64,000 nt of DNA. Source: a bacterium (GTDB lineage: Archaea > Thermoplasmatota > E2 > JACPAO01 > JAHFTW01). The notes under the pieces were generated by a model. That model saw nothing but the letters and a program-made list of their open reading frames with translations, was not told where the DNA came from and ran no database searches. Position 1 is the stretch's first letter, and every line of letters begins with the position of its first letter. The stretch covers positions 245,170 to 309,169 of the forward strand of contig JAZJZE010000005.1 of the NCBI GenBank assembly GCA_040390065.1, read 5' to 3'. The translations under genes and the position numbers were made by a program. This document shows, piece by piece, positions 1 to 64,000 of this stretch.

Positions 1-30
1 CCCCCCCGCCGCCGGGGCAGGAGACGAATC

Positions 31-180
31 ATGAACCCCAAGACGCTCGAGACGGCCGAAGCATTCCTTCGCCGCACCTACAAAGACGAGAAGGGCCACA
101 CCCCGACCGACGAACAGCTCACCGATTGGTGCTTCATCCAATGGGCGGAGCACGTCAAACAAGGAGGCCGGCGAGAATGA
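31..180 (+). CDS. Small hypothetical protein (49 aa, MNPKTLETAEAF...)
   Basis: ATG preceded by CAGGAG; its TGA overlaps the next ATG (ATGA). Not listed in the ORF track. Confidence 0.55.
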   Translation: MNPKTLETAEAFLRRTYKDEKGHTPTDEQLTDWCFIQWAEHVKQGGRRE

Positions 181-461
181 CCGATGCCCTGGAAAGTGAA
201 GCCACGCCGGCGAGCGGGTTTGGAACCACGATCCAAACCGGGGACGCCTGCGAGGGCCCCACGCCGCTGGATTTGATGCAAGGCCTGCCCTACGTCCGCC
301 ATGAAGCCAATGCGGGCGGCGCAACCATCCACCTGCTGTTCCGGGGGATTGAGCGAAGCGTGACTGGCGGTAGCCTGCGGTTAAGCGGGCAGCTAGCTCC
401 AGGCTCGAGGGTCGCAGTCTTGGCTGTTCAGCGTGAGCTTCTCGCGGTGGTGCTCGAATGA
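177..461 (+). CDS. Hypothetical protein (94 aa)
   Basis: AGGAGG upstream of ATG177; ATGA overlaps on both sides. Confidence 0.55.
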   Translation: MTDALESEATPASGFGTTIQTGDACEGPTPLDLMQGLPYVRHEANAGGATIHLLFRGIERSVTGGSLRLSGQLAPGSRVAVLAVQRELLAVVLE

Positions 462-2008
462 AGACGGGCATCCTGCCCGTATCTGGGCCCGCCGCGACCG
501 CAAGTCAACAAAACGACTCGCCGACACCCTTTAAGAAGGGAAACGTGGGCGGGGCTATAGCCGAACCCACGGGTTCTGCTTCAAATATGTCGCCGGAGGC
601 CTACTTCAAGGACAACCTTGAGCCGGCCCTCAAAAGCGCGGTCGCGGCCGGCATCCACGGGGTGGTCGTTCCACCGCGGGCAGCCTCCATCCGGGCGCTG
701 CGGCGTGTGTTCGTGTACGTGCGAGGCAGTACCCAGGACCAGGAGGATAGCATCTTCACGCAGCTGGAGGACATCCTTCGCGCGTGCGAGCGCGAGGACT
801 TCGAGGTGGTTCGCATCTTTTGGGATCTCCAATCGGGGACGAAGGGCGCGGACCGGCGGCCAGGGCTCGCGGCCCTGAAACAGGCAGCCCACGAGATCCA
901 GGCAGGCTCGACCGAGGGGGTGGTCGGCGTCATCGTCTGGCACATGAATCGCTTCAGCCGTGACGTTCGTTGCGGCCTGCTCGACCTCTTCGAGCTCAGC
1001 GACGCCCAGTGCCCAGTAATCTTTCCGCGACGCCGCGGCCGCCTTCAGGTGGCCAACATGGACGACTCCAACGACATCGTCGAAGCGGTTATTGCCCTAG
1101 CAGACGCGGCAGATGACCTAGACGAACACGTCGCCAAGATTCGCCGCGGCCTTCGCTCCCTGCTGCGCAAGGGCATCCACCCTTCGCCTGGTCGCGATTC
1201 GATGTATTGGATCTTCATTCCGTCCGCGATCGCGACGCGGCGCGGCCGCCCGCACAAGCTGGTGGCAGTCAACCCCAATCCCATCATTCCGTACCGCGCG
1301 CTTGCGGCAGTCCTCGTCGCGTTCCCTGAATACGCCGTGGCCCAGACTCTGGCGCGGCTGGTCGGCCGCACGCTAGCTGAGTTTCTTGAGGAATTGCAGC
1401 TCCGATGGGCAATCGGCGATTTCCGGTTTGGAGTCGCCCTCGACGATCCAGAGATGCCCAGCAATCCGCGGCCCATCGCGGTCACGGACGACGCCACATT
1501 TTCCAAAGTCAGTACCATATGCCAAGCCCTCCATGCCGCCGGCCGGACCACGAGGCGCGAAGTCCAGACAGAGCTGGCCATCAAGGCGCGGACCATCGAA
1601 TACTGGGTCAGGTTGCGGCGCCAGGATATCATGATCCGATGTGGGAAGCCCCTGGGCATGCGGCGCAACGGCAAGCCAAAGTCTTGCGGTGCCCCTCTTC
1701 GGCTCAAGGTCGCAAGTTCAACGGAGCACCCGGGCAAGGATGTCCTGGAGTGCTGCAATGGCCACACGCGAATCTGGCCGCCTAACGAGGTACTCCAGGA
1801 GGTTGCGTCCGATCGGCCCCCGTTCTGCGCCCGGTGCGGCGTATACGATCACGTGGAGATCGATGTCCGTCGCTCGTCGGCGACATGCACGGTGTTCGAG
1901 TGCAAGCGGTGCGCCCTACGAATGCAGGCCTTTGGGAACCTGTTGCCTCGCCCGGGCCAGAAACACAAGCCGCGGCCTCGGGCGGACGGCCAGGCGACTT
2001 TGCCTTAG
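458..2008 (+). CDS. Large serine recombinase-like protein with Cys-rich C-terminus
   Basis: YVRGSTQDQ catalytic-Ser motif, DLQSG..RPGL, NRFSRD; C-terminal CxxC pairs. Confidence 0.8.
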   Translation: MKTGILPVSGPAATASQQNDSPTPFKKGNVGGAIAEPTGSASNMSPEAYFKDNLEPALKSAVAAGIHGVVVPPRAASIRALRRVFVYVRGSTQDQEDSIFTQLEDILRACEREDFEVVRIFWDLQSGTKGADRRPGLAALKQAAHEIQAGSTEGVVGVIVWHMNRFSRDVRCGLLDLFELSDAQCPVIFPRRRGRLQVANMDDSNDIVEAVIALADAADDLDEHVAKIRRGLRSLLRKGIHPSPGRDSMYWIFIPSAIATRRGRPHKLVAVNPNPIIPYRALAAVLVAFPEYAVAQTLARLVGRTLAEFLEELQLRWAIGDFRFGVALDDPEMPSNPRPIAVTDDATFSKVSTICQALHAAGRTTRREVQTELAIKARTIEYWVRLRRQDIMIRCGKPLGMRRNGKPKSCGAPLRLKVASSTEHPGKDVLECCNGHTRIWPPNEVLQEVASDRPPFCARCGVYDHVEIDVRRSSATCTVFECKRCALRMQAFGNLLPRPGQKHKPRPRADGQATLP

Positions 2009-2949
2009 AGAGGGTTGGCGTCCTCGGTCAGGCTGGCGAAGTACTGGTCGAAGACGCGGTCAATCGACTCTTCCCGCGCGGAGCGGCTGGCCGGCCTCCC
2101 GCGACGGGGGGCGCTCGCCAGCCGCTGCCGCGTCTGCTCCCACCGCGCTGGCGGCACAATGGCAAGCTTAGCCTTCTCCACGGTGACTCCACTTTGTACC
2201 ACCCGTCCGCAATAGAGGGGGTTCTCGAAGACGAGGCGCACGCGCTCGGCGGTCCATTCGCCTCGCGGATGATAGGCACCCGATTGGTTGAGTCCGTGTG
2301 CCGTCTCGTTCAGGCTGCCTTTGGTGTCGAAGAAGTCGTACACCTGCACAATCATCACTGCTTCCTTCGGCTCTACCCGTAGGAAGTGCCCCTTCGTAAG
2401 GCGGAACCCAAGTGGGACGCTGGACCTCGTCCAGCGGCCGTCGCGAGCCTGCCTGTACATGCCAAGCTCGATGCGTTCGCGGTTGATGTCTTTCTCAAGT
2501 TGCGCAGCGTTCGCCAGGGTGCCAAACAGGAACCGGCCAATCGGCGTGGTCGTGTCAATTGGTTCGGTACAACTCACGATGGCGACCCCATTCTTCCGCA
2601 GTAACTCCTCAATGGCGACCGCGTGGGCAAGGCTGCGTGCCAGCCGGTCAATTTTCCAGACCACGACCGTAGCGATCGCCCTCTCCTCTGCGAGGTCCAT
2701 CAGGCGCTGGAAGCCTGGCCGCGTTGGGTCGTCGCCCTTGAGGGCCTGATCGGCCAACTGATAGCGGACCTTCCAATTGCGGGCCTCGCAAAGCGCTCGG
2801 CAAACATCAAGCTGGCCGGGTATCGTCTTTTGCTTAGGGCCAGAAACGCGGCCGTACAGCGCTGCTCCTGTCTGGTCCGTTTGCTTGGTTCGTACCACTT
2901 CCAGGCGCGGCAGTTCGTCGAGGTCGCCGGTACCGTGCTGGCGTAACAT
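2005..2949 (-). CDS. Serine recombinase (resolvase plus recombinase domain)
   Basis: ALYGRVS, RPGFQRLM, WKIDRLARS, IDTTTPIGR, PLGF, NPLYCG motifs; start approximate. Confidence 0.88.
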   Translation of the reverse strand: MLRQHGTGDLDELPRLEVVRTKQTDQTGAALYGRVSGPKQKTIPGQLDVCRALCEARNWKVRYQLADQALKGDDPTRPGFQRLMDLAEERAIATVVVWKIDRLARSLAHAVAIEELLRKNGVAIVSCTEPIDTTTPIGRFLFGTLANAAQLEKDINRERIELGMYRQARDGRWTRSSVPLGFRLTKGHFLRVEPKEAVMIVQVYDFFDTKGSLNETAHGLNQSGAYHPRGEWTAERVRLVFENPLYCGRVVQSGVTVEKAKLAIVPPARWEQTRQRLASAPRRGRPASRSAREESIDRVFDQYFASLTEDANPL

Positions 2950-3215
2950 TGGCAGGAGACATCGGGCCGATGGTAATGAACCAGCCCAGCAAACATGCCG
3001 CTCTGGATTCAATTCAGTCGTCGACGGCGAAGCACAGGTCGTCGGTCTCGCAGTAGGCCCACGTCGCAATGGTCCTCCAATTCGTCGTACTGCGCTTGTC
3101 GGACGCGTCCTGGAAGTAGATGCGACGCGCCGCGGCGCTGCATTTGGGGCAGTAAATCCGCGGCTGGTTGGCCATGATGGCCGGGGAAGCGCTTCCGGAC
3201 TTACCGCTGAGCCAC

Positions 3216-3309
3216 TATATCGATATTAAGCGCCCTGTGGGGCGGGAAGATTGCGGCAAGTTCTGGCTGGTTTCGAATTGAATTCCCAAACTTTCATAAT
3301 ATCGATATT
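3216..3309. promoter_or_regulatory. Two copies of the palindrome ATATCGATAT
   Basis: TATATCGATATT at 3216-3227 and AATATCGATATT at 3298-3309 in an AT-rich spacer. Confidence 0.4.
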
Positions 3310-3395
3310 GTTCGGATGGAACTGGTGCATCCCATGGACCACCTCCGCACGACGACGAAAGCCAGCCCGGTATGGATTGCGATAGAGCCGGTTAG

Positions 3396-3470
3396 TAGCG
3401 GGGAGTCGATTTGAACGACTGGTCTACGGGTTATGAGCCCGTCGGGATTTCCTGGCTACCCCACCCCGCT
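3396..3470 (-). tRNA. tRNA-Met(CAT), initiator
   Basis: Cloverleaf AGCGGGG...CTCATAA...TTCAAAT...CCCCGCTA; A1-U72 pair and three consecutive G-C pairs in the anticodon stem; CCA not encoded. Confidence 0.96.
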
Positions 3471-3626
3471 GGAATGGTGCACCTTTCCCGTCGGGTGCAA
3501 GTCGGGCGACTGGCGTCCTCGTTATGAAGGCGACGGTGGGGCTTGGCTGTCGACGGTGTCGGGATGGGGATGGGCTGTTTCGGGCCTCGGTTCGGGCGGC
3601 TGCTGGGGCGATTGGCCCTTACCCTT

Positions 3627-5408
3627 ATGGCGGTGGGATGGGTGGCGGATGACGTGCAGGTTCGTCACGGCGTGGCTTGGCTCATTGCGGGCACGGCTGG
3701 CGAGGGCTTGGAGGCTGGCGGTGAGACGTTTTCGCGGGCTCTTGCCGCGTTGGGCTATCGGCCGACGACGCAGCGCGATTTTCCTAGTCGGATCCGCGGT
3801 GGCGACACGACGTTCACGGTGCGGTTGACGCCGGAGGGTTTCCTGGTTCCGCCGGCGCGCATCGACGTGGCGTTGGCGTTCAATGATACGGTGCTGCCGC
3901 GCATCGATGAGCGCATGGATGCTTCGGGTCTCCTCCTCGTCGACGATGGTGTTGCGGCATACGTTCCGGCAAGCGGCGTGCGTATCGAATCGTTCCCATT
4001 TACGGCGCTTGCGAAGCAGGTGGGGTTCGAGCGGGCGAAGAACATGGTGGCCCTCGGGGCGTCGGCGGCCTTGCTTGGCGTCGAGTTGGCGGCGTTGGAT
4101 GCGTCGGTGGCGGAGCAGTTTGGCTCGAAGGGTGAGAAGGTGTTGGCCCTCAACCGTGCGGCGTTGCAGGCGGGGCACGCGGAGGCCGTGAAGCGGTTCG
4201 GGGCTCGGCCGCGCGTCTCGATCCCGGTGCCGCGCAAGATTCCGACGCTGTTTCTGTCCGGCAACGAGGCGGCCTGCCTTGGGGCATTGGCTGCGGGCTG
4301 TCGGGTGGCGGCTGCATATCCAATCACGCCGGCCTCGGACATCTTGGAGTACTTGACGCCGCGACTCATGGCCCTTGGGGGCACGGCCCTGCAGATGGAG
4401 GACGAGTTGGCGGCCGTCAACATCCTCGTCGGTTCCGGCTTCGCTGGGGCCAAGGCGTTGACGGCGACGTCGGGTCCTGGCTTGTCGCTCATGACGGAGG
4501 CGATTGGGCTTGCGGGTTCGACGGAGACGCCGTGCGTCATCGTGGACTGCCAGCGTCCGGGGCCGTCGACGGGCATGCCGACGAAGCACGGCCAGGAGGA
4601 CTTGTGGCACATGATCCACGGGGGGCACGGAGAATTCGTCCGCGTCGTCGTGGCGCCCACGGACGTTGCCGATGCCTTCGCTGCGACGTCGGAGGCCTTC
4701 CGCCTTGCGGAGAGGTTCCGCTGCCCGGCGTTCGTCGCCCTGGACCAGCAGGCCAGCATGTTCAAGCAAGCCGTCGCCCCCTTTGATGTCGTGGCCGAGG
4801 CGGCGCGGCATGGTTCGCGGGCGTCCAACACGCTCCCCGCGGACTCGAATTCCTGGGACCGCACGTACAATCCCTACTACGGCGACGGTTCCGAGCATCC
4901 CGTGCGCGTGGCGATTCCTGGAGAGTCCGGCGGCCGACACTACAGCAACTCTACCGAGCATGCGGCAAGCGGGTTTACCAACGAGGACCCGCGGCTGCGC
5001 GTGGCCATGGTGGACCGGCGCCTGCGTCGCCTTCGAGCAATCGTGGCGGAAGCGCAACGTCCCATCGTCGTCGAGGGCCATGTGGGGAACGACGCACAGT
5101 CGATCCTCGTGTCCTGGGGAAGCAGCGTGGAGGCGTGCCGTGAAGCCGCCGCGCGGGCGGCGTTGGGTGGCCAAAGGGTCCGCGTCGTCGGCATCCGTCT
5201 GCTCTGGCCGTTCCCGACGGCGGCCGTGGCCGCTGCGCTCGCAGGGACGGCGCCCATCTTCGTCGTCGAAGCCAATGCGCTTGGGCAGCTGGCTCGCCTT
5301 CTGCGGTCGGAGTTGCCCGTGCACGCGCGCACGCAATCCGTCCTGCAATACGACGGCCGCCCGATCACCAGCGACACGATCCTCGCCCAGTTGGGGGAAT
5401 CTCCATGA
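3627..5408 (+). CDS. korA: 2-oxoacid:ferredoxin oxidoreductase alpha subunit (gamma-alpha fusion)
   Basis: GTAGEG, SRIRGG, SGNEA, YPITPAS, QMEDE, TATSGPGLSLM, QRPGPSTGMPT; start approximate. Confidence 0.93.
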   Translation: MAVGWVADDVQVRHGVAWLIAGTAGEGLEAGGETFSRALAALGYRPTTQRDFPSRIRGGDTTFTVRLTPEGFLVPPARIDVALAFNDTVLPRIDERMDASGLLLVDDGVAAYVPASGVRIESFPFTALAKQVGFERAKNMVALGASAALLGVELAALDASVAEQFGSKGEKVLALNRAALQAGHAEAVKRFGARPRVSIPVPRKIPTLFLSGNEAACLGALAAGCRVAAAYPITPASDILEYLTPRLMALGGTALQMEDELAAVNILVGSGFAGAKALTATSGPGLSLMTEAIGLAGSTETPCVIVDCQRPGPSTGMPTKHGQEDLWHMIHGGHGEFVRVVVAPTDVADAFAATSEAFRLAERFRCPAFVALDQQASMFKQAVAPFDVVAEAARHGSRASNTLPADSNSWDRTYNPYYGDGSEHPVRVAIPGESGGRHYSNSTEHAASGFTNEDPRLRVAMVDRRLRRLRAIVAEAQRPIVVEGHVGNDAQSILVSWGSSVEACREAAARAALGGQRVRVVGIRLLWPFPTAAVAAALAGTAPIFVVEANALGQLARLLRSELPVHARTQSVLQYDGRPITSDTILAQLGESP

Positions 5409-5665
5409 ACGACCTGCAAGACATCGCCCATGCCGCCCGCCCGCCGATGACCGAGACCGAGTCCTGGAAGGCGCGGCAGAAGCGCTGGTTCGTCGTCGCC
5501 ATGACGGTCGGCCTGGTCTTCTTCGTCGGGGGGTTGGGTTGGATGACGCGGCCCGACCACGACGCGGGTCCGGGCCTGTGGGCAGTCATCCTCGGTTTCC
5601 TCGCAATCCTCGCTGGCGGCTGGTTCGGCTTGCGCGCCCTCGTGGGGGAGCCTCCCGAGGCATGA
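5405..5665 (+). CDS. Small two-TM membrane protein
   Basis: Two hydrophobic segments; ATGA-coupled to korA. Confidence 0.7.
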   Translation: MNDLQDIAHAARPPMTETESWKARQKRWFVVAMTVGLVFFVGGLGWMTRPDHDAGPGLWAVILGFLAILAGGWFGLRALVGEPPEA

Positions 5666-5886
5666 CGCGGCGCCAATGGGTCCGCCGCATGATGACGGCG
5701 GCCGCCCTTCTCCTCGTGCTCGGCCTTGCCCTGCTCCTCACGGGCTCCCTCCTGACGGGGCACGGCGTGCAGCCCAGGACCGGCGTCGCCATCGGCCTCA
5801 CGGGCGTCTTCCTCCTGACGGCGGGCGGCCTGTGCGGCAAGTTCGCCATTGCCGGCCCCTACCCGAAGAACGTGGAGGCCGAATGA
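5662..5886 (+). CDS. Small two-TM membrane protein (74 aa)
   Basis: MTRRQWVRR... with two hydrophobic segments; ATGA-coupled on both sides. Confidence 0.65.
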   Translation: MTRRQWVRRMMTAAALLLVLGLALLLTGSLLTGHGVQPRTGVAIGLTGVFLLTAGGLCGKFAIAGPYPKNVEAE

Positions 5887-6791
5887 CTGCGCTGCCGACG
5901 GCGCCGCTGTCGTTCAAGGATTTCAAGGGCAAGGATCCAATCTGGTGTCCGGGCTGCGGCGACTTCGGTGTCCTCACGGCGCTGCAGAAGGCGGCGGCGA
6001 ACCTGGCCCTCGACCCCGACCAGACGGTGCTTGCGACGGGCATCGGCTGCTCGGGGAACATCACGGCCTACTTCCGCACCTACGGCATCCACGGCATCCA
6101 CGGCCGCGTCCTGCCATTGGCCACCGGCGTGAAGGTCGCCAATCCGGAGCTGACCGTCATCGCGGCTGGGGGCGACGGCGACGGCTTCGGCATCGGCCTG
6201 TCGCATTTCCTGCACGCGGCGCGGCGCAACGTCGACATCACGTACCTCGTCATGGACAACCAGGTGTACGGTCTCACGAAGGGGCAGACGTCGCCGACGA
6301 CGCCGACCTCGATGAGCACCAAGGCCAGCCCACTCGGCCCGCTCGCAACACCACTCAATCCCCTGGCACTGGCGCTCTCCGCAGGCGCCACCTTCGTCGC
6401 ACAAGGCTACGCGGCCAAGCAGGCCGAACTCGTCGCCCTCATCGAAGCAGGCATCAGACACAAGGGGTTCTCGTTCATCAACGCCCAAAGCCCGTGCGTG
6501 ACGTACAATCTCGTGAACACGTACGACTGGTTCAAGGACAACCTCGCCCCCGTCGCCGAGCACGACACCTCCGACTGGGACGCCGCCATGCGCATCGCCA
6601 ACAATCGCGAGAAGGTGCCCGTCGGCCTCCTGTACCAGGCGGAGCGACCCACGTTCCACGAGATGAGCCACCCGCTCAAACCAGACGCAGGCGCCGTCGG
6701 CCCCATCGCGGCGGCGGCCAATCCGGCGCTAGCACAGCAGGCAAGCGCCCAACGCTTCGCCGAGTGGCTGGATGAGTTTCGCGTGCGCTAA
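5883..6791 (+). CDS. korB: 2-oxoacid:ferredoxin oxidoreductase beta subunit (TPP-binding)
   Basis: WCPGCG, GIGCS, HGR, GDGD..DNQVYGLTKGQ, SPC motifs. Confidence 0.95.
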   Translation: MTALPTAPLSFKDFKGKDPIWCPGCGDFGVLTALQKAAANLALDPDQTVLATGIGCSGNITAYFRTYGIHGIHGRVLPLATGVKVANPELTVIAAGGDGDGFGIGLSHFLHAARRNVDITYLVMDNQVYGLTKGQTSPTTPTSMSTKASPLGPLATPLNPLALALSAGATFVAQGYAAKQAELVALIEAGIRHKGFSFINAQSPCVTYNLVNTYDWFKDNLAPVAEHDTSDWDAAMRIANNREKVPVGLLYQAERPTFHEMSHPLKPDAGAVGPIAAAANPALAQQASAQRFAEWLDEFRVR

Positions 6792-8572
6792 TACCGGACG
6801 GTCCGCCGCGGCTTGTCCGGCGACGACCCGCCCTTCGCCTTCGACGACTTTCCTGCGCCAAGCCAGGCCTTGCGGCGGCGCGTCGCGGCTGCATCGCCCT
6901 TGCGAAGCGTGATGGAAATCTTGTCCTTGGGCAGTTCCACGAGCGGGACTTCCAGCGTGCGCAGCCGGCCTTCCCGGAAGACCACGACGTCGGCCAGCGT
7001 TCCCTTCTTCTGGCCGGCAGCCCAGTCCGCGAAGCGGTCGGCCTTCCACTTGTAGCCCTGCGCCGCGACGACCTCGTCGTCGGGCTGCAGCACCTTGAAC
7101 GCCGGGACGTCTTCGGGGATGCGTTCGATCTGCGTCGTGCCTGCCTTGAACTGGATGCCCAGGCCGTTGCGCTTCTTGGGCTCCTTCCATCCATGCTGGA
7201 CCTTCCAACCGAGGTCGTGCAGGGCCTTCTCGATGGGTAATTCCTGCGTGCCGTCGACCCAGTGGGCAAGGACGCGACGCACATCGAGGCCCGTCGCTTG
7301 CTCGACGACGTCGGGGAAGGCGTCCTCGGTCAGGCCCATGCCGGTGCGGCCGTGCTTGCGCCACATGTGTTGCATCACGCGGTCCAAGCCGTCGGCCACG
7401 CCATGCATGCGAAGATGCGCGTCCAGGCACAGGCCGACGAACAGGCCCTTCGTGTAGTAGCTCACGTTGCGGTTGATGTTGTGCTCGTGCGGTTGGTACA
7501 GCAGCGTCCAGGTGAGCCGGCTTGCCTGCGCAACGCTCAGACGCCTGCGCCCGAGGGCCTTCTCGTAGAACTCCATCATCTCGGCGGCCTGCTTGGCCCA
7601 CGACTCGGCGTCGACGACCTTGGCGCGGTGCAGGATGGGAAGTTCGTAGTAGCTCGTGAAGCCCTCGAACAGCCAGAGAAGGTCCGTGTACGTCTCACGC
7701 TGCAAATCGTAGGGCTGAAACGCTGCCGGCAGCACGCGCTTGACGTTCCACGTGTGGAAGAACTCGTGCGCAACCAGGGGCAGCAGGTTGGCCTGGATCT
7801 TTTCCTCCGCGACGAGCGAGTTTGGGTCCAGGCCGAGGACCGTGCTGTTGCGGTGTTCCAGGCCGCCGCCGTGGCCGTCGGCGACGTGGGCGATGAAGGT
7901 GTAGTGCTCGTATGGCGCCTGGCCCCAGATCTTGATGGTCGTGCGGCAGACCGACGCGACGTCGCGCAGGATGCGACGCCAATTCGCGTGTGCCGTGGGC
8001 TTCCATACGACGAGGCGGTGGCGACGCCCGGCGACATCGAAACGACCCACATGGTACTCCGCTGGCGGACCACATTCGATCGGGCAGTCGATGAGGTGAT
8101 CGTAGTCCGACGCCACATCGAGCGTGCCGTCATGGCGTGCGGTCTCGAGGCCCGACCAGACGCGCCACCCGGCCGGTTTCCGGATGACTACGCGGTGCGG
8201 CAAGCCGCGGCTATGCTCGTCGTACAGGACCAACGTCGGCGCAAACAGGTGCGCGTGGTCCGCGGTGACGTGGCTCGCCCCGACCGAGAGTTCGCGGGCG
8301 TACACCCGGTAGGAAAGCTCCACGACCTTGCCCTTGCAGCCCAACACGACCCATTCGTCCTTGCCGACCTGCTCGACTTGGGTGGCGTGGCCCGCGACCT
8401 TGCCGCCAAGATCCTGCACGTTGCGCCCGAAGTCGCGGATCCTGTAGGAGCCCGGGACCCATGCGGGCATGCGAAACGAGCGGCGGTCGGTGGCGTGGGC
8501 TGGATATCGCACCGTCACGCGGACGAGGTGCGTCTCCGGTTCGCGGATGTCGTAGCTGACGGAGACGGGCAC
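6788..8572 (-). CDS. M61 family metallopeptidase (glycyl aminopeptidase) with PDZ-like C-terminus
   Basis: MPAWVPGSY, GGGLEH, HEFFHTWN, LWLFEGFTSYY, SYYTKG. Confidence 0.92.
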   Translation of the reverse strand: MPVSVSYDIREPETHLVRVTVRYPAHATDRRSFRMPAWVPGSYRIRDFGRNVQDLGGKVAGHATQVEQVGKDEWVVLGCKGKVVELSYRVYARELSVGASHVTADHAHLFAPTLVLYDEHSRGLPHRVVIRKPAGWRVWSGLETARHDGTLDVASDYDHLIDCPIECGPPAEYHVGRFDVAGRRHRLVVWKPTAHANWRRILRDVASVCRTTIKIWGQAPYEHYTFIAHVADGHGGGLEHRNSTVLGLDPNSLVAEEKIQANLLPLVAHEFFHTWNVKRVLPAAFQPYDLQRETYTDLLWLFEGFTSYYELPILHRAKVVDAESWAKQAAEMMEFYEKALGRRRLSVAQASRLTWTLLYQPHEHNINRNVSYYTKGLFVGLCLDAHLRMHGVADGLDRVMQHMWRKHGRTGMGLTEDAFPDVVEQATGLDVRRVLAHWVDGTQELPIEKALHDLGWKVQHGWKEPKKRNGLGIQFKAGTTQIERIPEDVPAFKVLQPDDEVVAAQGYKWKADRFADWAAGQKKGTLADVVVFREGRLRTLEVPLVELPKDKISITLRKGDAAATRRRKAWLGAGKSSKAKGGSSPDKPRRTVRY

Positions 8573-8615
8573 ACCCGGGGCACAAGGCCGCGGCGTTTAG
8601 CCCACACGGTCCGCG

Positions 8616-9149
8616 TCACTGGGTCACGAAGGTGCCGTCCACGGACCAAGCCTGGTCGAGGACGGCAGCGACGTAGGCGGCACCGTTGGGGACCTGACTG
8701 TCGGGAAACACGTAGACGGCCACGCCGTCGTGGTCGCCTTTGGCGATGTCGCCGCGGGCGTTGAGCGGCGAGGCGCCGTCGAAGGCAAGGCCCTCCGCGA
8801 ACTGGAAGCACCCGTTGCCGCAGGAATCGTAGCTCATCACCCAGACGTGGAGCGTCTGTGTCGTGGGGCTGGACGGCGCCCATGTCACGTTGAGGGCGAA
8901 CTGCGTGACACTGTTGCCATCGAACGGCTGGATCAGGCTTGTGCCCTGCGGAACGACGGATCCCCCGGCCGGCAATGGGCCGCCAACCTCCCAGCGGGCC
9001 CCCGTGTGGAAGTAGCCCTGCCAGGAGAAGGCGTGGGTCACCGGTCCCGACCAAGCGGGTGGCTGCGGATCGGTCGAAACCTGCGCGGGCTCGGACGGCG
9101 TGGCGCAACCGGCGGCGAGGATGAGGAAAGCAGCGACGAGCAGGCGCAT
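8616..9149 (-). CDS. Putative lipoprotein
   Basis: Signal peptide with LAAGC lipobox. Confidence 0.7.
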   Translation of the reverse strand: MRLLVAAFLILAAGCATPSEPAQVSTDPQPPAWSGPVTHAFSWQGYFHTGARWEVGGPLPAGGSVVPQGTSLIQPFDGNSVTQFALNVTWAPSSPTTQTLHVWVMSYDSCGNGCFQFAEGLAFDGASPLNARGDIAKGDHDGVAVYVFPDSQVPNGAAYVAAVLDQAWSVDGTFVTQ

Positions 9150-9215
9150 GGGATTGGCGATTCCTGGCGGAACAAAGGCATTGTGGCGATGTCGGGCCCA
9201 ACCGGAAACGTCCGC

Positions 9216-9956
9216 CTACCGCAGCATCGTCTCTTTGTCGCACTTGGGACAGCGCAGCCGCACCGGCCGTTCGGGTGGAGCGAGCAGGATGGCGCCGCAT
9301 CCGCCGCACTTGCCGCGGGCCATCCCCTTGGGAGTCCAGTTCGGATCGTCCTTCGCCTCGCCGATGCGCGCGATGACGACGGGGACGCTCGGCTCCGGTT
9401 CGAACATAGCGGCGGCACGGCCCACGCTGCGCGGCGCGCGCGGCGACGGCGGCGTCTCGTCGGCCTGCATTTCCTTGAGTTGACCCCGCGTAATCCCGGT
9501 CGGCCCGGAGCGCTGGGGCCAGCCCTTCGTGTCCCGCCCGATGTTGCGGTTGGGCGGCAAGACCACCGTCGGCTTCTCCTGGGGCACCGGAATGGCGATG
9601 TGGCCTGTCTCGTCGTCTTCGTCGGGTTCGTCGTCGACCTTGAACTCGAAGGCGAGGTTGCGGGTCGGGGTGAACGTCGGGGCTCCTGCCGGGGCGGCGG
9701 GCGTAGCCGGGGCGACGTTGCGGCGCTGCAGGAGGATCAGGAGCGTCCCGAACAGGGCGGCCAGGGCCACGAAGGTCAACCCGAAGCCGAGCCAGTCGAA
9801 GAAGCCGCCGCGGGGTTGCGCGTTGGCGCCGCGGAAAGCGTACAGCGTCGTGAGGAGCCCCAGGATGCCGAGAGCCAGGAAGATGGCCGACAAGAGGCGG
9901 TAGCCGCCGCGCCCGATGCCGTCCTGAAGGTGCACGACCCAACAGGGTTGGGCCAT
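9216..9956 (-). CDS. Membrane protein with C-terminal Zn ribbon
   Basis: Two TM helices, Pro-rich linker, CGGC...CPKC. Confidence 0.7.
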   Translation of the reverse strand: MAQPCWVVHLQDGIGRGGYRLLSAIFLALGILGLLTTLYAFRGANAQPRGGFFDWLGFGLTFVALAALFGTLLILLQRRNVAPATPAAPAGAPTFTPTRNLAFEFKVDDEPDEDDETGHIAIPVPQEKPTVVLPPNRNIGRDTKGWPQRSGPTGITRGQLKEMQADETPPSPRAPRSVGRAAAMFEPEPSVPVVIARIGEAKDDPNWTPKGMARGKCGGCGAILLAPPERPVRLRCPKCDKETMLR

Positions 9957-10126
9957 GGATATGAAAAGTTCCTTTCGATTCCTGTTGGCGGGCCCTGGGC
10001 CGGGCGGCGGATCGAAACCGGGTTTCGTGGGCAACGCGCAGCCTCGCCGGCCTGAGCGTGCGGCGATGTGGGATTGAACCCCGGTGCATGAGAAACGCCA
10101 TATGCCCGGCGGTGGCCCTTCAGCCC

Positions 10127-11437
10127 ATGCAGACCACGCGCGCCCGGCTCCGCCGCTTGCTCGCCCCCCTTGTCCTCCTCACGATGCTGGCCTCGGCCGC
10201 AACCGGCCTCCACGTCGTCGGTGTCTGCGACGGGCAGCCCCTCGATGCAGCCCCGTGCACACTTTGGCACCGCGCCGATGCCGGCGACCAGCTTGCATGG
10301 AAGGCGGACACGCCCGTCCTGGCATCGCCGTCGGGCGACCGCGTCTACGTCATCCTGGACGGCCAGGACGGCGCAAGCGTGCGGGCCTTCGATGGCGCGA
10401 CCGGGGCGGTGGCGTGGAGCATGCCTCTTGCGGGCGTCGCGGCGTCGCTCCGGCTGGCGCCGGATGGAAAATCCGTGTACGCCTCAACCTACGCCGGTGT
10501 CTGGGCGCTTCGTGCCACTACCGGCGCGGTCCTGTGGAGCAGCGCGATCCTTGGCGGCGGCATGGTCCTCTCCGACAACGGCAAGACGCTGGTCGCGCAC
10601 CATGCCAACCTTGCGCCGGCAGGAACGCCTGGACTGAGCGCGGTCCGGGCAGAGACCGGTGCAACCTTGTGGGCGCGCGCGGCGTCGTACGGCACGCTTG
10701 CAGCCAATCCAGGAAAGCGCCTCTTCGCGCAGGGTCCGGACCAGCAGGGCTTGTCCATCGCGGCCATCCGCATGACGGACGGCGCCATCCTCTGGCAGCA
10801 ACCGGCCGACCCGGGGACGCCCGTCGGGCAACCGTTGCTGTCCGCGGACGCGCCCTCCGGCAGCGTCGTCTTCGCCGCGCGGACGTTCACGGGCACACCG
10901 AGCCTCCACGTCGTCGTCGGGCGCCTGGCCGCCGGCACGGGGCAGTTGACGTGGAGCTCGGAGATCCAGCCCGCCCTCGGTGCTACGACGGCCGACCCGC
11001 CAGTCGGCCTGGCAATCGATGGCCCGCTGGGCGTGCTTGCTGTCGCGGGGTCAACCCAAGTGACGGGCATGCGACTCGCGACAGGGCAGGCCCTGTGGAC
11101 GTTCTCATTCCTGTCGCCGCAGGGCCAAGGGATGTTCGCTGGCATCACGATCAATCCCGTTGCGCACCAGTTCTGGGTCTTCGGCCTGCAACGCCTAAGC
11201 GTCGCCCAGCCCGCGCAAGGCATCCTCGTCGCCATCGGAACGCAGACGGGCAAGGAAGTGGCCGCGGCGACGTACGCGCCCACGGCGACGGACGCCGTCG
11301 TGGAGGGATTGTCGGTTTCCCACGACGGAACGCGGTTGTTTGCGGCCGGCGTGCAGATCCAGAAGGTGCTGCCCAGCGGCTCCGACCTGGTGGTCTTGGC
11401 CTACCCGTTGCCCCTGGCGCCGCCGGTGCGAATCTGA
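10127..11437 (+). CDS. Secreted PQQ-like beta-propeller repeat protein
   Basis: Signal peptide; repeated A.xG..LW blade motifs. Confidence 0.75.
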   Translation: MQTTRARLRRLLAPLVLLTMLASAATGLHVVGVCDGQPLDAAPCTLWHRADAGDQLAWKADTPVLASPSGDRVYVILDGQDGASVRAFDGATGAVAWSMPLAGVAASLRLAPDGKSVYASTYAGVWALRATTGAVLWSSAILGGGMVLSDNGKTLVAHHANLAPAGTPGLSAVRAETGATLWARAASYGTLAANPGKRLFAQGPDQQGLSIAAIRMTDGAILWQQPADPGTPVGQPLLSADAPSGSVVFAARTFTGTPSLHVVVGRLAAGTGQLTWSSEIQPALGATTADPPVGLAIDGPLGVLAVAGSTQVTGMRLATGQALWTFSFLSPQGQGMFAGITINPVAHQFWVFGLQRLSVAQPAQGILVAIGTQTGKEVAAATYAPTATDAVVEGLSVSHDGTRLFAAGVQIQKVLPSGSDLVVLAYPLPLAPPVRI

Positions 11438-11543
11438 TCTGCCTGGCGCCGGGCCTGGCCGCCAAGTGGGCGCCCGTTGCGTCGAGTGCGCCTGCGACCG
11501 AACGTGGTCGCAGGCCTCATGGCCCCCAGGCCAGTGGCGGGCC

Positions 11544-11729
11544 ATGGCCAAGAAGGTCTACCCAGCCTGGCAGTACTACGCGGCAGCCGCCATCGCCCTG
11601 TTCTTCGGCATCGGCCTGCTCGCGCAGCAGAGCTTCGTCTACGGTGGAGTGTTCACCGCCGTCGGGCTGGTCTTTGCGGCCTTCGGCATCGCCAACGGCC
11701 GAAAGGCGAAGCGGCCCGTGAACCGCTAG
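11544..11729 (+). CDS. Small two-TM membrane protein (61 aa)
   Basis: MAKKVYPAWQYY... with two hydrophobic helices. Confidence 0.6.
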   Translation: MAKKVYPAWQYYAAAAIALFFGIGLLAQQSFVYGGVFTAVGLVFAAFGIANGRKAKRPVNR

Positions 11730-11731
11730 AC

Positions 11732-11816
11732 TCAGCCGTCCTTGCGGGTCTTGAGGATCTCCACGTCGATGCGGAACGATTGCCCCGCTAGGTCGACGTT
11801 GGATTCCTTCATGCCT
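11732..11816 (-). pseudogene. Orphan duplicate of the psmA 3' end (27 codons plus stop)
   Basis: GMKESNVDLAGQSFRIDVEILKTRKDG* versus the gene's GMKESNVDLAGQSFRIDVETLKPRKDA*. Confidence 0.9.
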
Positions 11817-11956
11817 ACGACCTTCAAACGAAGGTCGATCACGTTGCGTCCGCCGGTCCTTTCGAACCGGCATCAGCGCCGCCGGAGCCCCGGCTCCGTC
11901 GGCGGTCGTATGGCCTCATTCCATGTCGGCCCCACATAGCCCCGCTGGGGAATCCT
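11817..11956 (-). mobile_element. 140-bp hairpin-rich miniature element (same family as 51602-51684)
   Basis: Minus strand: CCCCAGC..CTATGTGGGGCCG..AGGCCATAC ... TGATCGACCT-N8-AGGTCGT|AGG; flanked by 85-bp recoded duplicates. Confidence 0.65.
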
Positions 11957-12628
11957 TCAAGCATCTTTTCGGGGCTTCAGCGTCTCGACATCGATGCGGA
12001 ACGATTGCCCCGCCAGGTCGACGTTCGATTCTTTCATGCCTTTCAGCGTCGCGTCCGCGGCGGCGCGCACGACATCCTCGAGCTTCTTGCCCTTGGCCTT
12101 CATGCCTTCCGCGAGCACGTGTTCCGCTTGGCTGGCTTCCTTGCCGAGGGCGATGCCATTGCGGTCCGTCGCGTTGCCGTCGACGTCGCAGTGGTACACG
12201 GCGGGGATCTGGCCGCGGTTGTCGAAGCCGGCGACGATGATGCCGACGCCGAGCGGGCGCCGGTAGCTCATGCCGAGCTGGTGCAGGTAGTCGGACAGCG
12301 CAAGGCTCACTTCCTTGGGCGAGACCTCGCTGCCGAGGACGAACTTGTGGTTGACGGCGAGGTCGCGAAGCAATTGCCGGACCTGGTTGGTGTCGCCGCC
12401 GTGGCCGGTCACGAGCACGACGCAGTCGCGGCTGACGCGGATGACTTTGTCGGCGCCCGTGTACAGCGGGTTGCCGTCGCGGTTGACGGTCGCGACCACG
12501 ACTTCCTTGTCGTTGCGCGCCGCGATGATGGGCAGGCCCATGCCGAGGGTGATGCGGGCGTACTTGATGGCCGGGATGCTGCCGGTCTCGTCGAAGTGCA
12601 GGTAGGCGGTGTCGACGGTGGGCTTCAT
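11957..12628 (-). CDS. psmA: Proteasome subunit alpha-like, divergent
   Basis: Ntn-fold motifs DKV, GxxxD, RPLGVGIIVAG, VYHCD..G, ALG; degenerate N-terminal gate; coupled to psmB. Confidence 0.75.
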   Translation of the reverse strand: MKPTVDTAYLHFDETGSIPAIKYARITLGMGLPIIAARNDKEVVVATVNRDGNPLYTGADKVIRVSRDCVVLVTGHGGDTNQVRQLLRDLAVNHKFVLGSEVSPKEVSLALSDYLHQLGMSYRRPLGVGIIVAGFDNRGQIPAVYHCDVDGNATDRNGIALGKEASQAEHVLAEGMKAKGKKLEDVVRAAADATLKGMKESNVDLAGQSFRIDVETLKPRKDA

Positions 12629-13257
12629 TTCATGGCCTCCGCGGTGTCCTCGGTGACTTCCTGGCTGAATGTGAACGTCTTGAGTTGGTATTCGCCGGTG
12701 TTGGGCAGGGTGTAGACGACCATGCCGTTGCCGGACGCCACGTCGCGCTGCGTGCTTGCACGGACGGCGCGCTTTGCAAGGTCAACGGCGGTCGCGATGG
12801 TCTTGACCTTCGCCCAGTCGGCCGATTCCAGCACGCCGACGGCGGGGCCGGTGCCCGATCCGGTGACCGTGAAGTCCTTCTTCTGGATGAGCGACCCGTC
12901 GCCGCCGACATCCCACAGGTGGACGCCGTCGTTGCCGCGCGTGGCCAGGATGAACTGGCCGTAGATGCCGCCCGAGCGCTGGATCGTGTGGGCTGCAAGC
13001 TTGGCAAGCTCATTTGGCGAGAGCGGCCAGCCGCGCCGGGACTTCGTGTACTCGAGGTTGAGGCGGAGCATGTGCGCGTAAGCCTGGGCCTGCGCGACGG
13101 AGCCGGCGATGGTGATCGCGGAATCGGTGTCCAGGGGCTCGATCTTGACGACGTCCTTGTCGGCCACGTAGTACCCGGCAGTGGCCCGGCGGTCGGTCGC
13201 CATGACGATGCCTTCCGGGGTCTTGATGCCCACAGTGGTTGTCATCGTCCCGGGCAT
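12625..13257 (-). CDS. psmB: Proteasome subunit beta
   Basis: TTTVGI with Thr1/Asp17/Lys33 spacing intact, TGSG, RDVASG; start at 13257 or 13245. Confidence 0.88.
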   Translation of the reverse strand: MPGTMTTTVGIKTPEGIVMATDRRATAGYYVADKDVVKIEPLDTDSAITIAGSVAQAQAYAHMLRLNLEYTKSRRGWPLSPNELAKLAAHTIQRSGGIYGQFILATRGNDGVHLWDVGGDGSLIQKKDFTVTGSGTGPAVGVLESADWAKVKTIATAVDLAKRAVRASTQRDVASGNGMVVYTLPNTGEYQLKTFTFSQEVTEDTAEAMK

Positions 13258-13324
13258 TGTCAGCGCTCGTATAAAGAAAGGGCAGTGTGGGCATGCCCGC
13301 ATCGATGGCGTGGCCGGGCGCGAC

Positions 13325-13972
13325 TCACTTCGTGCGTGGCGGTGGGGCCCCTGGATTGGCGGAACGTTTTGCCGCGTTCTTGGCGCGAGCGCGCCGTTCC
13401 CCGGGCCCGGCAATCACAGCGTAGATGCCGCGCAGCAGGAACTCCACGACGACGACGATGAAGAAGAACGCCGCCACGAGGTCGATTCTGGCGAAGACCT
13501 GCTGCAACGCCTGGAACGCGTCCTTCACCGTGTTGAACTGAGGGTTGGCAACGAGGACGACGCCGAGCAGGCCGAGCGGCATGATCTTCCCCAGTTCCTG
13601 CGCCGCGTCCTCATGGAAATACGCGACGATGCGGATGGCAATCACGATGGCCATGCTAATGGGCAGGATTTCGTCCGGCGTCAACTGCTGGCCGCTGTTC
13701 GAGCTTCCGGCAAATGGGGCCAGCAGCGCCAACGCTCCGGCAATGACCAGGAAGAACGCGAAGGAGATGAGAGGGAACAGGAGCAAGTAGAGCGTCCGGC
13801 GGCCCGATGTGACGACGCGGTCGTCGCCGACCTTGCGGCCGAGCATGAGCCGGTGCCCCATCGGGACGTACAGCAGCGTGACGAGAAGGGTGTAGACGGC
13901 GATGCCGCCGGCATAGAGCCCGAGTTTCCCAAGCGGTTCGCTGTTGCCGCCCACCCACTGCCCGAAATCCAT
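13325..13972 (-). CDS. Multi-pass membrane protein
   Basis: About five hydrophobic helices. Confidence 0.75.
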   Translation of the reverse strand: MDFGQWVGGNSEPLGKLGLYAGGIAVYTLLVTLLYVPMGHRLMLGRKVGDDRVVTSGRRTLYLLLFPLISFAFFLVIAGALALLAPFAGSSNSGQQLTPDEILPISMAIVIAIRIVAYFHEDAAQELGKIMPLGLLGVVLVANPQFNTVKDAFQALQQVFARIDLVAAFFFIVVVVEFLLRGIYAVIAGPGERRARAKNAAKRSANPGAPPPRTK

Positions 13973-14014
13973 GCCGAGAGATGGGCGGACCCCCGGAAAG
14001 CCTTCGCGGCTTGG

Positions 14015-15526
14015 TCACATGAGCCGCTGCTGCCCGCGGTTGGCAAGGACGGGCAGGGACCGGGGGGCTTCCGGAGCCGCGTCGCGCGGGGGCGTGGGGG
14101 CGGACCGCACCCCAATCTGCCCTGCAGCAATCCGGTCCAACTCCGCGAGGAAATCCGATTCCCGGTCGCGCGGAATCGTCGCCCCGGCCGCGCCCTTGTG
14201 GCCGCCGCCCTGGCCGCCGACGCCAGCGGCTGCTTCGCGCATGGCCATCGAGAGGTCGATGCCGCGGGCATGCAGTTCGTGCGGTGCGCGGCCAGAGATC
14301 TTCGTGCGGCCGTCCGGCGTCCAGGCGAGGCCGACGAGCACCTTGTCGCGGTCCAGTTCGACGCCGCCGCCGAGGGCCATGCCGCACACGATGCCGACGA
14401 CGGTGTCGCGCACGCGGTCTTGCAAGTGCACGTGCTGGATGGCGACGCGCCGCGTCACGCCGGCCCGCACGAGTGCGTCGAGGGCGCCCACGAGGTGCTT
14501 GCGGTGGTCCAGCAGGAGGTCGAGGGCCTCGCGGTACGCGGCGCCGCGGTCGCCGCGGCAGACGGCCAAACCGATCTCGGGCCGGTCGTACCGCGCCGTG
14601 CTGTTGAGCAACGTGGAGAATTCCTGCAACTCCCGTAGCGGCGTGGCGGGCGCTTCGTTGCAGATCGTGACGACGCGACGGAACAGGGCCGGCACTTGAT
14701 GGGCTAGCCCGCAGTCCACGAGGATGGACGCTAGACGCGACCGCAGAAGGAGCCGTTCGCGGTCGTCAAGAGCGCCCCAACTGCGTTCGACGCCGCCAGC
14801 CTCGATGGGGATGCCAAGCTCCATGCAAAGGCGTTCGGCGCTGCGGGCATCGCCGGAAACCGTGGGCACGCCGGGCTCGCGGGATAACTGGAAGAATTTG
14901 CGAAGCGGACGCGTCTCGGGGCCGAACCACGTGATATCCACCGCCTGCGAAACGAGGCCGCGCGACTGGCCGTCCGCGACGAGCAGCGCGTTCGTGCCGG
15001 CGAAGCCGCCGTCGTGACGGTCTTGGCGGTCGCCGCTCGCGCCCACGAGGGCCAAGGGGAGAAGGTCCGCATTGCGCCCATCCATGGCCGCGGCGACGAG
15101 GTAGCAGCACCCGGCCCCGGAGATCGTGTTGCCCTCGATGCCGTCGAGGAGCGGGTTGACATGCGCAAAGGACTCCTCCTGTCCGTCGCGCACGAGTTCA
15201 TGGTGGTCGCATACCAGCCGCGGCGTCGTGGGGAAATGCATGTACGCAGTCGAGCCGAGGTCGCAGAACCAAAGCGCCTGGGGGTCCACTCGGGCGATGA
15301 TGTCCAGGTGGAACTGGTCGAGCGCCTTCACCGGTTGCAGGATGTGGGCAACGCCCGCCCGACTCAGCGTTTCCGCGGCGATGGCCCCGGACGTGACCCC
15401 GTCGGCGTCGATGTGATGCACGACCGTGACGGTGCGGCCTGCGGCGGCGTGCTCCCGCACCCATGAAGCGCCCCGCTGGGCGCGAACGCGAAGACGCGGG
15501 TCGAGGCCTGCAGGCAGCGCATCCAA
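14015..15526 (-). CDS. Archaeal RecJ-like DHH/DHHA1 phosphoesterase
   Basis: HIDADG, CDLG, CDHH, GDRQ, GGGH motifs. Confidence 0.9.
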   Translation of the reverse strand: MDALPAGLDPRLRVRAQRGASWVREHAAAGRTVTVVHHIDADGVTSGAIAAETLSRAGVAHILQPVKALDQFHLDIIARVDPQALWFCDLGSTAYMHFPTTPRLVCDHHELVRDGQEESFAHVNPLLDGIEGNTISGAGCCYLVAAAMDGRNADLLPLALVGASGDRQDRHDGGFAGTNALLVADGQSRGLVSQAVDITWFGPETRPLRKFFQLSREPGVPTVSGDARSAERLCMELGIPIEAGGVERSWGALDDRERLLLRSRLASILVDCGLAHQVPALFRRVVTICNEAPATPLRELQEFSTLLNSTARYDRPEIGLAVCRGDRGAAYREALDLLLDHRKHLVGALDALVRAGVTRRVAIQHVHLQDRVRDTVVGIVCGMALGGGVELDRDKVLVGLAWTPDGRTKISGRAPHELHARGIDLSMAMREAAAGVGGQGGGHKGAAGATIPRDRESDFLAELDRIAAGQIGVRSAPTPPRDAAPEAPRSLPVLANRGQQRLM

Positions 15527-15585
15527 TGGCGCCGCATACGGGTCGACCCCATAAGAGGGGAACCGGAGGCGGGTGAAGGTTCGCC

Positions 15586-15912
15586 GTGCAAATGCTCGAA
15601 TCCCGTGCGCCCCATCCGCCCGGCATGGAGCCCAGCCTCACGCCGTTCACGGCCGCGTCGCGCGGCGTCGCGCTGTGGCTTGCCGCGACCGTCGCGCTCG
15701 TGTCGGCACTGACTGCCGCCGGCGTCATGAAACCGGCCTTCCCCAATGAGGCGGGCATGGTGGCCATCGCGTGCCTGCTTGGCGCATTCCTGGCCGCCAT
15801 CGGCGTCTGGAAAGCCGAGCCGCCCAAGGCTGCCATCGCTTGGCTCGTCGTCAACGTCGCCGTCGCGGCCGTTGCCCTTGCAATCCCGGTTCCGCTCGGG
15901 CTGGCCCGCTAG
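15586..15912 (+). CDS. Small membrane protein
   Basis: Three hydrophobic segments. Confidence 0.6.
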   Translation: MQMLESRAPHPPGMEPSLTPFTAASRGVALWLAATVALVSALTAAGVMKPAFPNEAGMVAIACLLGAFLAAIGVWKAEPPKAAIAWLVVNVAVAAVALAIPVPLGLAR

Positions 15913-15963
15913 AGGCGCGCCCGCACCGCTTATCCGAAACCTCGGCCTGCAAGCACCATCTCC

Positions 15964-18807
15964 ATGTCCGCCCTCCCCGCCGCCCCGCCCCATCCCGAGA
16001 CTGGCGGCATGAACCCCGAGCTTGCGAAAATGCTCGACCTGCGGTTCTTCCACGACAACGGGTACCAGCGCCGCATCTGCCCGACGTGCAAGGACCCGTT
16101 CTGGACGACGGACGCAGCGCGCACCATCTGCGGCGACTCCAACTGCGAAGAGTACTCCTTCCTCGGCAAGCCGCTTACCACCAAGCCGCTGAGCGTCGCG
16201 CAGATGCGCGAGGCGTTCCAGGCGTTCTTCCAAGGCAAGGGGCACACGCGAGTGCCGCGCAATCCCGTCGTCGCGCGCTGGCGGGATGACATCTACCTCA
16301 ACATCGCAAGCATTGCCAATTTCCAGCCGCACGTCACCTCCGGTGAAGTGCCGCCGCCCGCCAATCCGCTCGTCGTGTCGCAGCCGTGCATCCGGCTCAA
16401 CGACCTTGCCAACATCGGCCGCTCGGGCCGGCACTTCTCGTGCTTCGAGATGATGGGGCACCACGCCTTCAACTCCAAGGAGTACGGCGAGAAGTACTGG
16501 ACGGAGGAGTGCGTCGCTTACGGCGTCGAGTTCCTCACCAAGGTCCTCGGCCTCGACGGCAAGCGCATCACGTTCAAGGAAGGCACGTGGAACGGCGGCG
16601 GCAACGCGGGCCCAGCGGTCGAAGTCTTTGCCGGCGGCCTCGAGGTCGCAACGCTCGTGTTCATGTGCCTCGAGGAAGCGGAAGGCGGTGAGTTCGTCAT
16701 CAAGGGCGAAACGTACCGCCGCATGGCCATGCGCATCATCGACACCGGCTGGGGGCTGGAGCGGCTTGCCTGGGCGAGCACCGGGACGCCGACGGCGTAC
16801 GACACCGTCTTCCCAGAAACGCTTGCGCAACTTCGCAGCCTCGCGACGACGCCGATTGCCGGCGACGACAAGGCCCAGCGCATCGTGGCCGAGCACGCCC
16901 GCGTCCAGGGCATCCTGAACCTCGACATCGGCACGAAACTCGACGGCCTGCGCGAAGAGGTCGTGAAGCGCCTGGCCGGCCATGGCATCCACACGACGGC
17001 GGCAGAACTCGCCACCGTCATGGAGCCCATCGAATCCCTGTACGCGTTGGCGGATCACCTGCGCTGCCTTTCCTTCATGGTGGGCGACGGCATCGTCCCG
17101 TCCAACGTCAAGGCCGGCTACCTCATGCGCCTCGTCATCCGGCGCGCCTTGCGATTCATGGACATCCTCGCCATCCGCGCCTCGCTTGGCGACCTGCTGG
17201 CCGCGAACATGGAACGGATGCTCGGGGAGTTCCCGGAGTTCAAGGCCGCCATCCCGCGCGCACGGGAAATCGCCGAGTTGGAGACCGAACGCTACCACGA
17301 ATCCAGGGACAAGAGCATCCGGCTTCTCGAGCGCATGCTGCAGAAGAAGAAGCAACTCACGACCGACGACCTCGTCGAGCTCTACGACACGCACGGACTC
17401 GGGGCTGGACAGGTGGCAGATGCCGCTGCCAAGCTCGGCGTCAAGGTCGAGATCCCCGACGATTTCGAGATGATGGTGGCAGCGCGGCACAGCAAGGCCG
17501 CCAAGGTCAAAGAGAAGGGCCTGCGCCTCGACGTTCCTGCGACGGACCTGCTATACTACAAGGACCAGGACAAGCGCACGTTCACGGCGAAGGTGTTGTG
17601 GAGCGGTGCTGTCGACGGCAAGCCCGCCGTCGTCCTCGACAAGACGTGCTTCTTCGCGGAGACCGGCGGGCAACCCGGCGACCGCGGCACGTTGCGCCTC
17701 CTCGACGAGACCGACTTCAAGGTCACCCAGACGACGAAGGACGGTGCGCACGCCATCCATCACGTGAGCGCAGCCATCCCTGTCAACACGACCGTCCACG
17801 GCGACGTCGACTGGACGTACCGCATGGATTGCACACGGAGCCACACGGCAACGCACATCATGAACCAGTCCGTGCGCCGCGTCCTGGGGCCGCACTCGTG
17901 GCAGGCGGGGACCCAGAAGTACCACGACTGTGCCCGCGTCGACATGACCCACTATCGGCGGCCGACACGCGAAGAACTCGCCAGGATCGAACAGCTTGCC
18001 AACCGCGTCGTCCTCGACGGCCGCAAGGTGAACCGCACTTGGTTCAAGCGCGAAGAGGCCGAGAAGAAGTACGGACTCACGCTTCTGCAAGGCGGAATCC
18101 CGAAAGGCCGCGACGTGCGCGTCGTCGAGGTCGGCCCCGCAGCCGGCGAGCCCGAGTCGGCGTTGTTCGACGTCGAGTACTGTGGCGGCACACACTGCCA
18201 CACGACGCATGACGTCGGACCCATCAAGCTCTGGCGCACCGAGCGCATCCAGGATGGCATCGAGCGCTTCGAGTACAGCGCAGGACTCTACGCCGTGGAG
18301 CGCTGGGAAGGGACCGATGATTTGTTGCGCGCCGCCGGCGAGGCGATGGAAGTGGCACCAGCCGAAGTGCCCAACGCGGCCAAGCGCTTCTTCGGCGAAT
18401 GGAAGGAACAACGCAAGCATCTGGAGGCGCTGCAGGCGAAGCTGGCCGAGTTCGAGTCCAAGGAGGCGTTGCAGTCGGCCCAGGCGTTCCACGGCGTCGA
18501 CCTGGTGTCGCTGGAAATCTCGCCCCATTCCCTGGACCCTGGAGCCAAGGCGCTGGCCGCCCGAGCCAAGACCGTGGCCCTGCTCGGAGGGGGAGGCCGC
18601 ATCGTCTTTTCACGCAGCGCGGATCTTGCCGATGAGCGCCTCAACATGGGCCGCGTGCTCCAGCAGGTCGCCAAGGAGGTCGGTTTCCGCGGCGGTGGAA
18701 AGCCCGACTTCGCCCAAGGCGGCGGCCTCACCCCCGAGCAGGTCCAGCAAGGACTGCGGCGCGGCACGGAACTCGTCAAGGACGCACTGCAGCAGATGCG
18801 ACCCTAG
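15964..18807 (+). CDS. alaS: Alanine--tRNA ligase (archaeal type)
   Basis: N-terminal Zn finger, ASIANFQP, FEMMGHHAFN, IDTGWGLERL, HTATH...CGGTH editing site, GGG..FAQGG. Confidence 0.98.
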   Translation: MSALPAAPPHPETGGMNPELAKMLDLRFFHDNGYQRRICPTCKDPFWTTDAARTICGDSNCEEYSFLGKPLTTKPLSVAQMREAFQAFFQGKGHTRVPRNPVVARWRDDIYLNIASIANFQPHVTSGEVPPPANPLVVSQPCIRLNDLANIGRSGRHFSCFEMMGHHAFNSKEYGEKYWTEECVAYGVEFLTKVLGLDGKRITFKEGTWNGGGNAGPAVEVFAGGLEVATLVFMCLEEAEGGEFVIKGETYRRMAMRIIDTGWGLERLAWASTGTPTAYDTVFPETLAQLRSLATTPIAGDDKAQRIVAEHARVQGILNLDIGTKLDGLREEVVKRLAGHGIHTTAAELATVMEPIESLYALADHLRCLSFMVGDGIVPSNVKAGYLMRLVIRRALRFMDILAIRASLGDLLAANMERMLGEFPEFKAAIPRAREIAELETERYHESRDKSIRLLERMLQKKKQLTTDDLVELYDTHGLGAGQVADAAAKLGVKVEIPDDFEMMVAARHSKAAKVKEKGLRLDVPATDLLYYKDQDKRTFTAKVLWSGAVDGKPAVVLDKTCFFAETGGQPGDRGTLRLLDETDFKVTQTTKDGAHAIHHVSAAIPVNTTVHGDVDWTYRMDCTRSHTATHIMNQSVRRVLGPHSWQAGTQKYHDCARVDMTHYRRPTREELARIEQLANRVVLDGRKVNRTWFKREEAEKKYGLTLLQGGIPKGRDVRVVEVGPAAGEPESALFDVEYCGGTHCHTTHDVGPIKLWRTERIQDGIERFEYSAGLYAVERWEGTDDLLRAAGEAMEVAPAEVPNAAKRFFGEWKEQRKHLEALQAKLAEFESKEALQSAQAFHGVDLVSLEISPHSLDPGAKALAARAKTVALLGGGGRIVFSRSADLADERLNMGRVLQQVAKEVGFRGGGKPDFAQGGGLTPEQVQQGLRRGTELVKDALQQMRP

Positions 18808-18811
18808 GCCA

Positions 18812-21800
18812 TCAGGGCGCGTTCCAGAACGCCTTGTAGGCCAAGCTCTGGCTCAGTTGCGATGTGGCGCTGCCCTGGCTGGGCAGGCTCGCCGGAATGG
18901 GCAGGGCGTCGTGGCTGTTGTTGAATGCGTCGAGGGCGCTGGCAGCGGCCGTGATGGCAGCCGCATTGCCTGCCGCGTAGGCGGCGTCGCCAGCGGTGAT
19001 GAGCGCCAGGCTGGCCGGGCTGCAGCCGAAGGCCGCGCAGTTCAGTTTCGCGGCCACGAGTTGCTGGGCCAGGATCATGCGCGCCTGCTCCACGACCGTG
19101 CGCTTGCCGCCCAGCGTCATCTTCGAGATGTCGGCGAAGAAGGCACCGTAGAGCTGGCTCTGTCCGGCCCCGGCCGCGTTGGTCACGAGGCCCTTGTGGG
19201 GCGCCGCGCCGACGGTGAGGGAGCCGCCCAACTTGGTGGCCAGGATGGCGTTCGTGAACGCCGTGTGGGTCGACCAGAAGCCCTGCGTCCGGGTCGCCAC
19301 GGGGTTGTCATTGTTGGTGACCGTACAGGTCCTCAGTTCGCCAAGGGCAATCGTTCCGGTGCAGTCGGCGCTGAAGCTGGCGGTGTATCCGGGCGCCGGT
19401 CCTTCCGTGACCGCGTACGCACCGGCGTTCAGTTCAACGAGGACTCCGCCTTCGGCCCCGTTGAAGCTGGCGGGGCTTGCGGCCACGCCGGCCACGAAGA
19501 GGGTGAAGTTGGCCGCAACCTTGGCGCCAGCGTCATCATTGATCACGTGCTTCACGACGCGCAGGTAGGGCTGCATGTCGTCGTTGGTGAGCCAGCATTG
19601 CTTGGCGTCGCCGACGTGCAGCACGACGTGTCCGGCGGCGTCGCAGTCGCCAGCGAAGGTGCCTGCGTAGCCAGCGGGACCGGCCGCTTCCGAGACATGG
19701 TACGCGCCGGCCATGAAGCCGGTGACGGCGTCCAACTGGACGACCGTGTCGTTGACGAGGAAGGTCCAGTCTGCCGCGGCCGCCGTGCCACCGTCATTGT
19801 TGGTCACGAGCTTGTGGACGGCCAGGGTCGGGCGGATGTCGTCGTTCGTCAGGACGCATTGCTTGACGTCACCGACCGCAAGCGCGATGGTGCCGTTCGC
19901 CGCGCAGTCGCCGCTGAAGGCGAGGGCGTAGCCGGCCGGCCCGAACTCACGGATCTGGAAGAGCGTCGGGGAGGCGTCGATGCCTGTCGGGACGCCGGAT
20001 TGGACCTGGACGAGGTCCACGAAGTACTCCCAGTCGGCGACTTGGGCCGTGCCGCCGTCGTCGTTGACCACGACTTTGCTGACGTTCAGGATGGGCTGGA
20101 TGTCACTGTTGGTGAGGATGCATTCCTTCTGCTCGCCGATGGCCAAGGCCACCATTCCGTCGGCGTCGCAGTTGCCGCTGACGGCAAGCGCGTAGCCGGC
20201 TGGTCCTTGTTCCGTGACCTGGTATTGGCCGGCGTTGAAGCCAGTCGCCGCGCCGCGCACGACTTGCACGTCGCCGACGAAGAAGCTCCAGTCGTCCGCC
20301 ACGGCCAGGCCGCCGTGGTCGTTCTCGACGACCTTCGTGACCTTGAGTTTGGGCTGGATGTCGTCGTTGGTGATAGTGCATTGCTTGTCGTCACCGACGA
20401 AGAGCTGGATGGACCCCTCCGCGCAGGACTCGCCAAACGAGGCAAGGTAGCCGGCCGGCCCCGACTCGCCGATGGCGTAGGTGCCGGCGTCGAAGCCAAC
20501 GGTTTCGTCAAGGTCCACTTGGGTGTCTTCGACCATGTAGTCCCAGTCGGCCGCGACCGCATCGCCGCCGTTGTCGTTGACCACGAGCTTGTGCAGGGTC
20601 AGCTTGGGCTGGATGTCGTCGTTCGTGATCGTGCACTCCTTGTCGTCGCCGACGGCCAAGACGATGGAACCTTCGGCGCAAGCCGCGTCGAAGCTGGCGG
20701 CGTAGCCCGCGGGACCATCCTCGGAGATGGCGTACGTGCCCGCGTCGAAGCCGTGCGGGACGCCGCTCAGGACCGATTGGTCATCGACGGACAGCAGGAA
20801 GTCGCCGACCTCGGCAAGACCTCCGTTGTCGTTCGTGACGAGCTTGGTGACCGTCAGGATGGGCTGGATGTCGTCGTTGGTGAGGATGCAGGTCTTGGCG
20901 TCACCGATGTCCAGGTGGACTTCGCCGTCGGCGTCACAGGCGCCCGAGAAGGCGGCCGCGTAGCCGGCGTCACCGGTCTCGCTCACGACGTAGTCGCCCG
21001 CGTTGAAGCCGTTGGCGTCGCCCGATCCGACCGGGACGAGGCCGACAAAGAGCGGGAAGTCGGCAACGCCCAAGGTGCCGCCGTTGTCGCTGTGGACAAC
21101 CTTGATGACCGTCAGAATGGGCTGGATGTCGTCGTTGGTGATCGTGCAGGTCTTGGCATCGGCCAAGGCGAGGGCCACGTGGCCGTCAGCCGTGCAGGCG
21201 CCATCGATGGCCTCGTTGTAGCCCGCGGGCCCGATCTCGCTCACGACGTGGTCCCCGACATCGAAGCCGTTGGCCTCGCCGCTTGCCACCGACGTGTCGT
21301 CGACGAAGAGCTGGGCGTCGCCGACCACGGCAGTGCCCCCGTTGTCGTTGACGAACACCTTGACGACCGTGAGCATGGGCTGGATGTCACGGTTCGTGAT
21401 GATGCATTCCTTGGATTCCCCCACGGCAAGGCTGACTTGGCCATTGGCATCGCAGGCGCCACCGAACGCGGCCGCGTAGCCGGCATCGCCGACTTCGCTG
21501 ACCGTGTACGTGCCGGCGTGGACGCCGCTGGCCTGGCCGCTTGTCACGAGAAGGTCATCGATGTAGAGCGGGAAGTCCGCCACTTGCAGCGTGCCCCCGT
21601 TGTCGTTCTCGACCACCTTGGTGACGGTCAGCAGGGGCTGGATGTCGTCGTTGGTGAGCGTGCAGGCCTTGTGGTCGCCCACGGCCAGCGAGATGGAACC
21701 GTCCGCCGCGCAGTTGCCCGAGAAGGTTCCCGTGTAGCCGGGCAGGCCCGTCTCGGAGACCAGGTAGTCGCCCGCCGGGAAGGTGGCGGCGACACCGCTT

Positions 21801-23074
21801 GCGACCTGCGTGTCGTCGACGAACAGGTCGAAGGCCGCGACCGTGGCCGTGCCGCCGTCGCCGTTGTCCACGACCTTGGTGACGGTCAGCGTCGCGCGCT
21901 GGTCGTCATTCTGCAAGTCGCATTCCTTGATGTCGCCATCCAGGAGGATGATGCTCCCATCCGCGGCGCAGTCGCCCGAGACGAAGGTGCCCAGGTAGCC
22001 GTCGACGGCGTCCTCGGCGACCGTGTACATGCCGGCAGGGAGGTTGACGTAAGACGTGCCGAACGGGTCGCCAGGGGCTGGGCTGCCCGTGACGTCCGCG
22101 CCGAGGTCATCGAAGACGTGGATGGAGAAGTCAGCCGGGGCTGCCAGGCCGCCGGCGTCGTTCACGACGGTCTTCACGATGGTGAGCGATGCGCCAAGGG
22201 GATGGACCGGGATCACGGTCTCTTCCTTCATGGAGCGGTCCTGGTTGCCGCCGGTTCCATCAAGGGCGATGAGACGCATGTGATACGGCGAGCCCCCGAT
22301 GCCCGTGGTTGCGTTAATCGATGGCCAGTCGAGGGACGAGCCGATGTGGCCGCCCCAGGCGAGCACCACGGTCGGAGATGCCGCCATGAAGGTGATGCGC
22401 ACGCGGGCTTCCGACTGGGCGTCGGTGAGGACGCCCTGCGTCGTGTAGACCGCAGCGGCGATGGCGCCGTTGTAGATGGTGAAGTTGCGCTCGGCCTGGG
22501 GCAGGGCGTTGAAGCTGTCAAGGGGCATGGGCGAGCCGGCCGGGATGGGCACCGGGTATTGGGCACCGGCCACGCACGGGGCGACGCCGTCACAGGGGTC
22601 CACGAGTTCCACGATCCGCCTCGCCGAGGTGAGGAAGTCGATTGCGTGCTTGCCACCGTGGGTGATGTCGAAGCCGATGTCAAGGGTGTGGGTGCCGGGC
22701 GACATGCCCGTCAGGACCATGCGGTACGCGGCCGATTGGCCTTCGACGTAGTGCGAGTCGTGCTGGTTCAGGTTGCCGTTCACCCAATTGCAGGGGCTTT
22801 CCGAGACGATGGGGGGCCCGCGGGCGCCGTTGGCGCACTGGTCGAGGTCCGCAGCCGGGTTGAACTGGACTGGCGGAGCGGCTGCCAGGGGGACCGGAAG
22901 GAGAATCGAGAGACAAAGAAGACCGGTGAGGATGGAGGAGACAAAGAACGGGCGAACGCTGGTCGCCGCTGTGGGCGGTGCAGCCTTCGGCCGGGCCGCC
23001 GTGTGCGGTTTCCGGGAATTCGGACCGCGAATTGCCTTCCTGTTCGGCAAGGGAGTCATGACGGCACGTTCCAT
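18812..23074 (-). CDS. Large secreted protein with 11 tandem prealbumin/CnaB-like repeats
   Basis: Signal peptide; ~85-aa repeats LTVxKxVxNDxGG...YxVxE...C...CxxTNDD; TQGFW C-terminal domain. Confidence 0.85.
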   Translation of the reverse strand: MERAVMTPLPNRKAIRGPNSRKPHTAARPKAAPPTAATSVRPFFVSSILTGLLCLSILLPVPLAAAPPVQFNPAADLDQCANGARGPPIVSESPCNWVNGNLNQHDSHYVEGQSAAYRMVLTGMSPGTHTLDIGFDITHGGKHAIDFLTSARRIVELVDPCDGVAPCVAGAQYPVPIPAGSPMPLDSFNALPQAERNFTIYNGAIAAAVYTTQGVLTDAQSEARVRITFMAASPTVVLAWGGHIGSSLDWPSINATTGIGGSPYHMRLIALDGTGGNQDRSMKEETVIPVHPLGASLTIVKTVVNDAGGLAAPADFSIHVFDDLGADVTGSPAPGDPFGTSYVNLPAGMYTVAEDAVDGYLGTFVSGDCAADGSIILLDGDIKECDLQNDDQRATLTVTKVVDNGDGGTATVAAFDLFVDDTQVASGVAATFPAGDYLVSETGLPGYTGTFSGNCAADGSISLAVGDHKACTLTNDDIQPLLTVTKVVENDNGGTLQVADFPLYIDDLLVTSGQASGVHAGTYTVSEVGDAGYAAAFGGACDANGQVSLAVGESKECIITNRDIQPMLTVVKVFVNDNGGTAVVGDAQLFVDDTSVASGEANGFDVGDHVVSEIGPAGYNEAIDGACTADGHVALALADAKTCTITNDDIQPILTVIKVVHSDNGGTLGVADFPLFVGLVPVGSGDANGFNAGDYVVSETGDAGYAAAFSGACDADGEVHLDIGDAKTCILTNDDIQPILTVTKLVTNDNGGLAEVGDFLLSVDDQSVLSGVPHGFDAGTYAISEDGPAGYAASFDAACAEGSIVLAVGDDKECTITNDDIQPKLTLHKLVVNDNGGDAVAADWDYMVEDTQVDLDETVGFDAGTYAIGESGPAGYLASFGESCAEGSIQLFVGDDKQCTITNDDIQPKLKVTKVVENDHGGLAVADDWSFFVGDVQVVRGAATGFNAGQYQVTEQGPAGYALAVSGNCDADGMVALAIGEQKECILTNSDIQPILNVSKVVVNDDGGTAQVADWEYFVDLVQVQSGVPTGIDASPTLFQIREFGPAGYALAFSGDCAANGTIALAVGDVKQCVLTNDDIRPTLAVHKLVTNNDGGTAAAADWTFLVNDTVVQLDAVTGFMAGAYHVSEAAGPAGYAGTFAGDCDAAGHVVLHVGDAKQCWLTNDDMQPYLRVVKHVINDDAGAKVAANFTLFVAGVAASPASFNGAEGGVLVELNAGAYAVTEGPAPGYTASFSADCTGTIALGELRTCTVTNNDNPVATRTQGFWSTHTAFTNAILATKLGGSLTVGAAPHKGLVTNAAGAGQSQLYGAFFADISKMTLGGKRTVVEQARMILAQQLVAAKLNCAAFGCSPASLALITAGDAAYAAGNAAAITAAASALDAFNNSHDALPIPASLPSQGSATSQLSQSLAYKAFWNAP

Positions 23075-23233
23075 CGCAGCGCAAGGCTGGATGACCAGGC
23101 TGGGCGGTGAAGGGGCTTAACGGGGCCGCACGTATCGTTCGCGTCGCGGACGAATCGTGGGTGGGGGTGCGCTGGCCAGCCGCCGGCGGTCGGCAGGGTG
23201 CAAGAAAACGGGTCCGCGCGCCGTCCCCGTGCG

Positions 23234-23599
23234 CTACAGGACTGGCAGCCCAATGAGGGATTCGAGTGGCACGTCGGGCTCGCCGTCGTGGATGCCGTAG
23301 AGGGCTTGGATGCGGATCCAGGCATGGTAGCATTCGAGGAACTGGCGGCCTCGCGACGTCAACTGCGGCAGGCGGCCTTCCTCGACCAGGTCATGGTGGC
23401 GCAGCTCACCGAGGTACGCAACGAGGCGGTCGTGGGGGAGATTGGCCCGAGCGGCCAACCCCGCCAGGCTGACCCGCGGCGCGCGGCCGTCGGCCAAGCC
23501 GTCAAGGTTGTCCAAGACATCGCCCAGGATGCGGGCGTGTTCACGTCGCATGAAGTCCCCCAGCGGCCGGGGCGGGCCCGGCACGACGCGCTTGTCCAA
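23234..23599 (-). CDS. Winged-helix DNA-binding protein
   Basis: RANL.H.RL..YL.EL...LT.RG..FL..Y pattern of small archaeal wHTH regulators. Confidence 0.75.
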   Translation of the reverse strand: MDKRVVPGPPRPLGDFMRREHARILGDVLDNLDGLADGRAPRVSLAGLAARANLPHDRLVAYLGELRHHDLVEEGRLPQLTSRGRQFLECYHAWIRIQALYGIHDGEPDVPLESLIGLPVL

Positions 23600-23695
23600 T
23601 CATGGCCTTACGGGCCCTTCTGCGCTCCTGGGCACTTATAGGGCTGCCGCGACGCGTATATCAAGGGCCTTTTCGCGCCACCTGTTGGCAAGCCT

Positions 23696-25210
23696 TCACT
23701 TGCCAATCGTCGTCTGGGCCGTGGCGGTCGCACAGATGCCGGCCGCGGCCGCCGTGATGGTCACGGTCATGGCCGGGGATTTCTGGGGGGCGGTCACGGT
23801 GAGGACGACGGTGCCAGATTCGCCCGGTTGAAGGGTCAGGGAGGACACGCTCAGGCTGGCCGTCCAGCCCGTGCGGGACAGGACCTTCGTGAGGCTCACG
23901 CTGTCCGCCACGCTCCCAGTGTTCTGCACTGTGAAAGTGTACGAGACGGTGCCCTTTGCGGCCGCCGCCTTGGCCTGCGAGGCCGGGCTCACGGCGACAC
24001 CGTGGGTGGCCGGCGGCGGGGGCGGCGGCATGGCCGTGACGTTGGCCGCGATGGCCAGGTCGGGGCGCACAAGGCCGAAGCCGGCAGCCGCGTCCTTTCC
24101 GGCCGCACCGACATCCTGGGCGCTGGACTCGAGGGCCTGGCGCACCTGGGCGTTCGTGTAGCCGGGGTGTGCGGCCCAGACGAGGGCGGCGGCACCTGCA
24201 ACGTGGGGCGTGCTCATGGAGGTGCCCGCAGCGCGCATGAGGGCCGTGTCGGAGGTGAACCACGTGGACTGGATGGCGTTGCCTGGGGCGGCGAGGTCGA
24301 CCTCGGGGCCTTGGCTGGTGAAGCTGCAGATGGCGCGGTTCTGGTCGACGCAGCCGACGGCGATGACGTTGGCGTAGGCGGCCGGGTACTGGACGCAGCC
24401 GGTGCAGGCGCCGTTTCCTGCCGCCGCCGCCAGAAGAGTGCCTTTGTTCCAGGCGTAGTTGACCGCATCCTCGACCGCCGTACTGGGGGTGGTGGAGCCG
24501 AGGGACATGGAGATGACTTTGGCTCCGTTGTCGGCGCACCAGCGGATGCCCGTGGCGACGGTGCTCATGTAGCCGTTGCCGGAGGCGTCGAGCACTTTCG
24601 CGGCCTTGAACGAGGACTGGGCGATGCCGGCGATGCCGACGCCGTTTCCGGTCACTGCTGCGGCGATGCCGGTGACGTGAGTGCCGTGGCCGTTGTCGTC
24701 GGAGGGGTCACTGTCGCCGTTGACGAGGTCGATCCCGCCGGCTGCGTGGGCGGCCAGGTCCTGGTGGGTCATGCGCGCACCCGTGTCGACGATGCAGAGG
24801 GTGACATCCGCGGAGCCGAGGGTGACATCCCAGGCAGCGGGCGCGCCGATGAGTTGCGGGCCATATTGGCTGACGCCGAACTCGGGGTCGCTTGGGAGGA
24901 AGGCGGCCAGCGGCTGCAGCGGGTCGTCTTCCACTGCGCGCACCTCCGCCCGGCCGTGGGCCTGTTGGCGGAAACCAGCGGCATCGTCGGCTTGCACGAC
25001 GGCGAAGCCCAGGGGGCCGTCAACGGCAAGGACGGTTGCGCCCAGGTAGTGCGATTGCGGGTGGATGTCCGACGGAAGGGCGTGGAAAGACACGACAAGT
25101 CGGGCCGGGCCGGGCGCCGGCTCAGCTGCCGCCACGGCGAGCGGGGCAAGGGCGGTCGCGGCAAGGGCGAGCAGCAGCATACCTGTCGGTAGGGTCTTCA
25201 TGACGTCCAC
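23696..25210 (-). CDS. Secreted S8 subtilisin-like serine protease with C-terminal Ig-like domain
   Basis: VDTG, HGTHV, AAGN, GTSMSTPHV catalytic motifs. Confidence 0.95.
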   Translation of the reverse strand: MDVMKTLPTGMLLLALAATALAPLAVAAAEPAPGPARLVVSFHALPSDIHPQSHYLGATVLAVDGPLGFAVVQADDAAGFRQQAHGRAEVRAVEDDPLQPLAAFLPSDPEFGVSQYGPQLIGAPAAWDVTLGSADVTLCIVDTGARMTHQDLAAHAAGGIDLVNGDSDPSDDNGHGTHVTGIAAAVTGNGVGIAGIAQSSFKAAKVLDASGNGYMSTVATGIRWCADNGAKVISMSLGSTTPSTAVEDAVNYAWNKGTLLAAAAGNGACTGCVQYPAAYANVIAVGCVDQNRAICSFTSQGPEVDLAAPGNAIQSTWFTSDTALMRAAGTSMSTPHVAGAAALVWAAHPGYTNAQVRQALESSAQDVGAAGKDAAAGFGLVRPDLAIAANVTAMPPPPPPATHGVAVSPASQAKAAAAKGTVSYTFTVQNTGSVADSVSLTKVLSRTGWTASLSVSSLTLQPGESGTVVLTVTAPQKSPAMTVTITAAAAGICATATAQTTIGK

Positions 25211-25434
25211 TCAAGCGGCGAGGGACGGGGGGCGCCGTTGGGAATCATCCCAAGGCGGCCCGGGTCCGCCCCGCATCCGCAACAGGCCGTTTCTCCCCCA
25301 GAAATAAAGGGCGAACCGAACCGGCTAAAGGTCAGGATGCTCCTGGAAAACCTGCTATTAGGACGTTGCCCCGCGGGCGCTAATAGCCCCGGGCCCGAGC
25401 CCTAGTGCCAGCGCCCGGCGCGCACCAGGCTCCC

Positions 25435-26112
25435 ATGTCCGTGAAGATCCTCGTGGTTGACGATGAAGACGACGTCCGTGAGAGCACGGCCATGGTGTTG
25501 CAGTCCCTCGGCTATGGGGCGGCGACGTGCGGCCAGGCGGCCGACATCCTCGACGCCATCGACCGCGAGCACCCTGACATCATCCTGCAGGACCTCAAGA
25601 TGCCGGGCCTCAACGTCTCCGGCCTCGTCGCCAGCCTGCGCTCCAATCCAGCCACGGCGGACATCCCGCTGGTCTTCTTCAGCGCCAACGAGGACCTGTC
25701 CACGACGGCGGCCCGCTACGACGTCTGGGGGTACATCTCGAAGCCGTTCGAGCCAGCAGAACTCCAGCACCTGCTGCTCCAGATCCTTGGCGCAAGCCCC
25801 CACAAGACCCCACCCCCGTCGGACCGGGACCTGCAGCGCGACCTGCGGCAGACCTTCCATGACTACTGGAACATCCTGTCGGCGCTGGGCAACTACATTG
25901 CCGTCCTGAAGGCGGCCCCCGGCCTGATTCCAGACGCGCAACATGCCGTGCGTGGACTGGATGATCTCCTGCTGAAACTCGAGACCAAGACCGACCGGTT
26001 GCGCAGCTACCTGTTGTCCCTGGCCGGCCAGACGTCAACGGTTGGGACGACCGAACCGGCCGACCAGCGCGACCGCTCCGGCGGCCGGCGCGGCCCCGCC
26101 GTCGCGGCGTGA
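25435..26112 (+). CDS. Response regulator receiver protein with C-terminal H-box-like helices
   Basis: ILVVDD, DLKMP, FSA, KPF; C-terminal FHDYWNILSAL. Confidence 0.88.
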   Translation: MSVKILVVDDEDDVRESTAMVLQSLGYGAATCGQAADILDAIDREHPDIILQDLKMPGLNVSGLVASLRSNPATADIPLVFFSANEDLSTTAARYDVWGYISKPFEPAELQHLLLQILGASPHKTPPPSDRDLQRDLRQTFHDYWNILSALGNYIAVLKAAPGLIPDAQHAVRGLDDLLLKLETKTDRLRSYLLSLAGQTSTVGTTEPADQRDRSGGRRGPAVAA

Positions 26113-26191
26113 CGGGCGCAGCGCCCCCGCAAATCGCACACACCAAGGCCTGTCCGATGCGACGCTTTAGCTAGGCCCCATCGTCGGCGTC

Positions 26192-26452
26192 ATGCGCAAC
26201 CTCAAGCCGAGCCGCCCCCGGCCAGACAGCCGCCACGTCGTCCTGCTGCGGACCCCGAACGGTCGCTGGTTGGCGCAAGTGCCGAGCCTTCCGGGTTGCA
26301 CGGCCGAAGGCGAAAGCAGGGACGATGCGATGGACGGCATCACGCAGGCCATCCGGCGCGTCGCGGGCATGCACCGCCGCCTCAAGGAACCGCTGCCGCC
26401 CGACCAGCCCGCCGAAATCGCCGTCGTGGCGACCGACCTTACGCGGGCTTGA
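26192..26452 (+). CDS. Solo HicB-like protein
   Basis: W.A.VPSLPGCTAEG.SR..A...I..AI. Confidence 0.7.
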   Translation: MRNLKPSRPRPDSRHVVLLRTPNGRWLAQVPSLPGCTAEGESRDDAMDGITQAIRRVAGMHRRLKEPLPPDQPAEIAVVATDLTRA

Positions 26453-26981
26453 GCTTCGCCTGCCACGCCTTGCGGAACTTGGCCAGCTTCGGCCGGATGA
26501 TGGCCTGGCAGTAGCCCGCGTACGGGTTGCGTTCGTAGTAGCGTTGGTGGTACTCCTCCGCCGCGTAGAACGCCGTGAAAGGTGCAATCTCGGTGACGAT
26601 GGGGTCGTCCCAGACCTGGTCCTCGGCCAACTCCGCGATGACCTTGCGCGCCTCGTCCGCCTGGGCGGGCGAGTGCGTGAAGATGACGCTGCGGTACTGC
26701 GTGCCGGAGTCGTTCCCCTGCCGGTTCAACGTCGTCGGGTCGTGCACGGTGAAGAAGGCCTGCAGGATCTCATGGTAGGACAAGACGGTTGGGTCAAACG
26801 TGACCTGGACGACCTCGGCGTGGCCCGTGTCGCCTTCGCACACGGCCTCGTAGGATGGATTGGGGTTCATGCCGCCGGCGTAGCCGGACACGACGCTGGT
26901 CACGCCCTGCAGTCCTTGGTAGGCCGCCTCGACGCACCAGAAGCAGCCGCCGCCGAGGGTCGCCATTTCAAACTTGGCCAT
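26439..26981 (-). CDS. msrA: Peptide-methionine (S)-S-oxide reductase
   Basis: GGCFWC, GYAGG, GHAE, HDPT, QYRS, AEEYHQ. Confidence 0.97.
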   Translation of the reverse strand: MAKFEMATLGGGCFWCVEAAYQGLQGVTSVVSGYAGGMNPNPSYEAVCEGDTGHAEVVQVTFDPTVLSYHEILQAFFTVHDPTTLNRQGNDSGTQYRSVIFTHSPAQADEARKVIAELAEDQVWDDPIVTEIAPFTAFYAAEEYHQRYYERNPYAGYCQAIIRPKLAKFRKAWQAKLKPA

Positions 26982-27103
26982 GGCCGGCCATGCCCGCCTC
27001 ACCCTTGAATCTAGGCGTGGGGGTGAACCGCGGCCCGCAAACGCCCCCGAGATAAGCCTTGAGCGCACCACTTAAACCCGGGCAGCCAACAAAGGATGGT
27101 TGC

Positions 27104-27820
27104 ATGCCTGACCCGCTCTTCTTCAACGCGTACAGGAACGGGTCGCCCCCCTGGGACATCGGCCGGGCGCAACCCGCCTTCGTCGAGTTGGCCAACGCGG
27201 GGCAGATCAAGGGGTCCGTCCTGGACGTCGGCTGCGGCACGGGCGACAATGTTCTGGAAATGGCGGAACGCGGCCACGAAGCCTGGGGCGTCGACATCGT
27301 CCCCATGGCCATCGACCAGGCAAAGGCGAAGGCCCGATTGCGCGACCTCGACAAGGCCTGCACGTTCCTCGTCGGCGACGCCCTCGAACTTGAGCACCTG
27401 AACCGCACATTCGACACCGTCATCGACTGCGGCTTGTTCCACAGCTTCTCCGACCCCGAACGGCAAGTGTACGCCCAACAACTGGCCAGCGTCCTGCCCG
27501 CCGGCGGCACCCTGCACCTCATGGTCATGTCCGACTGGGAGGACCCCAACTGGGGCGGCCCCCGCCGCGTCGGCCAGCAGGACATCATCGAGACCTTCAG
27601 CGACGGCTGGCGCATCGACGACATCCAGGAAGCCCGCTTCACGGTGCGACCGCCCTACAAGCTGCGTGCACACGCGTGGCTTGCGAGCATCATCCGCGAG
27701 GCCCCGCCGCCCAAGAAGCGCCCGCGGCGCAAGCAGGTCGAGCCGCCGGTCGCCAAACGCACCCGGGCGAAGCCCATCAAGGCCCCCACCCCCGAGGTTC
27801 AAGTCCAGGCGACGGCTTGA
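27104..27820 (+). CDS. Class I SAM-dependent methyltransferase
   Basis: PWDIG, LDVGCGTG, DCGLFH. Confidence 0.9.
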   Translation: MPDPLFFNAYRNGSPPWDIGRAQPAFVELANAGQIKGSVLDVGCGTGDNVLEMAERGHEAWGVDIVPMAIDQAKAKARLRDLDKACTFLVGDALELEHLNRTFDTVIDCGLFHSFSDPERQVYAQQLASVLPAGGTLHLMVMSDWEDPNWGGPRRVGQQDIIETFSDGWRIDDIQEARFTVRPPYKLRAHAWLASIIREAPPPKKRPRRKQVEPPVAKRTRAKPIKAPTPEVQVQATA

Positions 27821-27827
27821 CCAGGGC

Positions 27828-28043
27828 ATGCACGGCTTTTCCGCCTGCCTGCGCTGCGGCTCCCTCGACCTGCGCATGGTCAAGGCCCTCGACGGCGGCG
27901 GCATCCCCGGCTACGAGTTCGACCGCTCCCACTGCAAGGCGTGCGGCTGGAACGGCCTGCCCCTCGAATTCGACGACGAAGCCGCCTGGAAGCAATTCGT
28001 CGAGGCCCGCAAGGACTGGCGCAGCGAAGCGGCCACGGCCTGA
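27828..28043 (+). CDS. Small Zn-ribbon protein
   Basis: CLRC...CKAC. Confidence 0.65.
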   Translation: MHGFSACLRCGSLDLRMVKALDGGGIPGYEFDRSHCKACGWNGLPLEFDDEAAWKQFVEARKDWRSEAATA

Positions 28044-28089
28044 CCTGGGTAGATACGCCTAAGCCCACGGCCCTCGTCCAGGCCGCCAC

Positions 28090-30645
28090 TTGAGCGCTGG
28101 ACGACTCCCCCGTGACGCCCTCCCCGTGTCCTACGCGTTGCACTTGCACGCCGACCCGGCCAAGCCGACGTTTCGTGGCGAACTCGCGTTGACACTCGAC
28201 ATCGCAAAGCCGACGAAGCGCATCGTCCTCAACTCCAAAGGCCTCGCCATCAAGACCGCCCGCCTCGAGCAAAAACGGGCCACCACGCCGGGACGTGCCA
28301 GCAACGACGCCAAAGCGGAGCGCGTCACAATCACGCTTGCGAAGCCAGCCGCCAAAGGCAAGGCGGTCCTGCACTTGGCCTACGAGGGCAAGGTCGCGCA
28401 AGGCATGGCCGGCTTGTACCTGTCCAAGGACGGCTCCGAGGTGTGCCTGGCCACGCAATGCGAAGCCACGGACGCGCGCGCCATCCTGCCATGCTTCGAC
28501 GAGCCGGAACACAAAGCCGTCTTCGCCTGGACCGTGACCGCGCCGGCCAAGCACCGCGTCCTCACCAACGGCGCGCAAGTCTCACGCAAGGTCAAGGGCG
28601 GCCTCGCCACCACGACGTTCGAACCGACGGGGCCGATGGCGAGTTACCTCGCCGCCTGCGTGATCGGACCCTTTGCCTCCACGAAGACGACGCAGGCCAA
28701 CGGCACGCCGTTTGCCGTGTGGGCCCTCGGCGGCAAGCAGAACCTCGGCAACCACGGACGCGACCTCGCAGCCCAGATGCTGCCGTGGTATGAGGACTAC
28801 TTCGGCCAGCCGTACGCGTTCGGCAAGTACGACCAGGTGGCCGTGCCGAGCTTCGCCTTCGGGGCGATGGAGAACGCCGGCCTCGTCACCTTCCGCCCCA
28901 GCCTGCTCCTCGTCGACCCGAAGGCCGCATCGTGGGGCGACCGGCGCGACGTGGCCCTCGTCGTGGCGCACGAGTTCGCCCACATGTGGTTCGGTGACCT
29001 CGTCACCATGGCCTGGTGGGATGACCTCTGGCTGAACGAGGCGTTCGCGGAGTGGATGGCGCACAAGGTCGTCGATGCCCAGCACCCTGACCTGGACGCC
29101 TGGAACCGCTTCAGGGCCCGCGCCGCGGGAGCCTTGTCGACGGACACGCTGCAGAGCACGCACGCAATCTACCATCCCATCAAGACGCCGGCGGAGGCGG
29201 CGGAGATGTTCGACGCCATCACGTACGGCAAGGGGAGCGCCGTCATGCGCATGCTCGAGGCGTTCCTTGGCCCCGACGCATTCCGCAAAGGCCTGCAGTC
29301 CTACATGCGGGAATTCCGTTTCAAGAACGCCGCGGGGGCGGACCTGTGGCGCCATCTCGGCAAGGCGGCGGGTCAGGACGTCGGGAGAATCATGAAGGAC
29401 TGGGTCGGCCAGCCCGGACACCCGGCCCTGTCGTGCGCGTGGGACGGACGGCTTCGCGTCACCCAAGCACGCGCCGTCTCGAGTCCGCTCGTCAAGACGA
29501 CGGCCCAGCGATGGCGCGTCCCGATGGTCATCCGGTACGAGGACGGGGACGGCGTGCACGTCGTGCGGCACCTCCTGTCCAGGCCATCGGAGATCGTCGA
29601 CATTCCCATCTCCGGCCGTCTGCACTGGCTCTGGCCGAACGCCGAAGACGTCGGGTTCTACCAATGCAACCTCGACGCCGGGCTGCGGCGCAGCGCCGTG
29701 GAGCATGCATCGCGGCTACGACCGGAAGAGCGCATCGCCTTCGTGCGCGACTTCTGGTTCCAAGTGCGCGCCGGGCAGGCCGATGCCAACGAGTTCCTGG
29801 CCGTCTTTGCGCAGCTCGCTGACGGCGAGGCACGCTACGACGTCGTGCAGCAGACCGTGGGCCTGATGCGCGGTGCCGAGCGCATCCTCGAAACTGCAGG
29901 CATGGATGCCGCCCTGACGCCGCTTCGACTGTGGGTCGCCAAGAGCCTGGGAGCAAGCTACCGGAAGCTTGGCCCCGAGCCTGGCAAGGAAGACACCGAC
30001 ATGACGCGGGAGCGTCGTGCTGCCCTGCTGCGCGCCCTTGCCGCCGTGGCGCGCGACCCGTCCGCCATCGCCGACGCTCGTGGCGTGGCCATCAAGGAAC
30101 GGCGCAAACCTGCAGCAGTCGATGCCACTGTGTCGGGCGTGGCGGTCGCCATCGAGGCCGTGGTGGGCGACGCGGCAACCCTCAAGACTCACTTGGCGAC
30201 GTACAAGAAACGCCGCGACGGGCACGCCTCGCCGCAAGACGTCGAACGCTACCTGTACGTCCTTCCGGCGTTCCGGGAGCCGAAGCTCGTCGAGGCGGTC
30301 CTTGCGACGTTGAAGGGCGGCGACGTGGCGCCGCAGGCGGTCGGCCCCATCCTTCGTGCCATGCTCGTGGAACCACATTCCCAGCGTCAGGCTTGGGCCT
30401 ACGTGCAACGCAACTGGACGCAGATCAAGACGAAGCTCGGCGAAGCCTGGGTCGCCAACATCGTGGAAGCATCGGGTGAGCTGCCCGCCGACCTTGCACC
30501 CAAGGTCCTCGCGTTCTACCGCAAGCGCCTCGGGAAGATGGCAGGGCAGGCGTTCAAGCGGGCGCAGGAGCGGCTCGAGCAGAACGCCGAATTCATGCAG
30601 CGCGTCGCGCCCGGTGTGGAGAAATGGGCGAAGTCGCTGGCTTGA
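28090..30645 (+). CDS. M1 family aminopeptidase (PepN/tricorn-interacting-factor-like)
   Basis: GAMEN, HEFAH...WLNE, ITYGKG. Confidence 0.95.
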   Translation: MSAGRLPRDALPVSYALHLHADPAKPTFRGELALTLDIAKPTKRIVLNSKGLAIKTARLEQKRATTPGRASNDAKAERVTITLAKPAAKGKAVLHLAYEGKVAQGMAGLYLSKDGSEVCLATQCEATDARAILPCFDEPEHKAVFAWTVTAPAKHRVLTNGAQVSRKVKGGLATTTFEPTGPMASYLAACVIGPFASTKTTQANGTPFAVWALGGKQNLGNHGRDLAAQMLPWYEDYFGQPYAFGKYDQVAVPSFAFGAMENAGLVTFRPSLLLVDPKAASWGDRRDVALVVAHEFAHMWFGDLVTMAWWDDLWLNEAFAEWMAHKVVDAQHPDLDAWNRFRARAAGALSTDTLQSTHAIYHPIKTPAEAAEMFDAITYGKGSAVMRMLEAFLGPDAFRKGLQSYMREFRFKNAAGADLWRHLGKAAGQDVGRIMKDWVGQPGHPALSCAWDGRLRVTQARAVSSPLVKTTAQRWRVPMVIRYEDGDGVHVVRHLLSRPSEIVDIPISGRLHWLWPNAEDVGFYQCNLDAGLRRSAVEHASRLRPEERIAFVRDFWFQVRAGQADANEFLAVFAQLADGEARYDVVQQTVGLMRGAERILETAGMDAALTPLRLWVAKSLGASYRKLGPEPGKEDTDMTRERRAALLRALAAVARDPSAIADARGVAIKERRKPAAVDATVSGVAVAIEAVVGDAATLKTHLATYKKRRDGHASPQDVERYLYVLPAFREPKLVEAVLATLKGGDVAPQAVGPILRAMLVEPHSQRQAWAYVQRNWTQIKTKLGEAWVANIVEASGELPADLAPKVLAFYRKRLGKMAGQAFKRAQERLEQNAEFMQRVAPGVEKWAKSLA

Positions 30646-30689
30646 CGACGCCTGTCCCAAACCACCGATGCAACCCATTCAACCGACCG
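30644..30689 (+). repeat. Stop-anchored GACGACG/(CAACCGATG)n repeat copy
   Basis: TGACGACG...ACCGATGCAACCCATTCAACCGA; similar to copies at 40175-40341. Confidence 0.55.
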
Positions 30690-30722
30690 GTGTCGCATGG
30701 GCCGCATCGCCTTCATCAGTGG

Positions 30723-32810
30723 TCATGCTGCCCGTCGGCGGCGACGCACGGCAACGGCGCAAAGACCGATGGCGAGCAAAGCCAAGCCAAGCGCGGGCGT
30801 CTTCTTTGGCGCGGGCGGACAGGCAAGTGCCGAGTCACCATCATGGAATGCAACCGTCGTGGTCTCGCCGTTGCAGACGAGCGTGTTGCAGGACGCACCG
30901 CTGCATGTTCCCTGCCCGGCCGGAATCGTCGCGTAGGACTGGCCCCCGGCGAAGTCGGTTGCAAGGACGCGGATTGTCTGGTTCAACTGGCGCAAGGTTC
31001 GAACGTAGTGGAAGGCCCGGTGCTGGAGACCGTCGAACGGGCCAAGACTGTGACATTCCAGGTTGTTGCCCGGACAGAGGAACTCCGTGACATTGAGCGC
31101 CGGCGTGAAGCTGACGTTCGCGACGCCTCCGGGGTCATACACGACGACGAGACCCTGGTGCGGCAGCTGGATGATGGGGGGCGCACGGTCCCCCCACTTG
31201 TCCTTCGGCACCATCGGGATGTCGAGCCAAGAACCTGCACCAATCGTGACCTTCCCGGGCTCGCGACTGGCATAGAAGCCGAAGTCCGTCGTGGCAATCT
31301 GCAAAGCAATGCGGTGGCCGGCCGGGAAAGTGTGGCTCACGGCTTGCATGGCGACGTCGACCATCCGGCTCGTCGAAGCGCCAGTTCGCATGGGCATCAC
31401 TTGGCGGCCCACATACGTGGCCTTCCCCGCGGCGTCGACATCGGCGAGGGTAAGGAAGACGCGCACGTCACCGGGCTGCGTCGAGGTGAGCACGAGATGC
31501 GCCATCGGCGTTCCCGTCACTTCCTGGTCTGCCGGAAGCGCGGGGCCAGCCCATAGAGCCGACGACTCCGGCGTCGTGTACGGGCAGTTGCTTCCAGCTT
31601 GGCTCTGGAAACTCGGCACGTCGACGCATGTCGCTGGGAACACGGGATTGACCAGGTCCGTCGTCGCCGCCGCGGGGGGCATGGCGCTAAGTCCGTCATT
31701 TCCTGCGGCACCGAGATAGCCTCGCCACGTGGTGTTGCCGGCGGGCGGCCACTGCAGTTCGCCGGCGAAGTCCTTCTCCGCGTCGCGGTAGCGCAGCACC
31801 GGGTACGGCGGCGTCGTATACGGCATGTGACGCAGCGTCGCGTTGAACCATTGGTCCATCTGCTGGTCGACGAAGATGGCGGCCGAGTCGGTGTCCGCAA
31901 GGCTTTGCCCGTGGCCGCCGGGATAGAAGATGAGGCGCACGGGGACGCCGCGCGAACGCAGGTCGGCAAACGTGGCGATGGCCTGGTCCGGCGGGAAAAA
32001 GGTATCGCCCCAGCCCTGGACGAGCAGGGTCGGCGCCTTCAGTGCGCCGGGATGGACGCTGCGGACCCAGCCAATCTCGGTGCCCATCTCATCCGTGGGC
32101 CCGTTTTGCGCGGACGACTCGGCGTACCACTCGCTGAGCTTCTGGCTGGGCCCATTTGCGTCCGGCTTGTCGCCTGGATGCGTGCTTGGCGCGGGCGCTC
32201 CGCGGGCCACGGTCTCGCCCGTCGCGTACAATTCGCTCACCCAGCCAATCTTCAGCACGTCGTGCGGCGCCAAGGAGAACAGCAGGTTGTTCCACGTGAT
32301 GCGGGGAATCAGGGAGTCGAGGCGCGGGTCGCCTTGCGCGGTGAGGAGTTGGATGCCACCACCGTACGATTCGCCCACCATGCCGACGCGCGGGTCCTTG
32401 GCGCCGTCCATCTCGATGTGCCACTTCGCCGCATTCGTCGACAGCAGGTCGATGAGGGCGCGCGTGTCGTTCTGTTCCTTGGGCCCGTCGAGTTCGACCT
32501 CGCCGCCCGAATTGCCCCAGCCGCGGCTCGTCCAGCCGAGGACGACGTACCCCTGGTTGGCGTAGCGTTCGGCAAGTCGGAGTTCGGTGCCCGTGTCGTG
32601 CCGGTTGTTCCAACCGTTCGTGATCAGGATGGCCGGCGTCGGCGTCGTGGCCTTCGGGACCCAGACCGAGGCGGCCAGGACCGTGCCGTCGAAACTCGTG
32701 AAGGCGAAGTCGGTGCGGTCCCACGTGGAGGCCGGCGTCTGCGCCTGCGCGGCGCCGGGCACAAGCGACGCCACGACAAGGAATGCGACGACGAGGCAGC
32801 GCACCATCAT
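30723..32810 (-). CDS. Secreted CocE/NonD (S15) alpha/beta hydrolase with C-terminal membrane anchor
   Basis: Signal peptide, SRGWGNSGG, GESYGG nucleophile, TPALG-TM-RRRRR tail. Confidence 0.88.
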   Translation of the reverse strand: MMVRCLVVAFLVVASLVPGAAQAQTPASTWDRTDFAFTSFDGTVLAASVWVPKATTPTPAILITNGWNNRHDTGTELRLAERYANQGYVVLGWTSRGWGNSGGEVELDGPKEQNDTRALIDLLSTNAAKWHIEMDGAKDPRVGMVGESYGGGIQLLTAQGDPRLDSLIPRITWNNLLFSLAPHDVLKIGWVSELYATGETVARGAPAPSTHPGDKPDANGPSQKLSEWYAESSAQNGPTDEMGTEIGWVRSVHPGALKAPTLLVQGWGDTFFPPDQAIATFADLRSRGVPVRLIFYPGGHGQSLADTDSAAIFVDQQMDQWFNATLRHMPYTTPPYPVLRYRDAEKDFAGELQWPPAGNTTWRGYLGAAGNDGLSAMPPAAATTDLVNPVFPATCVDVPSFQSQAGSNCPYTTPESSALWAGPALPADQEVTGTPMAHLVLTSTQPGDVRVFLTLADVDAAGKATYVGRQVMPMRTGASTSRMVDVAMQAVSHTFPAGHRIALQIATTDFGFYASREPGKVTIGAGSWLDIPMVPKDKWGDRAPPIIQLPHQGLVVVYDPGGVANVSFTPALNVTEFLCPGNNLECHSLGPFDGLQHRAFHYVRTLRQLNQTIRVLATDFAGGQSYATIPAGQGTCSGASCNTLVCNGETTTVAFHDGDSALACPPAPKKTPALGLALLAIGLCAVAVRRRRRAA

Positions 32811-32889
32811 CAGCGCACGATTCGCATTGCACCCGATAAGATTTCCTCCCCCCACAAAGCCTATGCCGGAGCCGCGGCCTCGTTGCGGC

Positions 32890-33909
32890 ATGCGCTTGCC
32901 CGCCATCGCCGCGACCCTTGCCTTCGTCGCGTTGGCCTTTGCCGGCTGCTCGGGCTCGAGCACGCCCACCACCGACCCATTCAACCTGAGCCGCGCGGGC
33001 GGGCCCCACGGCGCCAACGTCACCGTCGACGCATTGCCTTGGCGAGTCGGCGAATCGTGGGACCACCACTGGTTCATCGGCAAGAACGACACGGCGGGCT
33101 TCGTGGTGCGCACGGTCGTTGCCGAGAACCGCACCACGGGCGTCCTCGTGGCCGCGGCCAATGCGACGGATGCGGCCTTCCACGGCGCCTTCCTGTTCCC
33201 GACCTTCGGGGTTTTCCCCAGGACTAACGTGGCTGCCGACGTCGGCACGAACCACTGGCCTTGGTACCGTTTCCCGCTCGCCAACGCCACGTGGACGGAC
33301 ACGCTCGTCTCGCGGGGTGGCAGCGGGGAGGCCTACACCTTGCCCGTCACGGTCGTGCAGAAGTCCACGGGCCATCGCTCGTTTGCCGTGGAGATGCGCA
33401 CTGCGGGCAAACTCGTGGCCACGTACGACTACGACGCGAAGACGCATTGGTTCTCCGAGATGCGCGTCTACGATACGGCGAAGGACTCGACGCCGGATCA
33501 ATGGGTCGCCCGCATCGTCTCCGAGGCTCACGCATACGACTACACGGGCCCGTACTTCGACGACACCGGGGACGTCCTCCTGCAGTTCCAGAACGTACAG
33601 GTCCCGGGAGTCGTCCCGACGCCGTCTGCCAGCTTCACGATGACGGCGGACCAGAACAAACTCCTCATGATCCGCGTCACCTTCGCCGCCGACGGCGCGC
33701 AAGAGACCACCGTCCTGGACCCCAACATGGATCCGGCGACCAAGGCCATCTACCACCAGGAGGCGTATGGAGCGTCGTCACAGTCGGTGTCGACGGACCT
33801 TTTCCACGGCATCCCCGGAACCTGGCAGGTGGTGAGCACCGGCGGCGGCGTTGCGACGGGATCCATCGTGTTCGCCTACGGCATCCACGAACGCGCGGGT
33901 TCGCTGTAG
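32890..33909 (+). CDS. Putative lipoprotein
   Basis: LAFAGC lipobox. Confidence 0.75.
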   Translation: MRLPAIAATLAFVALAFAGCSGSSTPTTDPFNLSRAGGPHGANVTVDALPWRVGESWDHHWFIGKNDTAGFVVRTVVAENRTTGVLVAAANATDAAFHGAFLFPTFGVFPRTNVAADVGTNHWPWYRFPLANATWTDTLVSRGGSGEAYTLPVTVVQKSTGHRSFAVEMRTAGKLVATYDYDAKTHWFSEMRVYDTAKDSTPDQWVARIVSEAHAYDYTGPYFDDTGDVLLQFQNVQVPGVVPTPSASFTMTADQNKLLMIRVTFAADGAQETTVLDPNMDPATKAIYHQEAYGASSQSVSTDLFHGIPGTWQVVSTGGGVATGSIVFAYGIHERAGSL

Positions 33910-33913
33910 CCGG

Positions 33914-34786
33914 TTACTGCGGGGGCTGCTGGCCGGAGCCGCGGACCTGGTACGCGCCGGAGAGCTGTTCCGTCGTGAAGCCGGCGGCCGTGGTTCCCGT
34001 CGTGGCGAAGCGGTACAGGGCTGCCTTGTAGACGCCTTGGACGACGGCCTGGATGGCAAGCACCACGAGGCCGAGGGTCACGAAGACCGCGATGATGGGG
34101 ACGGCGCCGAGCCAGTCCCGCGCCTGGATGAGTGGCGCCGCAAGAGCGTAGCCAAGCATGGCAAGGAGCATGAAGACCAAGCCGAAGACTAGGCCGACGC
34201 CGCCGTTGCCGATGACTTGCTCGCCCCAGGTCTTCTTGAAGAGCGCGCCGGAGCGGCCCACCGAGCCGACCATCGGGACCTCCTCGAACAGGAGGACCGG
34301 GACCATGAAGTACGTCGCAAGTGACCAGGCCATGTTGCCGAGACCTGCGACGATGCGGCCGGCCATGCCGCCGCGCTCGCGCAGCATCTGCAGCAGGATG
34401 TTGACCGTCGCCAACACGGCGGACCAGACGAGGATGCGGCCGGCCTTTCGGCTTGCGGCCTTGAGGGCGGAGCCCAAGGTGGGGTTGCCACCGGACAGGC
34501 GCTCCATGGCGCCGGCCACGACGGCGGCGGCGAAGAAGGTCTGGATGAACGCCAGGCTCAGGTACAGAAACGCGGCCAGCGCAAGCTGCAGCGGGGCGAC
34601 GTCGCCGGTCTGCTCGTTTGTAATCGGGCCGAGCAGGTGGTACCGCGCGGCGACCCCGATGACCAAGGCAAACGACGCGACCATCGCGAGCAGCGACAGC
34701 ACAGGCAGGATGAGCAGTTCCTTGTCGGCGGACGCGACCTTGAAGCTGGTCTTGGTGAGCTCCCAGGAGTTGGCGAAGCGGCCCAT
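33914..34786 (-). CDS. Membrane protein (DUF6159-like)
   Basis: MGRF..SW.L.K.SF.V...DKELL, S..LFKKTWGE, ALY.FA motifs. Confidence 0.75.
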   Translation of the reverse strand: MGRFANSWELTKTSFKVASADKELLILPVLSLLAMVASFALVIGVAARYHLLGPITNEQTGDVAPLQLALAAFLYLSLAFIQTFFAAAVVAGAMERLSGGNPTLGSALKAASRKAGRILVWSAVLATVNILLQMLRERGGMAGRIVAGLGNMAWSLATYFMVPVLLFEEVPMVGSVGRSGALFKKTWGEQVIGNGGVGLVFGLVFMLLAMLGYALAAPLIQARDWLGAVPIIAVFVTLGLVVLAIQAVVQGVYKAALYRFATTGTTAAGFTTEQLSGAYQVRGSGQQPPQ

Positions 34787-34935
34787 GGCGGGGGCATGCA
34801 GGGCCGGTGGGGAAAAGCGTTCCGCAGTGCGCCGTCGCACGGCTTTTCCCGGCGTTTTTGCCCTTTCTGTGGCCTTCCTGCGCGAACCGAAGCTACGGCA
34901 AAGGGTTGTATGGGCGGTGGATCGTCGGTCCGGCC

Positions 34936-35061
34936 ATGGCGGATGCCACCAAGAGCGTTGCTTGCAAACAGTGCGGCGCCGAGATGATTCCTCTGACGGC
35001 CGTGTGGCGTTGCCCGGCGTGCAGGTACCGCGAGGTCATGCGCAAGGGCCGTGCGCCGTAG
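34936..35061 (+). CDS. 41-aa Zn-finger microprotein
   Basis: CKQCG...CPAC. Confidence 0.6.
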   Translation: MADATKSVACKQCGAEMIPLTAVWRCPACRYREVMRKGRAP

Positions 35062-35075
35062 TCAACGCACCGTCG

Positions 35076-36542
35076 TCAACCGAGCACGCGCGGCTTGCCG
35101 GAGACAAGGCTCGGGCCGTCCGACAACCAGGCCACGTACACCGTGTCATCGCGCGACGATGTCACGTCGGTCTGCCCGGGGGTCAGGCACTTGGCGCTGG
35201 TGCAGCCATCCGCGTACGACACCCACGGCCGGCCGTCGGGCCCCACCGAGATGTCGATGAAATCCAAGAGGTTGCGGTCGTCGTGCTTGCACGGCAACGT
35301 CATGCAGATGCTGCCGCGCTGGACTGGGTCGTTGACGGGATTGACTCGAACCGTGGCAAACGTCGGCTTGCCCGCCGCGGCGTCGAGGCTCATGCCCACG
35401 TACAGGTTCCATTGCGTGCGGGACCCGGCGGCATCGGGGCCCTCCGTGGTCTGGGTCGTCCCGAGGAAGGCGTAGGCGATGCGGCCGTCAGAGCCGCCCA
35501 CGACCGCCGTGAAGACGCTGGACTTCACTTCGGGCGGCGACAGGGCGTACGGCCCCTCAAACGAGGCGAACCTGTCGTGGCTGCGCAGCATGTACACGTG
35601 ATGGTCCGTGCCGCGGTAGACGTAGTAGGCGGTTCCGTCCGGCGTGGTCGTGATGGATGGGTCGAGCTCGAGTTCCCCTTGCTTCGGGTCGCGGCGTGTC
35701 CACGTCAGGCCGCCGTCGGTGGAGGTTGCGATGCGCGATTCCTTGCACTCGTAGCCGTAGGGCACGTAGATGGTGCCGTCCGGGGCGTGGTGCTGATGAC
35801 CGTTCAGGCCGCCGCAGTTGCCAATGGCCTGCGTGAGAAGGTCGGGCAGTGGGACGACGCTGCCGCCCTGGTACCCGTCCACGTTGGTGTCCTGCGGGAA
35901 CGTGATGCCTCCGTCGAGGGACGCCGCACAGTGGGTCGACCCAAGATTGTTGTAGCACAACGTGACCAGTTGGGGATAGGGCGATGCAGCGGCCGTGGCG
36001 GCTTGCGGTCCGGCGTACTTCCCGGTGGCCAGCTTTTGGTGGTCGACCTGCCCAAGGGATTGTGCGGGGCAGATCATGGGGAAATCCATCCAGGCATCGC
36101 CGTCGTTGTCGCTCACGGCGATGGTGCGGCACGTCTTTTCGGGATTGATGTGCGTGGCGAAGATGCGGTCGGTCTTGGGGTCCACCCAGAGCATGGGGTC
36201 GAAGTCCTGGCCCCCCGAGGCACGATGCACGGACTGCCACGTCTTGCCGCCGTCACGCGACCGCAGGACGTCCTCGTAGGCGGCCACGAAGACGGAGGCC
36301 TTCGACGTCACCCCGACGGAGGGTTCGGCGCCATCGAAGCCGGTGGCGACGGTGGAAAAGCGCAGGGTCTTGCCGAAGGCGGCTGGCAGGGGTGCCGCGA
36401 GGATGGTCGTGCCGTCTGCCTGGTGGACGTACAGGTCGGCCCCGGTCGAGGTCGACGGCGGCGGCGGGCGAGACGTGGACGACCCGCCAAAACACCCCGA
36501 GGCAGCGATGGCCAGGGCGAGCAGCAACCCCAGGACGCGCAC
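35076..36542 (-). CDS. Sialidase-like (BNR/Asp-box) lipoprotein
   Basis: Lipobox AASGC; repeated SxDGGxTW. Confidence 0.82.
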   Translation of the reverse strand: MRVLGLLLALAIAASGCFGGSSTSRPPPPSTSTGADLYVHQADGTTILAAPLPAAFGKTLRFSTVATGFDGAEPSVGVTSKASVFVAAYEDVLRSRDGGKTWQSVHRASGGQDFDPMLWVDPKTDRIFATHINPEKTCRTIAVSDNDGDAWMDFPMICPAQSLGQVDHQKLATGKYAGPQAATAAASPYPQLVTLCYNNLGSTHCAASLDGGITFPQDTNVDGYQGGSVVPLPDLLTQAIGNCGGLNGHQHHAPDGTIYVPYGYECKESRIATSTDGGLTWTRRDPKQGELELDPSITTTPDGTAYYVYRGTDHHVYMLRSHDRFASFEGPYALSPPEVKSSVFTAVVGGSDGRIAYAFLGTTQTTEGPDAAGSRTQWNLYVGMSLDAAAGKPTFATVRVNPVNDPVQRGSICMTLPCKHDDRNLLDFIDISVGPDGRPWVSYADGCTSAKCLTPGQTDVTSSRDDTVYVAWLSDGPSLVSGKPRVLG

Positions 36543-36631
36543 ACCTCGCCAGCCCGCAGCAGGACTACAAGCGTTGCGGTCGCCCCGGAGTCAAAAGGGC
36601 TTTCATGGCCCCTCTTGTCGCCCGACCCAGA

Positions 36632-37468
36632 ATGGCGCCGGTGGAGACCGCCCACGCGCAGGGGCTTTGGGGAACGCAGCGCAAGGACATGTGGTGGGTC
36701 GAGCCCGCCCTCATCTTCACCATCCTGACGGGCTTCGTCGTGTATGCGACGTACCGCATCTTCGAAGGCAACAACCCGGCGACGCGCTTCTTCGAAGTGG
36801 ACGGCACCGGGGCGCATGCGTACCATTACCTGTCGCCGTTCGGAACGCCGGACCTGACCATGTTCGTGCCGAGCTTCCTGAAGACGTTGCCGGGCATCGG
36901 CCCCATCGCGGCGCCGTTCCTGTCGAACCCGGCGTTCCTGATCCTGCCCATCCCGGCCGGTTTCCGCTTCACTTGCTACTACTACCGCAAGGCGTACTAC
37001 CGCAGCTTCGTGCAGCGCCCGGCGGCGTGCGGCGTCGAGGCGGCGAAGGGCTACCGCTACGAGGGCGAGCGCGGCCTCATGATCCTGCAGAACGTTCACC
37101 GCTACTTCCTCTACCTCGCCATCATCGTGACGGGGTTCCTGGCCTGGGACGCCATCCGCGGCATCTGGACGCCGACGGGCTTGTACTTCGGCATCGGGAA
37201 CGTCATCATGGTCGCAAACGTCGGGCTGCTTGGCGCGTACACATTCGGTTGCCACTCCTTCCGCCACCTCGTCGGCGGCAAACTGGACTGCTTCTCCTGC
37301 GACGCCATCAGCCAGACGCGGTACTCCATCTGGAAGCGCGTCACGATGCTGAACCAGCGCCACATGCTCATGGCCATGGCGAGCCTGTTCTCCGTCGCGC
37401 TCACGGACGTCTACATCCGCTACGTCGGCATGAACCACATCCAGTCCATTTGGGGGCTGCCGCCATGA
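36632..37468 (+). CDS. Succinate dehydrogenase membrane subunit, actinobacterial Sdh1-like
   Basis: FRFTCYYYRKAYYRSF, QNVHRYF, GCHSFRH, NQRHM; coupled to sdhA. Confidence 0.85.
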   Translation: MAPVETAHAQGLWGTQRKDMWWVEPALIFTILTGFVVYATYRIFEGNNPATRFFEVDGTGAHAYHYLSPFGTPDLTMFVPSFLKTLPGIGPIAAPFLSNPAFLILPIPAGFRFTCYYYRKAYYRSFVQRPAACGVEAAKGYRYEGERGLMILQNVHRYFLYLAIIVTGFLAWDAIRGIWTPTGLYFGIGNVIMVANVGLLGAYTFGCHSFRHLVGGKLDCFSCDAISQTRYSIWKRVTMLNQRHMLMAMASLFSVALTDVYIRYVGMNHIQSIWGLPP

Positions 37469-39306
37469 GCTCCGACGTGAAGGCCCACGCCTACGACGTC
37501 GTCGTCGTGGGCGCAGGCGGGGCCGGAATCCGCGCCGCCGTCGAAGCCGCCGCAATGGGCGCTAGGACGGCGCTCATCTGCAAGTCGCTCCTGGGCAAGG
37601 CCCACACGGTCATGGCCGAAGGAGGCATCGCGGCCGCGCTGTCCAACGCCGACGCGCGAGACAACTGGAAGGTGCACTTCCGTGACACGATGCGCGGTGG
37701 CAAGTTCCTCAACAACATCCGCATGGCGCAGATCCACGCGCAGGAGGCGCCGGCTCGCGTGCGCGAACTCGAGATATGGGGCGCCGTCTTCGACCGCACG
37801 AAGGACGGCTGGATCAACCAACGCAACTTCGGCGGCCACCAGTACCCACGCCTCGCCCACGTCGGCGACCGCACCGGCCTCGAGATCATCCGCACGCTGC
37901 AGGACAAGGGCGTGCACTCCGGCATCGACGTCTTCATGGAGCACACCGTCACGCGCGTGCTCAAGGACCCGCAGACCGGCAACGTCTCGGGCTGCCTCAC
38001 CTACGAACGCGAGACCGGCGCTCTCAACCTGTTCCGCGCCAAGTCCATCGTGCTCGCCTGCGGCGGCTTCGGCAAAGCGTTCGTCGTGACGTCGAATTCG
38101 TGGGAGTACACGGGCGACGGCTACGGGTTGGCCTATGAGGCCGGCGCGGAACTCATGGACATGGAGTTCATCCAATTCCACCCGACCGGCATGGTCTGGC
38201 CCATGAGTGTTCGCGGCATCCTCATCACGGAAGGTGTCCGCGGCGAGGGCGGAATCCTGCGCAACTCCGAGGGCGAGCGTTTCATGTTCCGCTACGTCCC
38301 CGAGATGTTCAAGAACGATTTCGCGACGACGGAGGAAGAGGCGAAGCGCTGGCTCGACGGCGACAAGACGGCCCGCCGCCCGCCCGAACTCCTCACGCGC
38401 GACGTCGTGGCCCGCGCCATCATGTCAGAGATCAAGGCGGGCCGCGGCACGCCGCACGGCGGCGTCTGGCTGGACATCTCCTGGCGACCCGCCGAGTACG
38501 TGAAGGCGAAGTTGCCGTCCATGTACCACCAGTTCAAGGAGCTCGCGGGTGTGGACATCACGAAGGAAGCGATGGAAGCCGGCCCGACGATGCACTACAC
38601 GATGGGCGGAGTGCGTGTCGACGCCGAATCGCAGATGACCAACATCCCCGGGCTCTTCTCTGCCGGCGAGAACGCAGCGGGCCTGCACGGCGCCAACCGC
38701 CTCGGCGGCAACTCGCTTAGCGACCTCATCGTCTTCGGCAAGCGGGCCGGCGAGTACGCGGCCAAGCACGCAAAGACAATCTCGGTATCGCCCGCAGTGC
38801 GGGACGAGGACCTGCAGGCAGCCCTCGCCGAGGCAGTGGCCCCCCTCAGCGGCGCAGGCGGTGAGCGCCCCGCCGCAGTGCACGAAGACTTGCAGCGAAC
38901 GATGGACGCATACGCCGGCATGATCCGCTTCGAGGATGACTTGCAGAAGGCGCAGACGGAACTCGAGCGCCTCAAGGCCCGCGCCACCAAGGTGAAAGCG
39001 CCGGGAACCCCGACGTTCAACCCCGGCTGGCATTTGGCCCTCGACTTGCGCAACATGCTCATCGCCTGCGAGGCCACCGTGCGCAGCGCCATCCTTCGCA
39101 AGGAATCCCGCGGCGGCCACACGCGCGGCGACTTCCCCGAAACCGACAAGGGCCAATGGTCGAAGCAGAACATCGTCTGCCGCAAGGGCGCGGACGGCCG
39201 CATGGAGGTCGTCACGATTCCCCTGCCGCCCTGGCCGGCGGACTTGAAGACCATCATCGAGGGCGAAGTCGCTGCCATCGAGAACAAGGCGGCGGTGGTG
39301 GCGTAA
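37465..39306 (+). CDS. sdhA: Succinate dehydrogenase/fumarate reductase flavoprotein
   Basis: GAGGAG, AHTVMAEGG, QFHPTG, EGVRGEGG, HYTMGG, HGANRLGGNSL. Confidence 0.96.
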   Translation: MSSDVKAHAYDVVVVGAGGAGIRAAVEAAAMGARTALICKSLLGKAHTVMAEGGIAAALSNADARDNWKVHFRDTMRGGKFLNNIRMAQIHAQEAPARVRELEIWGAVFDRTKDGWINQRNFGGHQYPRLAHVGDRTGLEIIRTLQDKGVHSGIDVFMEHTVTRVLKDPQTGNVSGCLTYERETGALNLFRAKSIVLACGGFGKAFVVTSNSWEYTGDGYGLAYEAGAELMDMEFIQFHPTGMVWPMSVRGILITEGVRGEGGILRNSEGERFMFRYVPEMFKNDFATTEEEAKRWLDGDKTARRPPELLTRDVVARAIMSEIKAGRGTPHGGVWLDISWRPAEYVKAKLPSMYHQFKELAGVDITKEAMEAGPTMHYTMGGVRVDAESQMTNIPGLFSAGENAAGLHGANRLGGNSLSDLIVFGKRAGEYAAKHAKTISVSPAVRDEDLQAALAEAVAPLSGAGGERPAAVHEDLQRTMDAYAGMIRFEDDLQKAQTELERLKARATKVKAPGTPTFNPGWHLALDLRNMLIACEATVRSAILRKESRGGHTRGDFPETDKGQWSKQNIVCRKGADGRMEVVTIPLPPWPADLKTIIEGEVAAIENKAAVVA

Positions 39307-40175
39307 TGGCCGACAAGATCGACGCAGGCGTCGCCGGCGCCATGGTTCGTGAGAGCAAGGCGAAGGCCGTCGAGTCCGCCGTGACTGGGAAGTCCGTGCA
39401 CCTCAAGGTCTTCCGCGGCACTTCCGAGGAAGGGACGTGGCAGGAGTTCGACGTCCCCCTCGACACGGGCATGGTCGTGCTCGACGCCGTACACCGCGTG
39501 CAGTCCACCCAGGATTCAACACTGGCATGCCGCTGGAACTGCAAGGCCGGCAAGTGCGGCTCCTGCAGCGCAGAGATCAACGGTGTGCCGCGCCTCATGT
39601 GCATGACGCGCATCTCCGACTTCAAGGAAGGCGAGACCATCCAGATCGCCCCCATGAAGGCCTTCCCCGTCGTGAAGGACCTCGTCACCGACGTCAAGTG
39701 GAACTACAAGCAGAACGCCCGCATCCAACCCTTCACGCCACGCGAGATGACGGCGGAGGAGAAGGCGCGCGGCGAATTCCAGATGAAGCAACGCGACGTC
39801 GACCGCGCGCAAGAGTTCCGCAAATGCATCGAGTGCTTCCTCTGTCAAGACGTCTGCCACGTCCTTCGCACGCAGAAGCTGCACGACGAGTTCCAGGGCC
39901 CGCGGTTCATGGTGCGCATCGCCAGCCTCGAGATGCACCCCGCCGACAACGCGGACCGCCTCGACGCCGCGTGGACCGACGGCGGCATCGGGCTGTGCAA
40001 CATCACGAAGTGCTGCACCGAGGTCTGCCCGGAGCACATCACCATCACGGACAACGCGATCATTCCGATGAAGGAACGGATTGTCTCTCAGCGGTTTGAC
40101 CCGATTGCCATCGTGTGGCGCAAGTTGACGGGCAAGAGCGGCAAGACTGCGAATCTGCCGATGGCGAAGAAGTAG
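39306..40175 (+). CDS. sdhB: Succinate dehydrogenase iron-sulfur subunit
   Basis: CKAGKCGSC, CIECFLCQDVC, CNITKCCTEVCP. Confidence 0.96.
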   Translation: MADKIDAGVAGAMVRESKAKAVESAVTGKSVHLKVFRGTSEEGTWQEFDVPLDTGMVVLDAVHRVQSTQDSTLACRWNCKAGKCGSCSAEINGVPRLMCMTRISDFKEGETIQIAPMKAFPVVKDLVTDVKWNYKQNARIQPFTPREMTAEEKARGEFQMKQRDVDRAQEFRKCIECFLCQDVCHVLRTQKLHDEFQGPRFMVRIASLEMHPADNADRLDAAWTDGGIGLCNITKCCTEVCPEHITITDNAIIPMKERIVSQRFDPIAIVWRKLTGKSGKTANLPMAKK

Positions 40176-40341
40176 ACGACGCCCGCCGACGTGTCAACCG
40201 ATGCAACCGACCGACGCCTGGCCCGGTCAGTTGCTTCCGTTGCTTCGGTTGACTACGGAGTCGTCGTCCGGCGCGAGGACGATTCCACGCCGTCCGTCAT
40301 CCGTTGCATCTGTTCCATCTGTTGACCCGTCGGTCGTCGTC
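40175..40341. repeat. Three copies of the GACGACG/(CAACNGATG)n intergenic repeat (one forward, two reverse)
   Basis: 40175-40213 (+), 40228-40268 (-), 40301-40341 (-) between convergent genes. Confidence 0.7.
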
Positions 40342-42238
40342 ACGCCGGTACAACCGAAATCTCGAGCCCGCGCTTCTCCGCCAACAACAGCGCCTGCCCT
40401 TCGGGCGATTCCGTCTTGAACCGGATCTTCCCGTCCTTCGAAGCAGTCGCCTCGCCGACGACGGCGCCTTCCACTTCCACCCGATAAATCCCCGGCTGGC
40501 CGCCGTTCAGGAACAGGAACACGTTCGTGCTCGTCCGCTTGAGTCGCACGCGCGGGACCGAGTCGGCGCCGCGCCGCGGCCGCTCTTCGTCCACCACGCC
40601 GCCGAGGTAGCGTTCGTCGTTGGATTCGCGGCGACGCGGAGCACGTTCGTCCAGAGCCTTGATCTGCAGCCCAATGCCGAGTTTGTTCTCCAGCATCTGC
40701 ACGGTTCGTCCGCCTTTGCCGATGAGGGCAGGCACTTCGGATTCGCTCACCATGATTGTGGCGGAGTTGCCGCGCACGCGGATCTCCATGGGGCCCTGCA
40801 CGTACTTTCGTAACATCGACGCTAGCTGCTTCTCTGCGAGTTGGCTGGCGGGGTCGCGCGTCGTGCCGATCTGGTCGAGGGGCATGACGACGACTTGCTC
40901 GCCGTACGTGTACAACTCGTAGACCGGCTTGCCGCCTTCCATCACGTCCTTGACGACGACGACGGGGCGCGCAAGGTCGGCGTCCTGCATGCCGGACGGG
41001 ACCTTGACCGTGAATTCGAGTTCGAGGACTTGGGCAATCCTGCCGGCCTCGACGAACAGGACGGTGTCGACGACTTGGGGAATCATGCCGAGTTCGACGC
41101 GGCCAATGAGACGCTGAACCGCGTCGATGGCGCGGTTGGCGTGCGTGACCCCGATGAGGCCGACACCGGCGAGGCGCATGTCGGCGAAGGTGCGGAAGTC
41201 CTCCGTCGTGCGGACCTCGTCGTAGATGACGTTGTCCGGGCGAACGAGCAGGATGACGTCGCCGGTCCACTTCATGTCGCGGTCGAGGGCGCCGTACTGT
41301 GTCACTTCCTTGGGGACTTGCAGGTCGCGCGGCTGCTCCATGGTCTTCACGACGCGGTGCAGGCTGTGCAAATGCTCGGCGACGGCTGCTGCGAAGGTGG
41401 ACTTGCCCGAGCCCGGCGGACCTGCCACGAAGACGCCGCGGCTGTGACCCTCCAGGCGCTCCATGAGAATCGGTTCGAGTTTGTAGTCCGAGATGTGCTT
41501 CTTCGTGATGGGCCGCACCGCGGTGATCTCGAGCCCGTCGGCAAAGGGCGGCTGCGCGATTGTGATGCGCAGGGGGCCAAGTTGGATGACGGTGCAGCCG
41601 TGCTTCTCCATCTCGATGAAGGAGTTGTAGTCGCGCTTGGCGAACTCGATGCACTCCTTCGCCATGGCGCGCAGTTCCGCGTGGCCCGAATCTCGCGTCG
41701 TGGCACTGAAGGGCTCGTACCGGACGGCGCCGGGCTGGCCGCGCTTGACCATCGGCTTGCAGTCGGACTTGAGGTGGACACTCATCGTCTGCGCGTCGAA
41801 GAAGGACCAGAGTTTGAGGCCCGTGAGGTCGATGTCCTTCACGACGGGCCGGATGTAGTGGTGCCGGATTCCTTGGGCAGCGGCGGCGTGGGCCTGCACG
41901 CGGTCGCTCGTCACGAAGATGGCCTTCTGCGCCACGGCGACGTCGCGGATCCTCGCATCGATGGCGCCGCTGCGGGCTTGGCCGATCTCGTCGCGGTGCG
42001 GGCGCTCGCCGACGAATTCGACGGTGATCTGGCCGGCGGCCGCGAGCTTCTGCAGGCTGGCCAGTTCGTCGAGCCCGGCGACGCCCGTCTCGAGCCCACG
42101 GTTGGCCTGGGCTTCCAGCTCGGCGATTGCCGCCAGCGGCACGACGACGCGCGCCTTGGGGAATTCGCCGGATGCCAAGAGTTCCGTGATGCGCCCGTCG
42201 ACCAGGACGGACGTGTCGGGAACCAGGGTTTCGCTCAC
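40340..42238 (-). CDS. PIN-ATPase-KH protein (PINA/MJ1533 family)
   Basis: PDTS PIN motif, GPPGSGKST, DEVR, GVTHA, IGKGG KH motif; GTG start. Confidence 0.93.
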   Translation of the reverse strand: MSETLVPDTSVLVDGRITELLASGEFPKARVVVPLAAIAELEAQANRGLETGVAGLDELASLQKLAAAGQITVEFVGERPHRDEIGQARSGAIDARIRDVAVAQKAIFVTSDRVQAHAAAAQGIRHHYIRPVVKDIDLTGLKLWSFFDAQTMSVHLKSDCKPMVKRGQPGAVRYEPFSATTRDSGHAELRAMAKECIEFAKRDYNSFIEMEKHGCTVIQLGPLRITIAQPPFADGLEITAVRPITKKHISDYKLEPILMERLEGHSRGVFVAGPPGSGKSTFAAAVAEHLHSLHRVVKTMEQPRDLQVPKEVTQYGALDRDMKWTGDVILLVRPDNVIYDEVRTTEDFRTFADMRLAGVGLIGVTHANRAIDAVQRLIGRVELGMIPQVVDTVLFVEAGRIAQVLELEFTVKVPSGMQDADLARPVVVVKDVMEGGKPVYELYTYGEQVVVMPLDQIGTTRDPASQLAEKQLASMLRKYVQGPMEIRVRGNSATIMVSESEVPALIGKGGRTVQMLENKLGIGLQIKALDERAPRRRESNDERYLGGVVDEERPRRGADSVPRVRLKRTSTNVFLFLNGGQPGIYRVEVEGAVVGEATASKDGKIRFKTESPEGQALLLAEKRGLEISVVPA

Positions 42239-42339
42239 AGGGCCAAGAGTGGGCCAGGAGGGATAACGGTGATGATTCCCGAAGGGGGGTTTCCTGTGGA
42301 GGAAATGCGGCGGCCAATCCGGCTTCGGCGGGCCGTTGC

Positions 42340-42603
42340 CTACGGCCGCGGCACGACGCAGACGGAGTACGGGCCGGCAATGGTGTCGTACACGGCGAGG
42401 ACCAGGCAATCGGGGTCGTAGGCCTGGACGCATGCGGCAACACCGACGTCCGCTCCCGGCGTCTCGATGACGCAGACGGTGCCGTGTTCAGGGTCCGCGA
42501 CGACGCGGGGCAAATAGGGGGACCCGGCCGAGGCCACGGGCGCACAAGCGGCGACAGCCAGGAGGGTCGTGAGCATGGCGGCGGAAACGAGCATCGTGCG
42601 CAT
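42340..42603 (-). CDS. Small secreted Cys-containing protein
   Basis: Signal peptide, several Cys. Confidence 0.55.
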   Translation of the reverse strand: MRTMLVSAAMLTTLLAVAACAPVASAGSPYLPRVVADPEHGTVCVIETPGADVGVAACVQAYDPDCLVLAVYDTIAGPYSVCVVPRP

Positions 42604-42694
42604 CAAGGCACCAGCCGCGTCATTGGCCCATCCCACTTCAGCGTTGCGTGGCCACGGGCCGAGCCTCCCGTTGCCGTCACCCGGCGGCTTTTTC

Positions 42695-43624
42695 CTATGC
42701 CTCGGGCGAGGGGGAGGCCGCTGGTTGGCGACGCGCCTTGGACCAGACGATCAGCACGACGGCGCCGACGATGAGCACCGAGGCGGCCAGGGTGATGGCG
42801 GTGACGGGCTCGTGGCCGGCGATGCTGCCGACGGCCACGGCAACCGCCGGATTGACGAATGCGTACGTCGTGGCCACGGCCGGGCTGGTCGAGCGCAGCA
42901 GCCACAAGTAGCAGCCGAGGGCGACGACCGAGCCGAAGACGCTGAGGTAGAGCACCCACAGCCAGGCCGACAGCGGCACGAGCGAGGGGTGGAAGCCTAC
43001 AGGTTCGCCCAGCGCGGCGCTCCCCAGGGCCAGTAGCGCACCGCCCGCCAACATCTGCATCGCCAAGTCCTGCCACGCCGACGTCGGTCGTCCCGGACGC
43101 CGCGCGAGGATCGAACCCAACGCCCAGCAGAGCGAGCCCACCATGATGATGCCGAAGAACAACGGCTCGACGCCGCCTGTCCACCCTTCGCCCTGCCGCG
43201 ACAGGACGCCCACACCGGCCAGCCCAAGGGCGAGGCCCGCGACGACGAAGGCGTTTGGCGGGCGGTGCTCAAGCCCCCATTCCCACACCGCCGTCCAGAG
43301 CGGCACCATGGCGACCAGCAAGGCGGCAATCCCGGAGGGCATGCGGGTCTCGACGAGGGATACTGTGCCGTTGCCGACCGCAAGCATGAGGCCGCCGACG
43401 AGGAAGGCGCGCCGCCACTGGGCCTGGGTGGGGCGTCCCGCCTTGCGCCGCGTCCACGCATACAGGATTGCGCCGGGCGCAAGGAATCGCAAGGACGCCA
43501 TCAGCAGGGGCGGGATGGAGGCGACGGCTTCCCGAATGCCGAAGTACGTCGTTCCCCAGATGACGTAGAGCGCGCCCAAGGCGAGCACGATTCCCGTGCG
43601 CCGCCGTGCCGCGTCGTCCGCCAC
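42695..43624 (-). CDS. EamA/DMT family transporter
   Basis: YVIWGTTY, PSG.AALL, YAFVNP, ~10 TM. Confidence 0.92.
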   Translation of the reverse strand: MADDAARRRTGIVLALGALYVIWGTTYFGIREAVASIPPLLMASLRFLAPGAILYAWTRRKAGRPTQAQWRRAFLVGGLMLAVGNGTVSLVETRMPSGIAALLVAMVPLWTAVWEWGLEHRPPNAFVVAGLALGLAGVGVLSRQGEGWTGGVEPLFFGIIMVGSLCWALGSILARRPGRPTSAWQDLAMQMLAGGALLALGSAALGEPVGFHPSLVPLSAWLWVLYLSVFGSVVALGCYLWLLRSTSPAVATTYAFVNPAVAVAVGSIAGHEPVTAITLAASVLIVGAVVLIVWSKARRQPAASPSPEA

Positions 43625-43681
43625 GGGTCGCGGCAGGCGGGCCCGTCTCAAGAAGCCGACCCGGCACAGGTGCAATCCCGG

Positions 43682-44566
43682 TCAGTCCGCTGCGCCGTCC
43701 CAGACCTTGATGCCGATCTCGCCGCACCAGGCAAGCACGCGCGACCGCTGCGGCCCCTTCAGCCCTTTCTTGTGCACGTGGACGGCATCGCACCCGGGCG
43801 TGGCTGCGATGGCCTTGGCAAGAACGTCGCGTGTTGCGTCCTCGGGCAAGGCGTGGGCGGGGACGAGGTGGCCGAAATCGGCGCGGCCCGCGAGGGCGAT
43901 GTCCGTCTGGCGCGGCGCGTAGTGTCCGCCGCCGACGCCGACCAGTACGGGACCAGTCGACTTCCCCTCGCCACGCAGGACATCCTGGATGGCTCCCGCC
44001 ACGGCCTCGGCGCCCTTGCGGTCGGTGTACCAGGCCTCGTCGGAGCCAATCTCGACGAACAGCGTCGGCAGCGACATGAGGGGACCGTGGTGCGTGGCCT
44101 CATACGTCACGGAGTGCGGCAGGCCGGCGGCGTCGCGGTGGTGGCGCAGGCGCCGCAGGAGCGCTCCCATGTCGCGGGCGGCGGCCGGGCTTGGCGTGTG
44201 CGCGCGGCCACCGAACTTGGCTTCGCCATGGTTGCCAATGGGATGGACCGTCAGGCTTGGGTGACCGGACTCGGCGCGGTGCTTCGACAAGAACCAGACG
44301 TCGCGCAACGGCAAGCCGAGGGCGTGCAAGTCGCCGTCGAGCGCCTCGTCATGGATGCTCGGGCCCTCGACTTCAAGCAGGATCGCTTCGCTTTGCGACC
44401 ACACCGCATGGCCGCGGAAGGTGCGGTTCGTGCGCTCCCAGTCTCCTTGCTCGAGCAAGCGGTCGCGCAGGTTGACGCTCGCGGGGTCGACCCGGCTGCA
44501 TACGAGCACGCGCACAGCCCTCGCGAGCACAGTCGGCTCAAAAGGGACGCGGCCGGCGCCGGACAC
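43682..44566 (-). CDS. dtdA: D-aminoacyl-tRNA deacylase (DTD2)
   Basis: SKH.....LTVHPIGN, EATHHGP, FVEIGS, GGGHY. Confidence 0.93.
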   Translation of the reverse strand: MSGAGRVPFEPTVLARAVRVLVCSRVDPASVNLRDRLLEQGDWERTNRTFRGHAVWSQSEAILLEVEGPSIHDEALDGDLHALGLPLRDVWFLSKHRAESGHPSLTVHPIGNHGEAKFGGRAHTPSPAAARDMGALLRRLRHHRDAAGLPHSVTYEATHHGPLMSLPTLFVEIGSDEAWYTDRKGAEAVAGAIQDVLRGEGKSTGPVLVGVGGGHYAPRQTDIALAGRADFGHLVPAHALPEDATRDVLAKAIAATPGCDAVHVHKKGLKGPQRSRVLAWCGEIGIKVWDGAAD

Positions 44567-44595
44567 ACTTTAAATGAGGGGTCTCATGGCGCCAC

Positions 44596-46014
44596 ATGGC
44601 CAAGAAAGTCGTCGACGACGCCTTGACGGCGGAAGTCGTTGCGCAGGAAGACGTGCCGTTCACGGAGCATGAGGCGCCGGTCGAGACGGTCGAGCACGCG
44701 CCGCTGGAACTCGTCACCGATCCCGGCATGAAGAAGGTCATCGTCTTCGCCGCCGACGAGGCCGTGCCGCAGGACGACACGCCGGCCGAGGAGCCGATGC
44801 AAGTGGTCAGCAGCCACCGGGGTGCACCCGCGGGTCCCAGCGACAGTCTCTATTCCATCCATGCCGGCGTCGACAGCCTCGGCCCCGACCCGTCTTTCCC
44901 CGGTCGCCCGCGCGGCGCCAACCTTGCGCCGATCCCCTTCCGCACCAGCCGCACCGTGTACCGCACCGAATCCGGATCCGAAGTGCGCTCGTACGAGTCC
45001 GGCTCGCGCCGCAACCTGACACTCGCCAATGCCTCCGGCGAGGAGGTTGCGTTCCGCAGCGAGATGGTCGACCAAGTCGTCGGCACTCCGGCGCAGCCCG
45101 AGACGACGGCCCCCCAAGTCATCGAGGTCGCCCCCCAGGAGGAGAAGGCGCGCCGCCGCTTCGGTTTTTTCGGACGACGAAAGCCGAAGCCTGAGTTCCA
45201 CGCTGACGGGAAGGGCGACCCCTCCATCTCGCACGTCTACCAGACCGCCGTCATCGGCGAGCCGGAACCTGCGCCGGCCGCTGCGCCCGAACCTGCGGCC
45301 ACCGCATGGGACCCTGGCCAGGGCGGCGTCGTCTTCCACGACACGCCAGTGCGCGTCGAAGTGAAGGAAGAGACCTGGAAGGCGCCGCGCCCGGCGGCCC
45401 GCCGACCAGCACGCCCCGCTCGCAAGGCCCGCAAGGCAGCCAAGCCCGCTCGCAAGGTTCGCAAGGCCGCAAAGCCGCGCAAGCCGAAGACCGTGCTCGC
45501 CTACGCCGGCGACAACCATCCGATCATCGACATCGAGGGCATCGGCCCGACCTATGCCAAGCGCCTGGAGAAGGCCGGCATCGCCACGACGGGCCAGCTC
45601 GCCGTCGCCAAGGCAGGGAAGGTCGCCAAGACGGTCAAGGCTCCGAAGAAGACCGTCAAGGGCTGGCAGGCCCAGGCGGACCTCCTCAAGGTCAAAGGTG
45701 TCGGCCCGCAGTACGCAGAAGCCATGGCGCGCGCCGGCATCCGCGGCATCGACGACCTCAAGAGCAAGCCGGCGGACAAGATGGCCAAGACGGTCACGAA
45801 GTACCTCGACTCGCTCGACGTCAACGTCGTCGGCCAGCCCGTCACCGCGAAGCGCATGGCGAAGTGGAAGCGCACGGCCTCCCACATGCGGAAGGTCAAG
45901 GTGGACAAGGCCAAGCTCGCCGTTCCCGACCACGGCATCCCGCCACCCTGGCTGCGCGACAAGGGCAAGGGCGCGAAGAAGGCCGCGAAGAAAGCGGGCC
46001 GCAAGAAGCGATAA
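44596..46014 (+). CDS. HhH/DUF4332-like protein with acidic N-terminus and Lys/Arg-rich linker
   Basis: DIEGIGP.YA..L..AGI, ADL..V.GVGPQYAE; PARKARKAAK repeats. Confidence 0.8.
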   Translation: MAKKVVDDALTAEVVAQEDVPFTEHEAPVETVEHAPLELVTDPGMKKVIVFAADEAVPQDDTPAEEPMQVVSSHRGAPAGPSDSLYSIHAGVDSLGPDPSFPGRPRGANLAPIPFRTSRTVYRTESGSEVRSYESGSRRNLTLANASGEEVAFRSEMVDQVVGTPAQPETTAPQVIEVAPQEEKARRRFGFFGRRKPKPEFHADGKGDPSISHVYQTAVIGEPEPAPAAAPEPAATAWDPGQGGVVFHDTPVRVEVKEETWKAPRPAARRPARPARKARKAAKPARKVRKAAKPRKPKTVLAYAGDNHPIIDIEGIGPTYAKRLEKAGIATTGQLAVAKAGKVAKTVKAPKKTVKGWQAQADLLKVKGVGPQYAEAMARAGIRGIDDLKSKPADKMAKTVTKYLDSLDVNVVGQPVTAKRMAKWKRTASHMRKVKVDKAKLAVPDHGIPPPWLRDKGKGAKKAAKKAGRKKR

Positions 46015-46065
46015 GCGCGGCCCGCTCGAGCCGGCCACCACCCCAATCTTCTAAGGGGAGAAGGT

Positions 46066-47868
46066 GTGGGCACAACTGTGCTGGAAGTCAGGGCCACCGA
46101 TGGCCGGGGCCGCTTGGGCGACTGGATGCCCGACGGCAAGGGAGGCCGCTCGGCCGCGTTTCCTGGACTCATCGTCCCCGACACGTCGCTCGCCGCGGCG
46201 CCAGCCTGGGCGACGGCCACCCTGACCCTGCGCGCTCGCAAGGATCCGGGGCGCATCGAGCTCCTGTCCGGCGGCACGTGGTTCTACCCCAACGCGGCGA
46301 CCGACGGCCTCGTCGTCCCGGCCATCATTCCGGCACCTACGACGACGGTGCAAACCATCCAAGTGGGCACCGACCTCGCGGTGTTGCACGACGCTGCGGG
46401 CTGGGCATCCAACCCCAAGAACCTCGTCCCTGCCCTCATCCAATCACGCCGCGAGGCCACACCGGCCCGCCTCCTATGGGCGCCCGGCCTCGGCACGCCG
46501 GAGGACTACGCGCTGTGGGTCTACCTTGGCGTCGAGCTCTTCGATGCCAGCCCGCTCCTGCTTGCTGGTGCGCGCGGCCAAGTCCTGACGACGGACGGCA
46601 CACTGGCCGTGGCCGACGCGCAGCGCATCCTCGGCGACGGCACGGCGTGGGACCAGACGCGCATCGTGGCGCACAACTTCGAAGCGGCGCGCCAGGAGCT
46701 CGAACGCATCCGCGACGCCATCGCGACGGGCACGCTGCGCGCCCTTGTCGAACGCCGCATCTACTCCAAGGCCGCCTCCGTCGAGGTCCTGCGCCGCTTC
46801 GACCGTGACCACACCTACTTGGAAGCCGCAGCACCGCGCCACCGCACGACGCCGCTGCCGGCCATGACGATGGATTCGCTGTCGATGCCGGAGGTCGAGG
46901 CGTTCCGCCGCCGCCTGCGGACGACGTACCAGCCGCCGCGCAGCGCCAAGATCCTCGTCCTCTTGCCGTGCAGCCAGCGCAAACCGTACAAGACCAGCCG
47001 CAGCCACCGGCAGTTCGCCCGCGTCCTCGACGAGTCCGGTATCCGCGGCCTCCTGCACGAGGTCATGGTGACGTCGCCGCTTGGGCTCGTCCCGCGCGAA
47101 CTCGAGGAAGTCTATCCGGCAAACCAGTACGACATCCCCGTGACGGGGCACTGGACGCGCGACGAGGAGGCCATCGTCAAGGAGCAACTCGCGGCCCTCC
47201 TGTCGGCACACGACTACGACCACGTCGTCGTGCACTGCGGCCAGGCCACGTTCGACATCCTTCGACACCTGCTGCCCGAGCACACGCGGCACACCTGCCT
47301 GCACCACCCGACGAGCCAAGAGGACCTCGCGCGCCTGGCCGCAGAACTCGCCCGCATCAAGCGCGAGGTAGGTGGCGTCGATTCGTGGTCCGCCGGAAAG
47401 GCCCGCAAGCTCGAGGACCTACGCGCACTCGCAACCTTCCAGTTCAACGCCGCCGTCGCGGACGAACTGCTCGACGGAGCCGTGGCCCATGGCCGCATGC
47501 CCTTTGTCAAATTGGAACGCCACGGCTTGCAAGTCGGCATGACGACGCCGGACCGCGGCGTGCTGTCGCTGACACTGGACGGGGCGCAGGTGCTGGCGAT
47601 GCACAAGACGCACCGCGTCAACATCGGCGACTTCCGCCCGAAGGGCACGTCGAGCCTGTTTGCCATCGGCGTCGAATCCGCCGACCCGGACATCCGCGTC
47701 GGCGACGAGGTCGTGGTCGTCCACAACGACGAGGTCCGCGCCTGCGGCGTCGCCACCATGTCGTCCGAGGAGATGGCCCACATGGAACGCGGCATCGCCG
47801 TCGTCCTGCGCCACACCGCCACGCCCGTCAAAGCCGACAAGCCCGCCACTCAGGAGGTCGCCGCATGA
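46066..47868 (+). CDS. arcS: Archaeosine synthase
   Basis: Degenerate TGT-like N-terminus, PCSQRKPY..S.SH, TSPLGLVPRELE, YDIPVTG.W, C-terminal PUA domain. Confidence 0.92.
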   Translation: MGTTVLEVRATDGRGRLGDWMPDGKGGRSAAFPGLIVPDTSLAAAPAWATATLTLRARKDPGRIELLSGGTWFYPNAATDGLVVPAIIPAPTTTVQTIQVGTDLAVLHDAAGWASNPKNLVPALIQSRREATPARLLWAPGLGTPEDYALWVYLGVELFDASPLLLAGARGQVLTTDGTLAVADAQRILGDGTAWDQTRIVAHNFEAARQELERIRDAIATGTLRALVERRIYSKAASVEVLRRFDRDHTYLEAAAPRHRTTPLPAMTMDSLSMPEVEAFRRRLRTTYQPPRSAKILVLLPCSQRKPYKTSRSHRQFARVLDESGIRGLLHEVMVTSPLGLVPRELEEVYPANQYDIPVTGHWTRDEEAIVKEQLAALLSAHDYDHVVVHCGQATFDILRHLLPEHTRHTCLHHPTSQEDLARLAAELARIKREVGGVDSWSAGKARKLEDLRALATFQFNAAVADELLDGAVAHGRMPFVKLERHGLQVGMTTPDRGVLSLTLDGAQVLAMHKTHRVNIGDFRPKGTSSLFAIGVESADPDIRVGDEVVVVHNDEVRACGVATMSSEEMAHMERGIAVVLRHTATPVKADKPATQEVAA

Positions 47869-49022
47869 GCCTGCGGGTCACGACGACGACGCAGGCGGAG
47901 GCGGACAAGGCGGCCGCGGCGATGCAGGTCGAGCCAGCGGCCTTGAAGGTCATCGACTACAACGTCGTCAACAAGGACCTGAACGCCGAGGCGCGCGCCC
48001 TGCGTTCCCGCATCGCCATGCGTTGGGACCCCGGCGACCTCACCGAGTACACGAAGTGTTGGTCCGAGGAGGACATCCTGGACAACCGGCCGTGCAAGGC
48101 GTTCGTCGTGATTCTGAAGACCCGGGGCTGCACCTGGGCCCTGGCCGGGGGCTGCACGATGTGCGGCTACGCCAACGATTCCGCGTGGACGAAGGTCAGC
48201 GAGGAGCAGCTCGTCGCGCAGTTCAAGCGAGCATGGACGCGCTACGCTGGCGAGGAGCTCGTCAAGATCTACACCTCCGGCTCCTTCCTCGACCGCTTCG
48301 AGGTCATGCCCGGCGCGCAGAAGGCCATCCTCTCCACCATCGGCAAGGCCGCGAAGAAAGTCGCATTCGAGTCGCTGCCGAACTTCGTCCAGGACGACAC
48401 GTTCGCCCAACTCGACGGCATCTGCGAAAAACTGGAAGTCGGCATCGGCGTCGAGTCGTCCAACTTCCGTGTCCTCAAGGATTCCGTCAACAAGGGGCAC
48501 GACTTCGAGGCGTTCCCGCGCGCCGCCGCCGTCTGCAAGCGCCACGGCGTCTCGGTCAAGGCGTACCTCATGTGCAAGCCGCCGTTCCTGAAGGAATCCG
48601 ACGCGCTTGCGGACTCCACGGCAACCATCATCGCGGCGGCGCCGTACAGCCAGATGGTCAGCCTCAACCCCACGAACGTGCAGGGCAACACCATCGTCGA
48701 CGCGCTCTACAAGAAGGGCTCGTACCGACCGCCGTGGCTGTGGACCATCGTCAAGTCACTGCTTGACGGACGCACCGTCGCCGAAGCCGCCGGATTCGCG
48801 GGCATGCTCAAGTCCGATGTCATCGCTGCCGGCCAGGACCGCGGCGCCCACAACTGCGGCAAGTGCGACGAGGACGTCGCCGGCTACCTGAAGAAGTACA
48901 AGGCGACGCAGGACAAGCGATTCTTGCAACAGTGCCTCGACAGCGTGCAGTGCTCCTGCCGCACGGAGTGGCAGTTGACGCTGGAGTTGGGGCCGCTCAT
49001 TCCGGCGTACGCCAAGTTGTGA
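47865..49022 (+). CDS. Archaeosine biosynthesis radical SAM protein RaSEA
   Basis: TRGC.W...GCTMCGY, TSGSFLD, YRPPWLW, RGAHNCG.CD; coupled to arcS. Confidence 0.92.
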   Translation: MSLRVTTTTQAEADKAAAAMQVEPAALKVIDYNVVNKDLNAEARALRSRIAMRWDPGDLTEYTKCWSEEDILDNRPCKAFVVILKTRGCTWALAGGCTMCGYANDSAWTKVSEEQLVAQFKRAWTRYAGEELVKIYTSGSFLDRFEVMPGAQKAILSTIGKAAKKVAFESLPNFVQDDTFAQLDGICEKLEVGIGVESSNFRVLKDSVNKGHDFEAFPRAAAVCKRHGVSVKAYLMCKPPFLKESDALADSTATIIAAAPYSQMVSLNPTNVQGNTIVDALYKKGSYRPPWLWTIVKSLLDGRTVAEAAGFAGMLKSDVIAAGQDRGAHNCGKCDEDVAGYLKKYKATQDKRFLQQCLDSVQCSCRTEWQLTLELGPLIPAYAKL

Positions 49023-49073
49023 TTTCCCCAACCATCGCCATACCTCCTTGAACGAAGGAGTGTTGACACGGCC

Positions 49074-49487
49074 GTGAAGCCAGCACTCCTTGCGGCGGTC
49101 GTGACGTGTCTGCTTGTCCCGGGCTGCAGCGGGAACTCCCGGCTAGATCCTGACCTGCGATGCGCTGGCCACGAGATTCCTGGCGTGGACCAGGTCGTGG
49201 TCGAGATTCAGACGAGTCTTGACCGGCGCGTGGACATGTACGGCCAGAGCATCTTCAACGGGCGCCTACGCACCGACCAGGAGAAGACCCAGTCGGGACG
49301 CGAGCTTGCATTTTCACCCGACGCTTGCGCTGCGCTTGCCGTCCCTGACCATGGCCACTACACCGTCGAGGCCGATACGGGCGGTTACGAGATGTGCTTC
49401 TGGATGGGGGAGCAGGGCTTCGCCTTCAACGGCGGCACGCAGTACGTCGTGCTACAACTGAACCACACAATCATGTGCCACGGTTGA
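49074..49487 (+). CDS. Putative lipoprotein
   Basis: LLVPGC lipobox-like motif. Confidence 0.6.
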   Translation: MKPALLAAVVTCLLVPGCSGNSRLDPDLRCAGHEIPGVDQVVVEIQTSLDRRVDMYGQSIFNGRLRTDQEKTQSGRELAFSPDACAALAVPDHGHYTVEADTGGYEMCFWMGEQGFAFNGGTQYVVLQLNHTIMCHG

Positions 49488-49609
49488 CTGAGGCGACCCC
49501 GCGACGGCCAACAACTGTCCGAATTCACTCGCCGCACCATGGACTCCAAGGCAGCCCCCGCTTTCCCTCGTCCGAGGTGTTAAGAATCAACACATCACAT
49601 GCAAGCACC

Positions 49610-49816
49610 ATGGACTTCCTGGTCGTCTTGGAGAAGGACGAGGACAGCGGCGATTTCGTCGCGGACGTCCCCGAACTCCCGGGATGCCACACCCAAGGAC
49701 GGAACAAGAAGGAAGCCCTGGCCAACATCCGTGAGGCCATCGAATTGTACCTGGAAGTCAAGGGCGCGCCAACGCGGCGCGAGGTCACCATCGAACACGT
49801 GACCGTCGAAGCCTAG
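49610..49816 (+). CDS. hicB: HicB family antitoxin (short form)
   Basis: VPELPGCHTQG....EAL.NI.EAI.LYLE. Confidence 0.92.
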   Translation: MDFLVVLEKDEDSGDFVADVPELPGCHTQGRNKKEALANIREAIELYLEVKGAPTRREVTIEHVTVEA

Positions 49817-49817
49817 G

Positions 49818-50042
49818 ATGCCCATGGTCCCCAAGATTCCTGCGTTGCCCTACCGCAAGGTCCACCGCATCCTCCACCGGGCAGGATTCCGCCCGATTCG
49901 CCAACGGGGAAGCCACATCTTCTACGAGCATCCGGACGGCCGGTCGACCGAAGTTCCGCGCCATGCGCGCGACATCAACGCAAGCCTCGTCAAGAAGATC
50001 CTGGAGGACGCGAAACTGGATCCCGCCGCGTTCCGCCGCTGA
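49818..50042 (+). CDS. hicA: HicA family toxin
   Basis: GF...RQRGSH...HPDGR...VP.H. Confidence 0.92.
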   Translation: MPMVPKIPALPYRKVHRILHRAGFRPIRQRGSHIFYEHPDGRSTEVPRHARDINASLVKKILEDAKLDPAAFRR

Positions 50043-50054
50043 CAAGTCGCGAAA

Positions 50055-50423
50055 TCAATCAATCGTGATCCCCACGAACGGCTCGTTGCCGATGACCCAA
50101 ACCTCGTGGCCAGGCGGGATGACCTGTGCCTGTCCGGGCTCCAGCACCATCTCCGCGCCATCGCGCATCTGCACGCCAAGCCGGCCAGACACTTGGTAGG
50201 AGAAGTGCGTTCCCGGACAGCGGTCGACGCCCATGATAGGACCCATGTCCTTGCTCCACCGGAACCCCGGCAGGAACGTGAACCGCGTGAAGGTCTTGCC
50301 CTGCAAGCGCGTGATCTCGACCTTGCAGTGCGGGGCGTTCTTCGTCTCGTCAGGCTTGTCCATGGCCCGGGCTTCCAATCGGAGCGCCGTGGCCGTCCCT
50401 GCGGTTGCCTTGGGCGTTGTCAT
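50055..50423 (-). CDS. Cupin domain protein
   Basis: PGFRWS, C...H..Y.VSG, IPPGH.VWV.G.EP. Confidence 0.85.
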   Translation of the reverse strand: MTTPKATAGTATALRLEARAMDKPDETKNAPHCKVEITRLQGKTFTRFTFLPGFRWSKDMGPIMGVDRCPGTHFSYQVSGRLGVQMRDGAEMVLEPGQAQVIPPGHEVWVIGNEPFVGITID

Positions 50424-50482
50424 GCAGTCCCTCGCCACAGGATGGATTTCCAGCGTATCAAGGCTCGCCCGCGGAGCCGTCA

Positions 50483-51601
50483 TCACGACGGGTGGTCCCG
50501 CCGCGCGGCGTCCCCGTAGATCTCCAGCAACTCCGCCGTGATGCGGTCCCAGTTGAACAAGTCGAGCCGGGCCGCACTCGCCTTCGACATCTTGCCGCGC
50601 AAGGCGACGTCGGCTGCGACCTTGCCGACCTCGCGCGCCCAATCCTTCGGGTCATGCCCGAGAAGCGGCCCTGCATCCCCGACGGCTTCGGGGATGCCGC
50701 CGACGTCGGAGCAGACGAGCGGTGCACCGGCGGCCATCGCTTCGAGCAGGCTGAACGGGAACGACTCGAACCGGGCAGGATGGACGTAGACATCAGCGGC
50801 CTTCAGCAGCCGCACCTTCTCCTCTTCGCTGACCCAACCCGGGAACTTGACGCGGTGCGCGATCCCCAAACGTTGAGCCCGCTTCTTCCAAGCCTCGAGC
50901 ATCGGGCCGCGACCGACGAGGACGAGGTCGAAGGGCTCGGGGACGTCACGCCAGGCATCGATCAAGACGTCGAATCCCTTGAGGGCCACGAGGCGGCCCA
51001 CGGCGACGGCAAACGGATGCGGCAGGCTGGTCGCAGGCCGGCCTTCGATGCGCTTGATCTCGTCGAGTTCGACGGCGTTGTAGTTGAGGCGCAGCGGTTC
51101 GGCAGGAAAGCCATGTTGCACGAGGTCGCGGCGCACACGATCGCTGACGCAAACGACGCGGCGAGCGGCGCGCAGGGTCCGCATGTACATGCGGTCGTTG
51201 ACTTTGCTCGCCAAGCCAAGGATCCCTTTCCCTTCGCCGTAGGTGTTGTGATACGTGATGACGCCCGGACATGAAATCTCCCGGAACGCCTTGTTCCAAC
51301 TCGGCGACCAGCGGAAGTGGAAGTCCACGACGTCCGGAGCCAAGGCGTTGACGTACGCGGCGACTCCTTTCGTGCGTACCGGCGGCGGGTTGTAGAAGCG
51401 CTGCAGGGGGAAGGAGGACGGCAGCCGATGGACCGTGACGGCGCCTTCCTTTTCGATGCCGGCGGCCGTGCCTTCGAGCTGGGCGGTGACGATGTGCACG
51501 TCGTGGCCTTGCGCGGCCAGCCGCTGCGTGATGCTGCGGATGCGTCGCTCGATGCCGCCAGCGAAAGGAAAGTAGAAGGGGTTGAGGTGGACGATTCTCA
51601 T
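50483..51601 (-). CDS. Glycosyltransferase family 4
   Basis: GGIE, GRL...KG, ESFPFSLLEAMAAG, SDVGG. Confidence 0.93.
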   Translation of the reverse strand: MRIVHLNPFYFPFAGGIERRIRSITQRLAAQGHDVHIVTAQLEGTAAGIEKEGAVTVHRLPSSFPLQRFYNPPPVRTKGVAAYVNALAPDVVDFHFRWSPSWNKAFREISCPGVITYHNTYGEGKGILGLASKVNDRMYMRTLRAARRVVCVSDRVRRDLVQHGFPAEPLRLNYNAVELDEIKRIEGRPATSLPHPFAVAVGRLVALKGFDVLIDAWRDVPEPFDLVLVGRGPMLEAWKKRAQRLGIAHRVKFPGWVSEEEKVRLLKAADVYVHPARFESFPFSLLEAMAAGAPLVCSDVGGIPEAVGDAGPLLGHDPKDWAREVGKVAADVALRGKMSKASAARLDLFNWDRITAELLEIYGDAARRDHPS

Positions 51602-51839
51602 GGCAACCCCCAAGCACTGTGTGGGGCCGGAGGCTTGGAAAGCCGCAGGCCCCACCCGTGTTGATCGACCTGACTGCAGGTCGCAGGGAAGTAGAAGGGG
51701 TTGAGGTGGACGATTCTCATGGCAACCCCCAAGCACTGTGTGGGGCCGGAGGCTTGGAAAGCCGCAGGCCCCACCCGTATTGATCGACCTGACTGCAGGT
51801 CGCAGGGAAGTAGAAGGGGTTGAGGTGGACGATGCGCAA
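51566..51839. repeat. 119-bp tandem unit x2 plus 36 bp: GT4 start codons 1-12 (x3) interleaved with an 83-bp hairpin element (x2)
   Basis: Start copies 51566-51601, 51685-51720, 51804-51839; elements 51602-51684 and 51721-51803 differ by one base. Confidence 0.92.
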
Positions 51840-51946
51840 GGCCAACGACCGGCCCACGGGCCGCTCCCTCAAGACCCTGGCGCCTCCCTGGGGCTACATA
51901 AGGGTTAGGCGGCACTCTCAAGCCTTTTGGAGGGGAATCCTGGGGC

Positions 51947-52201
51947 ATGCCGGGGCGAAGCAAGTGCGCAACATGTGGGCGCCCGTTTGCCCGTCCGGAC
52001 CGCATCTGCCGGACATGCGAGCCAGGGCATGAGGCTCCCGCCGTGCACATCCCGGAGCCGCCGCCGCAGTACCATAGCCCGCCTGCCGGTATCTTCCGGG
52101 CCTCTTGGCCGCCGATCTTCGTGGCCGTCTTGGTGTTGACCTTGCTCGTTGCGATGTCTACGCTGGTCCTGGCCGTCGCCGTGGGCGCGGCGGGGCCGTG
52201 A
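51947..52201 (+). CDS. Small Zn-ribbon membrane protein
   Basis: CATCG...CRTC plus C-terminal TM. Confidence 0.6.
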   Translation: MPGRSKCATCGRPFARPDRICRTCEPGHEAPAVHIPEPPPQYHSPPAGIFRASWPPIFVAVLVLTLLVAMSTLVLAVAVGAAGP

Positions 52202-52241
52202 CAGGGAGAAGCCTGAAGCCGGGGTCGCCGTCGCCGCAGCC

Positions 52242-53483
52242 ATGCCCCTCCCCCCGCAGGCGCAGGGCCTGTGCGACCGATGCCTTGGTCGTCGGCTGAT
52301 TGGCGCGGCAGGGGAGGCACCGCAGCGGGCGTCCGGTGCGGCGGCCCGCACGGCCGAAGGCTGGACCGAGGTGGCCGAGGCCTCCTGCTCAGTATGCGAG
52401 GGAGCGTTTGCCGATGCGCCGCAATGGCTCGCCGCGGCGCTGGAAGCCTCCAAGCCGTACGAGTTCACCACGTTCCAGGCCGGGACCAAGTTTCCCGGAG
52501 GATGCGAGGCACTCGAGAAGGCGCTATCCGCGGCGATTGGGCAGGACAAGGTCGGCGAGACCATCCGCACGGAGGCCAATCGGCTGCTTGGCGCGGGATT
52601 CTCGGCCGCGACCGGTGCCAAGCCCGTCGCCGAAGGCGGCCGCCCGGACCTCGTCCTCACGGTCGACACGCGGTTCTGGTCTTGCGACGCGCAGGCCGGG
52701 CCCGTCTTCGTGCGTGGTCGGTACAACAAGCTCCGCCGCGACATCCCGCAGACGCATTGGCCGTGCCGGCGCTGCCAAGGAACGGGCTGCTGGCAATGCA
52801 ACGATACGGGTGTCACGTATGCCGAGTCGGTCGAGGACGCCATCGGTGATCCGACGCAGCCGCTGTTCGGTGCCACCTCCTTCAGTTTCCACGGCGCCGG
52901 CAGGGAGGACATCGATGCCCTGATGCTTGGCACCGGCCGACCTTTCATCCTCGAACTTGCGGACCCGAAGCGCCGCGCCGCCGACCTGCGTGAGATGGAG
53001 AACCGCATCAACGCCGAGACCGCGACGTCGGGCACGCGCGTGCAAGACCTGCGCATGGCGAACCGGGAGGAGGTCGTCGCCATCAAGGAAGGCGAGTACA
53101 ACAAGGAGTACCTGGCGCATTGCCTCGCCGAAGCGCCGTTGACCAGGACACAGGTCGAAGCACTCTGCCAGCAACTCACGGGCACGATTCTCGAGCAGCG
53201 CACCCCGGAACGCGTCAGCCACCGCCGCGCCGACCTCGTGCGCCGCCGCACGGTCCACCACGTCGTCGTCGAGGCCATGCCAGCGGACCCGGGCGTCCGC
53301 TTCTCGCTGCGCGTGCTTGCCGAGTCGGGCACGTACATCAAGGAAATGGTCAACGGCGACGAAGGCCGCACGGTGCCGTCGTTTTCGTCCCTGGCCGGGG
53401 TCCCCGTCAAGGTCGAGTTCCTAGACGTCATGGCGATCCTCGACGACGTGGCGCCCACCGGGGCTCCCGCTGACGCCGGCTAA
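52242..53483 (+). CDS. pus10: tRNA pseudouridine(54/55) synthase Pus10
   Basis: GRYNK..R.IPQT.W, FHGAGREDID, QRTP.RV.HRR, GTYIKE. Confidence 0.96.
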   Translation: MPLPPQAQGLCDRCLGRRLIGAAGEAPQRASGAAARTAEGWTEVAEASCSVCEGAFADAPQWLAAALEASKPYEFTTFQAGTKFPGGCEALEKALSAAIGQDKVGETIRTEANRLLGAGFSAATGAKPVAEGGRPDLVLTVDTRFWSCDAQAGPVFVRGRYNKLRRDIPQTHWPCRRCQGTGCWQCNDTGVTYAESVEDAIGDPTQPLFGATSFSFHGAGREDIDALMLGTGRPFILELADPKRRAADLREMENRINAETATSGTRVQDLRMANREEVVAIKEGEYNKEYLAHCLAEAPLTRTQVEALCQQLTGTILEQRTPERVSHRRADLVRRRTVHHVVVEAMPADPGVRFSLRVLAESGTYIKEMVNGDEGRTVPSFSSLAGVPVKVEFLDVMAILDDVAPTGAPADAG

Positions 53484-53487
53484 ACGG

Positions 53488-53494
53488 TTATAAA
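53488..53494 (+). promoter_or_regulatory. TATA box upstream of rpl21e
   Basis: TTATAAA in GC-rich context ~75 bp upstream of the ATG. Confidence 0.55.
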
Positions 53495-53566
53495 CCTGGA
53501 CCGGTCCCGTGAGTCCACCGAGTGCGGTGCCCTACATGGGGTGCCGTGCCAATCCAAGGTTTGACC

Positions 53567-53869
53567 ATGCCCGTCCGCTCCAAGGGACTCCGCAGCAAGA
53601 CCCGCCACCTGCTCCTCAAGGACCCGCGCAAGCGCGGTGTTCTGCCCCCCAACCGCGTCCTGCGGCAGTTCGCCATCGGCTCGACGGTCGCCGTCAAGAT
53701 GGAGCCGTCGCAGCACAGCGGCATGACGCACAAGCGCTTCCAGGGCCTGACCGGCACCGTGCGCGCCAAGCAAGGCGAAGCCTTCGTCATCGACGTCATG
53801 CACGGCAACATGGCCAAGACGCTCGTCGTTCGCGCCGAGCACCTCATCCCGATCCAGTCCCAGAAGTAA
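53567..53869 (+). CDS. rpl21e: 50S ribosomal protein L21e
   Basis: SKG.RSKTR, H.RFQG.TG.V, EHL; conserved pus10-rpl21e-rpo4 order. Confidence 0.96.
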   Translation: MPVRSKGLRSKTRHLLLKDPRKRGVLPPNRVLRQFAIGSTVAVKMEPSQHSGMTHKRFQGLTGTVRAKQGEAFVIDVMHGNMAKTLVVRAEHLIPIQSQK

Positions 53870-53882
53870 GGAGGCCCTCACC

Positions 53883-54248
53883 ATGTCCGACGCCGACGTC
53901 ATCCTTGAAGAGACCGTGGAGGAAGGCCGCCTCGTCAGCCTCGGCGAAGTGAAGGCGATGCTGGAGAAGGCCCAGGTCGACCGCGACGAACTGACTTACG
54001 AGCAGAAGATCGCCCTCGAGCACGCCAAGCGCTTCGCCCGCATCGACGGGAAGACCGCGAAGACGCTGGCGGCCGACGTCGGCAAGGCCCTGCCCGGCCT
54101 CGAGGAGAAGTTCTGCATCCGCGTCGCCGACCTTCTGCCGCAGCACCCCGACGACGTGCGCGCCATCCTGCAGAAGTCGCGCCACGACCTGACCGACGAC
54201 GAGATCGCCAAGATCATCGCCATCGTGGACCAGCACTACACTGCGTAA
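53883..54248 (+). CDS. rpo4: RNA polymerase subunit Rpo4 (F)
   Basis: LTYEQ..ALEH...F, ADLLP...DDVRAI; synteny. Confidence 0.93.
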   Translation: MSDADVILEETVEEGRLVSLGEVKAMLEKAQVDRDELTYEQKIALEHAKRFARIDGKTAKTLAADVGKALPGLEEKFCIRVADLLPQHPDDVRAILQKSRHDLTDDEIAKIIAIVDQHYTA

Positions 54249-54265
54249 GCCCAGGAGGCCAACCC

Positions 54266-54853
54266 ATGGAAGACTACGTCCACATCCTTGACTACTTGCC
54301 CCAAGGCCGCCCCGACTCGCCGCCCAGCCGGCGCGAGCCGACGCTGCTTGGCCTCGGCGAGCAGCAGTTCACGCTCTTCGAGCTCGTGCCCAAGTCGGGC
54401 GCGCAGTTCACCATCGGCGACCGCGCCTACGTCGGCAAGGACGTCGACCAGCGCACCCTGGTCCAGAAGATCCGGGGCCGCATCCAATACCACGAGTTGA
54501 CACCTGCCGCGCACGGCGAGCTGCCGTACGTCATCGAGGACGTCGTCAAGACGGACCCGGCGCGCTTCCTGAAGTTCTTCAACGACGCGCCATCGATCTC
54601 CGTGCGCTACCACGCCCTGGAACTCCTGCCTGGCATCGGCAAGAAATCCGTCGAGCACCTCGTCACCGAGCGCAAGAAGCCCTTCGAGTCGTTCGAGGAC
54701 CTCGAGGCGCGCGGCAAGGTCGCCCATCCGATGAAGGTCGTGATTGGCCGCATCCTGCACGAACTGCAGGACCCCACTGAAAAGTATCACATCTTCGTGC
54801 GCCCTCCCGCTCAGGAGAGGGAAGAGTGGCGTGGTCCCCGCAGGGGACCGTAG
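54266..54853 (+). CDS. DUF655 domain RNA-binding-like protein
   Basis: E.Y..ILDYLP.G, FFN.A..I..R.H.LELLPGIG, F.SFED; synteny. Confidence 0.93.
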   Translation: MEDYVHILDYLPQGRPDSPPSRREPTLLGLGEQQFTLFELVPKSGAQFTIGDRAYVGKDVDQRTLVQKIRGRIQYHELTPAAHGELPYVIEDVVKTDPARFLKFFNDAPSISVRYHALELLPGIGKKSVEHLVTERKKPFESFEDLEARGKVAHPMKVVIGRILHELQDPTEKYHIFVRPPAQEREEWRGPRRGP

Positions 54854-55036
54854 CGCCCTCGACCCCGATTCCTCGGGAGGGCGCATCGGGCTACGGCCCG
54901 CAAGGGCCGTAGCGCAGGTCAGCCCTCCTGCTCAGGAGAGGGAAGAATGGCGCGGGCCGCGGCGCGGCCCGTAGCGCGCCCTCTGCGCGAATTGTCGGCG
55001 GACGCATCGGGCTACGACCCGCAGGAGACCGTAACG
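54801..55036 (+). repeat. 121-bp degenerate tandem duplication of the DUF655 3' end plus hairpins (~60-bp sub-period)
   Basis: PPAQEREEWRGPRRGP* at 54801-54853 and 54922-54974; hairpin+CCGTA(G/A)CG with GTA at 54850, 54909, 54971, 55031. Confidence 0.88.
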
Positions 55037-55263
55037 CCCGTGGGATAAAGGCCGAGCCGGGGGTCCGGTCGGTGTGAGTGTTGAGCCTTGCCGCACTTGG
55101 GCAAGCGGCCCCCGGACTCGACCATCCCGCCAGTGGGCCTCACGGTATTTCACTCGTATGGGCCGATTGTTGCAACGTCCAGGCGCTCTATTTCACCCAT
55201 GTGGGCCAATCGTTTCGTGGCGGCGGGGGGCCGGTTGAAATCCCGGCAGGCGGTGGGCACGGC

Positions 55264-56067
55264 GTGGGCCAGCGGCTCGGCCAGCACTTCCTTCGCGACG
55301 ACCGCGTGCTGGAGGACATCGTCGCAGCAGCCCAACTCAAGCCGGGCCAGCGTATCCTCGAGATTGGGCCAGGCCCTGGCAACCTGACGGCCCGACTTGC
55401 TGCGGCGGCCGGATCAAGCGGCGAGGTCGTCGCCATCGAGGCCGACCGGGAACTCGCCACGGCCCTGGAAGGCAAGTGGCCCAACGTCCACGTCGTGGCG
55501 GGCGATGCCGTGCGCGAGGACCTTGCCGCGCTGGGCCGGTTCCACCGCATCGTCGCCAACTTGCCGTACCTCATCTCCGGACCGATCACGATTGCGTTTC
55601 TCGAGTTGCTGGCCAAGCCCGCCACGCGCTGGGACCTCGCCGTCCTCATGTATCAGCGGGAATTCGCCGAGCGCCTGCTTGCCCACCCGAGCTCGCACGA
55701 CTACGGCCGGCTGACGGTGCAGGCCGCGCGTTGGTGCCGCGTCACGCCAGTGCGGGACGTTGCGCCGGGTGCATTCAATCCGCCGCCGCGCGTCGACTCC
55801 ATGGTCGTCGCACTGCAGCCACACGCAACGCCGCCGTTTGCCGTCGACGACGAACGCGTCTGGCAAGCCGTGCTCGACGGCACGTTCCAGCGCCGCCGCA
55901 AGCAACTGCGCAACAGTCTGCCCGCCGCCGTCGGGGGAATCGGTATCCCGCAGGACCACACGCTTGCGACCCTCGACAATCTCGGTTGGACGACGCGTCG
56001 GCCGGAGAACCTGTCGCCGCGCGAATTCGCCGAACTGGGAAACGCCCTGGGACGTGCCGCGAGATGA
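55264..56067 (+). CDS. rsmA: 16S rRNA m6,2A dimethyltransferase
   Basis: LGQHFL, LEIGPGPG.LT, ANLPY.IS, Q.EFA.RL, F.PPP.VDS. Confidence 0.96.
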   Translation: MGQRLGQHFLRDDRVLEDIVAAAQLKPGQRILEIGPGPGNLTARLAAAAGSSGEVVAIEADRELATALEGKWPNVHVVAGDAVREDLAALGRFHRIVANLPYLISGPITIAFLELLAKPATRWDLAVLMYQREFAERLLAHPSSHDYGRLTVQAARWCRVTPVRDVAPGAFNPPPRVDSMVVALQPHATPPFAVDDERVWQAVLDGTFQRRRKQLRNSLPAAVGGIGIPQDHTLATLDNLGWTTRRPENLSPREFAELGNALGRAAR

Positions 56068-56669
56068 ACTGGAAAGGACCGGACGGCCACGCCTACTTCG
56101 TGGCCACGCATCCCGACGTGTACGTGCCCAGCGACGACACGTTCCTTCTGGCGAAGGCCGTGGCCCAGGAAGTCGTGCCAGGCCAACGTTTTGTCGAGGT
56201 CGGCTGCGGCGCCGGCCTGGTCAGTCTCGTTGCGGCCCACGCCGGAGCGGCGGTCACTGCCACGGACCTGAATCCGCACGCCATCGCGACGGCGCGGCAC
56301 AACGCCCGCGAAAACCACCTCGGCATGGATGTCGTGCAGGCCGACCTGTTGGCCGGCCTGTCCGGGCCGTTCGACGTGGTGGCCTTCAATCCGCCGTACC
56401 TGCCGACGGCCCCCGACGAGGTCGTGCCCGGCCCGCTCAACCTGGCCTTCGACGGCGGCAAAGACGGAAACGGCACCGTGCTGCGCTTCGCCCAGCAGCT
56501 CAGCCGCCTCGCGCATCGCCCCCGCACGGTCCTCGTCGTGCACAGCTCCCTTTCAGATCCAGGCCCGCTTGCCGCGGCGATGGCTGCGCTCGGCTACACC
56601 TGCGACGTGGTGCTCGAGGAGAACCACTTCTTCGAACGGCTTGCCGTGCGGCGCTTCCGTCAGGGTTGA
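56064..56669 (+). CDS. HemK2/MTQ2-like protein methyltransferase
   Basis: VY.PSDDTFLL, EVGCGAG, FNPPYLP, GG.DG. Confidence 0.92.
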   Translation: MNWKGPDGHAYFVATHPDVYVPSDDTFLLAKAVAQEVVPGQRFVEVGCGAGLVSLVAAHAGAAVTATDLNPHAIATARHNARENHLGMDVVQADLLAGLSGPFDVVAFNPPYLPTAPDEVVPGPLNLAFDGGKDGNGTVLRFAQQLSRLAHRPRTVLVVHSSLSDPGPLAAAMAALGYTCDVVLEENHFFERLAVRRFRQG

Positions 56670-57808
56670 CGGCGCCGCGCGAGGACCACGAGGGCGACGG
56701 CGAGGACGTTGAGTGCGAATTCGATGCCGGGAGAGGCCTTGGAGGAACCGCCCGTGTCGCCTTCACGCGTGAAGCCGTTGTCGTCGGTCGTCGTGGCCGG
56801 CTGCGTCGTGTCGCCGCTGGGGCCGCCGCTTGGGCCCGTCGTCGGCGGCGGGGCCGTCTTGATGACGTCGATGGACACGTCCACCGTCTTGTTGGCGCCG
56901 GCCGTGCTCGTGACCTTGACCTTGAACGGCACGTGCGTGCCGCCCGTCGCGGTCGACGAGATCGTGACCTTGAGGACCGTCGGCGTCGAAGCGTCCTTGG
57001 CGATGTCACCAGTCAGCGGGTTGAATGCCGCCGTGTAGCCATTAGGAAGGCCCACGGTGGACATGGTGAACTTGGTCGCAGCGCCGAGATTCTTCACGGT
57101 CAGGTTGTAGAAGCCCGATTCGCCGGGCGGAGCCGACGCAGACGTCTTGGCAGCCACGAGGTCGAGCGCCTCGCCTCCGACGGCTTGGACGGCGCCCGGG
57201 ATCCCCGTTGCGGTGAGCGCCGACGTCGTGGCACCCGTCATGATGACGATGTTGTTGGCCGCGGCATTGGATGGCGGGTTCTCGGAGAAGACGATGATGC
57301 CAGTCGAGACGATTTGCCCGGACCTCACTTCGGTTCCGGCGGAGCCGACGACGGGGATGTCGACTTGCACTGAGCCGCCCGGGATACAGGTGGCCGGCGG
57401 CAGGTACAGGACGAACGGGTCGCCGGAGTTGGAGATCTCCGTCCCGTCGAGGTACACGTGGCCGTCGACCTCGATGGCCGCCCACGCAGCCGTGCAGCCG
57501 AGAAGGGCGTGGATGGTGATGTCGCCCGTGAACGTGAAGTCCTGGGTCGCCGTGTAGTCCCAGTAGTTGTAACACGAGTCGGCGCCATACGAGGCGGCCG
57601 CGGCAGCGGTCCCGGCCGGCGGCGCGGTCGTGGTTGCCTCGTAGTGGTTCTCGAAGACGGCCTCGGGGCAGGCCGCGTTCGCCGTGACCGTGCTCTTGAG
57701 CGTGCTACCGAAGTAGATCGCCCCCGCCGGCGCCTGCGCACCCGCGTGCGGGACGGAGACGGCCGCGAAGGCCAAAGCTAGAGCGAGGAGGAACCCACCT
57801 GTTCGCAT
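56660..57808 (-). CDS. Surface protein paralog 1 with PGF-CTERM-like tail
   Basis: Signal peptide, conserved Ig-like C-domain, SPGIEF-TM-RRR. Confidence 0.85.
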   Translation of the reverse strand: MRTGGFLLALALAFAAVSVPHAGAQAPAGAIYFGSTLKSTVTANAACPEAVFENHYEATTTAPPAGTAAAAASYGADSCYNYWDYTATQDFTFTGDITIHALLGCTAAWAAIEVDGHVYLDGTEISNSGDPFVLYLPPATCIPGGSVQVDIPVVGSAGTEVRSGQIVSTGIIVFSENPPSNAAANNIVIMTGATTSALTATGIPGAVQAVGGEALDLVAAKTSASAPPGESGFYNLTVKNLGAATKFTMSTVGLPNGYTAAFNPLTGDIAKDASTPTVLKVTISSTATGGTHVPFKVKVTSTAGANKTVDVSIDVIKTAPPPTTGPSGGPSGDTTQPATTTDDNGFTREGDTGGSSKASPGIEFALNVLAVALVVLARRRQP

Positions 57809-57851
57809 GGCTGGGGACTGTACCCCGACCCACTTCAAGGTTGCGGCATCG

Positions 57852-59027
57852 TTAGGCGACGCGGCGACGCATGGCGACGACGAGCATGCCGACGGCCAGG
57901 ACGTTGAGGGCGAACTCGATGCCGGGCGACTTCTTGGCCGTGCCCGTTTCGCCTTCGCCGGTGAAGCCTTCATCGGTCGTCTCGCCGCCGGGGCCGGTTC
58001 CGCCCGGGCCGGAGGTGCCGCCGGGGCCGGTCGTGCCGGGGCCGCCCGGCGTCTTTAGGACGTCGACTGCGAGGTCGATCGTCTTGTTGGCGCCGGCAGT
58101 GCTCGTAACCTTCACTTTGAAGGGAACGTGGGTGCCGCCGGTGGCCGAAGCCGGGATGGTGACCTTCAGGACCGTCGTCGCCGTCGAGTTGGCTGCCAGG
58201 TCGGCCGAGAGCGGGTTGAACGCCGCGGTGTAGCCGGTCGGCAGGCCCGTCGTCGACATGGTGTACTTGGTGGCCGTGCCCAGGTTCTTGACCGTGAGGT
58301 TGTAGAACGCCGGGTTGCCCGCGGGGGCGGAGGCGGCGGACTTGGCGGACGACAAGCCCACGGCCTCCGTGCCGACCTTGTTGATGGCCTCGACGATGAA
58401 GGCCGGATTCGTCATGGCGGAGGCCGCAGCCGCGGTTCCGGTGCTGACGTAGACCGTGCCTTCGGGGGCGGGTGGGCTGCCGTTCGGGGGGCTTGCCGTC
58501 TCGAAGAAGCCGGAGAGGCCGACGCTGACGAGGTCGCCAGCCACGAGGGGCGTGGTGTCGGCGGGGTCAAGGTCGACGCCGCTTGCCGTCAGCGAACCCG
58601 GCGTGCAGACGATCTGGTCGAACGTGTCGACGCGGGCGCCGAGGGCAGCGCCGTTGAGGTAGAGTTGCCAGCGCAGCGTGGTCGTGAGACCGCCGGCAGC
58701 TGCGGGGACGTCGCAGCCGATGTAGACGTTGACATGGACGACGGAGTCAAGCGTCGAGTCGCCGGTCATGGTGAACTCGAAGTAGATGGAGCAGAAGCTG
58801 AAGCCCGGGTTGGGGGCGTCCAGGTAGGCCTTGCCCTCGGTGGTTCCCGTAGGCGCGATGAGCGTCGTGCCGTAGTGGTTCTCGACAGGGCAGATGCCGC
58901 CGGCCGCGGGCGTGTTGGTCGCTGTGAAGTACACGTTGCCGGTCGCCGCTTGGGCGGTCGTCGTCTGCGTTGCGGCGAGCACTCCGAATGCCAGGAGCGC
59001 GGCCAACAGGATACCACTGGTTCGCAT
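57852..59027 (-). CDS. Surface protein paralog 2 with PGF-CTERM-like tail
   Basis: Same architecture as paralog 1. Confidence 0.85.
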   Translation of the reverse strand: MRTSGILLAALLAFGVLAATQTTTAQAATGNVYFTATNTPAAGGICPVENHYGTTLIAPTGTTEGKAYLDAPNPGFSFCSIYFEFTMTGDSTLDSVVHVNVYIGCDVPAAAGGLTTTLRWQLYLNGAALGARVDTFDQIVCTPGSLTASGVDLDPADTTPLVAGDLVSVGLSGFFETASPPNGSPPAPEGTVYVSTGTAAAASAMTNPAFIVEAINKVGTEAVGLSSAKSAASAPAGNPAFYNLTVKNLGTATKYTMSTTGLPTGYTAAFNPLSADLAANSTATTVLKVTIPASATGGTHVPFKVKVTSTAGANKTIDLAVDVLKTPGGPGTTGPGGTSGPGGTGPGGETTDEGFTGEGETGTAKKSPGIEFALNVLAVGMLVVAMRRRVA

Positions 59028-59076
59028 GCGAAAGCAGGTAGGCTGAGGGTTCTTCAACGTTGCGGCAACCCACTCT

Positions 59077-60249
59077 CTACTGGCGGCGTCGCAGGCCCAC
59101 GACGAGCAGTCCGACGGCGAGGATGTTGCCTGCGAACTCGATGCCGGGCGAGGCCTTCGACGAGCCGGCCGGGTTCTGGCCTTCGCTGGTGAAGCCATCG
59201 CCGGGCGTGGTGCCCGGGTCGGGTGATCCGCCGGGGCCAGGGCCGCCGCCCGGAGGTGTGGGCGTCGGGTTGGTCGCGGCCTTGAGGACGTCGAGCGAAA
59301 CGTCGATCGTCTTGTTGGCGCCGGCGGTGCCGACGACGCTGACCTTGAAAGGAACGTGGGTTCCGCCGCTCGCCGATGACGGCACGGTCACCTTGAGTTG
59401 CGAGGCGGCCGTCGTGTTGCCGGCGAGATTGCCCGTCAGGGGGTTGAAAGCGGCGGTGTAGCCGGACGGCAGACCGCTCGTGGACAGCGTGAACTTGGTT
59501 GCCGTGCCCAGGTTCTTGATGGTGAGGTTGTACAAGGCGGAATTGCCGGGCAGGGCCGAAGCCGTGCTCTTCGCGATGCCAAGGTTGAGCGACTCGGTGC
59601 CCACCACGGCCGGGGCGCCCGGGATGCCCATCGCGGTCAAGCCCGAAACCGAGACTGCGTCACCCGTTGCGATGAACAGGTTGCCCTGCGGCGACTGCGA
59701 GGGTGGATTGGCTGCGCCATAGATGTCGACGTTGATGTTGACGAGGTCGCCAGTCGCCACCTTGACGGGTGTCGTGGGCGTGACCGTGGCGGTCAGCTTC
59801 GTGTAAGCAGTTCCGCCGGAGCAGTTGACCTGGTCGAGGCCCTGGCCCGAGAACTGCGCCTTGCCACCGACAGAGACCGTGAAGTCCCATGAAGGAACGT
59901 CGCCGAGGACCGGCAACGTCTGGCCGGCGGGGACAACGGCGGGTTCGTCGCAGCCCACGTACATGGTGAAGACGATGGCGCCGCTCATGGAGAAGTCCTC
60001 GCTCGCCGTGTAGTCGAAGTTCGCCGCGCAGTTCGAGGTGCCAGCCTGGAGGCCCCAGTACGCCTTGCCCGCCGCAGGGATGGTCGTCTGCGCGGAGTAG
60101 AACGGCCCGGCGCACGGCGCCGTGGCCTTGGTGGCGGAGAGGGTCTTGTCGAAGTACAGCGTGCCTTCGCCGGCCGCTTGGGCCACGGGCATCACGTTCA
60201 GGACCGCAAGGCCCGCCAGGAGTGCAATCAGGACAACGCCGACACGCAT
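59077..60249 (-). CDS. Surface protein paralog 3 with PGF-CTERM-like tail
   Basis: Same architecture as paralog 1. Confidence 0.85.
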   Translation of the reverse strand: MRVGVVLIALLAGLAVLNVMPVAQAAGEGTLYFDKTLSATKATAPCAGPFYSAQTTIPAAGKAYWGLQAGTSNCAANFDYTASEDFSMSGAIVFTMYVGCDEPAVVPAGQTLPVLGDVPSWDFTVSVGGKAQFSGQGLDQVNCSGGTAYTKLTATVTPTTPVKVATGDLVNINVDIYGAANPPSQSPQGNLFIATGDAVSVSGLTAMGIPGAPAVVGTESLNLGIAKSTASALPGNSALYNLTIKNLGTATKFTLSTSGLPSGYTAAFNPLTGNLAGNTTAASQLKVTVPSSASGGTHVPFKVSVVGTAGANKTIDVSLDVLKAATNPTPTPPGGGPGPGGSPDPGTTPGDGFTSEGQNPAGSSKASPGIEFAGNILAVGLLVVGLRRRQ

Positions 60250-60310
60250 GAAGCCCAGGGGGGCGGGACCCATCTTCAAGACTATGGCTAAGTCGCCGAA
60301 ACTTGGGCGC

Positions 60311-61768
60311 CTACGCGCGCAATCCGACGAGGAGGCGGTGCTGCTGCACGACGGAGTCGACGGCGTGGGCGCCGGCGTTGACGCGGGCTTGGGCCTGGGC
60401 TTCCGTCATGCCGGGCCCCGTGATGCCGAGTCCGACCGGCTTCTCGACGTCGAATGCCAGGTCGGCAAGCTTCCGTGCCGTTTCGCGGGCGATGATGACG
60501 TCGTGCCCGGTCTCGCCCTGCACGACAGCTCCGACCACGACGAGGGCGTCGATGTCGTTGCGGCGCAGCAGGAGCTTAGCGGCGAGCGGCACGTCGAAGA
60601 CGCCGGGGACATGGTGGTGCGCCGCGATGGGCGCGCCGAGGATCTGGGCCCGCGCCTTAGCGGCTTCCGCCATGCGCGTCGTCGTGTCGAAATGGTAGTC
60701 GCTCTGCAGAATGGCGATGCGCGGGCTCGTTCCTCCGGGCTTGATGGGCGGGGCTCCGCTCGTGTGCGGCGTGCCAGACGTGCTGTGCTGAGCGTCAGCC
60801 GCGGCGTGCGTGGTCGGCGCGTGGCTGGGCGCTGCATGCGTCGGGGCCGGCGCGGCGCGGGGCACCTGCACGGCGGCAGGCGGGCGGGGGACGTACGGTG
60901 TGGCTGTCACAGGGACCTCGGCGGGGGCGGAAATGGTCGGAGCGGGACGGCTGGCGGCGGGTGGATGGGGCAACGGCGAGGCGCCGTGTACGGCGGGCGG
61001 AATCTCGGGGATGGGGGCGAAGATGTCCTCGCCTTCGGGATGCTCGACGACGGTCTTGCTCGGGCCGTACGCCGACGACTTGGACATGACGAGTTCGGGC
61101 GCCGAGGCGAGGTCCGCGGCTGCGTCGAGCACGGCTTGGTCCGCGACGGCGGCTTCGTGCGCGGCGACTTTTTCCTGCGCCGCTTTTTCCTCCGGGCTGC
61201 GCGGCGGCGGCGCCTCCTTCACCGGCATGACGCCGAAACGCTTGGGCGTCGCGACCTCGATGTCCGGCTCCTTCATCTTGGACAGGATCTCGTGCGCCTT
61301 CGGGGGCGGCGGCGGCTCGTGGCGGATTCCCTTGCCCGTCCGCGGATGCTCCTTCAGGTCCGGGCGCTGGTATTCCTCGAAGAGCGGATCTTCCGTGACC
61401 TTGACGGAGGGCGGCGGCGATGGCTTGTCGACGACGACCTTGGGATCGGCTGCGGCGACGGCAGGCATGCCGGGAAGCGGCGGCACCGGCCACGTCGACT
61501 TGGCCGTCGGCGCGCTGCGGGGGACCTCGGGGACGCCGATGCCCTTTGCCAAGTTGGCCTTGGTCAGCGGGGGCTGTGGGCCGCCGGCCGGGGGGAATTG
61601 GTAGCCCGCGGCGCGCAGGCCCTTGGACTTGGGCAGCGGGTTGCCGTGCTCGTCGAGCCGCGGCGGAGCCGTGTACTCGTCGAACTCGGCGGTGGTGTCC
61701 GTGATGGCGGGCTGGTCGCGCGGCGGCGGCTCCTTGCCGTGCGGCTCGGCGGCCTTGTCGTGTGCCAT
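60311..61768 (-). CDS. ribH: 6,7-dimethyl-8-ribityllumazine synthase with long Pro/Ala-rich N-terminal extension
   Basis: C-terminal VPGVFDVP, GAVVQGETGHD, KPVGLGITGPG; neighbours ribC and ribL. Confidence 0.88.
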   Translation of the reverse strand: MAHDKAAEPHGKEPPPRDQPAITDTTAEFDEYTAPPRLDEHGNPLPKSKGLRAAGYQFPPAGGPQPPLTKANLAKGIGVPEVPRSAPTAKSTWPVPPLPGMPAVAAADPKVVVDKPSPPPSVKVTEDPLFEEYQRPDLKEHPRTGKGIRHEPPPPPKAHEILSKMKEPDIEVATPKRFGVMPVKEAPPPRSPEEKAAQEKVAAHEAAVADQAVLDAAADLASAPELVMSKSSAYGPSKTVVEHPEGEDIFAPIPEIPPAVHGASPLPHPPAASRPAPTISAPAEVPVTATPYVPRPPAAVQVPRAAPAPTHAAPSHAPTTHAAADAQHSTSGTPHTSGAPPIKPGGTSPRIAILQSDYHFDTTTRMAEAAKARAQILGAPIAAHHHVPGVFDVPLAAKLLLRRNDIDALVVVGAVVQGETGHDVIIARETARKLADLAFDVEKPVGLGITGPGMTEAQAQARVNAGAHAVDSVVQQHRLLVGLRA

Positions 61769-61888
61769 CCCAACACTCGCCACGACGTCATCCCTTGAAG
61801 CCTTTCTGTTGGGCCGCCCGCATCGCGGCAAGACCGTTTCACCCACCCCATACAAACATGTTTATCGTGTAAAGAACTGTATGGCTTC

Positions 61889-62155
61889 ATGCAGATGCAG
61901 AGAGTTGATGTCAACGTCGGGACGCTGCACAACGTCGAGGAGGTCCTGCGGGCAGCCTCCGTTCCTGTCAGTCGGTACTTCATCCTGGAGCGACTGAAGG
62001 AAGCGGGTCGCGCCACAAACCAGCCCCGGCTGAACGTGGCCATCGCCTACCTCTGCAGTCACGAACTTGCCATCGAAGGTGAACGCGGCATCCAGTGGAC
62101 CCAATCCGGCTCGGCAGCGCTGCGGCGCGCGGCGGCGGCCGGCCGGCGGGTGTGA
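61889..62155 (+). CDS. Small winged-helix-like protein, putative antitoxin
   Basis: Helical pattern ending G.RGI.W; AT-rich promoter; upstream of a RelE-like gene. Confidence 0.6.
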   Translation: MQMQRVDVNVGTLHNVEEVLRAASVPVSRYFILERLKEAGRATNQPRLNVAIAYLCSHELAIEGERGIQWTQSGSAALRRAAAAGRRV

Positions 62156-62156
62156 C

Positions 62157-62501
62157 CTGGCCAGTTTCAGGGCCAGCGAGGTCGTCATCCACCCCGACCT
62201 CGACGCGGCCTTCCGGCGCATTGAAGCCGAAGCCGCCGCCGGGCGGCAACCGTCGGCCGCCATCTGGAAATCGCTCCTGACGGCCTTCCAGCGCGCCAAG
62301 ACGAGCGCACAGTTTGCCGACCCGATTCCACCGCGCCGGATTCCTGCGCATGTTCGGCGCTACGGGCTTGCCAACCTGTACTGCGTCGACTTGGCGGACT
62401 TCCATCGCGGGTTCTACACCCTCGAAGGCCGACGCGTCATCTTCCTCGATGTCGTCGACCACCGGCAGTACGACGAATGGTTCCCCAACAAGGGCCGCTG
62501 A
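62157..62501 (+). CDS. RelE/ParE-fold-like putative toxin (start uncertain)
   Basis: IP.R.IP...RYG..NLY..DL...HR.FYTL....V..LDV.DH..YD; only a CTG start is available near the upstream stop. Confidence 0.6.
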   Translation: MASFRASEVVIHPDLDAAFRRIEAEAAAGRQPSAAIWKSLLTAFQRAKTSAQFADPIPPRRIPAHVRRYGLANLYCVDLADFHRGFYTLEGRRVIFLDVVDHRQYDEWFPNKGR

Positions 62502-62502
62502 T

Positions 62503-63099
62503 TCAGCGCGACGCGGGCCGTAGGTGCCCGGTCTCGCGGCGCGCCGGGTCTGCGGAGCCGACATCGGAGAATCCTTGGCGCTGGCCGGTGCCGGCGCGGG
62601 CGACGAGCTCCTCGGGCTTCTCCAGGATCCAGTGCGCATTCACGGCGTGCTCGGCGACGCGGTTCTGCACGATGCGCAAAAGCTCGGCGTCGTCGCGGGC
62701 CTCGTCCATGTGGACGAAGACCTCGAGGATGTGCGTCGAGGTGAGCAGCTGGGCCTGCCCGACGGCGAGGCTCGACTCGTGGGCGCACTGCTTGTCGATG
62801 GGCTCCGGGCCGACCATGCCGCAGGCGAGCATGATGTTGCAGCCGCCCTCGATCATCTGCTTGGCGGCGACCGCGAGGTCCTTGAAACCCGGAACGGTGC
62901 GGCGCAGGATGCGGTTGTCGGCGATGCCGAGGCCCTGCAACGTACGCACCGCGATGTCGCCCATGTTGACGGTCGCGAACGTCGTGTCGACGATGCCGTA
63001 GCGCGGGCCCGTCGTCCCCATCGGGCGCGGCTGGGCCTTGTGGACCATGACCTTGGGGGGCGGACGGCTGCCGTCCTCGGGGCGCCAGATGAGGCTCAT
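62503..63099 (-). CDS. ribC: Archaeal riboflavin synthase
   Basis: GIVDTTFA.VNMG, TVPG.KDL, HILEVFVH.DE, AG.G.RQG. Confidence 0.95.
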   Translation of the reverse strand: MSLIWRPEDGSRPPPKVMVHKAQPRPMGTTGPRYGIVDTTFATVNMGDIAVRTLQGLGIADNRILRRTVPGFKDLAVAAKQMIEGGCNIMLACGMVGPEPIDKQCAHESSLAVGQAQLLTSTHILEVFVHMDEARDDAELLRIVQNRVAEHAVNAHWILEKPEELVARAGTGQRQGFSDVGSADPARRETGHLRPASR

Positions 63100-63224
63100 C
63101 GGGGATTGGACGGCGGCTGGGGAATGTAAAGGGTGAGGTTGGCGCCTGCGGCTGGAGGCGGCCGCGTATTGCGCCACGAGGACGGAATCGTAGCTTCTTT
63201 GCGGGCAGCGGACGTCGGGTCCAT

Positions 63225-63755
63225 GTGACGCTGCTAGCACAAGTCGGCGCGCCCGCCGGACAAGCCAACGTCGAATGGGTTGGGTGGATTATCGTTGCCG
63301 CCCTCGTCATGACGCTTCTTTGGCCCTGGTTCATCCTGGCTGCCCTGAACCGAATGAGCCGCGCCCAAGAGAGATTGGCAAGGGGCTTGACAAATGAGCC
63401 AGGGCGCCCGAGCCAGGCAGAAAGCATGGCGAGGATGGCACACGCGCTGGCGCGGCTGGCCGATGCCGAAGACCGGAAGGAGACGGCATTGGCCCGGCTG
63501 GCAGCTGCGCACGAGGCCCTGGCCCCCGCCCCCCGCGGAGAAAAGAGAAAAGGACCGGAAGCGGTGGCCGCAGTCCCCACCGTCCAACCAGACGCTGCAG
63601 CGAGCGCCGACCTGACGGACCCCCCGCTCCGACCGCGCCCGCAGTACGAGACTCCGAGCCACAAGCGCGCGATTGTAAGTTCAACGGATTGGGCCATCAT
63701 AGCGGGCATCTCGGGCGCTGCCTTGCTGTTCCTTTGGTGGCTTTTCCGCCACTAA
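63225..63755 (+). CDS. Hypothetical membrane protein
   Basis: N- and C-terminal TM segments. Confidence 0.55.
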   Translation: MTLLAQVGAPAGQANVEWVGWIIVAALVMTLLWPWFILAALNRMSRAQERLARGLTNEPGRPSQAESMARMAHALARLADAEDRKETALARLAAAHEALAPAPRGEKRKGPEAVAAVPTVQPDAAASADLTDPPLRPRPQYETPSHKRAIVSSTDWAIIAGISGAALLFLWWLFRH

Positions 63756-63762
63756 TGGTCGG

Positions 63763-64000
63763 TTAGCCCGCGGCCTTCCCCCCGTACAGGGTCTGCTCCG
63801 CCGCCCTCTCCGCCACTTTCTCGATGATCTTGCGCGTGCCATCCAAGTCGCCCAAATAATGGGGAAGCCGAACCACCTTGCACTTCCATCCGCGCTTCTC
63901 GCACTCCGCCGCGACCGCCGCTTCGTCGTACTTCTGGTCGAAGCCGAGGGCGATGATGTCGGGCTTGAGCTCGACGACGATGCGGTAGTAGTCGCCGCGG
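63763..64000 (-). CDS. ribL: FAD synthase (3' part; truncated by window)
   Basis: Own translation ...KPDIIALGFDQ...VVRL...DLDGTRKII..; rib gene context. Confidence 0.82.
   Translation of the reverse strand, partial: RGDYYRIVVELKPDIIALGFDQKYDEAAVAAECEKRGWKCKVVRLPHYLGDLDGTRKIIEKVAERAAEQTLYGGKAAG

Follow-up and report, generated by a model that had tools for sequence, protein, structure and literature searches.

The window analysed here, a 64,000-nt stretch of an archaeal genome, contains three genes of which one end occurs more than once, with a short hairpin-rich insert lying between the end in use and an orphan copy of it. This raises the question of how a gene end becomes duplicated beside such an insert while the gene stays intact. 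Its source is the 2.68-Mb MAG of an uncultured archaeon of the Thermoplasmatota (G000, 89% complete), and the loci were compared with the rest of that genome and with its relatives.

Results

Three Duplicated Gene Ends in the Window

The duplications at the psmA, GT4 and DUF655 genes were found where the original prediction had placed them (Table 1), and the phenomenon proved larger than noted there. The psmA gene (11957-12628) encodes a Proteasome-family subunit (alpha or beta), and its two 3' ends, 225 nt apart, share 84% identity, with nine synonymous and three non-synonymous codon differences. The orphan is slightly nearer to the relatives than the in-use end by score in 6/7 comparisons. 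The terminal hairpin variant of this insert was seen three times, and a shorter sibling of the insert lies at G000:C5:313624.

At the second locus, where the assignment as a GT4 glycosyltransferase gene holds, a 119-nt unit is present twice (51566-51684 and 51685-51803, 98%) and is followed by a third copy of the gene end, 39 nt long. The composite middle copy fits unequal crossing-over in a one-unit ancestor, a state still seen in the closest relative of G000 (G004). The depth of the second element copy in Logan contigs was about twice that of its flanks. Of the five relatives that lack the insert, four have an ATG or GTG start codon with CGC next to it.

The inserts of psmA and GT4 have in common a variable hairpin (containing TGTGGGGCCG, a loop and GGCCCCAC) followed by TGATCGACCT, a loop and AGGTCG, and they are members of one family, here called E. 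CCT and AGG are separated by a loop of 8 nt at psmA and of 6 nt at GT4, instead of the predicted 7/8-nt spacing, and because of these lengths the exact pattern first noted matches the window only once (0 expected). TGTGGGGCCG alone, once proposed as a marker, is not found above chance (8 occurrences with at most one mismatch versus 12.25 expected).

The DUF655 gene (54266-54853), the identity of which also holds, has two 3' ends with 84% identity. The downstream part of its insert is repeated after the orphan too, which makes the locus a diverged tandem unit of 121 nt. The single architecture proposed for the three loci was seen at all of them, but it is doubtful whether the DUF655 insert belongs to the family, as it shares only GCAGGTC with the terminal hairpin of E.

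Table 1. Positions of the duplicated gene ends and their inserts in the window.
Feature	Position	Strand	Description
X1, in-use 3' end of the Proteasome-family gene 11957-12628	11957..12041	-	85 nt including the stop codon
Element E, psmA copy	11817..11956	-	140 nt: variable hairpin, extra hairpins, terminal T hairpin
Terminal T hairpin TGATCGACCTTCGTTTGAAGGTCG	11818..11841	-	8-bp stem, GTTT loop, orphan 1 nt away
X2, orphan proteasome 3' end	11732..11816	-	Frame and stop codon intact
X1, in-use GT4 5' end	51566..51604	-	Start ATG at 51599-51601, then AGA codon
Element E, GT4 copy 1	51605..51684	+	Variable hairpin and T hairpin (51663-51683)
Middle copy of GT4 5' end	51685..51723	-	Between two elements; left part matches the orphan, right part the in-use copy
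Element E, GT4 copy 2	51724..51803	+	T hairpin at 51782-51802
Orphan GT4 5' end (TTG CGC ...)	51804..51842	-	Resident start as in relatives
In-use DUF655 3' end	54801..54856	+	8 synonymous and 0 non-synonymous codons versus orphan
Insert Z1	54857..54921	+	Hairpin CTACGGCCC-GCAA-GGGCCGTAG, then GCAGGTCA; 7-nt likeness to T
Orphan DUF655 3' end	54922..54977	+	Same 16 residues and stop encoded
Z2, resident counterpart of Z1	54978..55036	+	Past the orphan; 89% over 27 nt

A Family of Modular Hairpin Elements

G000 carries about 29 copies of E, a string of GC-rich hairpins (modules A, B, C and D) of 60-160 bp, dispersed at gene ends with no single array. Every copy is closed by a conserved hairpin, T, which is always last and has a 7-bp stem and a 4-nt loop (CGACCTG-TTTG-CAGGTCG and compensatory variants). 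Modules A, B and C are confined to the vicinity of T, within 260 nt (A 13/13, B 20/20, C 34/36), and the two ends of the element, module A and T, are unlike each other. Stem pairing among 69 copies of T was TG/CA in 41, TT/AA in 27 and lost in one, showing that the stem is kept through two-sided change. Copies are shortened at the 5' side and their 3' end is constant. The predicted insertion beside a hairpin found no support, and the constant hairpin is the element's own right end. T is present in 17/32 genomes of the family and its 21-mer is conserved in 6/11 genera, the dominant T-loop subfamily differing from genome to genome. The predicted family of miniature non-coding hairpins between an in-use gene end and its orphan is borne out, with many further copies of the motif beside duplicated ends in both G000 and its relatives. 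Most copies are cargo-less, as expected, but the ProRS unit contains the sole open reading frame within an insert, coding for a 129-aa protein to which no family was assigned.

Flanking Repeats and the T Junction

At 15/29 T ends in G000 (alignment score of at least 25), the 19-129 bp after T copy the sequence left of E, as compared with 4/1500 random positions; in the other genomes, 24/46 assessable copies are flanked likewise. The repeated sequence, hereafter X, corresponds to the 3' end of a gene, to the 5' end of a gene or to a portion of a tRNA, and several loci of G000 and its relatives display the in-use end followed downstream by one or more orphan ends. The repeat starts 0-2 nt past T at 14/15 loci, the exception being tRNA-Met (55 nt), where a second partial element lies between. 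The bases after T were G at +3 in 18/27 and at +4 in 22/27 junction sites, and GG occurred inside the first 5 nt in 20/27 sites versus a fraction of 0.32 in controls, the 27 sites including a few orthologous loci. GG at +3/+4 is the general feature of the junction, and the start of the in-use copy at GAA/AGG that had been pointed out holds for psmA and GT4 but is not general; apart from a weak GGNCA preference the targets have nothing in common. Housekeeping functions make up the targets (ThyX, an RFC-like ATPase, ProRS, SecY, the proteasome subunit and tRNAs), and within one genome at least 15 different targets carry the same 21-nt element end and module order. The same gene has also been hit independently with different boundaries, as in psmA (85 nt in G000 versus 24 nt in G042) and thyX (64 nt in G000 versus 50 nt in genus g4). 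Since roughly every second copy, in most cases a full-length one, has neither a flanking repeat nor the GG motif, a second mode of insertion must exist.

Synonymous Divergence between the Copies

The two ends encode identical or near-identical residues, and diverged copies have reached the between-species level. In agreement with the prediction of mostly synonymous differences, 11 pairs of gene 3' ends differ in 42 synonymous and 13 non-synonymous codons, and 45/61 nucleotide differences are at codon position 3 (P = 9e-17 versus random change; P = 5e-9 versus a model with one freely drifting copy). These substitution patterns indicate that both copies of the gene ends evolved as coding sequence. 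The less typical codon usage ascribed to the in-use copy was a tendency only, its GC3 being lower than that of the orphan in five pairs, higher in one and equal in five.

Empty Sites and Mosaic Loci in Relatives

Relatives mostly have single, empty sites, as was seen at all 14/14 orthologous psmA loci and at 21/25 thyX loci in the family. In thyX of three species, G043, G044 and G024, identity is 100% for the right part of the in-use X and 94-95% for E, as compared with 83% for the gene body, about 81% for the downstream flank (flanks about 80-83%) and 87-91% for the right part of the orphan; G015, a fourth species of that genus, and G004 have single thyX ends. Selection on some function of E could be part of the reason why E and the 23 nt next to it are so highly conserved.

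In G012 the acceptor of the in-use tRNA-Met is of the AAG/CTT type, as in G000, G004 and G008, and the right part of the orphan is of the ACG/CGT type, as in G003 and G006. The orphan copies in both G000 and G012 have C37, which nine single-copy relatives lack. This speaks against a simple join at the T boundary and fits either a crossover within X or the transfer of an X-E-X unit that already existed. The thyX block, the tRNA-Met of G012 and the empty sites support the predicted arrival of one copy with the element from a related lineage. For several orthologous insertions, namely those at GT4 in G000 and G004 and at tRNA-Ser in three species, vertical inheritance rather than transfer could be the explanation.

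Search for a Cognate Enzyme

The link to HUH enzymes that had been put forward found no counterpart in the 89%-complete G000, in which neither the IS200/605 Y1 HUH transposase (PF01797) nor TnpB (PF07282) gave any match, although the controls matched, and in which no relaxase or RAYT-type Y1 HUH gene was found; the HUH result covers the Y1 transposase and the relaxase, as the IS91, Rep_1 and Viral_Rep controls stayed silent. Reverse transcriptase (PF00078) likewise gave 0 matches, its controls being positive. The genome has six tyrosine and five serine recombinase genes, the nearest of them at least 9 kb away from E. The window had been thought to hold no cognate enzyme; two serine recombinase genes are in fact present (458-2008 and 2005-3069), but nothing ties them to E, and a serine recombinase occurs nearly throughout the family, in genomes with E and without it alike. 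No free form of E, circular or linear, was seen among the contigs.

Discussion

We consider it probable that the E loci represent a lineage-wide family of non-autonomous gene-end cassettes, in which a cassette, consisting of a gene end and a hairpin element, passes between related lineages and recombines at the homologous end, so that the resident end becomes a downstream orphan. A donor lineage would have E just past a gene end, and DNA extending from inside the gene, through its end and E, to the last base of T would enter a related genome; the block conserved across species and the foreign-type in-use ends show that such a piece does move. Recombination in the shared sequence would then make the piece part of the homologous gene, with its T end attached to the resident gene at a point upstream of that gene's own end. 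The gene would thereby finish or start with the incoming, synonymously different copy and the resident end beyond T would be orphaned, which is the outcome that the loci display. The T junction may form by preference 2 nt before GGNCA, pointing away from random breakage and towards an enzyme or a defined DNA end at T. Thereafter, X-E-X may spread among relatives via ordinary homologous recombination, as the mosaic flanks of thyX fit, may amplify in tandem through unequal crossing-over (GT4, tRNA-Ser), and may be removed by recombination between its two copies, as the patchy distribution fits. Conserved genes and tRNAs are over-represented as targets, and only these keep enough homology between species for such a transfer.

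REP/BIME, REPIN with RAYT and the IS200/IS605-derived PATE are short, GC-rich, modular extragenic hairpins that occur in many copies, mostly past gene ends, leave the target unduplicated and require a Y1 HUH enzyme. E resembles REP/BIME as a many-copy family of modular extragenic palindromes, but differs from REP/BIME with RAYT and from PATE in that no Y1 enzyme was found in G000 and in that half of its copies have long flanking repeats. The repeats of 19-129 nt at 15/29 copies also set it apart from IS200/IS605, which inserts without duplication by a fixed 4-5-nt target, and its differing ends and long variable duplications from MITEs, which have terminal inverted repeats and short duplications of fixed length. 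Whereas integron cassettes form an attC array with R'/R'' boxes (GTTRRRY) at attI next to an IntI gene, E copies are dispersed at gene ends.

An unlikely alternative, in our judgment, is that E transposed in place and gave rise to a long target-site duplication of variable length (target-primed or by staggered cut), after which the copies diverged by drift and allele exchange and no gene end travelled. The constant 3' end, the 5'-shortened copies and the variable-length flanking duplications of target-primed SINE/LINE insertion are all features of E; several flanking pairs show full or almost full identity (129/129, 39/39, 63/64 and 46/46), and the genome-specific T-loop subfamilies suggest spread within genomes. 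The flanking copies are nevertheless not simple duplicates. The synonymous bias of the diverged pairs far exceeds the one-drifting-copy model, the in-use end is conserved with E across species whereas the orphan is species-specific, the orphan tRNA part of G012 is of another native type, and reverse transcriptase was not found in G000. In-place transposition may still be the first origin of X-E-X. It is quite improbable that the loci are remnants of integrase-encoding integrative elements from which interior and integrase have been deleted, leaving attL/attR with a replacement gene end. The direct repeats do contain a gene end or part of a tRNA, as attL/attR do, and PMC13626634 describes matching features for e14 in icd/icdC and for tRNA-targeting islands, namely an in-use end, an element and an orphan end, synonymous differences, tRNA genes and gene ends as targets, and horizontal spread; the recombinase genes of G000 would also be in keeping with such an origin. 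Compared with the elements described there, E has no integrase and is about 100 times smaller. One E end, moreover, meets many unrelated targets with no single-target conserved core, the weak GG at +3/+4 being all they share, and one 21-nt end and module order at so many sites is not what independent deletions would leave. Repeats of att type were not found around the integrase genes, a large version with X copies at its borders was not encountered (inserts range over 60-530 nt), and E-like sequence was absent from the viral, phage and plasmid collections searched.

A by-product of host replication or repair, in which hairpin-rich DNA stalls forks and causes local tandem duplication and gene conversion in the absence of any mobile element, seems to us still harder to credit. 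It would account for the tandem arrays (GT4, tRNA-Ser, G005, G017, G042 and G045) and for the T-less inserts of like architecture at SecY, an aminotransferase gene and DUF655, but not for a T end lying exactly at the junction at dozens of loci, a 21-mer conserved across genera, copies diverged as far as species are, or the foreign-type in-use ends and the partial evidence of block transfer between lineages. That two strains were fused in one contig by the assembly is extremely improbable. The source is a MAG, and the GT4 array is split into short Logan contigs; on the other side, the same architecture recurs in MAGs deposited under other isolate and assembly names, which argues against an artefact, and a de Bruijn edge from the E end to another strain's gene end would need a real join. 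A 16,316-nt Logan contig also crosses the DUF655 duplication without a difference, though it is not independent, being probably from the same sample.

Gene-end cassettes as proposed here share features with two further described systems. One of these, insertion with long target duplication (Nobusato et al. 2000; Furuta et al. 2010, PMC2853133), involves bacterial restriction-modification cargo and near-identical repeats; as with E, there is no mobility gene, target repeats are variable and exceed 30 bp, they often span a stop or start codon and leave the gene intact, and relatives have empty sites. The present elements differ from that account in occurring in archaea, in being hairpin elements of 60-160 bp with an unvarying junction end, and in having repeats that can differ synonymously at the between-species level. 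In the other, homology-facilitated illegitimate recombination displaces C-termini and builds orphan arrays at Rhs, CDI and T6SS loci, and PMC5361080 describes, similarly, a homology anchor in the conserved part of the gene, an illegitimately joined other end and a resident 3' region orphaned downstream. There, a different toxin and immunity gene are acquired, in contrast to the same protein end and the housekeeping targets found here, where the non-homologous join is always made by one hairpin. Hairpin cassettes of this kind look like a little-known route by which DNA passes between related genomes while leaving genes unbroken.

Results

Starting Loci, Element E and Terminal Hairpin T

The source Thermoplasmatota MAG (G000; 2.68 Mb, 50 contigs, G+C 66.8%) carries duplicated gene ends at psmA, GT4 and DUF655, whose positions and layout match exactly those of the original prediction, which had been made from the sequence alone. 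The gene names also hold, with the caveat that the "psmA" product matches the general Proteasome family only and may be either an alpha or a beta subunit. On the psmA gene strand, the 85-nt in-use 3' end is followed by a 140-nt insert and an 85-nt orphan 3' end, and GT4 has an in-use 5' end, a middle copy and an orphan copy, in that order, with an 80-nt insert in each of the two gaps. Both the psmA and GT4 inserts terminate in TGATCGACCT-loop-AGGTCG, 0-1 nt away from the orphan copy, and both have a hairpin of the form ..GTGGGGCCG-loop-GGCCCCAC.. ahead of this sequence. In Logan data, which consist of assembled contigs in which rare alleles and free forms are not visible, a 16,316-nt contig from the probable source sample crosses the DUF655 duplication without change. 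The GT4 array is broken there into short contigs with a depth of about 2x the flanks, and none of the listed contigs bridges the join between the first GT4 copy (X1) and its insert. Sequencing runs X2 and X3 gave near-zero coverage of the window.

A whole-genome scan of G000 found 29 copies of T, a hairpin with a 4-nt loop on a 7-bp stem, which forms the right end of a multi-hairpin element, E. Full-length E is approximately 150-160 nt long and is built from fixed modules, namely A (GCGAGCGC-N-GCGCGAGC), B and C (two hairpins of G/C runs) and D (a hairpin of variable sequence), followed by (C)AAAT and then T. Modules A, B and C are confined to 260 nt or less from T (13/13, 20/20 and 34/36, respectively), and a full E copy, as single-stranded DNA, is predicted to fold into consecutive hairpins (-60.8 kcal/mol, z = -2.7). 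The inner pair of T was TG/CA in 41, TT/AA in 27 and unpaired in 1 of the 69 copies compared; since these changes keep the pairing, the T stem, or else a symmetric binding site, is under selection. Within the family, T was found in 17 of 32 genomes, spread over 6 of 11 genera, with 0 matches to a control pattern, and the dominant loop variant differs from genome to genome. The T 21-mer is also present in records titled Thermoplasmatota archaeon MAGs, and two of the records holding it are labelled "uncultured Halobacteriales".

Rfam gave no family at the gathering score in the window, and full-length E produced chance-level matches only, leading us to reject a known RNA family as the identity of E. 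E-like sequence had 0 matches in viral, phage and plasmid collections, and a metagenome collection gave matches on only 2 short contigs. A tRNA-Ile(GAT) called by ARAGORN in the window was not reported by the Rfam tRNA model at the gathering score, and is possibly intron-containing or else spurious.

Flanking Repeats and Target Genes

For 15 of the 29 copies in G000, what follows T is a repeat of the sequence left of E, over 36-129 nt and with 84-100% identity, as compared with 4 of 1500 random control positions. The repeat starts 0-2 nt past T in 14 of the 15; at tRNA-Met, it starts 55 nt past T, with a second partial element in between. At a sixteenth copy, the 3' end of a tRNA is repeated over 19 nt, and the same flanked arrangement was found at 24 of 46 assessable E copies in other genomes. 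The repeated gene end (X) is the 3' end of a gene that runs in the same direction as E (proteasome subunit, ProRS, ThyX, RFC-like ATPase, BNR protein and CoA-binding protein), the 5' end of a gene pointing away from E (GT4), or part of a tRNA (the 3' part of tRNA-Met, and parts of tRNA-Ser, tRNA-Ala and tRNA-Gln). In this X-E-X layout, the copy still attached to the gene is in every case the one at the variable left side of E, with the orphan directly against T.

Repeat-flanked copies of E are mostly left-shortened and full-length copies mostly lack the repeat, several of the latter being embedded in another abundant repeat of about 190 nt. This second repeat (..GGGCCGCCGGGGGGCCTGAAAGACC..) is present at least 20 further times, mostly on contig C9, often in inverted pairs, and some of its copies have a full E in place of a variable hairpin segment. 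The sequences left of unflanked E copies matched other repeat families only, and no gene fragments at non-homologous loci were found there. Two inverted E copies on contig C11 enclose housekeeping genes, peptidase M24 and a PAN-like ATPase, and were rejected as a composite transposon. Tandem cassette arrays with periods of 91-141 nt occur in several genomes and often lie at contig ends, so that cassette copy numbers in short-read assemblies are probably underestimated. Identical 55-nt repeats flanking runs of N are likely assembler scaffolding overlaps rather than biology, and should be left out of repeat censuses.

Other duplications enclose inserts without T. DUF655 shares an X-E-X-like layout, and its insert, which lacks T except for GCAGGTC, is a diverged version of the hairpin region resident downstream. 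A related genome, G007, has an independent duplication at this gene end, and the end is single in 8 of the 9 relatives shown (read by eye). In each of the two DUF655 copies, the terminal codons (G P R R G P) make up a hairpin, with sequences that differ (GGTCCCC-GCA-GGGGACC versus GGGCCGC-G-GCGGCCC), so that the synonymous differences are also stem-compensatory. The insert at SecY ends in another hairpin (GGGCGACGC-CGCA-GCGTCGCCC), 3 nt before the orphan. With their T-less inserts, SecY and an aminotransferase gene show a process that extends beyond the T family.

Coordinates of features at and around the loci (positions without a contig are those of the window, G000:C5:245170-309169)
Feature	Location	Strand	Remark
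Serine recombinase gene	458-2008	+
Serine recombinase gene	2005-3069	-
tRNA-Met	3395-3470	-
Tyrosine recombinase gene	G000:C5:244361-244879		~300 nt ahead of window start
1420-aa ORF	18812-23074	-	about ten diverged tandem repeats, period 255-264 nt (families D1-D3)
tRNA-Ile(GAT)	41120-41211		92 nt
GT4 40-codon ORF	51599-51839; also L042 (G004)	-
DUF655 terminal hairpins	54830-54850; 54951-54971
ProRS cassette	G000:C9:136656-137168		ORF at L132 379-768 (-)
SecY 3'-end duplication	G000:C1:400571-400873		insert without T
Aminotransferase 3'-end duplication	G000:C5:87218-87552		insert without T
Gene-end duplication	G000:C1:130365-130718		insert without T, with hydrophobic-looking 67-aa ORF
Second abundant repeat	G000:C9:83194-83380
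Inverted E pair	G000:C11:27.5-32.6 kb
Tandem cassette arrays	G005:C3:231428/231519; G017:C1:24236/24357; G042:C233:2530/2632; G045:C179:6752/6893
Repeats flanking N runs	G000:C1:249900-250222; C50:8788-8997; C50:15458-15667; others

Divergence between In-Use and Orphan Copies

We compared gene 3' ends in 11 pairs, of which six have T, one is DUF655 and four have other inserts, and found 42 synonymous versus 13 non-synonymous codon differences, with 45 of the 61 nucleotide differences at codon position 3. The synonymous share expected is 0.23 for random change and 0.37 for one copy drifting freely (P = 9e-17 and 5e-9, respectively). The cleanest pairs, in synonymous versus non-synonymous differences, were SecY (8 versus 0), DUF655 (8 versus 0) and the aminotransferase gene (7 versus 1); one pair had non-synonymous differences only (two), and one orphan had gained a stop codon. 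Judged by this pattern of substitution, both copies bear the mark of coding selection. The further claim that the in-use copy carries the less typical codons survives as a tendency, as its GC3 fell below that of the orphan in 5 pairs, exceeded it in 1 and matched it in 5.

Observations at thyX, tRNA-Met, psmA and GT4, and repeated hits on the same genes, support movement of the in-use end together with E. At thyX, the same 50-nt repeat and 63-nt E are shared by three species of a different genus, g4 (G043, G044 and G024). Between these species, the right part of X in the in-use copy (23 nt) is 100% identical and E is 94-95% identical, as compared with 83% for the gene body, about 81% for the downstream flank, 78-85% for the left part of the in-use copy and 87-91% for the right part of the orphan. 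The thyX end is single in a fourth species of that genus and in 20 other genomes. At psmA, every one of the 14 orthologous loci in relatives is insert-free with a single gene end; in 6 of 7 comparisons with relatives, the orphan scored slightly higher than the in-use copy, and identity to G004 along the gene gave no sharp step marking a donor tract. G004 carries one GT4 unit with the same boundary as in G000. The GT4 orphan begins with (G/T)TG CGC, as do 4 of 5 insert-less relatives (G005 has ATG AGG), and the in-use copy carries AGA. Independent events with differing boundaries have struck the same genes, namely psmA (in G042) and thyX (G000 versus g4).

In tRNA-Met, the acceptor stem and T arm co-vary within the genus as three types. 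The in-use copy of G012 has the type of G000, G004 and G008, and the right part of its orphan has that of G003 and G006. At position 37, the orphans of both G000 and G012 have C, and the in-use copies and nine single-copy relatives have A. The C37 marker does not fit a simple boundary join; it suggests that the unit also brought in the part of the orphan next to T, which would imply either a crossover within the repeat or the transfer of a ready-made X-E-X. The middle GT4 copy joins the left part of the orphan to the right part of the in-use copy, which we noted as a sign of amplification; it was dropped as proof of a crossover inside X, since unequal crossing-over in an ancestor with a single unit accounts for it just as well.

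Open Reading Frames in the Cassettes

At GT4, a 40-codon ORF begins at the displaced start codon, runs through E and stops in an xTGA overlapping the start of the next copy (ATGA in G000, TTGA in G004). The A of ATGA comes from the rare AGA codon of the in-use copy, and the unit lengths, 119 and 116 nt, are each 2 mod 3. The overlap may represent termination/re-initiation coupling. The ProRS cassette contains a 129-aa ORF without a Pfam family, whose ATG overlaps the in-use stop (TAATG), the orphan having TGAGG. The elements had been described as cargo-less, and this ORF indicates that not all cassettes are.

Candidate Enzymes

The proposal of an HUH enzyme found no counterpart in G000, where searches detected no Y1 HUH transposase, TnpB or relaxase family, and no reverse transcriptase. 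Searches for IS91 Y2, Rep_1 and Viral_Rep gave 0 matches, with their controls equally silent, so that these zeros carry no weight. G000 has six tyrosine and five serine recombinase genes, two of the latter within the window, and none of them lies near an E copy. The six tyrosine recombinase genes have no surrounding repeats, save unrelated distant matches, and integrase islands were rejected as candidates. One serine recombinase is present in 27 of the 32 family genomes whether or not E is present; its occurrence thus counts as no evidence of a link to E, which we treat as unsupported. The serine recombinase genes of the window, one with a Resolvase domain and the other with Resolvase and Recombinase domains, adjoin tRNA-Met. 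Together with the neighbouring tyrosine recombinase gene, they look like the edge of an integrated element, and no link of this cluster to the hairpin elements was found.

Junction Sequence

No conserved sequence was found left of the in-use copy, and no microhomology was visible between T and the sequence there. After T, at 27 sites that include a few orthologous loci, G is present at +3 in 18, G at +4 in 22, C at +6 in 14 and A at +7 in 17. GG occurs within the first 5 nt at 20 of the 27 sites, versus a fraction of 0.32 at random positions (P = 8e-6), and the motif is absent from repeat-less E copies. The constant T end and this GGNCA preference argue for a defined cutting or joining activity.

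Discussion

The X-E-X layout, the coding-type divergence of its copies, the block conserved across species, the empty sites in relatives and the tandem arrays are direct observations. We propose that a donor fragment, extending from the gene interior to the last base of T, would integrate by being anchored through gene homology, with its T end joined upstream of the resident end. Alternatively, the fragment may circularise first, with a single crossover then integrating the circle. Later, ordinary recombination would spread X-E-X, as in the mosaic flanks of thyX, and would amplify or remove it.

The known kinds of event closest to the E loci are long target duplication and gene-end displacement. 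The proposed cassette integration resembles the end displacement of Rhs and T6SS genes by homology-facilitated illegitimate recombination (PMC5361080), and also "insertion with long target duplication" (PMC2853133). Our literature search turned up the latter, gene-end-replacing integrative elements, orphan toxin-end arrays and REP/REPIN elements, and gave no description, in archaea or elsewhere, of a miniature element made of hairpins, invariant at one end and lying between in-use and synonymously different orphan gene ends.

A bolder reading, which we regard as possible and rather unlikely, is that of a distinct new class of mobile DNA, in which the mobile unit of a non-coding hairpin element takes in a piece of the host gene. 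Such a unit would exit as a small circle or concatemer, probably single-stranded, closed at T by a putative enzyme, and would re-enter the homologous gene of another lineage via recombination or as a rolling template, with essential genes and tRNAs as portable landing pads and tandem arrays as the footprint of rolling copying. Some recoded codons might then be cassette adaptations, such as the GT4 AGA that makes the ATGA stop/start overlap, and the TAATG coupling of the ProRS cargo ORF might be another.

If the proposal is true, orphan gene ends and split-looking tRNAs would be prone to miscalling in annotation, and recombination-aware phylogenetics would also be affected. It would provide a recurrent, sequence-defined model both of gene-end displacement and of the as yet unexplained "insertion with long target duplication", with dozens of natural events open to dissection, and would point to an unknown enzyme acting on a 7-bp hairpin. 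It would also mean that uncultured archaea swap the ends of even essential genes and tRNAs between species as small cassettes.

Follow-up and report, generated by a model that had tools for sequence, protein, structure and literature searches.

A snap-back template switch yields direct, inverted and direct copies of a sequence, with the turn-around at a short quasi-palindrome and with perfected arms. Known tandem inversion duplications are kilobase-scale, identical at birth and unstable intermediates. For the displacement of a gene end by an inserted element, Hill et al. 1989 is reportedly the work cited on e14 and the icd gene of Escherichia coli. According to PMC13626634, E. coli icd runs into the e14 prophage, a fragment named icdC lies at the far end, and excision of e14 alters icd at several synonymous sites and at two conservative residues. 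Tandem inversion duplication and quasi-palindrome template switching are reportedly the subject of PMC4689423 and PMC7202029, and quasi-palindrome template-switch mutation is an established mechanism (PMC7202029).

In the window analyzed here, by which we mean the whole stretch of 64,000 nucleotides, the end of a DUF655 gene is present twice, and e14 in E. coli icd is the closest documented analogue for this outcome. As with e14 or phage 21 in icd, an insert would supply a new 3' end, and the old end would survive beyond it as a fragment with mainly synonymous differences; at DUF655, direct 3'-end repeats with mainly synonymous differences flank an insert. Unlike that of e14, the insert comprises about 70 non-coding bases and not a 15-kb prophage, and it carries no integrase or other element gene, being 70 nt of hairpins only, with six tyrosine recombinases encoded elsewhere in the genome. 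Moreover, it holds an inverted copy of the gene tail that folds with the tail, and the same arrangement recurs at several genes, each time with that gene's own tail. The direct-inverted-direct order, with its junction at a short quasi-palindrome, is the one found in tandem inversion duplications; unlike the known examples, the units here measure 100-240 nt, persist across species and contain recoded copies. Like the attL/attR partial tRNA genes of archaeal integrative elements, the 3' part of a gene is duplicated, which in this genome includes that of a tRNA-Arg gene, but the copies lie just ~96-128 nt apart and no element genes stand between them. The locus resembles REP/BIME sequences in its short array of GC-rich palindromes downstream of a gene, with a GTAG tetranucleotide beside them that here belongs to the repeated stop context; it differs from them in having no dispersed family, no RAYT that we could find, and a palindrome made from the codons of the neighboring gene. 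In the literature on tandem inversion duplication, icd/e14, DUF655 and archaeal MITE, integrase or tRNA-gene insertion, we found no account of gene ends being duplicated by hairpin modules.

The MAG that holds the window has a size of 2.68 Mb in 50 contigs, with 66.8% GC and 89% completeness. Pfam domains give the gene order Pus10, L21e, Rpo4/RpoF, DUF655 and RsmA, which agrees with the rpl21e-rpo4-DUF655-rsmA cluster recognized in a first-pass annotation of this DNA and adds Pus10 to it. In the ORF list, the DUF655 coding sequence terminates in PPAQEREEWRGPRRGP*. Comparison was made with MAGs of Thermoplasmatota / Thermoplasmata, in which G000 denotes the genome under study and G003, G004, G007, G010 and G012 are relatives. 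The 16-residue tail is a genuine part of the DUF655 protein. In orthologs of the genus and of the family it is conserved as RPPA(Q/K)E..(D/E)EWRGPRR, to which GP, N, A, G, M or T is added at the very end. The DNA 3' of DUF655, taken up to 20 kb in nine genomes of the genus, differs among the members. In five of the nine, rsmA lies 0.5-1.2 kb from DUF655, and in the other four it was not found within the stretch of at most 20 kb; the ORFs of these four stretches look like ordinary chromosomal genes, as judged from the ORF listing alone.

The last 16 codons of DUF655 and their TAG stop are found again 121 bases downstream (Table 1). The two copies differ at nine bases in eight codons, and no residue is changed, in agreement with the first-pass annotation, which had described 16 codons with the same protein, eight of them recoded; its other statements on the sequence are correct as well. 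Tandem Repeats Finder reports a period of 121, 1.8 copies and 78% matches (54801-55023), and a repeat search returned 56-nt copies with 84% identity together with 27-nt copies with 89% identity, both 121 nt apart. Since the period equals 3x40+1, copy 2 lies in the +1 frame, and the only ORF that contains it (54744..54974) starts inside DUF655 and ends with copy 2 in another frame. No support was found for present translation of copy 2, and we infer that it is untranslated. With respect to copy 1 it is a mosaic, as two of the first 29 bases differ versus seven of the last 19, and both copies contain an identical 17-nt block, GCTCAGGAGAGGGAAGA. If nine substitutions fell at random, the probability of all being synonymous would be ~5e-6, and for four it would be ~2.5e-3; four of the nine changes represent two changes mirrored across the coding palindrome. 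The pattern of differences between the copies is non-neutral.

The repetition extends to the sequence around the stop codon. Three occurrences of CCGTAGCG begin at 54848, 54907 and 54969, and CCGTAACG follows at 55029, with spacings of 59, 62 and 60 nt, and the motif CCGTA(G/A)CG occurs four times, 59-62 nt apart. These are the four hairpin/GTAGCG units at intervals of about 60 bp, the fourth of them degenerate, to which the earlier annotation had drawn attention. The recurrence of GTAGCG reflects the repetition of the end of the gene itself (CCG TAG CG). Between 54600 and 55400, Rfam gave no match at the gathering score, and the one sub-threshold match (19.3 bits vs a cutoff of 35) lies outside the repeat. 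A scan for promoters and terminators returned 0 sites with bacterial-type models, which do not cover archaeal signals.

Table 1. Coordinates of the DUF655 gene, its two tail copies and the associated hairpins (positions of the window).
Feature	Position	Strand	Remarks
DUF655 gene	54266..54853	+	Pfam domain, residues 1-179; residues 180-195, basic tail
Long hairpin, unit 1	54797..54886	+	5' arm 54797-54839, tail codons; loop GCA 54840-54842; 3' arm 54843-54886
Tail copy 1 (a1), 16 codons + TAG	54803..54853	+	translated gene end
Central 7-bp stem, copy 1	54833..54849	+	GGTCCCC gca GGGGACC, GPRRGP codons
Hairpin h1, perfect 10 bp, GCAA loop	54890..54913	+	10/10 complementary
Tail copy 2 (a2; codons 54924-54974)	54922..54977	+	same peptide, +1 frame, probably untranslated; read as displaced former gene end
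Central 7-bp stem, copy 2	54954..54970	+	GGGCCGC ggc GCGGCCC
x2, decayed counterpart of the 3' arm	54975..55007	+	from alignment
h2, degenerate copy of h1	55011..55035	+	followed by GTAACG; direct and inverted repeats
rsmA (KsgA)	55264..56067	+	probable GTG start, from ortholog comparison

Each unit is built of three pieces: a, the last 16 codons with their stop; x, an inverted and imperfect copy of the tail right after the stop; and h, a short hairpin whose arm repeats the last 10 bases of the gene. The overall layout of the two-unit stack is direct tail, inverted tail, short hairpin and direct tail. In unit 1 (54795-54921), the tail codons form the 5' arm of a hairpin of ~90 nt, of which the 3' arm is the imperfect inverted tail copy, stop codon included, and the base of the stem is complementary at 12 of 12 positions. 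The computed fold of this unit reaches -90.9 kcal/mol as RNA, with z -8.25, and z -7.0 as DNA, and none of 200 shuffles attains either value. The inverted tail copy itself scores z 4.4 when compared with shuffled cargo (0/500 shuffles). The two small GPRRGP stems with two compensatory pairs, on which the first-pass annotation had based its structural claim, are both perfect over 7 bp. The structure indeed exists and goes beyond what had been seen, with the small stem at the tip of the ~90-nt hairpin.

The stems are less remarkable than the synonymous pattern of the changes. A perfect 7-bp stem arises in 7.4% of the synonymous recodings of GPRRGP under the codon usage of this genome, and two perfect stems in a fraction of ~0.005; the peptide GPRRGP by itself forces 4-5 of the seven pairs. 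The palindrome is centered in GGN CCN CGN / NGN GGN CCN, where each side has two stem positions that are free to vary, both of them third positions of codons, so that a 3' arm which mirrors its own 5' arm is automatically synonymous. The two 'compensatory' pairs can thus be explained by each 3' arm mirroring its own 5' arm in the coding palindrome GP-RR-GP. In hairpin h1, the 3' arm, GGGCCGTAGC, repeats the last ten bases of the gene and the 5' arm is its inverse. A role of the hairpin within the transcript is conceivable.

Unit 2 (54916-55046) folds no better than its shuffles (z +0.38 as RNA, 0.01 as DNA), and it has lost the hairpin fold that unit 1 keeps. At its base (54996-55007), x2 reads as the reverse complement of ATG CGT CCG CCG, another synonymous spelling of VRPP, and all three of its differences from the x1 imprint, read by hand, fall on third codon positions. 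Because x2 mirrors a different spelling, we hypothesize that unit 2 formerly paired with another version of the coding tail. The same two-unit layout is present in G007, an independent MAG of another species, where unit 1 adopts the same two-domain fold (z -4.15) and unit 2 does not (z +0.75). When the ortholog 3' ends were checked for covariation, as had been suggested with the first-pass annotation, 36 pairs were shared between G007 and this genome, of which seven are compensatory, three one-sided and none broken; as the DUF655 module occurs in two genomes only, this is a count from two sequences. Copy 2 of G007 contains indels and has lost its reading frame, which means that displaced copies do decay. 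The single-copy relatives G004 and G012 have no comparable fold (z -1.65 and -0.73).

The codons of the relatives vary together with the last residues of the tail. The tail is spelled GGT CCC CGC AGG GGA CCG where it ends in GP, GGG CCC CGC AGG GCC where it ends in A, and GGC CCC CGC AGG GGC where it ends in G, and the substitution to A or G is matched in the stem by a silent change of the first Gly codon. A value of z <= -2.3 is reached by five of nine palindromic tails, versus none of the five tails that end in N or M. In the last tail residues of the relatives, the stem leads and the peptide follows.

The same direct-inverted-direct anatomy, recoded for the most part synonymously, is found at the ends of four further protein genes of this genome. 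We scanned the last 12 residues of GC3-rich ORFs for a recurrence within at most 450 nt downstream with at least 10 identities, which yielded 13 loci, versus 0 loci with reversed tails. DUF655 is outside these 13, since the composition filter removed it, and left out of the counts were C1:19103, where ribosomal stalk proteins simply have a tail in common, and the doubtful case C1:130412. The scan favors peptide identity and thereby inflates the synonymous share; it cannot create copies with 8-10 recoded codons, and a copy evolving neutrally would hardly ever get through it once 8-10 of its codons had changed. At five recoded loci, DUF655 included, we counted 38 synonymous and 3 non-synonymous codon changes in total: eight and none at both DUF655 and C1:400638, ten and one at C3:89854, seven and one at C5:87486, and five and one at C9:218305. 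An inverted tail copy with z 4.4-6.7 was present at five of the 12 loci tested (C1:400638, C3:89854, C9:218305, DUF655 and C1:41367), and a weaker one at C43:31889 (z 2.8) and C5:87486 (z 2.4). At the five strong loci the proximal unit folds with z -3.9 to -7.6; the stretch after it has z near 0 at four of them, and z -6.5 at C1:400638. The periods at the sister loci are 225, 198, 236, 119 and 121 nt and represent all three frames, so that they have no common frame relation. It is likely that gene ends were displaced at several other genes of the genome too.

Which of the two copies is older can be followed at C3:89854. Three species have a duplicated end of this gene; their cargo is unrelated, and the periods are 198, 136 and 138 nt. 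Its distal copies differ from one another at 3-4 of 30 bases, at third positions or in the stop codon only, in line with the gene body, which differs at 13-16 of 60 third positions; the proximal copies differ at 5-9 of 30 bases. In all three duplicated species, Ser is encoded by TCG or TCT in the proximal copy versus AGC in the distal one. The proximal copy of G000 shares 48 of 51 bases with the working end of G003 but 37 of 51 (4/17 third positions) with that of G004, a closer species to G000 than G003, and the distal copy of G000 shares 42 of 51 bases (12/17 third positions) with G004. In this comparison, the distal copy behaves like a native end that was displaced recently, and the proximal copy like one that was imported. 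At DUF655, whose tail is short and whose third positions are near saturation across the genus, such a polarity does not show: against the closest species, G004, the right part differs at 4/28 bases in copy 1 and at 5/28 in copy 2 in a hand count. We also rejected a foreign tract inside the DUF655 body, where no breakpoint was seen and the third-position identity is ~65-75% to every relative in all five blocks. The spelling of x2 and the mosaic of copy 2 at DUF655 point the same way as the polarity at C3:89854.

The best reading of the locus is, in our view, a stacked scar of gene-end replacement, one case of a habit of this lineage that we did not find in print. Our model suggests, with about even confidence, that copy 2 is the former end of DUF655, displaced by a new unit written in front of it, and that it is not under selection today. 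We propose that each copy served as a functional end of the gene during their divergence, whether in separate lineages or at separate times, and that this is why all their differences are synonymous. The generating mechanism that we infer is a fold-back (snap-back) template switch at the gene end, during DNA synthesis or recombination, which would give the direct-inverted-direct layout; alternatively, a folded single strand would have been inserted. Either way, the tail would have been copied backwards and then forwards again, with the gene retaining the proximal copy. A second switch, back onto the resident tail, would produce the near-identical left block, and one of the six tyrosine recombinases may instead have acted. 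In favor of a displaced end, unit 1 folds and unit 2 does not, and the differences are non-neutral although copy 2 stands in the +1 frame. Counting against it, the first 29 bases are near-identical between the copies and carry the QEREE codons specific to G000, so that a 'foreign end' in its simple form would call for one more crossover or conversion. Pieces x and h are present in unit 2 as well, which implies two events at the least or a unit that was duplicated as a whole. Neither a trans-acting enzyme nor a donor sequence was identified, and, with a cargo that has no relative in the genome or in the family, any mobility of the DUF655 module would be hypothetical.

A miniature, non-autonomous integrative element that carries its own replacement end, moved by a site-specific recombinase acting on an att-like tail core or on a folded single strand, is in our estimate rather unlikely. 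The inserted piece would then be unit 1, or its x and h cargo plus one tail copy. Direct gene-end repeats do flank a small insert and share the 17-nt identical block, six tyrosine recombinases are encoded in the genome, and the DNA 3' of DUF655 is variable within the genus. Moreover, the 16-mer core of h1, CGGCCCGCAAGGGCCG, has four occurrences in the genome, all within short tandem duplications, and one of these sites is a tRNA-Arg(TCG) gene with a classic duplicated 3' half and the 16-mer hairpin between the copies. Folded hairpins that mimic a target duplex recall the CTX phage and the attC sites of integrons. The cargo of 70 nt, however, contains no gene, the 'att' would be a different tail at each locus, so that a single sequence-specific recombinase could not serve them all, and no second tail copy precedes rsmA in G007, G012 and G010, where rsmA lies elsewhere (best scores 21-28). 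In addition, the inverted copy matches each species' own spelling of the tail, which suggests local templating and not a carried site. Local templating by itself, as one snap-back at GPRRGP that left a tandem-inversion duplication whose differences arose later in place, mostly in the translated copy and with arm-to-arm template-switch 'correction', would account for the turn-around exactly at the central stem of a direct-inverted-direct layout, and for a perfected stem in each copy where G004 has 5/7 pairs. We nevertheless regard it as clearly unlikely, since indels and a divergence of ~30-40% separate the units in their non-coding parts, an untranslated old copy 2 should carry non-synonymous changes (P <=5e-4 for at least five hits), and the proximal and distal copies at C3:89854 fall into two allele classes across species, which change in place does not predict. 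That copy 2 is in use now, by a +1 frameshift or hop at CCG-TAG, by RNA removal of the 121-nt unit or as a template for deletion, with its peptide selected in place, is very unlikely. The +1 frame is indeed open between the first and the second TAG, the differences are strictly synonymous, the distal copies of C3:89854 in three species differ only at third positions or in the stop codon, and a 121-nt deletion would leave the same protein from either copy. Yet the sister loci share no frame relation, CCG-TAG is to our knowledge not a slippery site, copy 2 of G007 is frame-broken, and no contig of the locus under study skips the unit. Furthermore, the arms of the central stem pair at 7/7 positions within copies and at 5/7 between them, which prevents a bulge-helix-bulge motif from forming. 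Frameshifting, bypass and an intron of the bulge-helix-bulge type were set aside. The dual selection on peptide and structure that had been proposed earlier is supported in its structural half, by the fold and the seven compensatory pairs, and is not supported as present selection on the peptide of copy 2, against which stand the +1 frame, the lack of a credible gene, the lost frame in G007 and sister periods in all frames.

The first-pass annotation had further regarded the hairpins as a REP/BIME-like array, that is, extragenic palindromes of the kind mobilized by a RAYT-type transposase, and this we consider highly improbable. The hairpins are GC-rich and stand each beside a GTAG, ~60 nt apart, and dispersed hairpin repeats of other kinds do occur in the genome, among them a three-hairpin family with 21 matches. 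GTAG adjoins three stems at the locus, where it is, however, part of the repeated stop context CCG TAG CG, and the first hairpin is coding sequence. The unit is single-copy, as BLAST of 54795-55050 against its own genome gave one full match and 39 others of at most 29 nt with E >=0.09, and no match to the cargo was found in 31 further genomes of the family. Genome-wide, GTAGCG beside a perfect hairpin of at least 6 bp is not dispersed: it was found at 8 of 934 sites (0.86%), three of them here, which equals the control rate of 0.77-1.08% for four hexamers. The Y1/RAYT transposase domain (PF01797) has 0 matches in this 89%-complete genome, versus matches in 6 of 14 control genomes. An assembly artefact that stacked two strain alleles is hardly credible, even for a MAG of 50 contigs with several exact tandem repeats at contig ends, since a repeat of 78% identity is no de Bruijn loop and the layout is shared by G007. 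In addition, a k-mer-based Logan contig of 16,316 nt from run X1 covers 54300-55500 with 0 differences at a depth of 14.8, and, as X1 is possibly the source sample, this contig is independent of the assembler only. The assembly chimera against which the annotation had cautioned is thus not what these data show; runs X2 and X3 returned just fragments of relatives.

Two further classes of repeat were rejected. A diversity-generating retroelement does not fit a copy 2 that has A at just one of the nine differing sites, with all changes synonymous, and a CRISPR array does not fit four units of ~25 nt that differ mutually and are separated by 'spacers' that are pairwise homologous. A cargo motif shared by several modules, GAGCGGAC, is not enriched (76 found vs ~205 expected).

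We raise the possibility, tentatively and as one that is on balance somewhat doubtful, that this soil lineage of Thermoplasmatota has an undescribed process, or a tiny non-autonomous element, that rewrites gene ends in the direct-inverted-direct form, spares the old end and moves recoded ends between species. Among the protein genes that it targets, DUF655 would be one of the clearest cases, and the hairpin would even determine how the protein ends (in GP, A or G and not in N). If our reading of the locus holds, gene ends in these archaea would be overwritten without loss of function, leaving a readable fossil of the previous end and a natural record of recombination or template-switch events, and short pieces of essential genes would have a possible route between species. 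Protein C-termini would then be shaped by a DNA or RNA hairpin and not the reverse, and annotators would be warned that 'synonymous-only' duplicates need not imply current selection.

Finally, five young duplications in the same genome, with 0-2 differences between their copies, hold other cargo and no inverted tail copy. At two of the five, the cargo is a member of the separate three-hairpin repeat family, and these duplications may have arisen by a different process.

Two other genes of the genome with recoded duplicated tails, C1:400638 and C3:89854, have orthologs in other species, and there too we observed a spare tail, a second copy of the gene end. For the C1:400638 gene, spare copies are present in G001 (L228) and G006 (L230), and for the C3:89854 gene in G004 (L236) and G011 (L241). 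Across these orthologs, the period separating the two tail copies differs between species and the cargo lying between them is unrelated. The inverted copy in G001 follows that species' own codon spelling, TTTTGCAATCTG vs CAGATTGCAAAA.

Significant inverted copies were also found after the stop codon in some of the relatives carrying a single tail copy, each an inversion of the gene's own tail. This was the case for L057, L058 and L060 (z of 4.2, 3.6 and 2.5, respectively), and for L025, from another genus (z of 5.5). These arrangements suggest modules whose spare end did not survive.

The linkage between DUF655 and the downstream gene rsmA is frequently broken within the genus (loci L039-L047, L050 and L051). 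rsmA lies 0.5-1.2 kb from DUF655 in five genomes, while in G002, G007 and G012 no rsmA was found within 20 kb of DUF655, the gene being located on other contigs. Thus, the DUF655 gene end is a hotspot of rearrangement within the genus.

Duplication was also seen at a tRNA gene, tRNA-Arg(TCG), whose 3' half, together with 22 nt of its trailer, is present again ~96 nt downstream. The intervening stretch holds a piece resembling an inverted T-arm (GGGAATCGGACCCC), along with the 16-mer hairpin that forms the core of the middle hairpin of the DUF655 module.

A three-hairpin repeat of ~90 nt is dispersed across the genome (21 matches genome-wide) and ends in ATCGACCTG-N3-5-CAGGTCG. Compensatory changes account for the variation of its middle hairpin, and the adjoining sequence is often duplicated, almost without change, on either side of a copy. 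One member sits inside each copy of a 119-nt tandem repeat, as GTGGGGCC..GGCCCCAC followed by GATCGACCTG-ACTG-CAGGTCG. The sequence duplicated by this tandem repeat comprises the upstream region of a minus-strand gene and its first ~11 codons (MRIVHLNPFYF); consequently, 5' gene ends are duplicated as well as 3' ends.

Coordinates of the repeat features described in this part
Feature	Location	Details
tRNA-Arg(TCG) locus (L222)	G000:C1:163598-163871	minus strand
Three-hairpin family, example sites	C17:93505-93665; C1:381130/381338; C5:78819	G000 (the genome of the window)
26-nt AT-richer box, two copies (TATTTCACTCGTATGGGCCGATTGTT, TATTTCACCCATGTGGGCCAATCGTT)	window 55146-55214	spacing of 43 nt; close upstream of rsmA
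119-nt tandem repeat	window 51566-51833	2.3 copies, 98% identical

The paired 26-nt boxes may represent an archaeal promoter or binding site. Boxes resembling GATTTCAC are also found in the equivalent spacer of G004.
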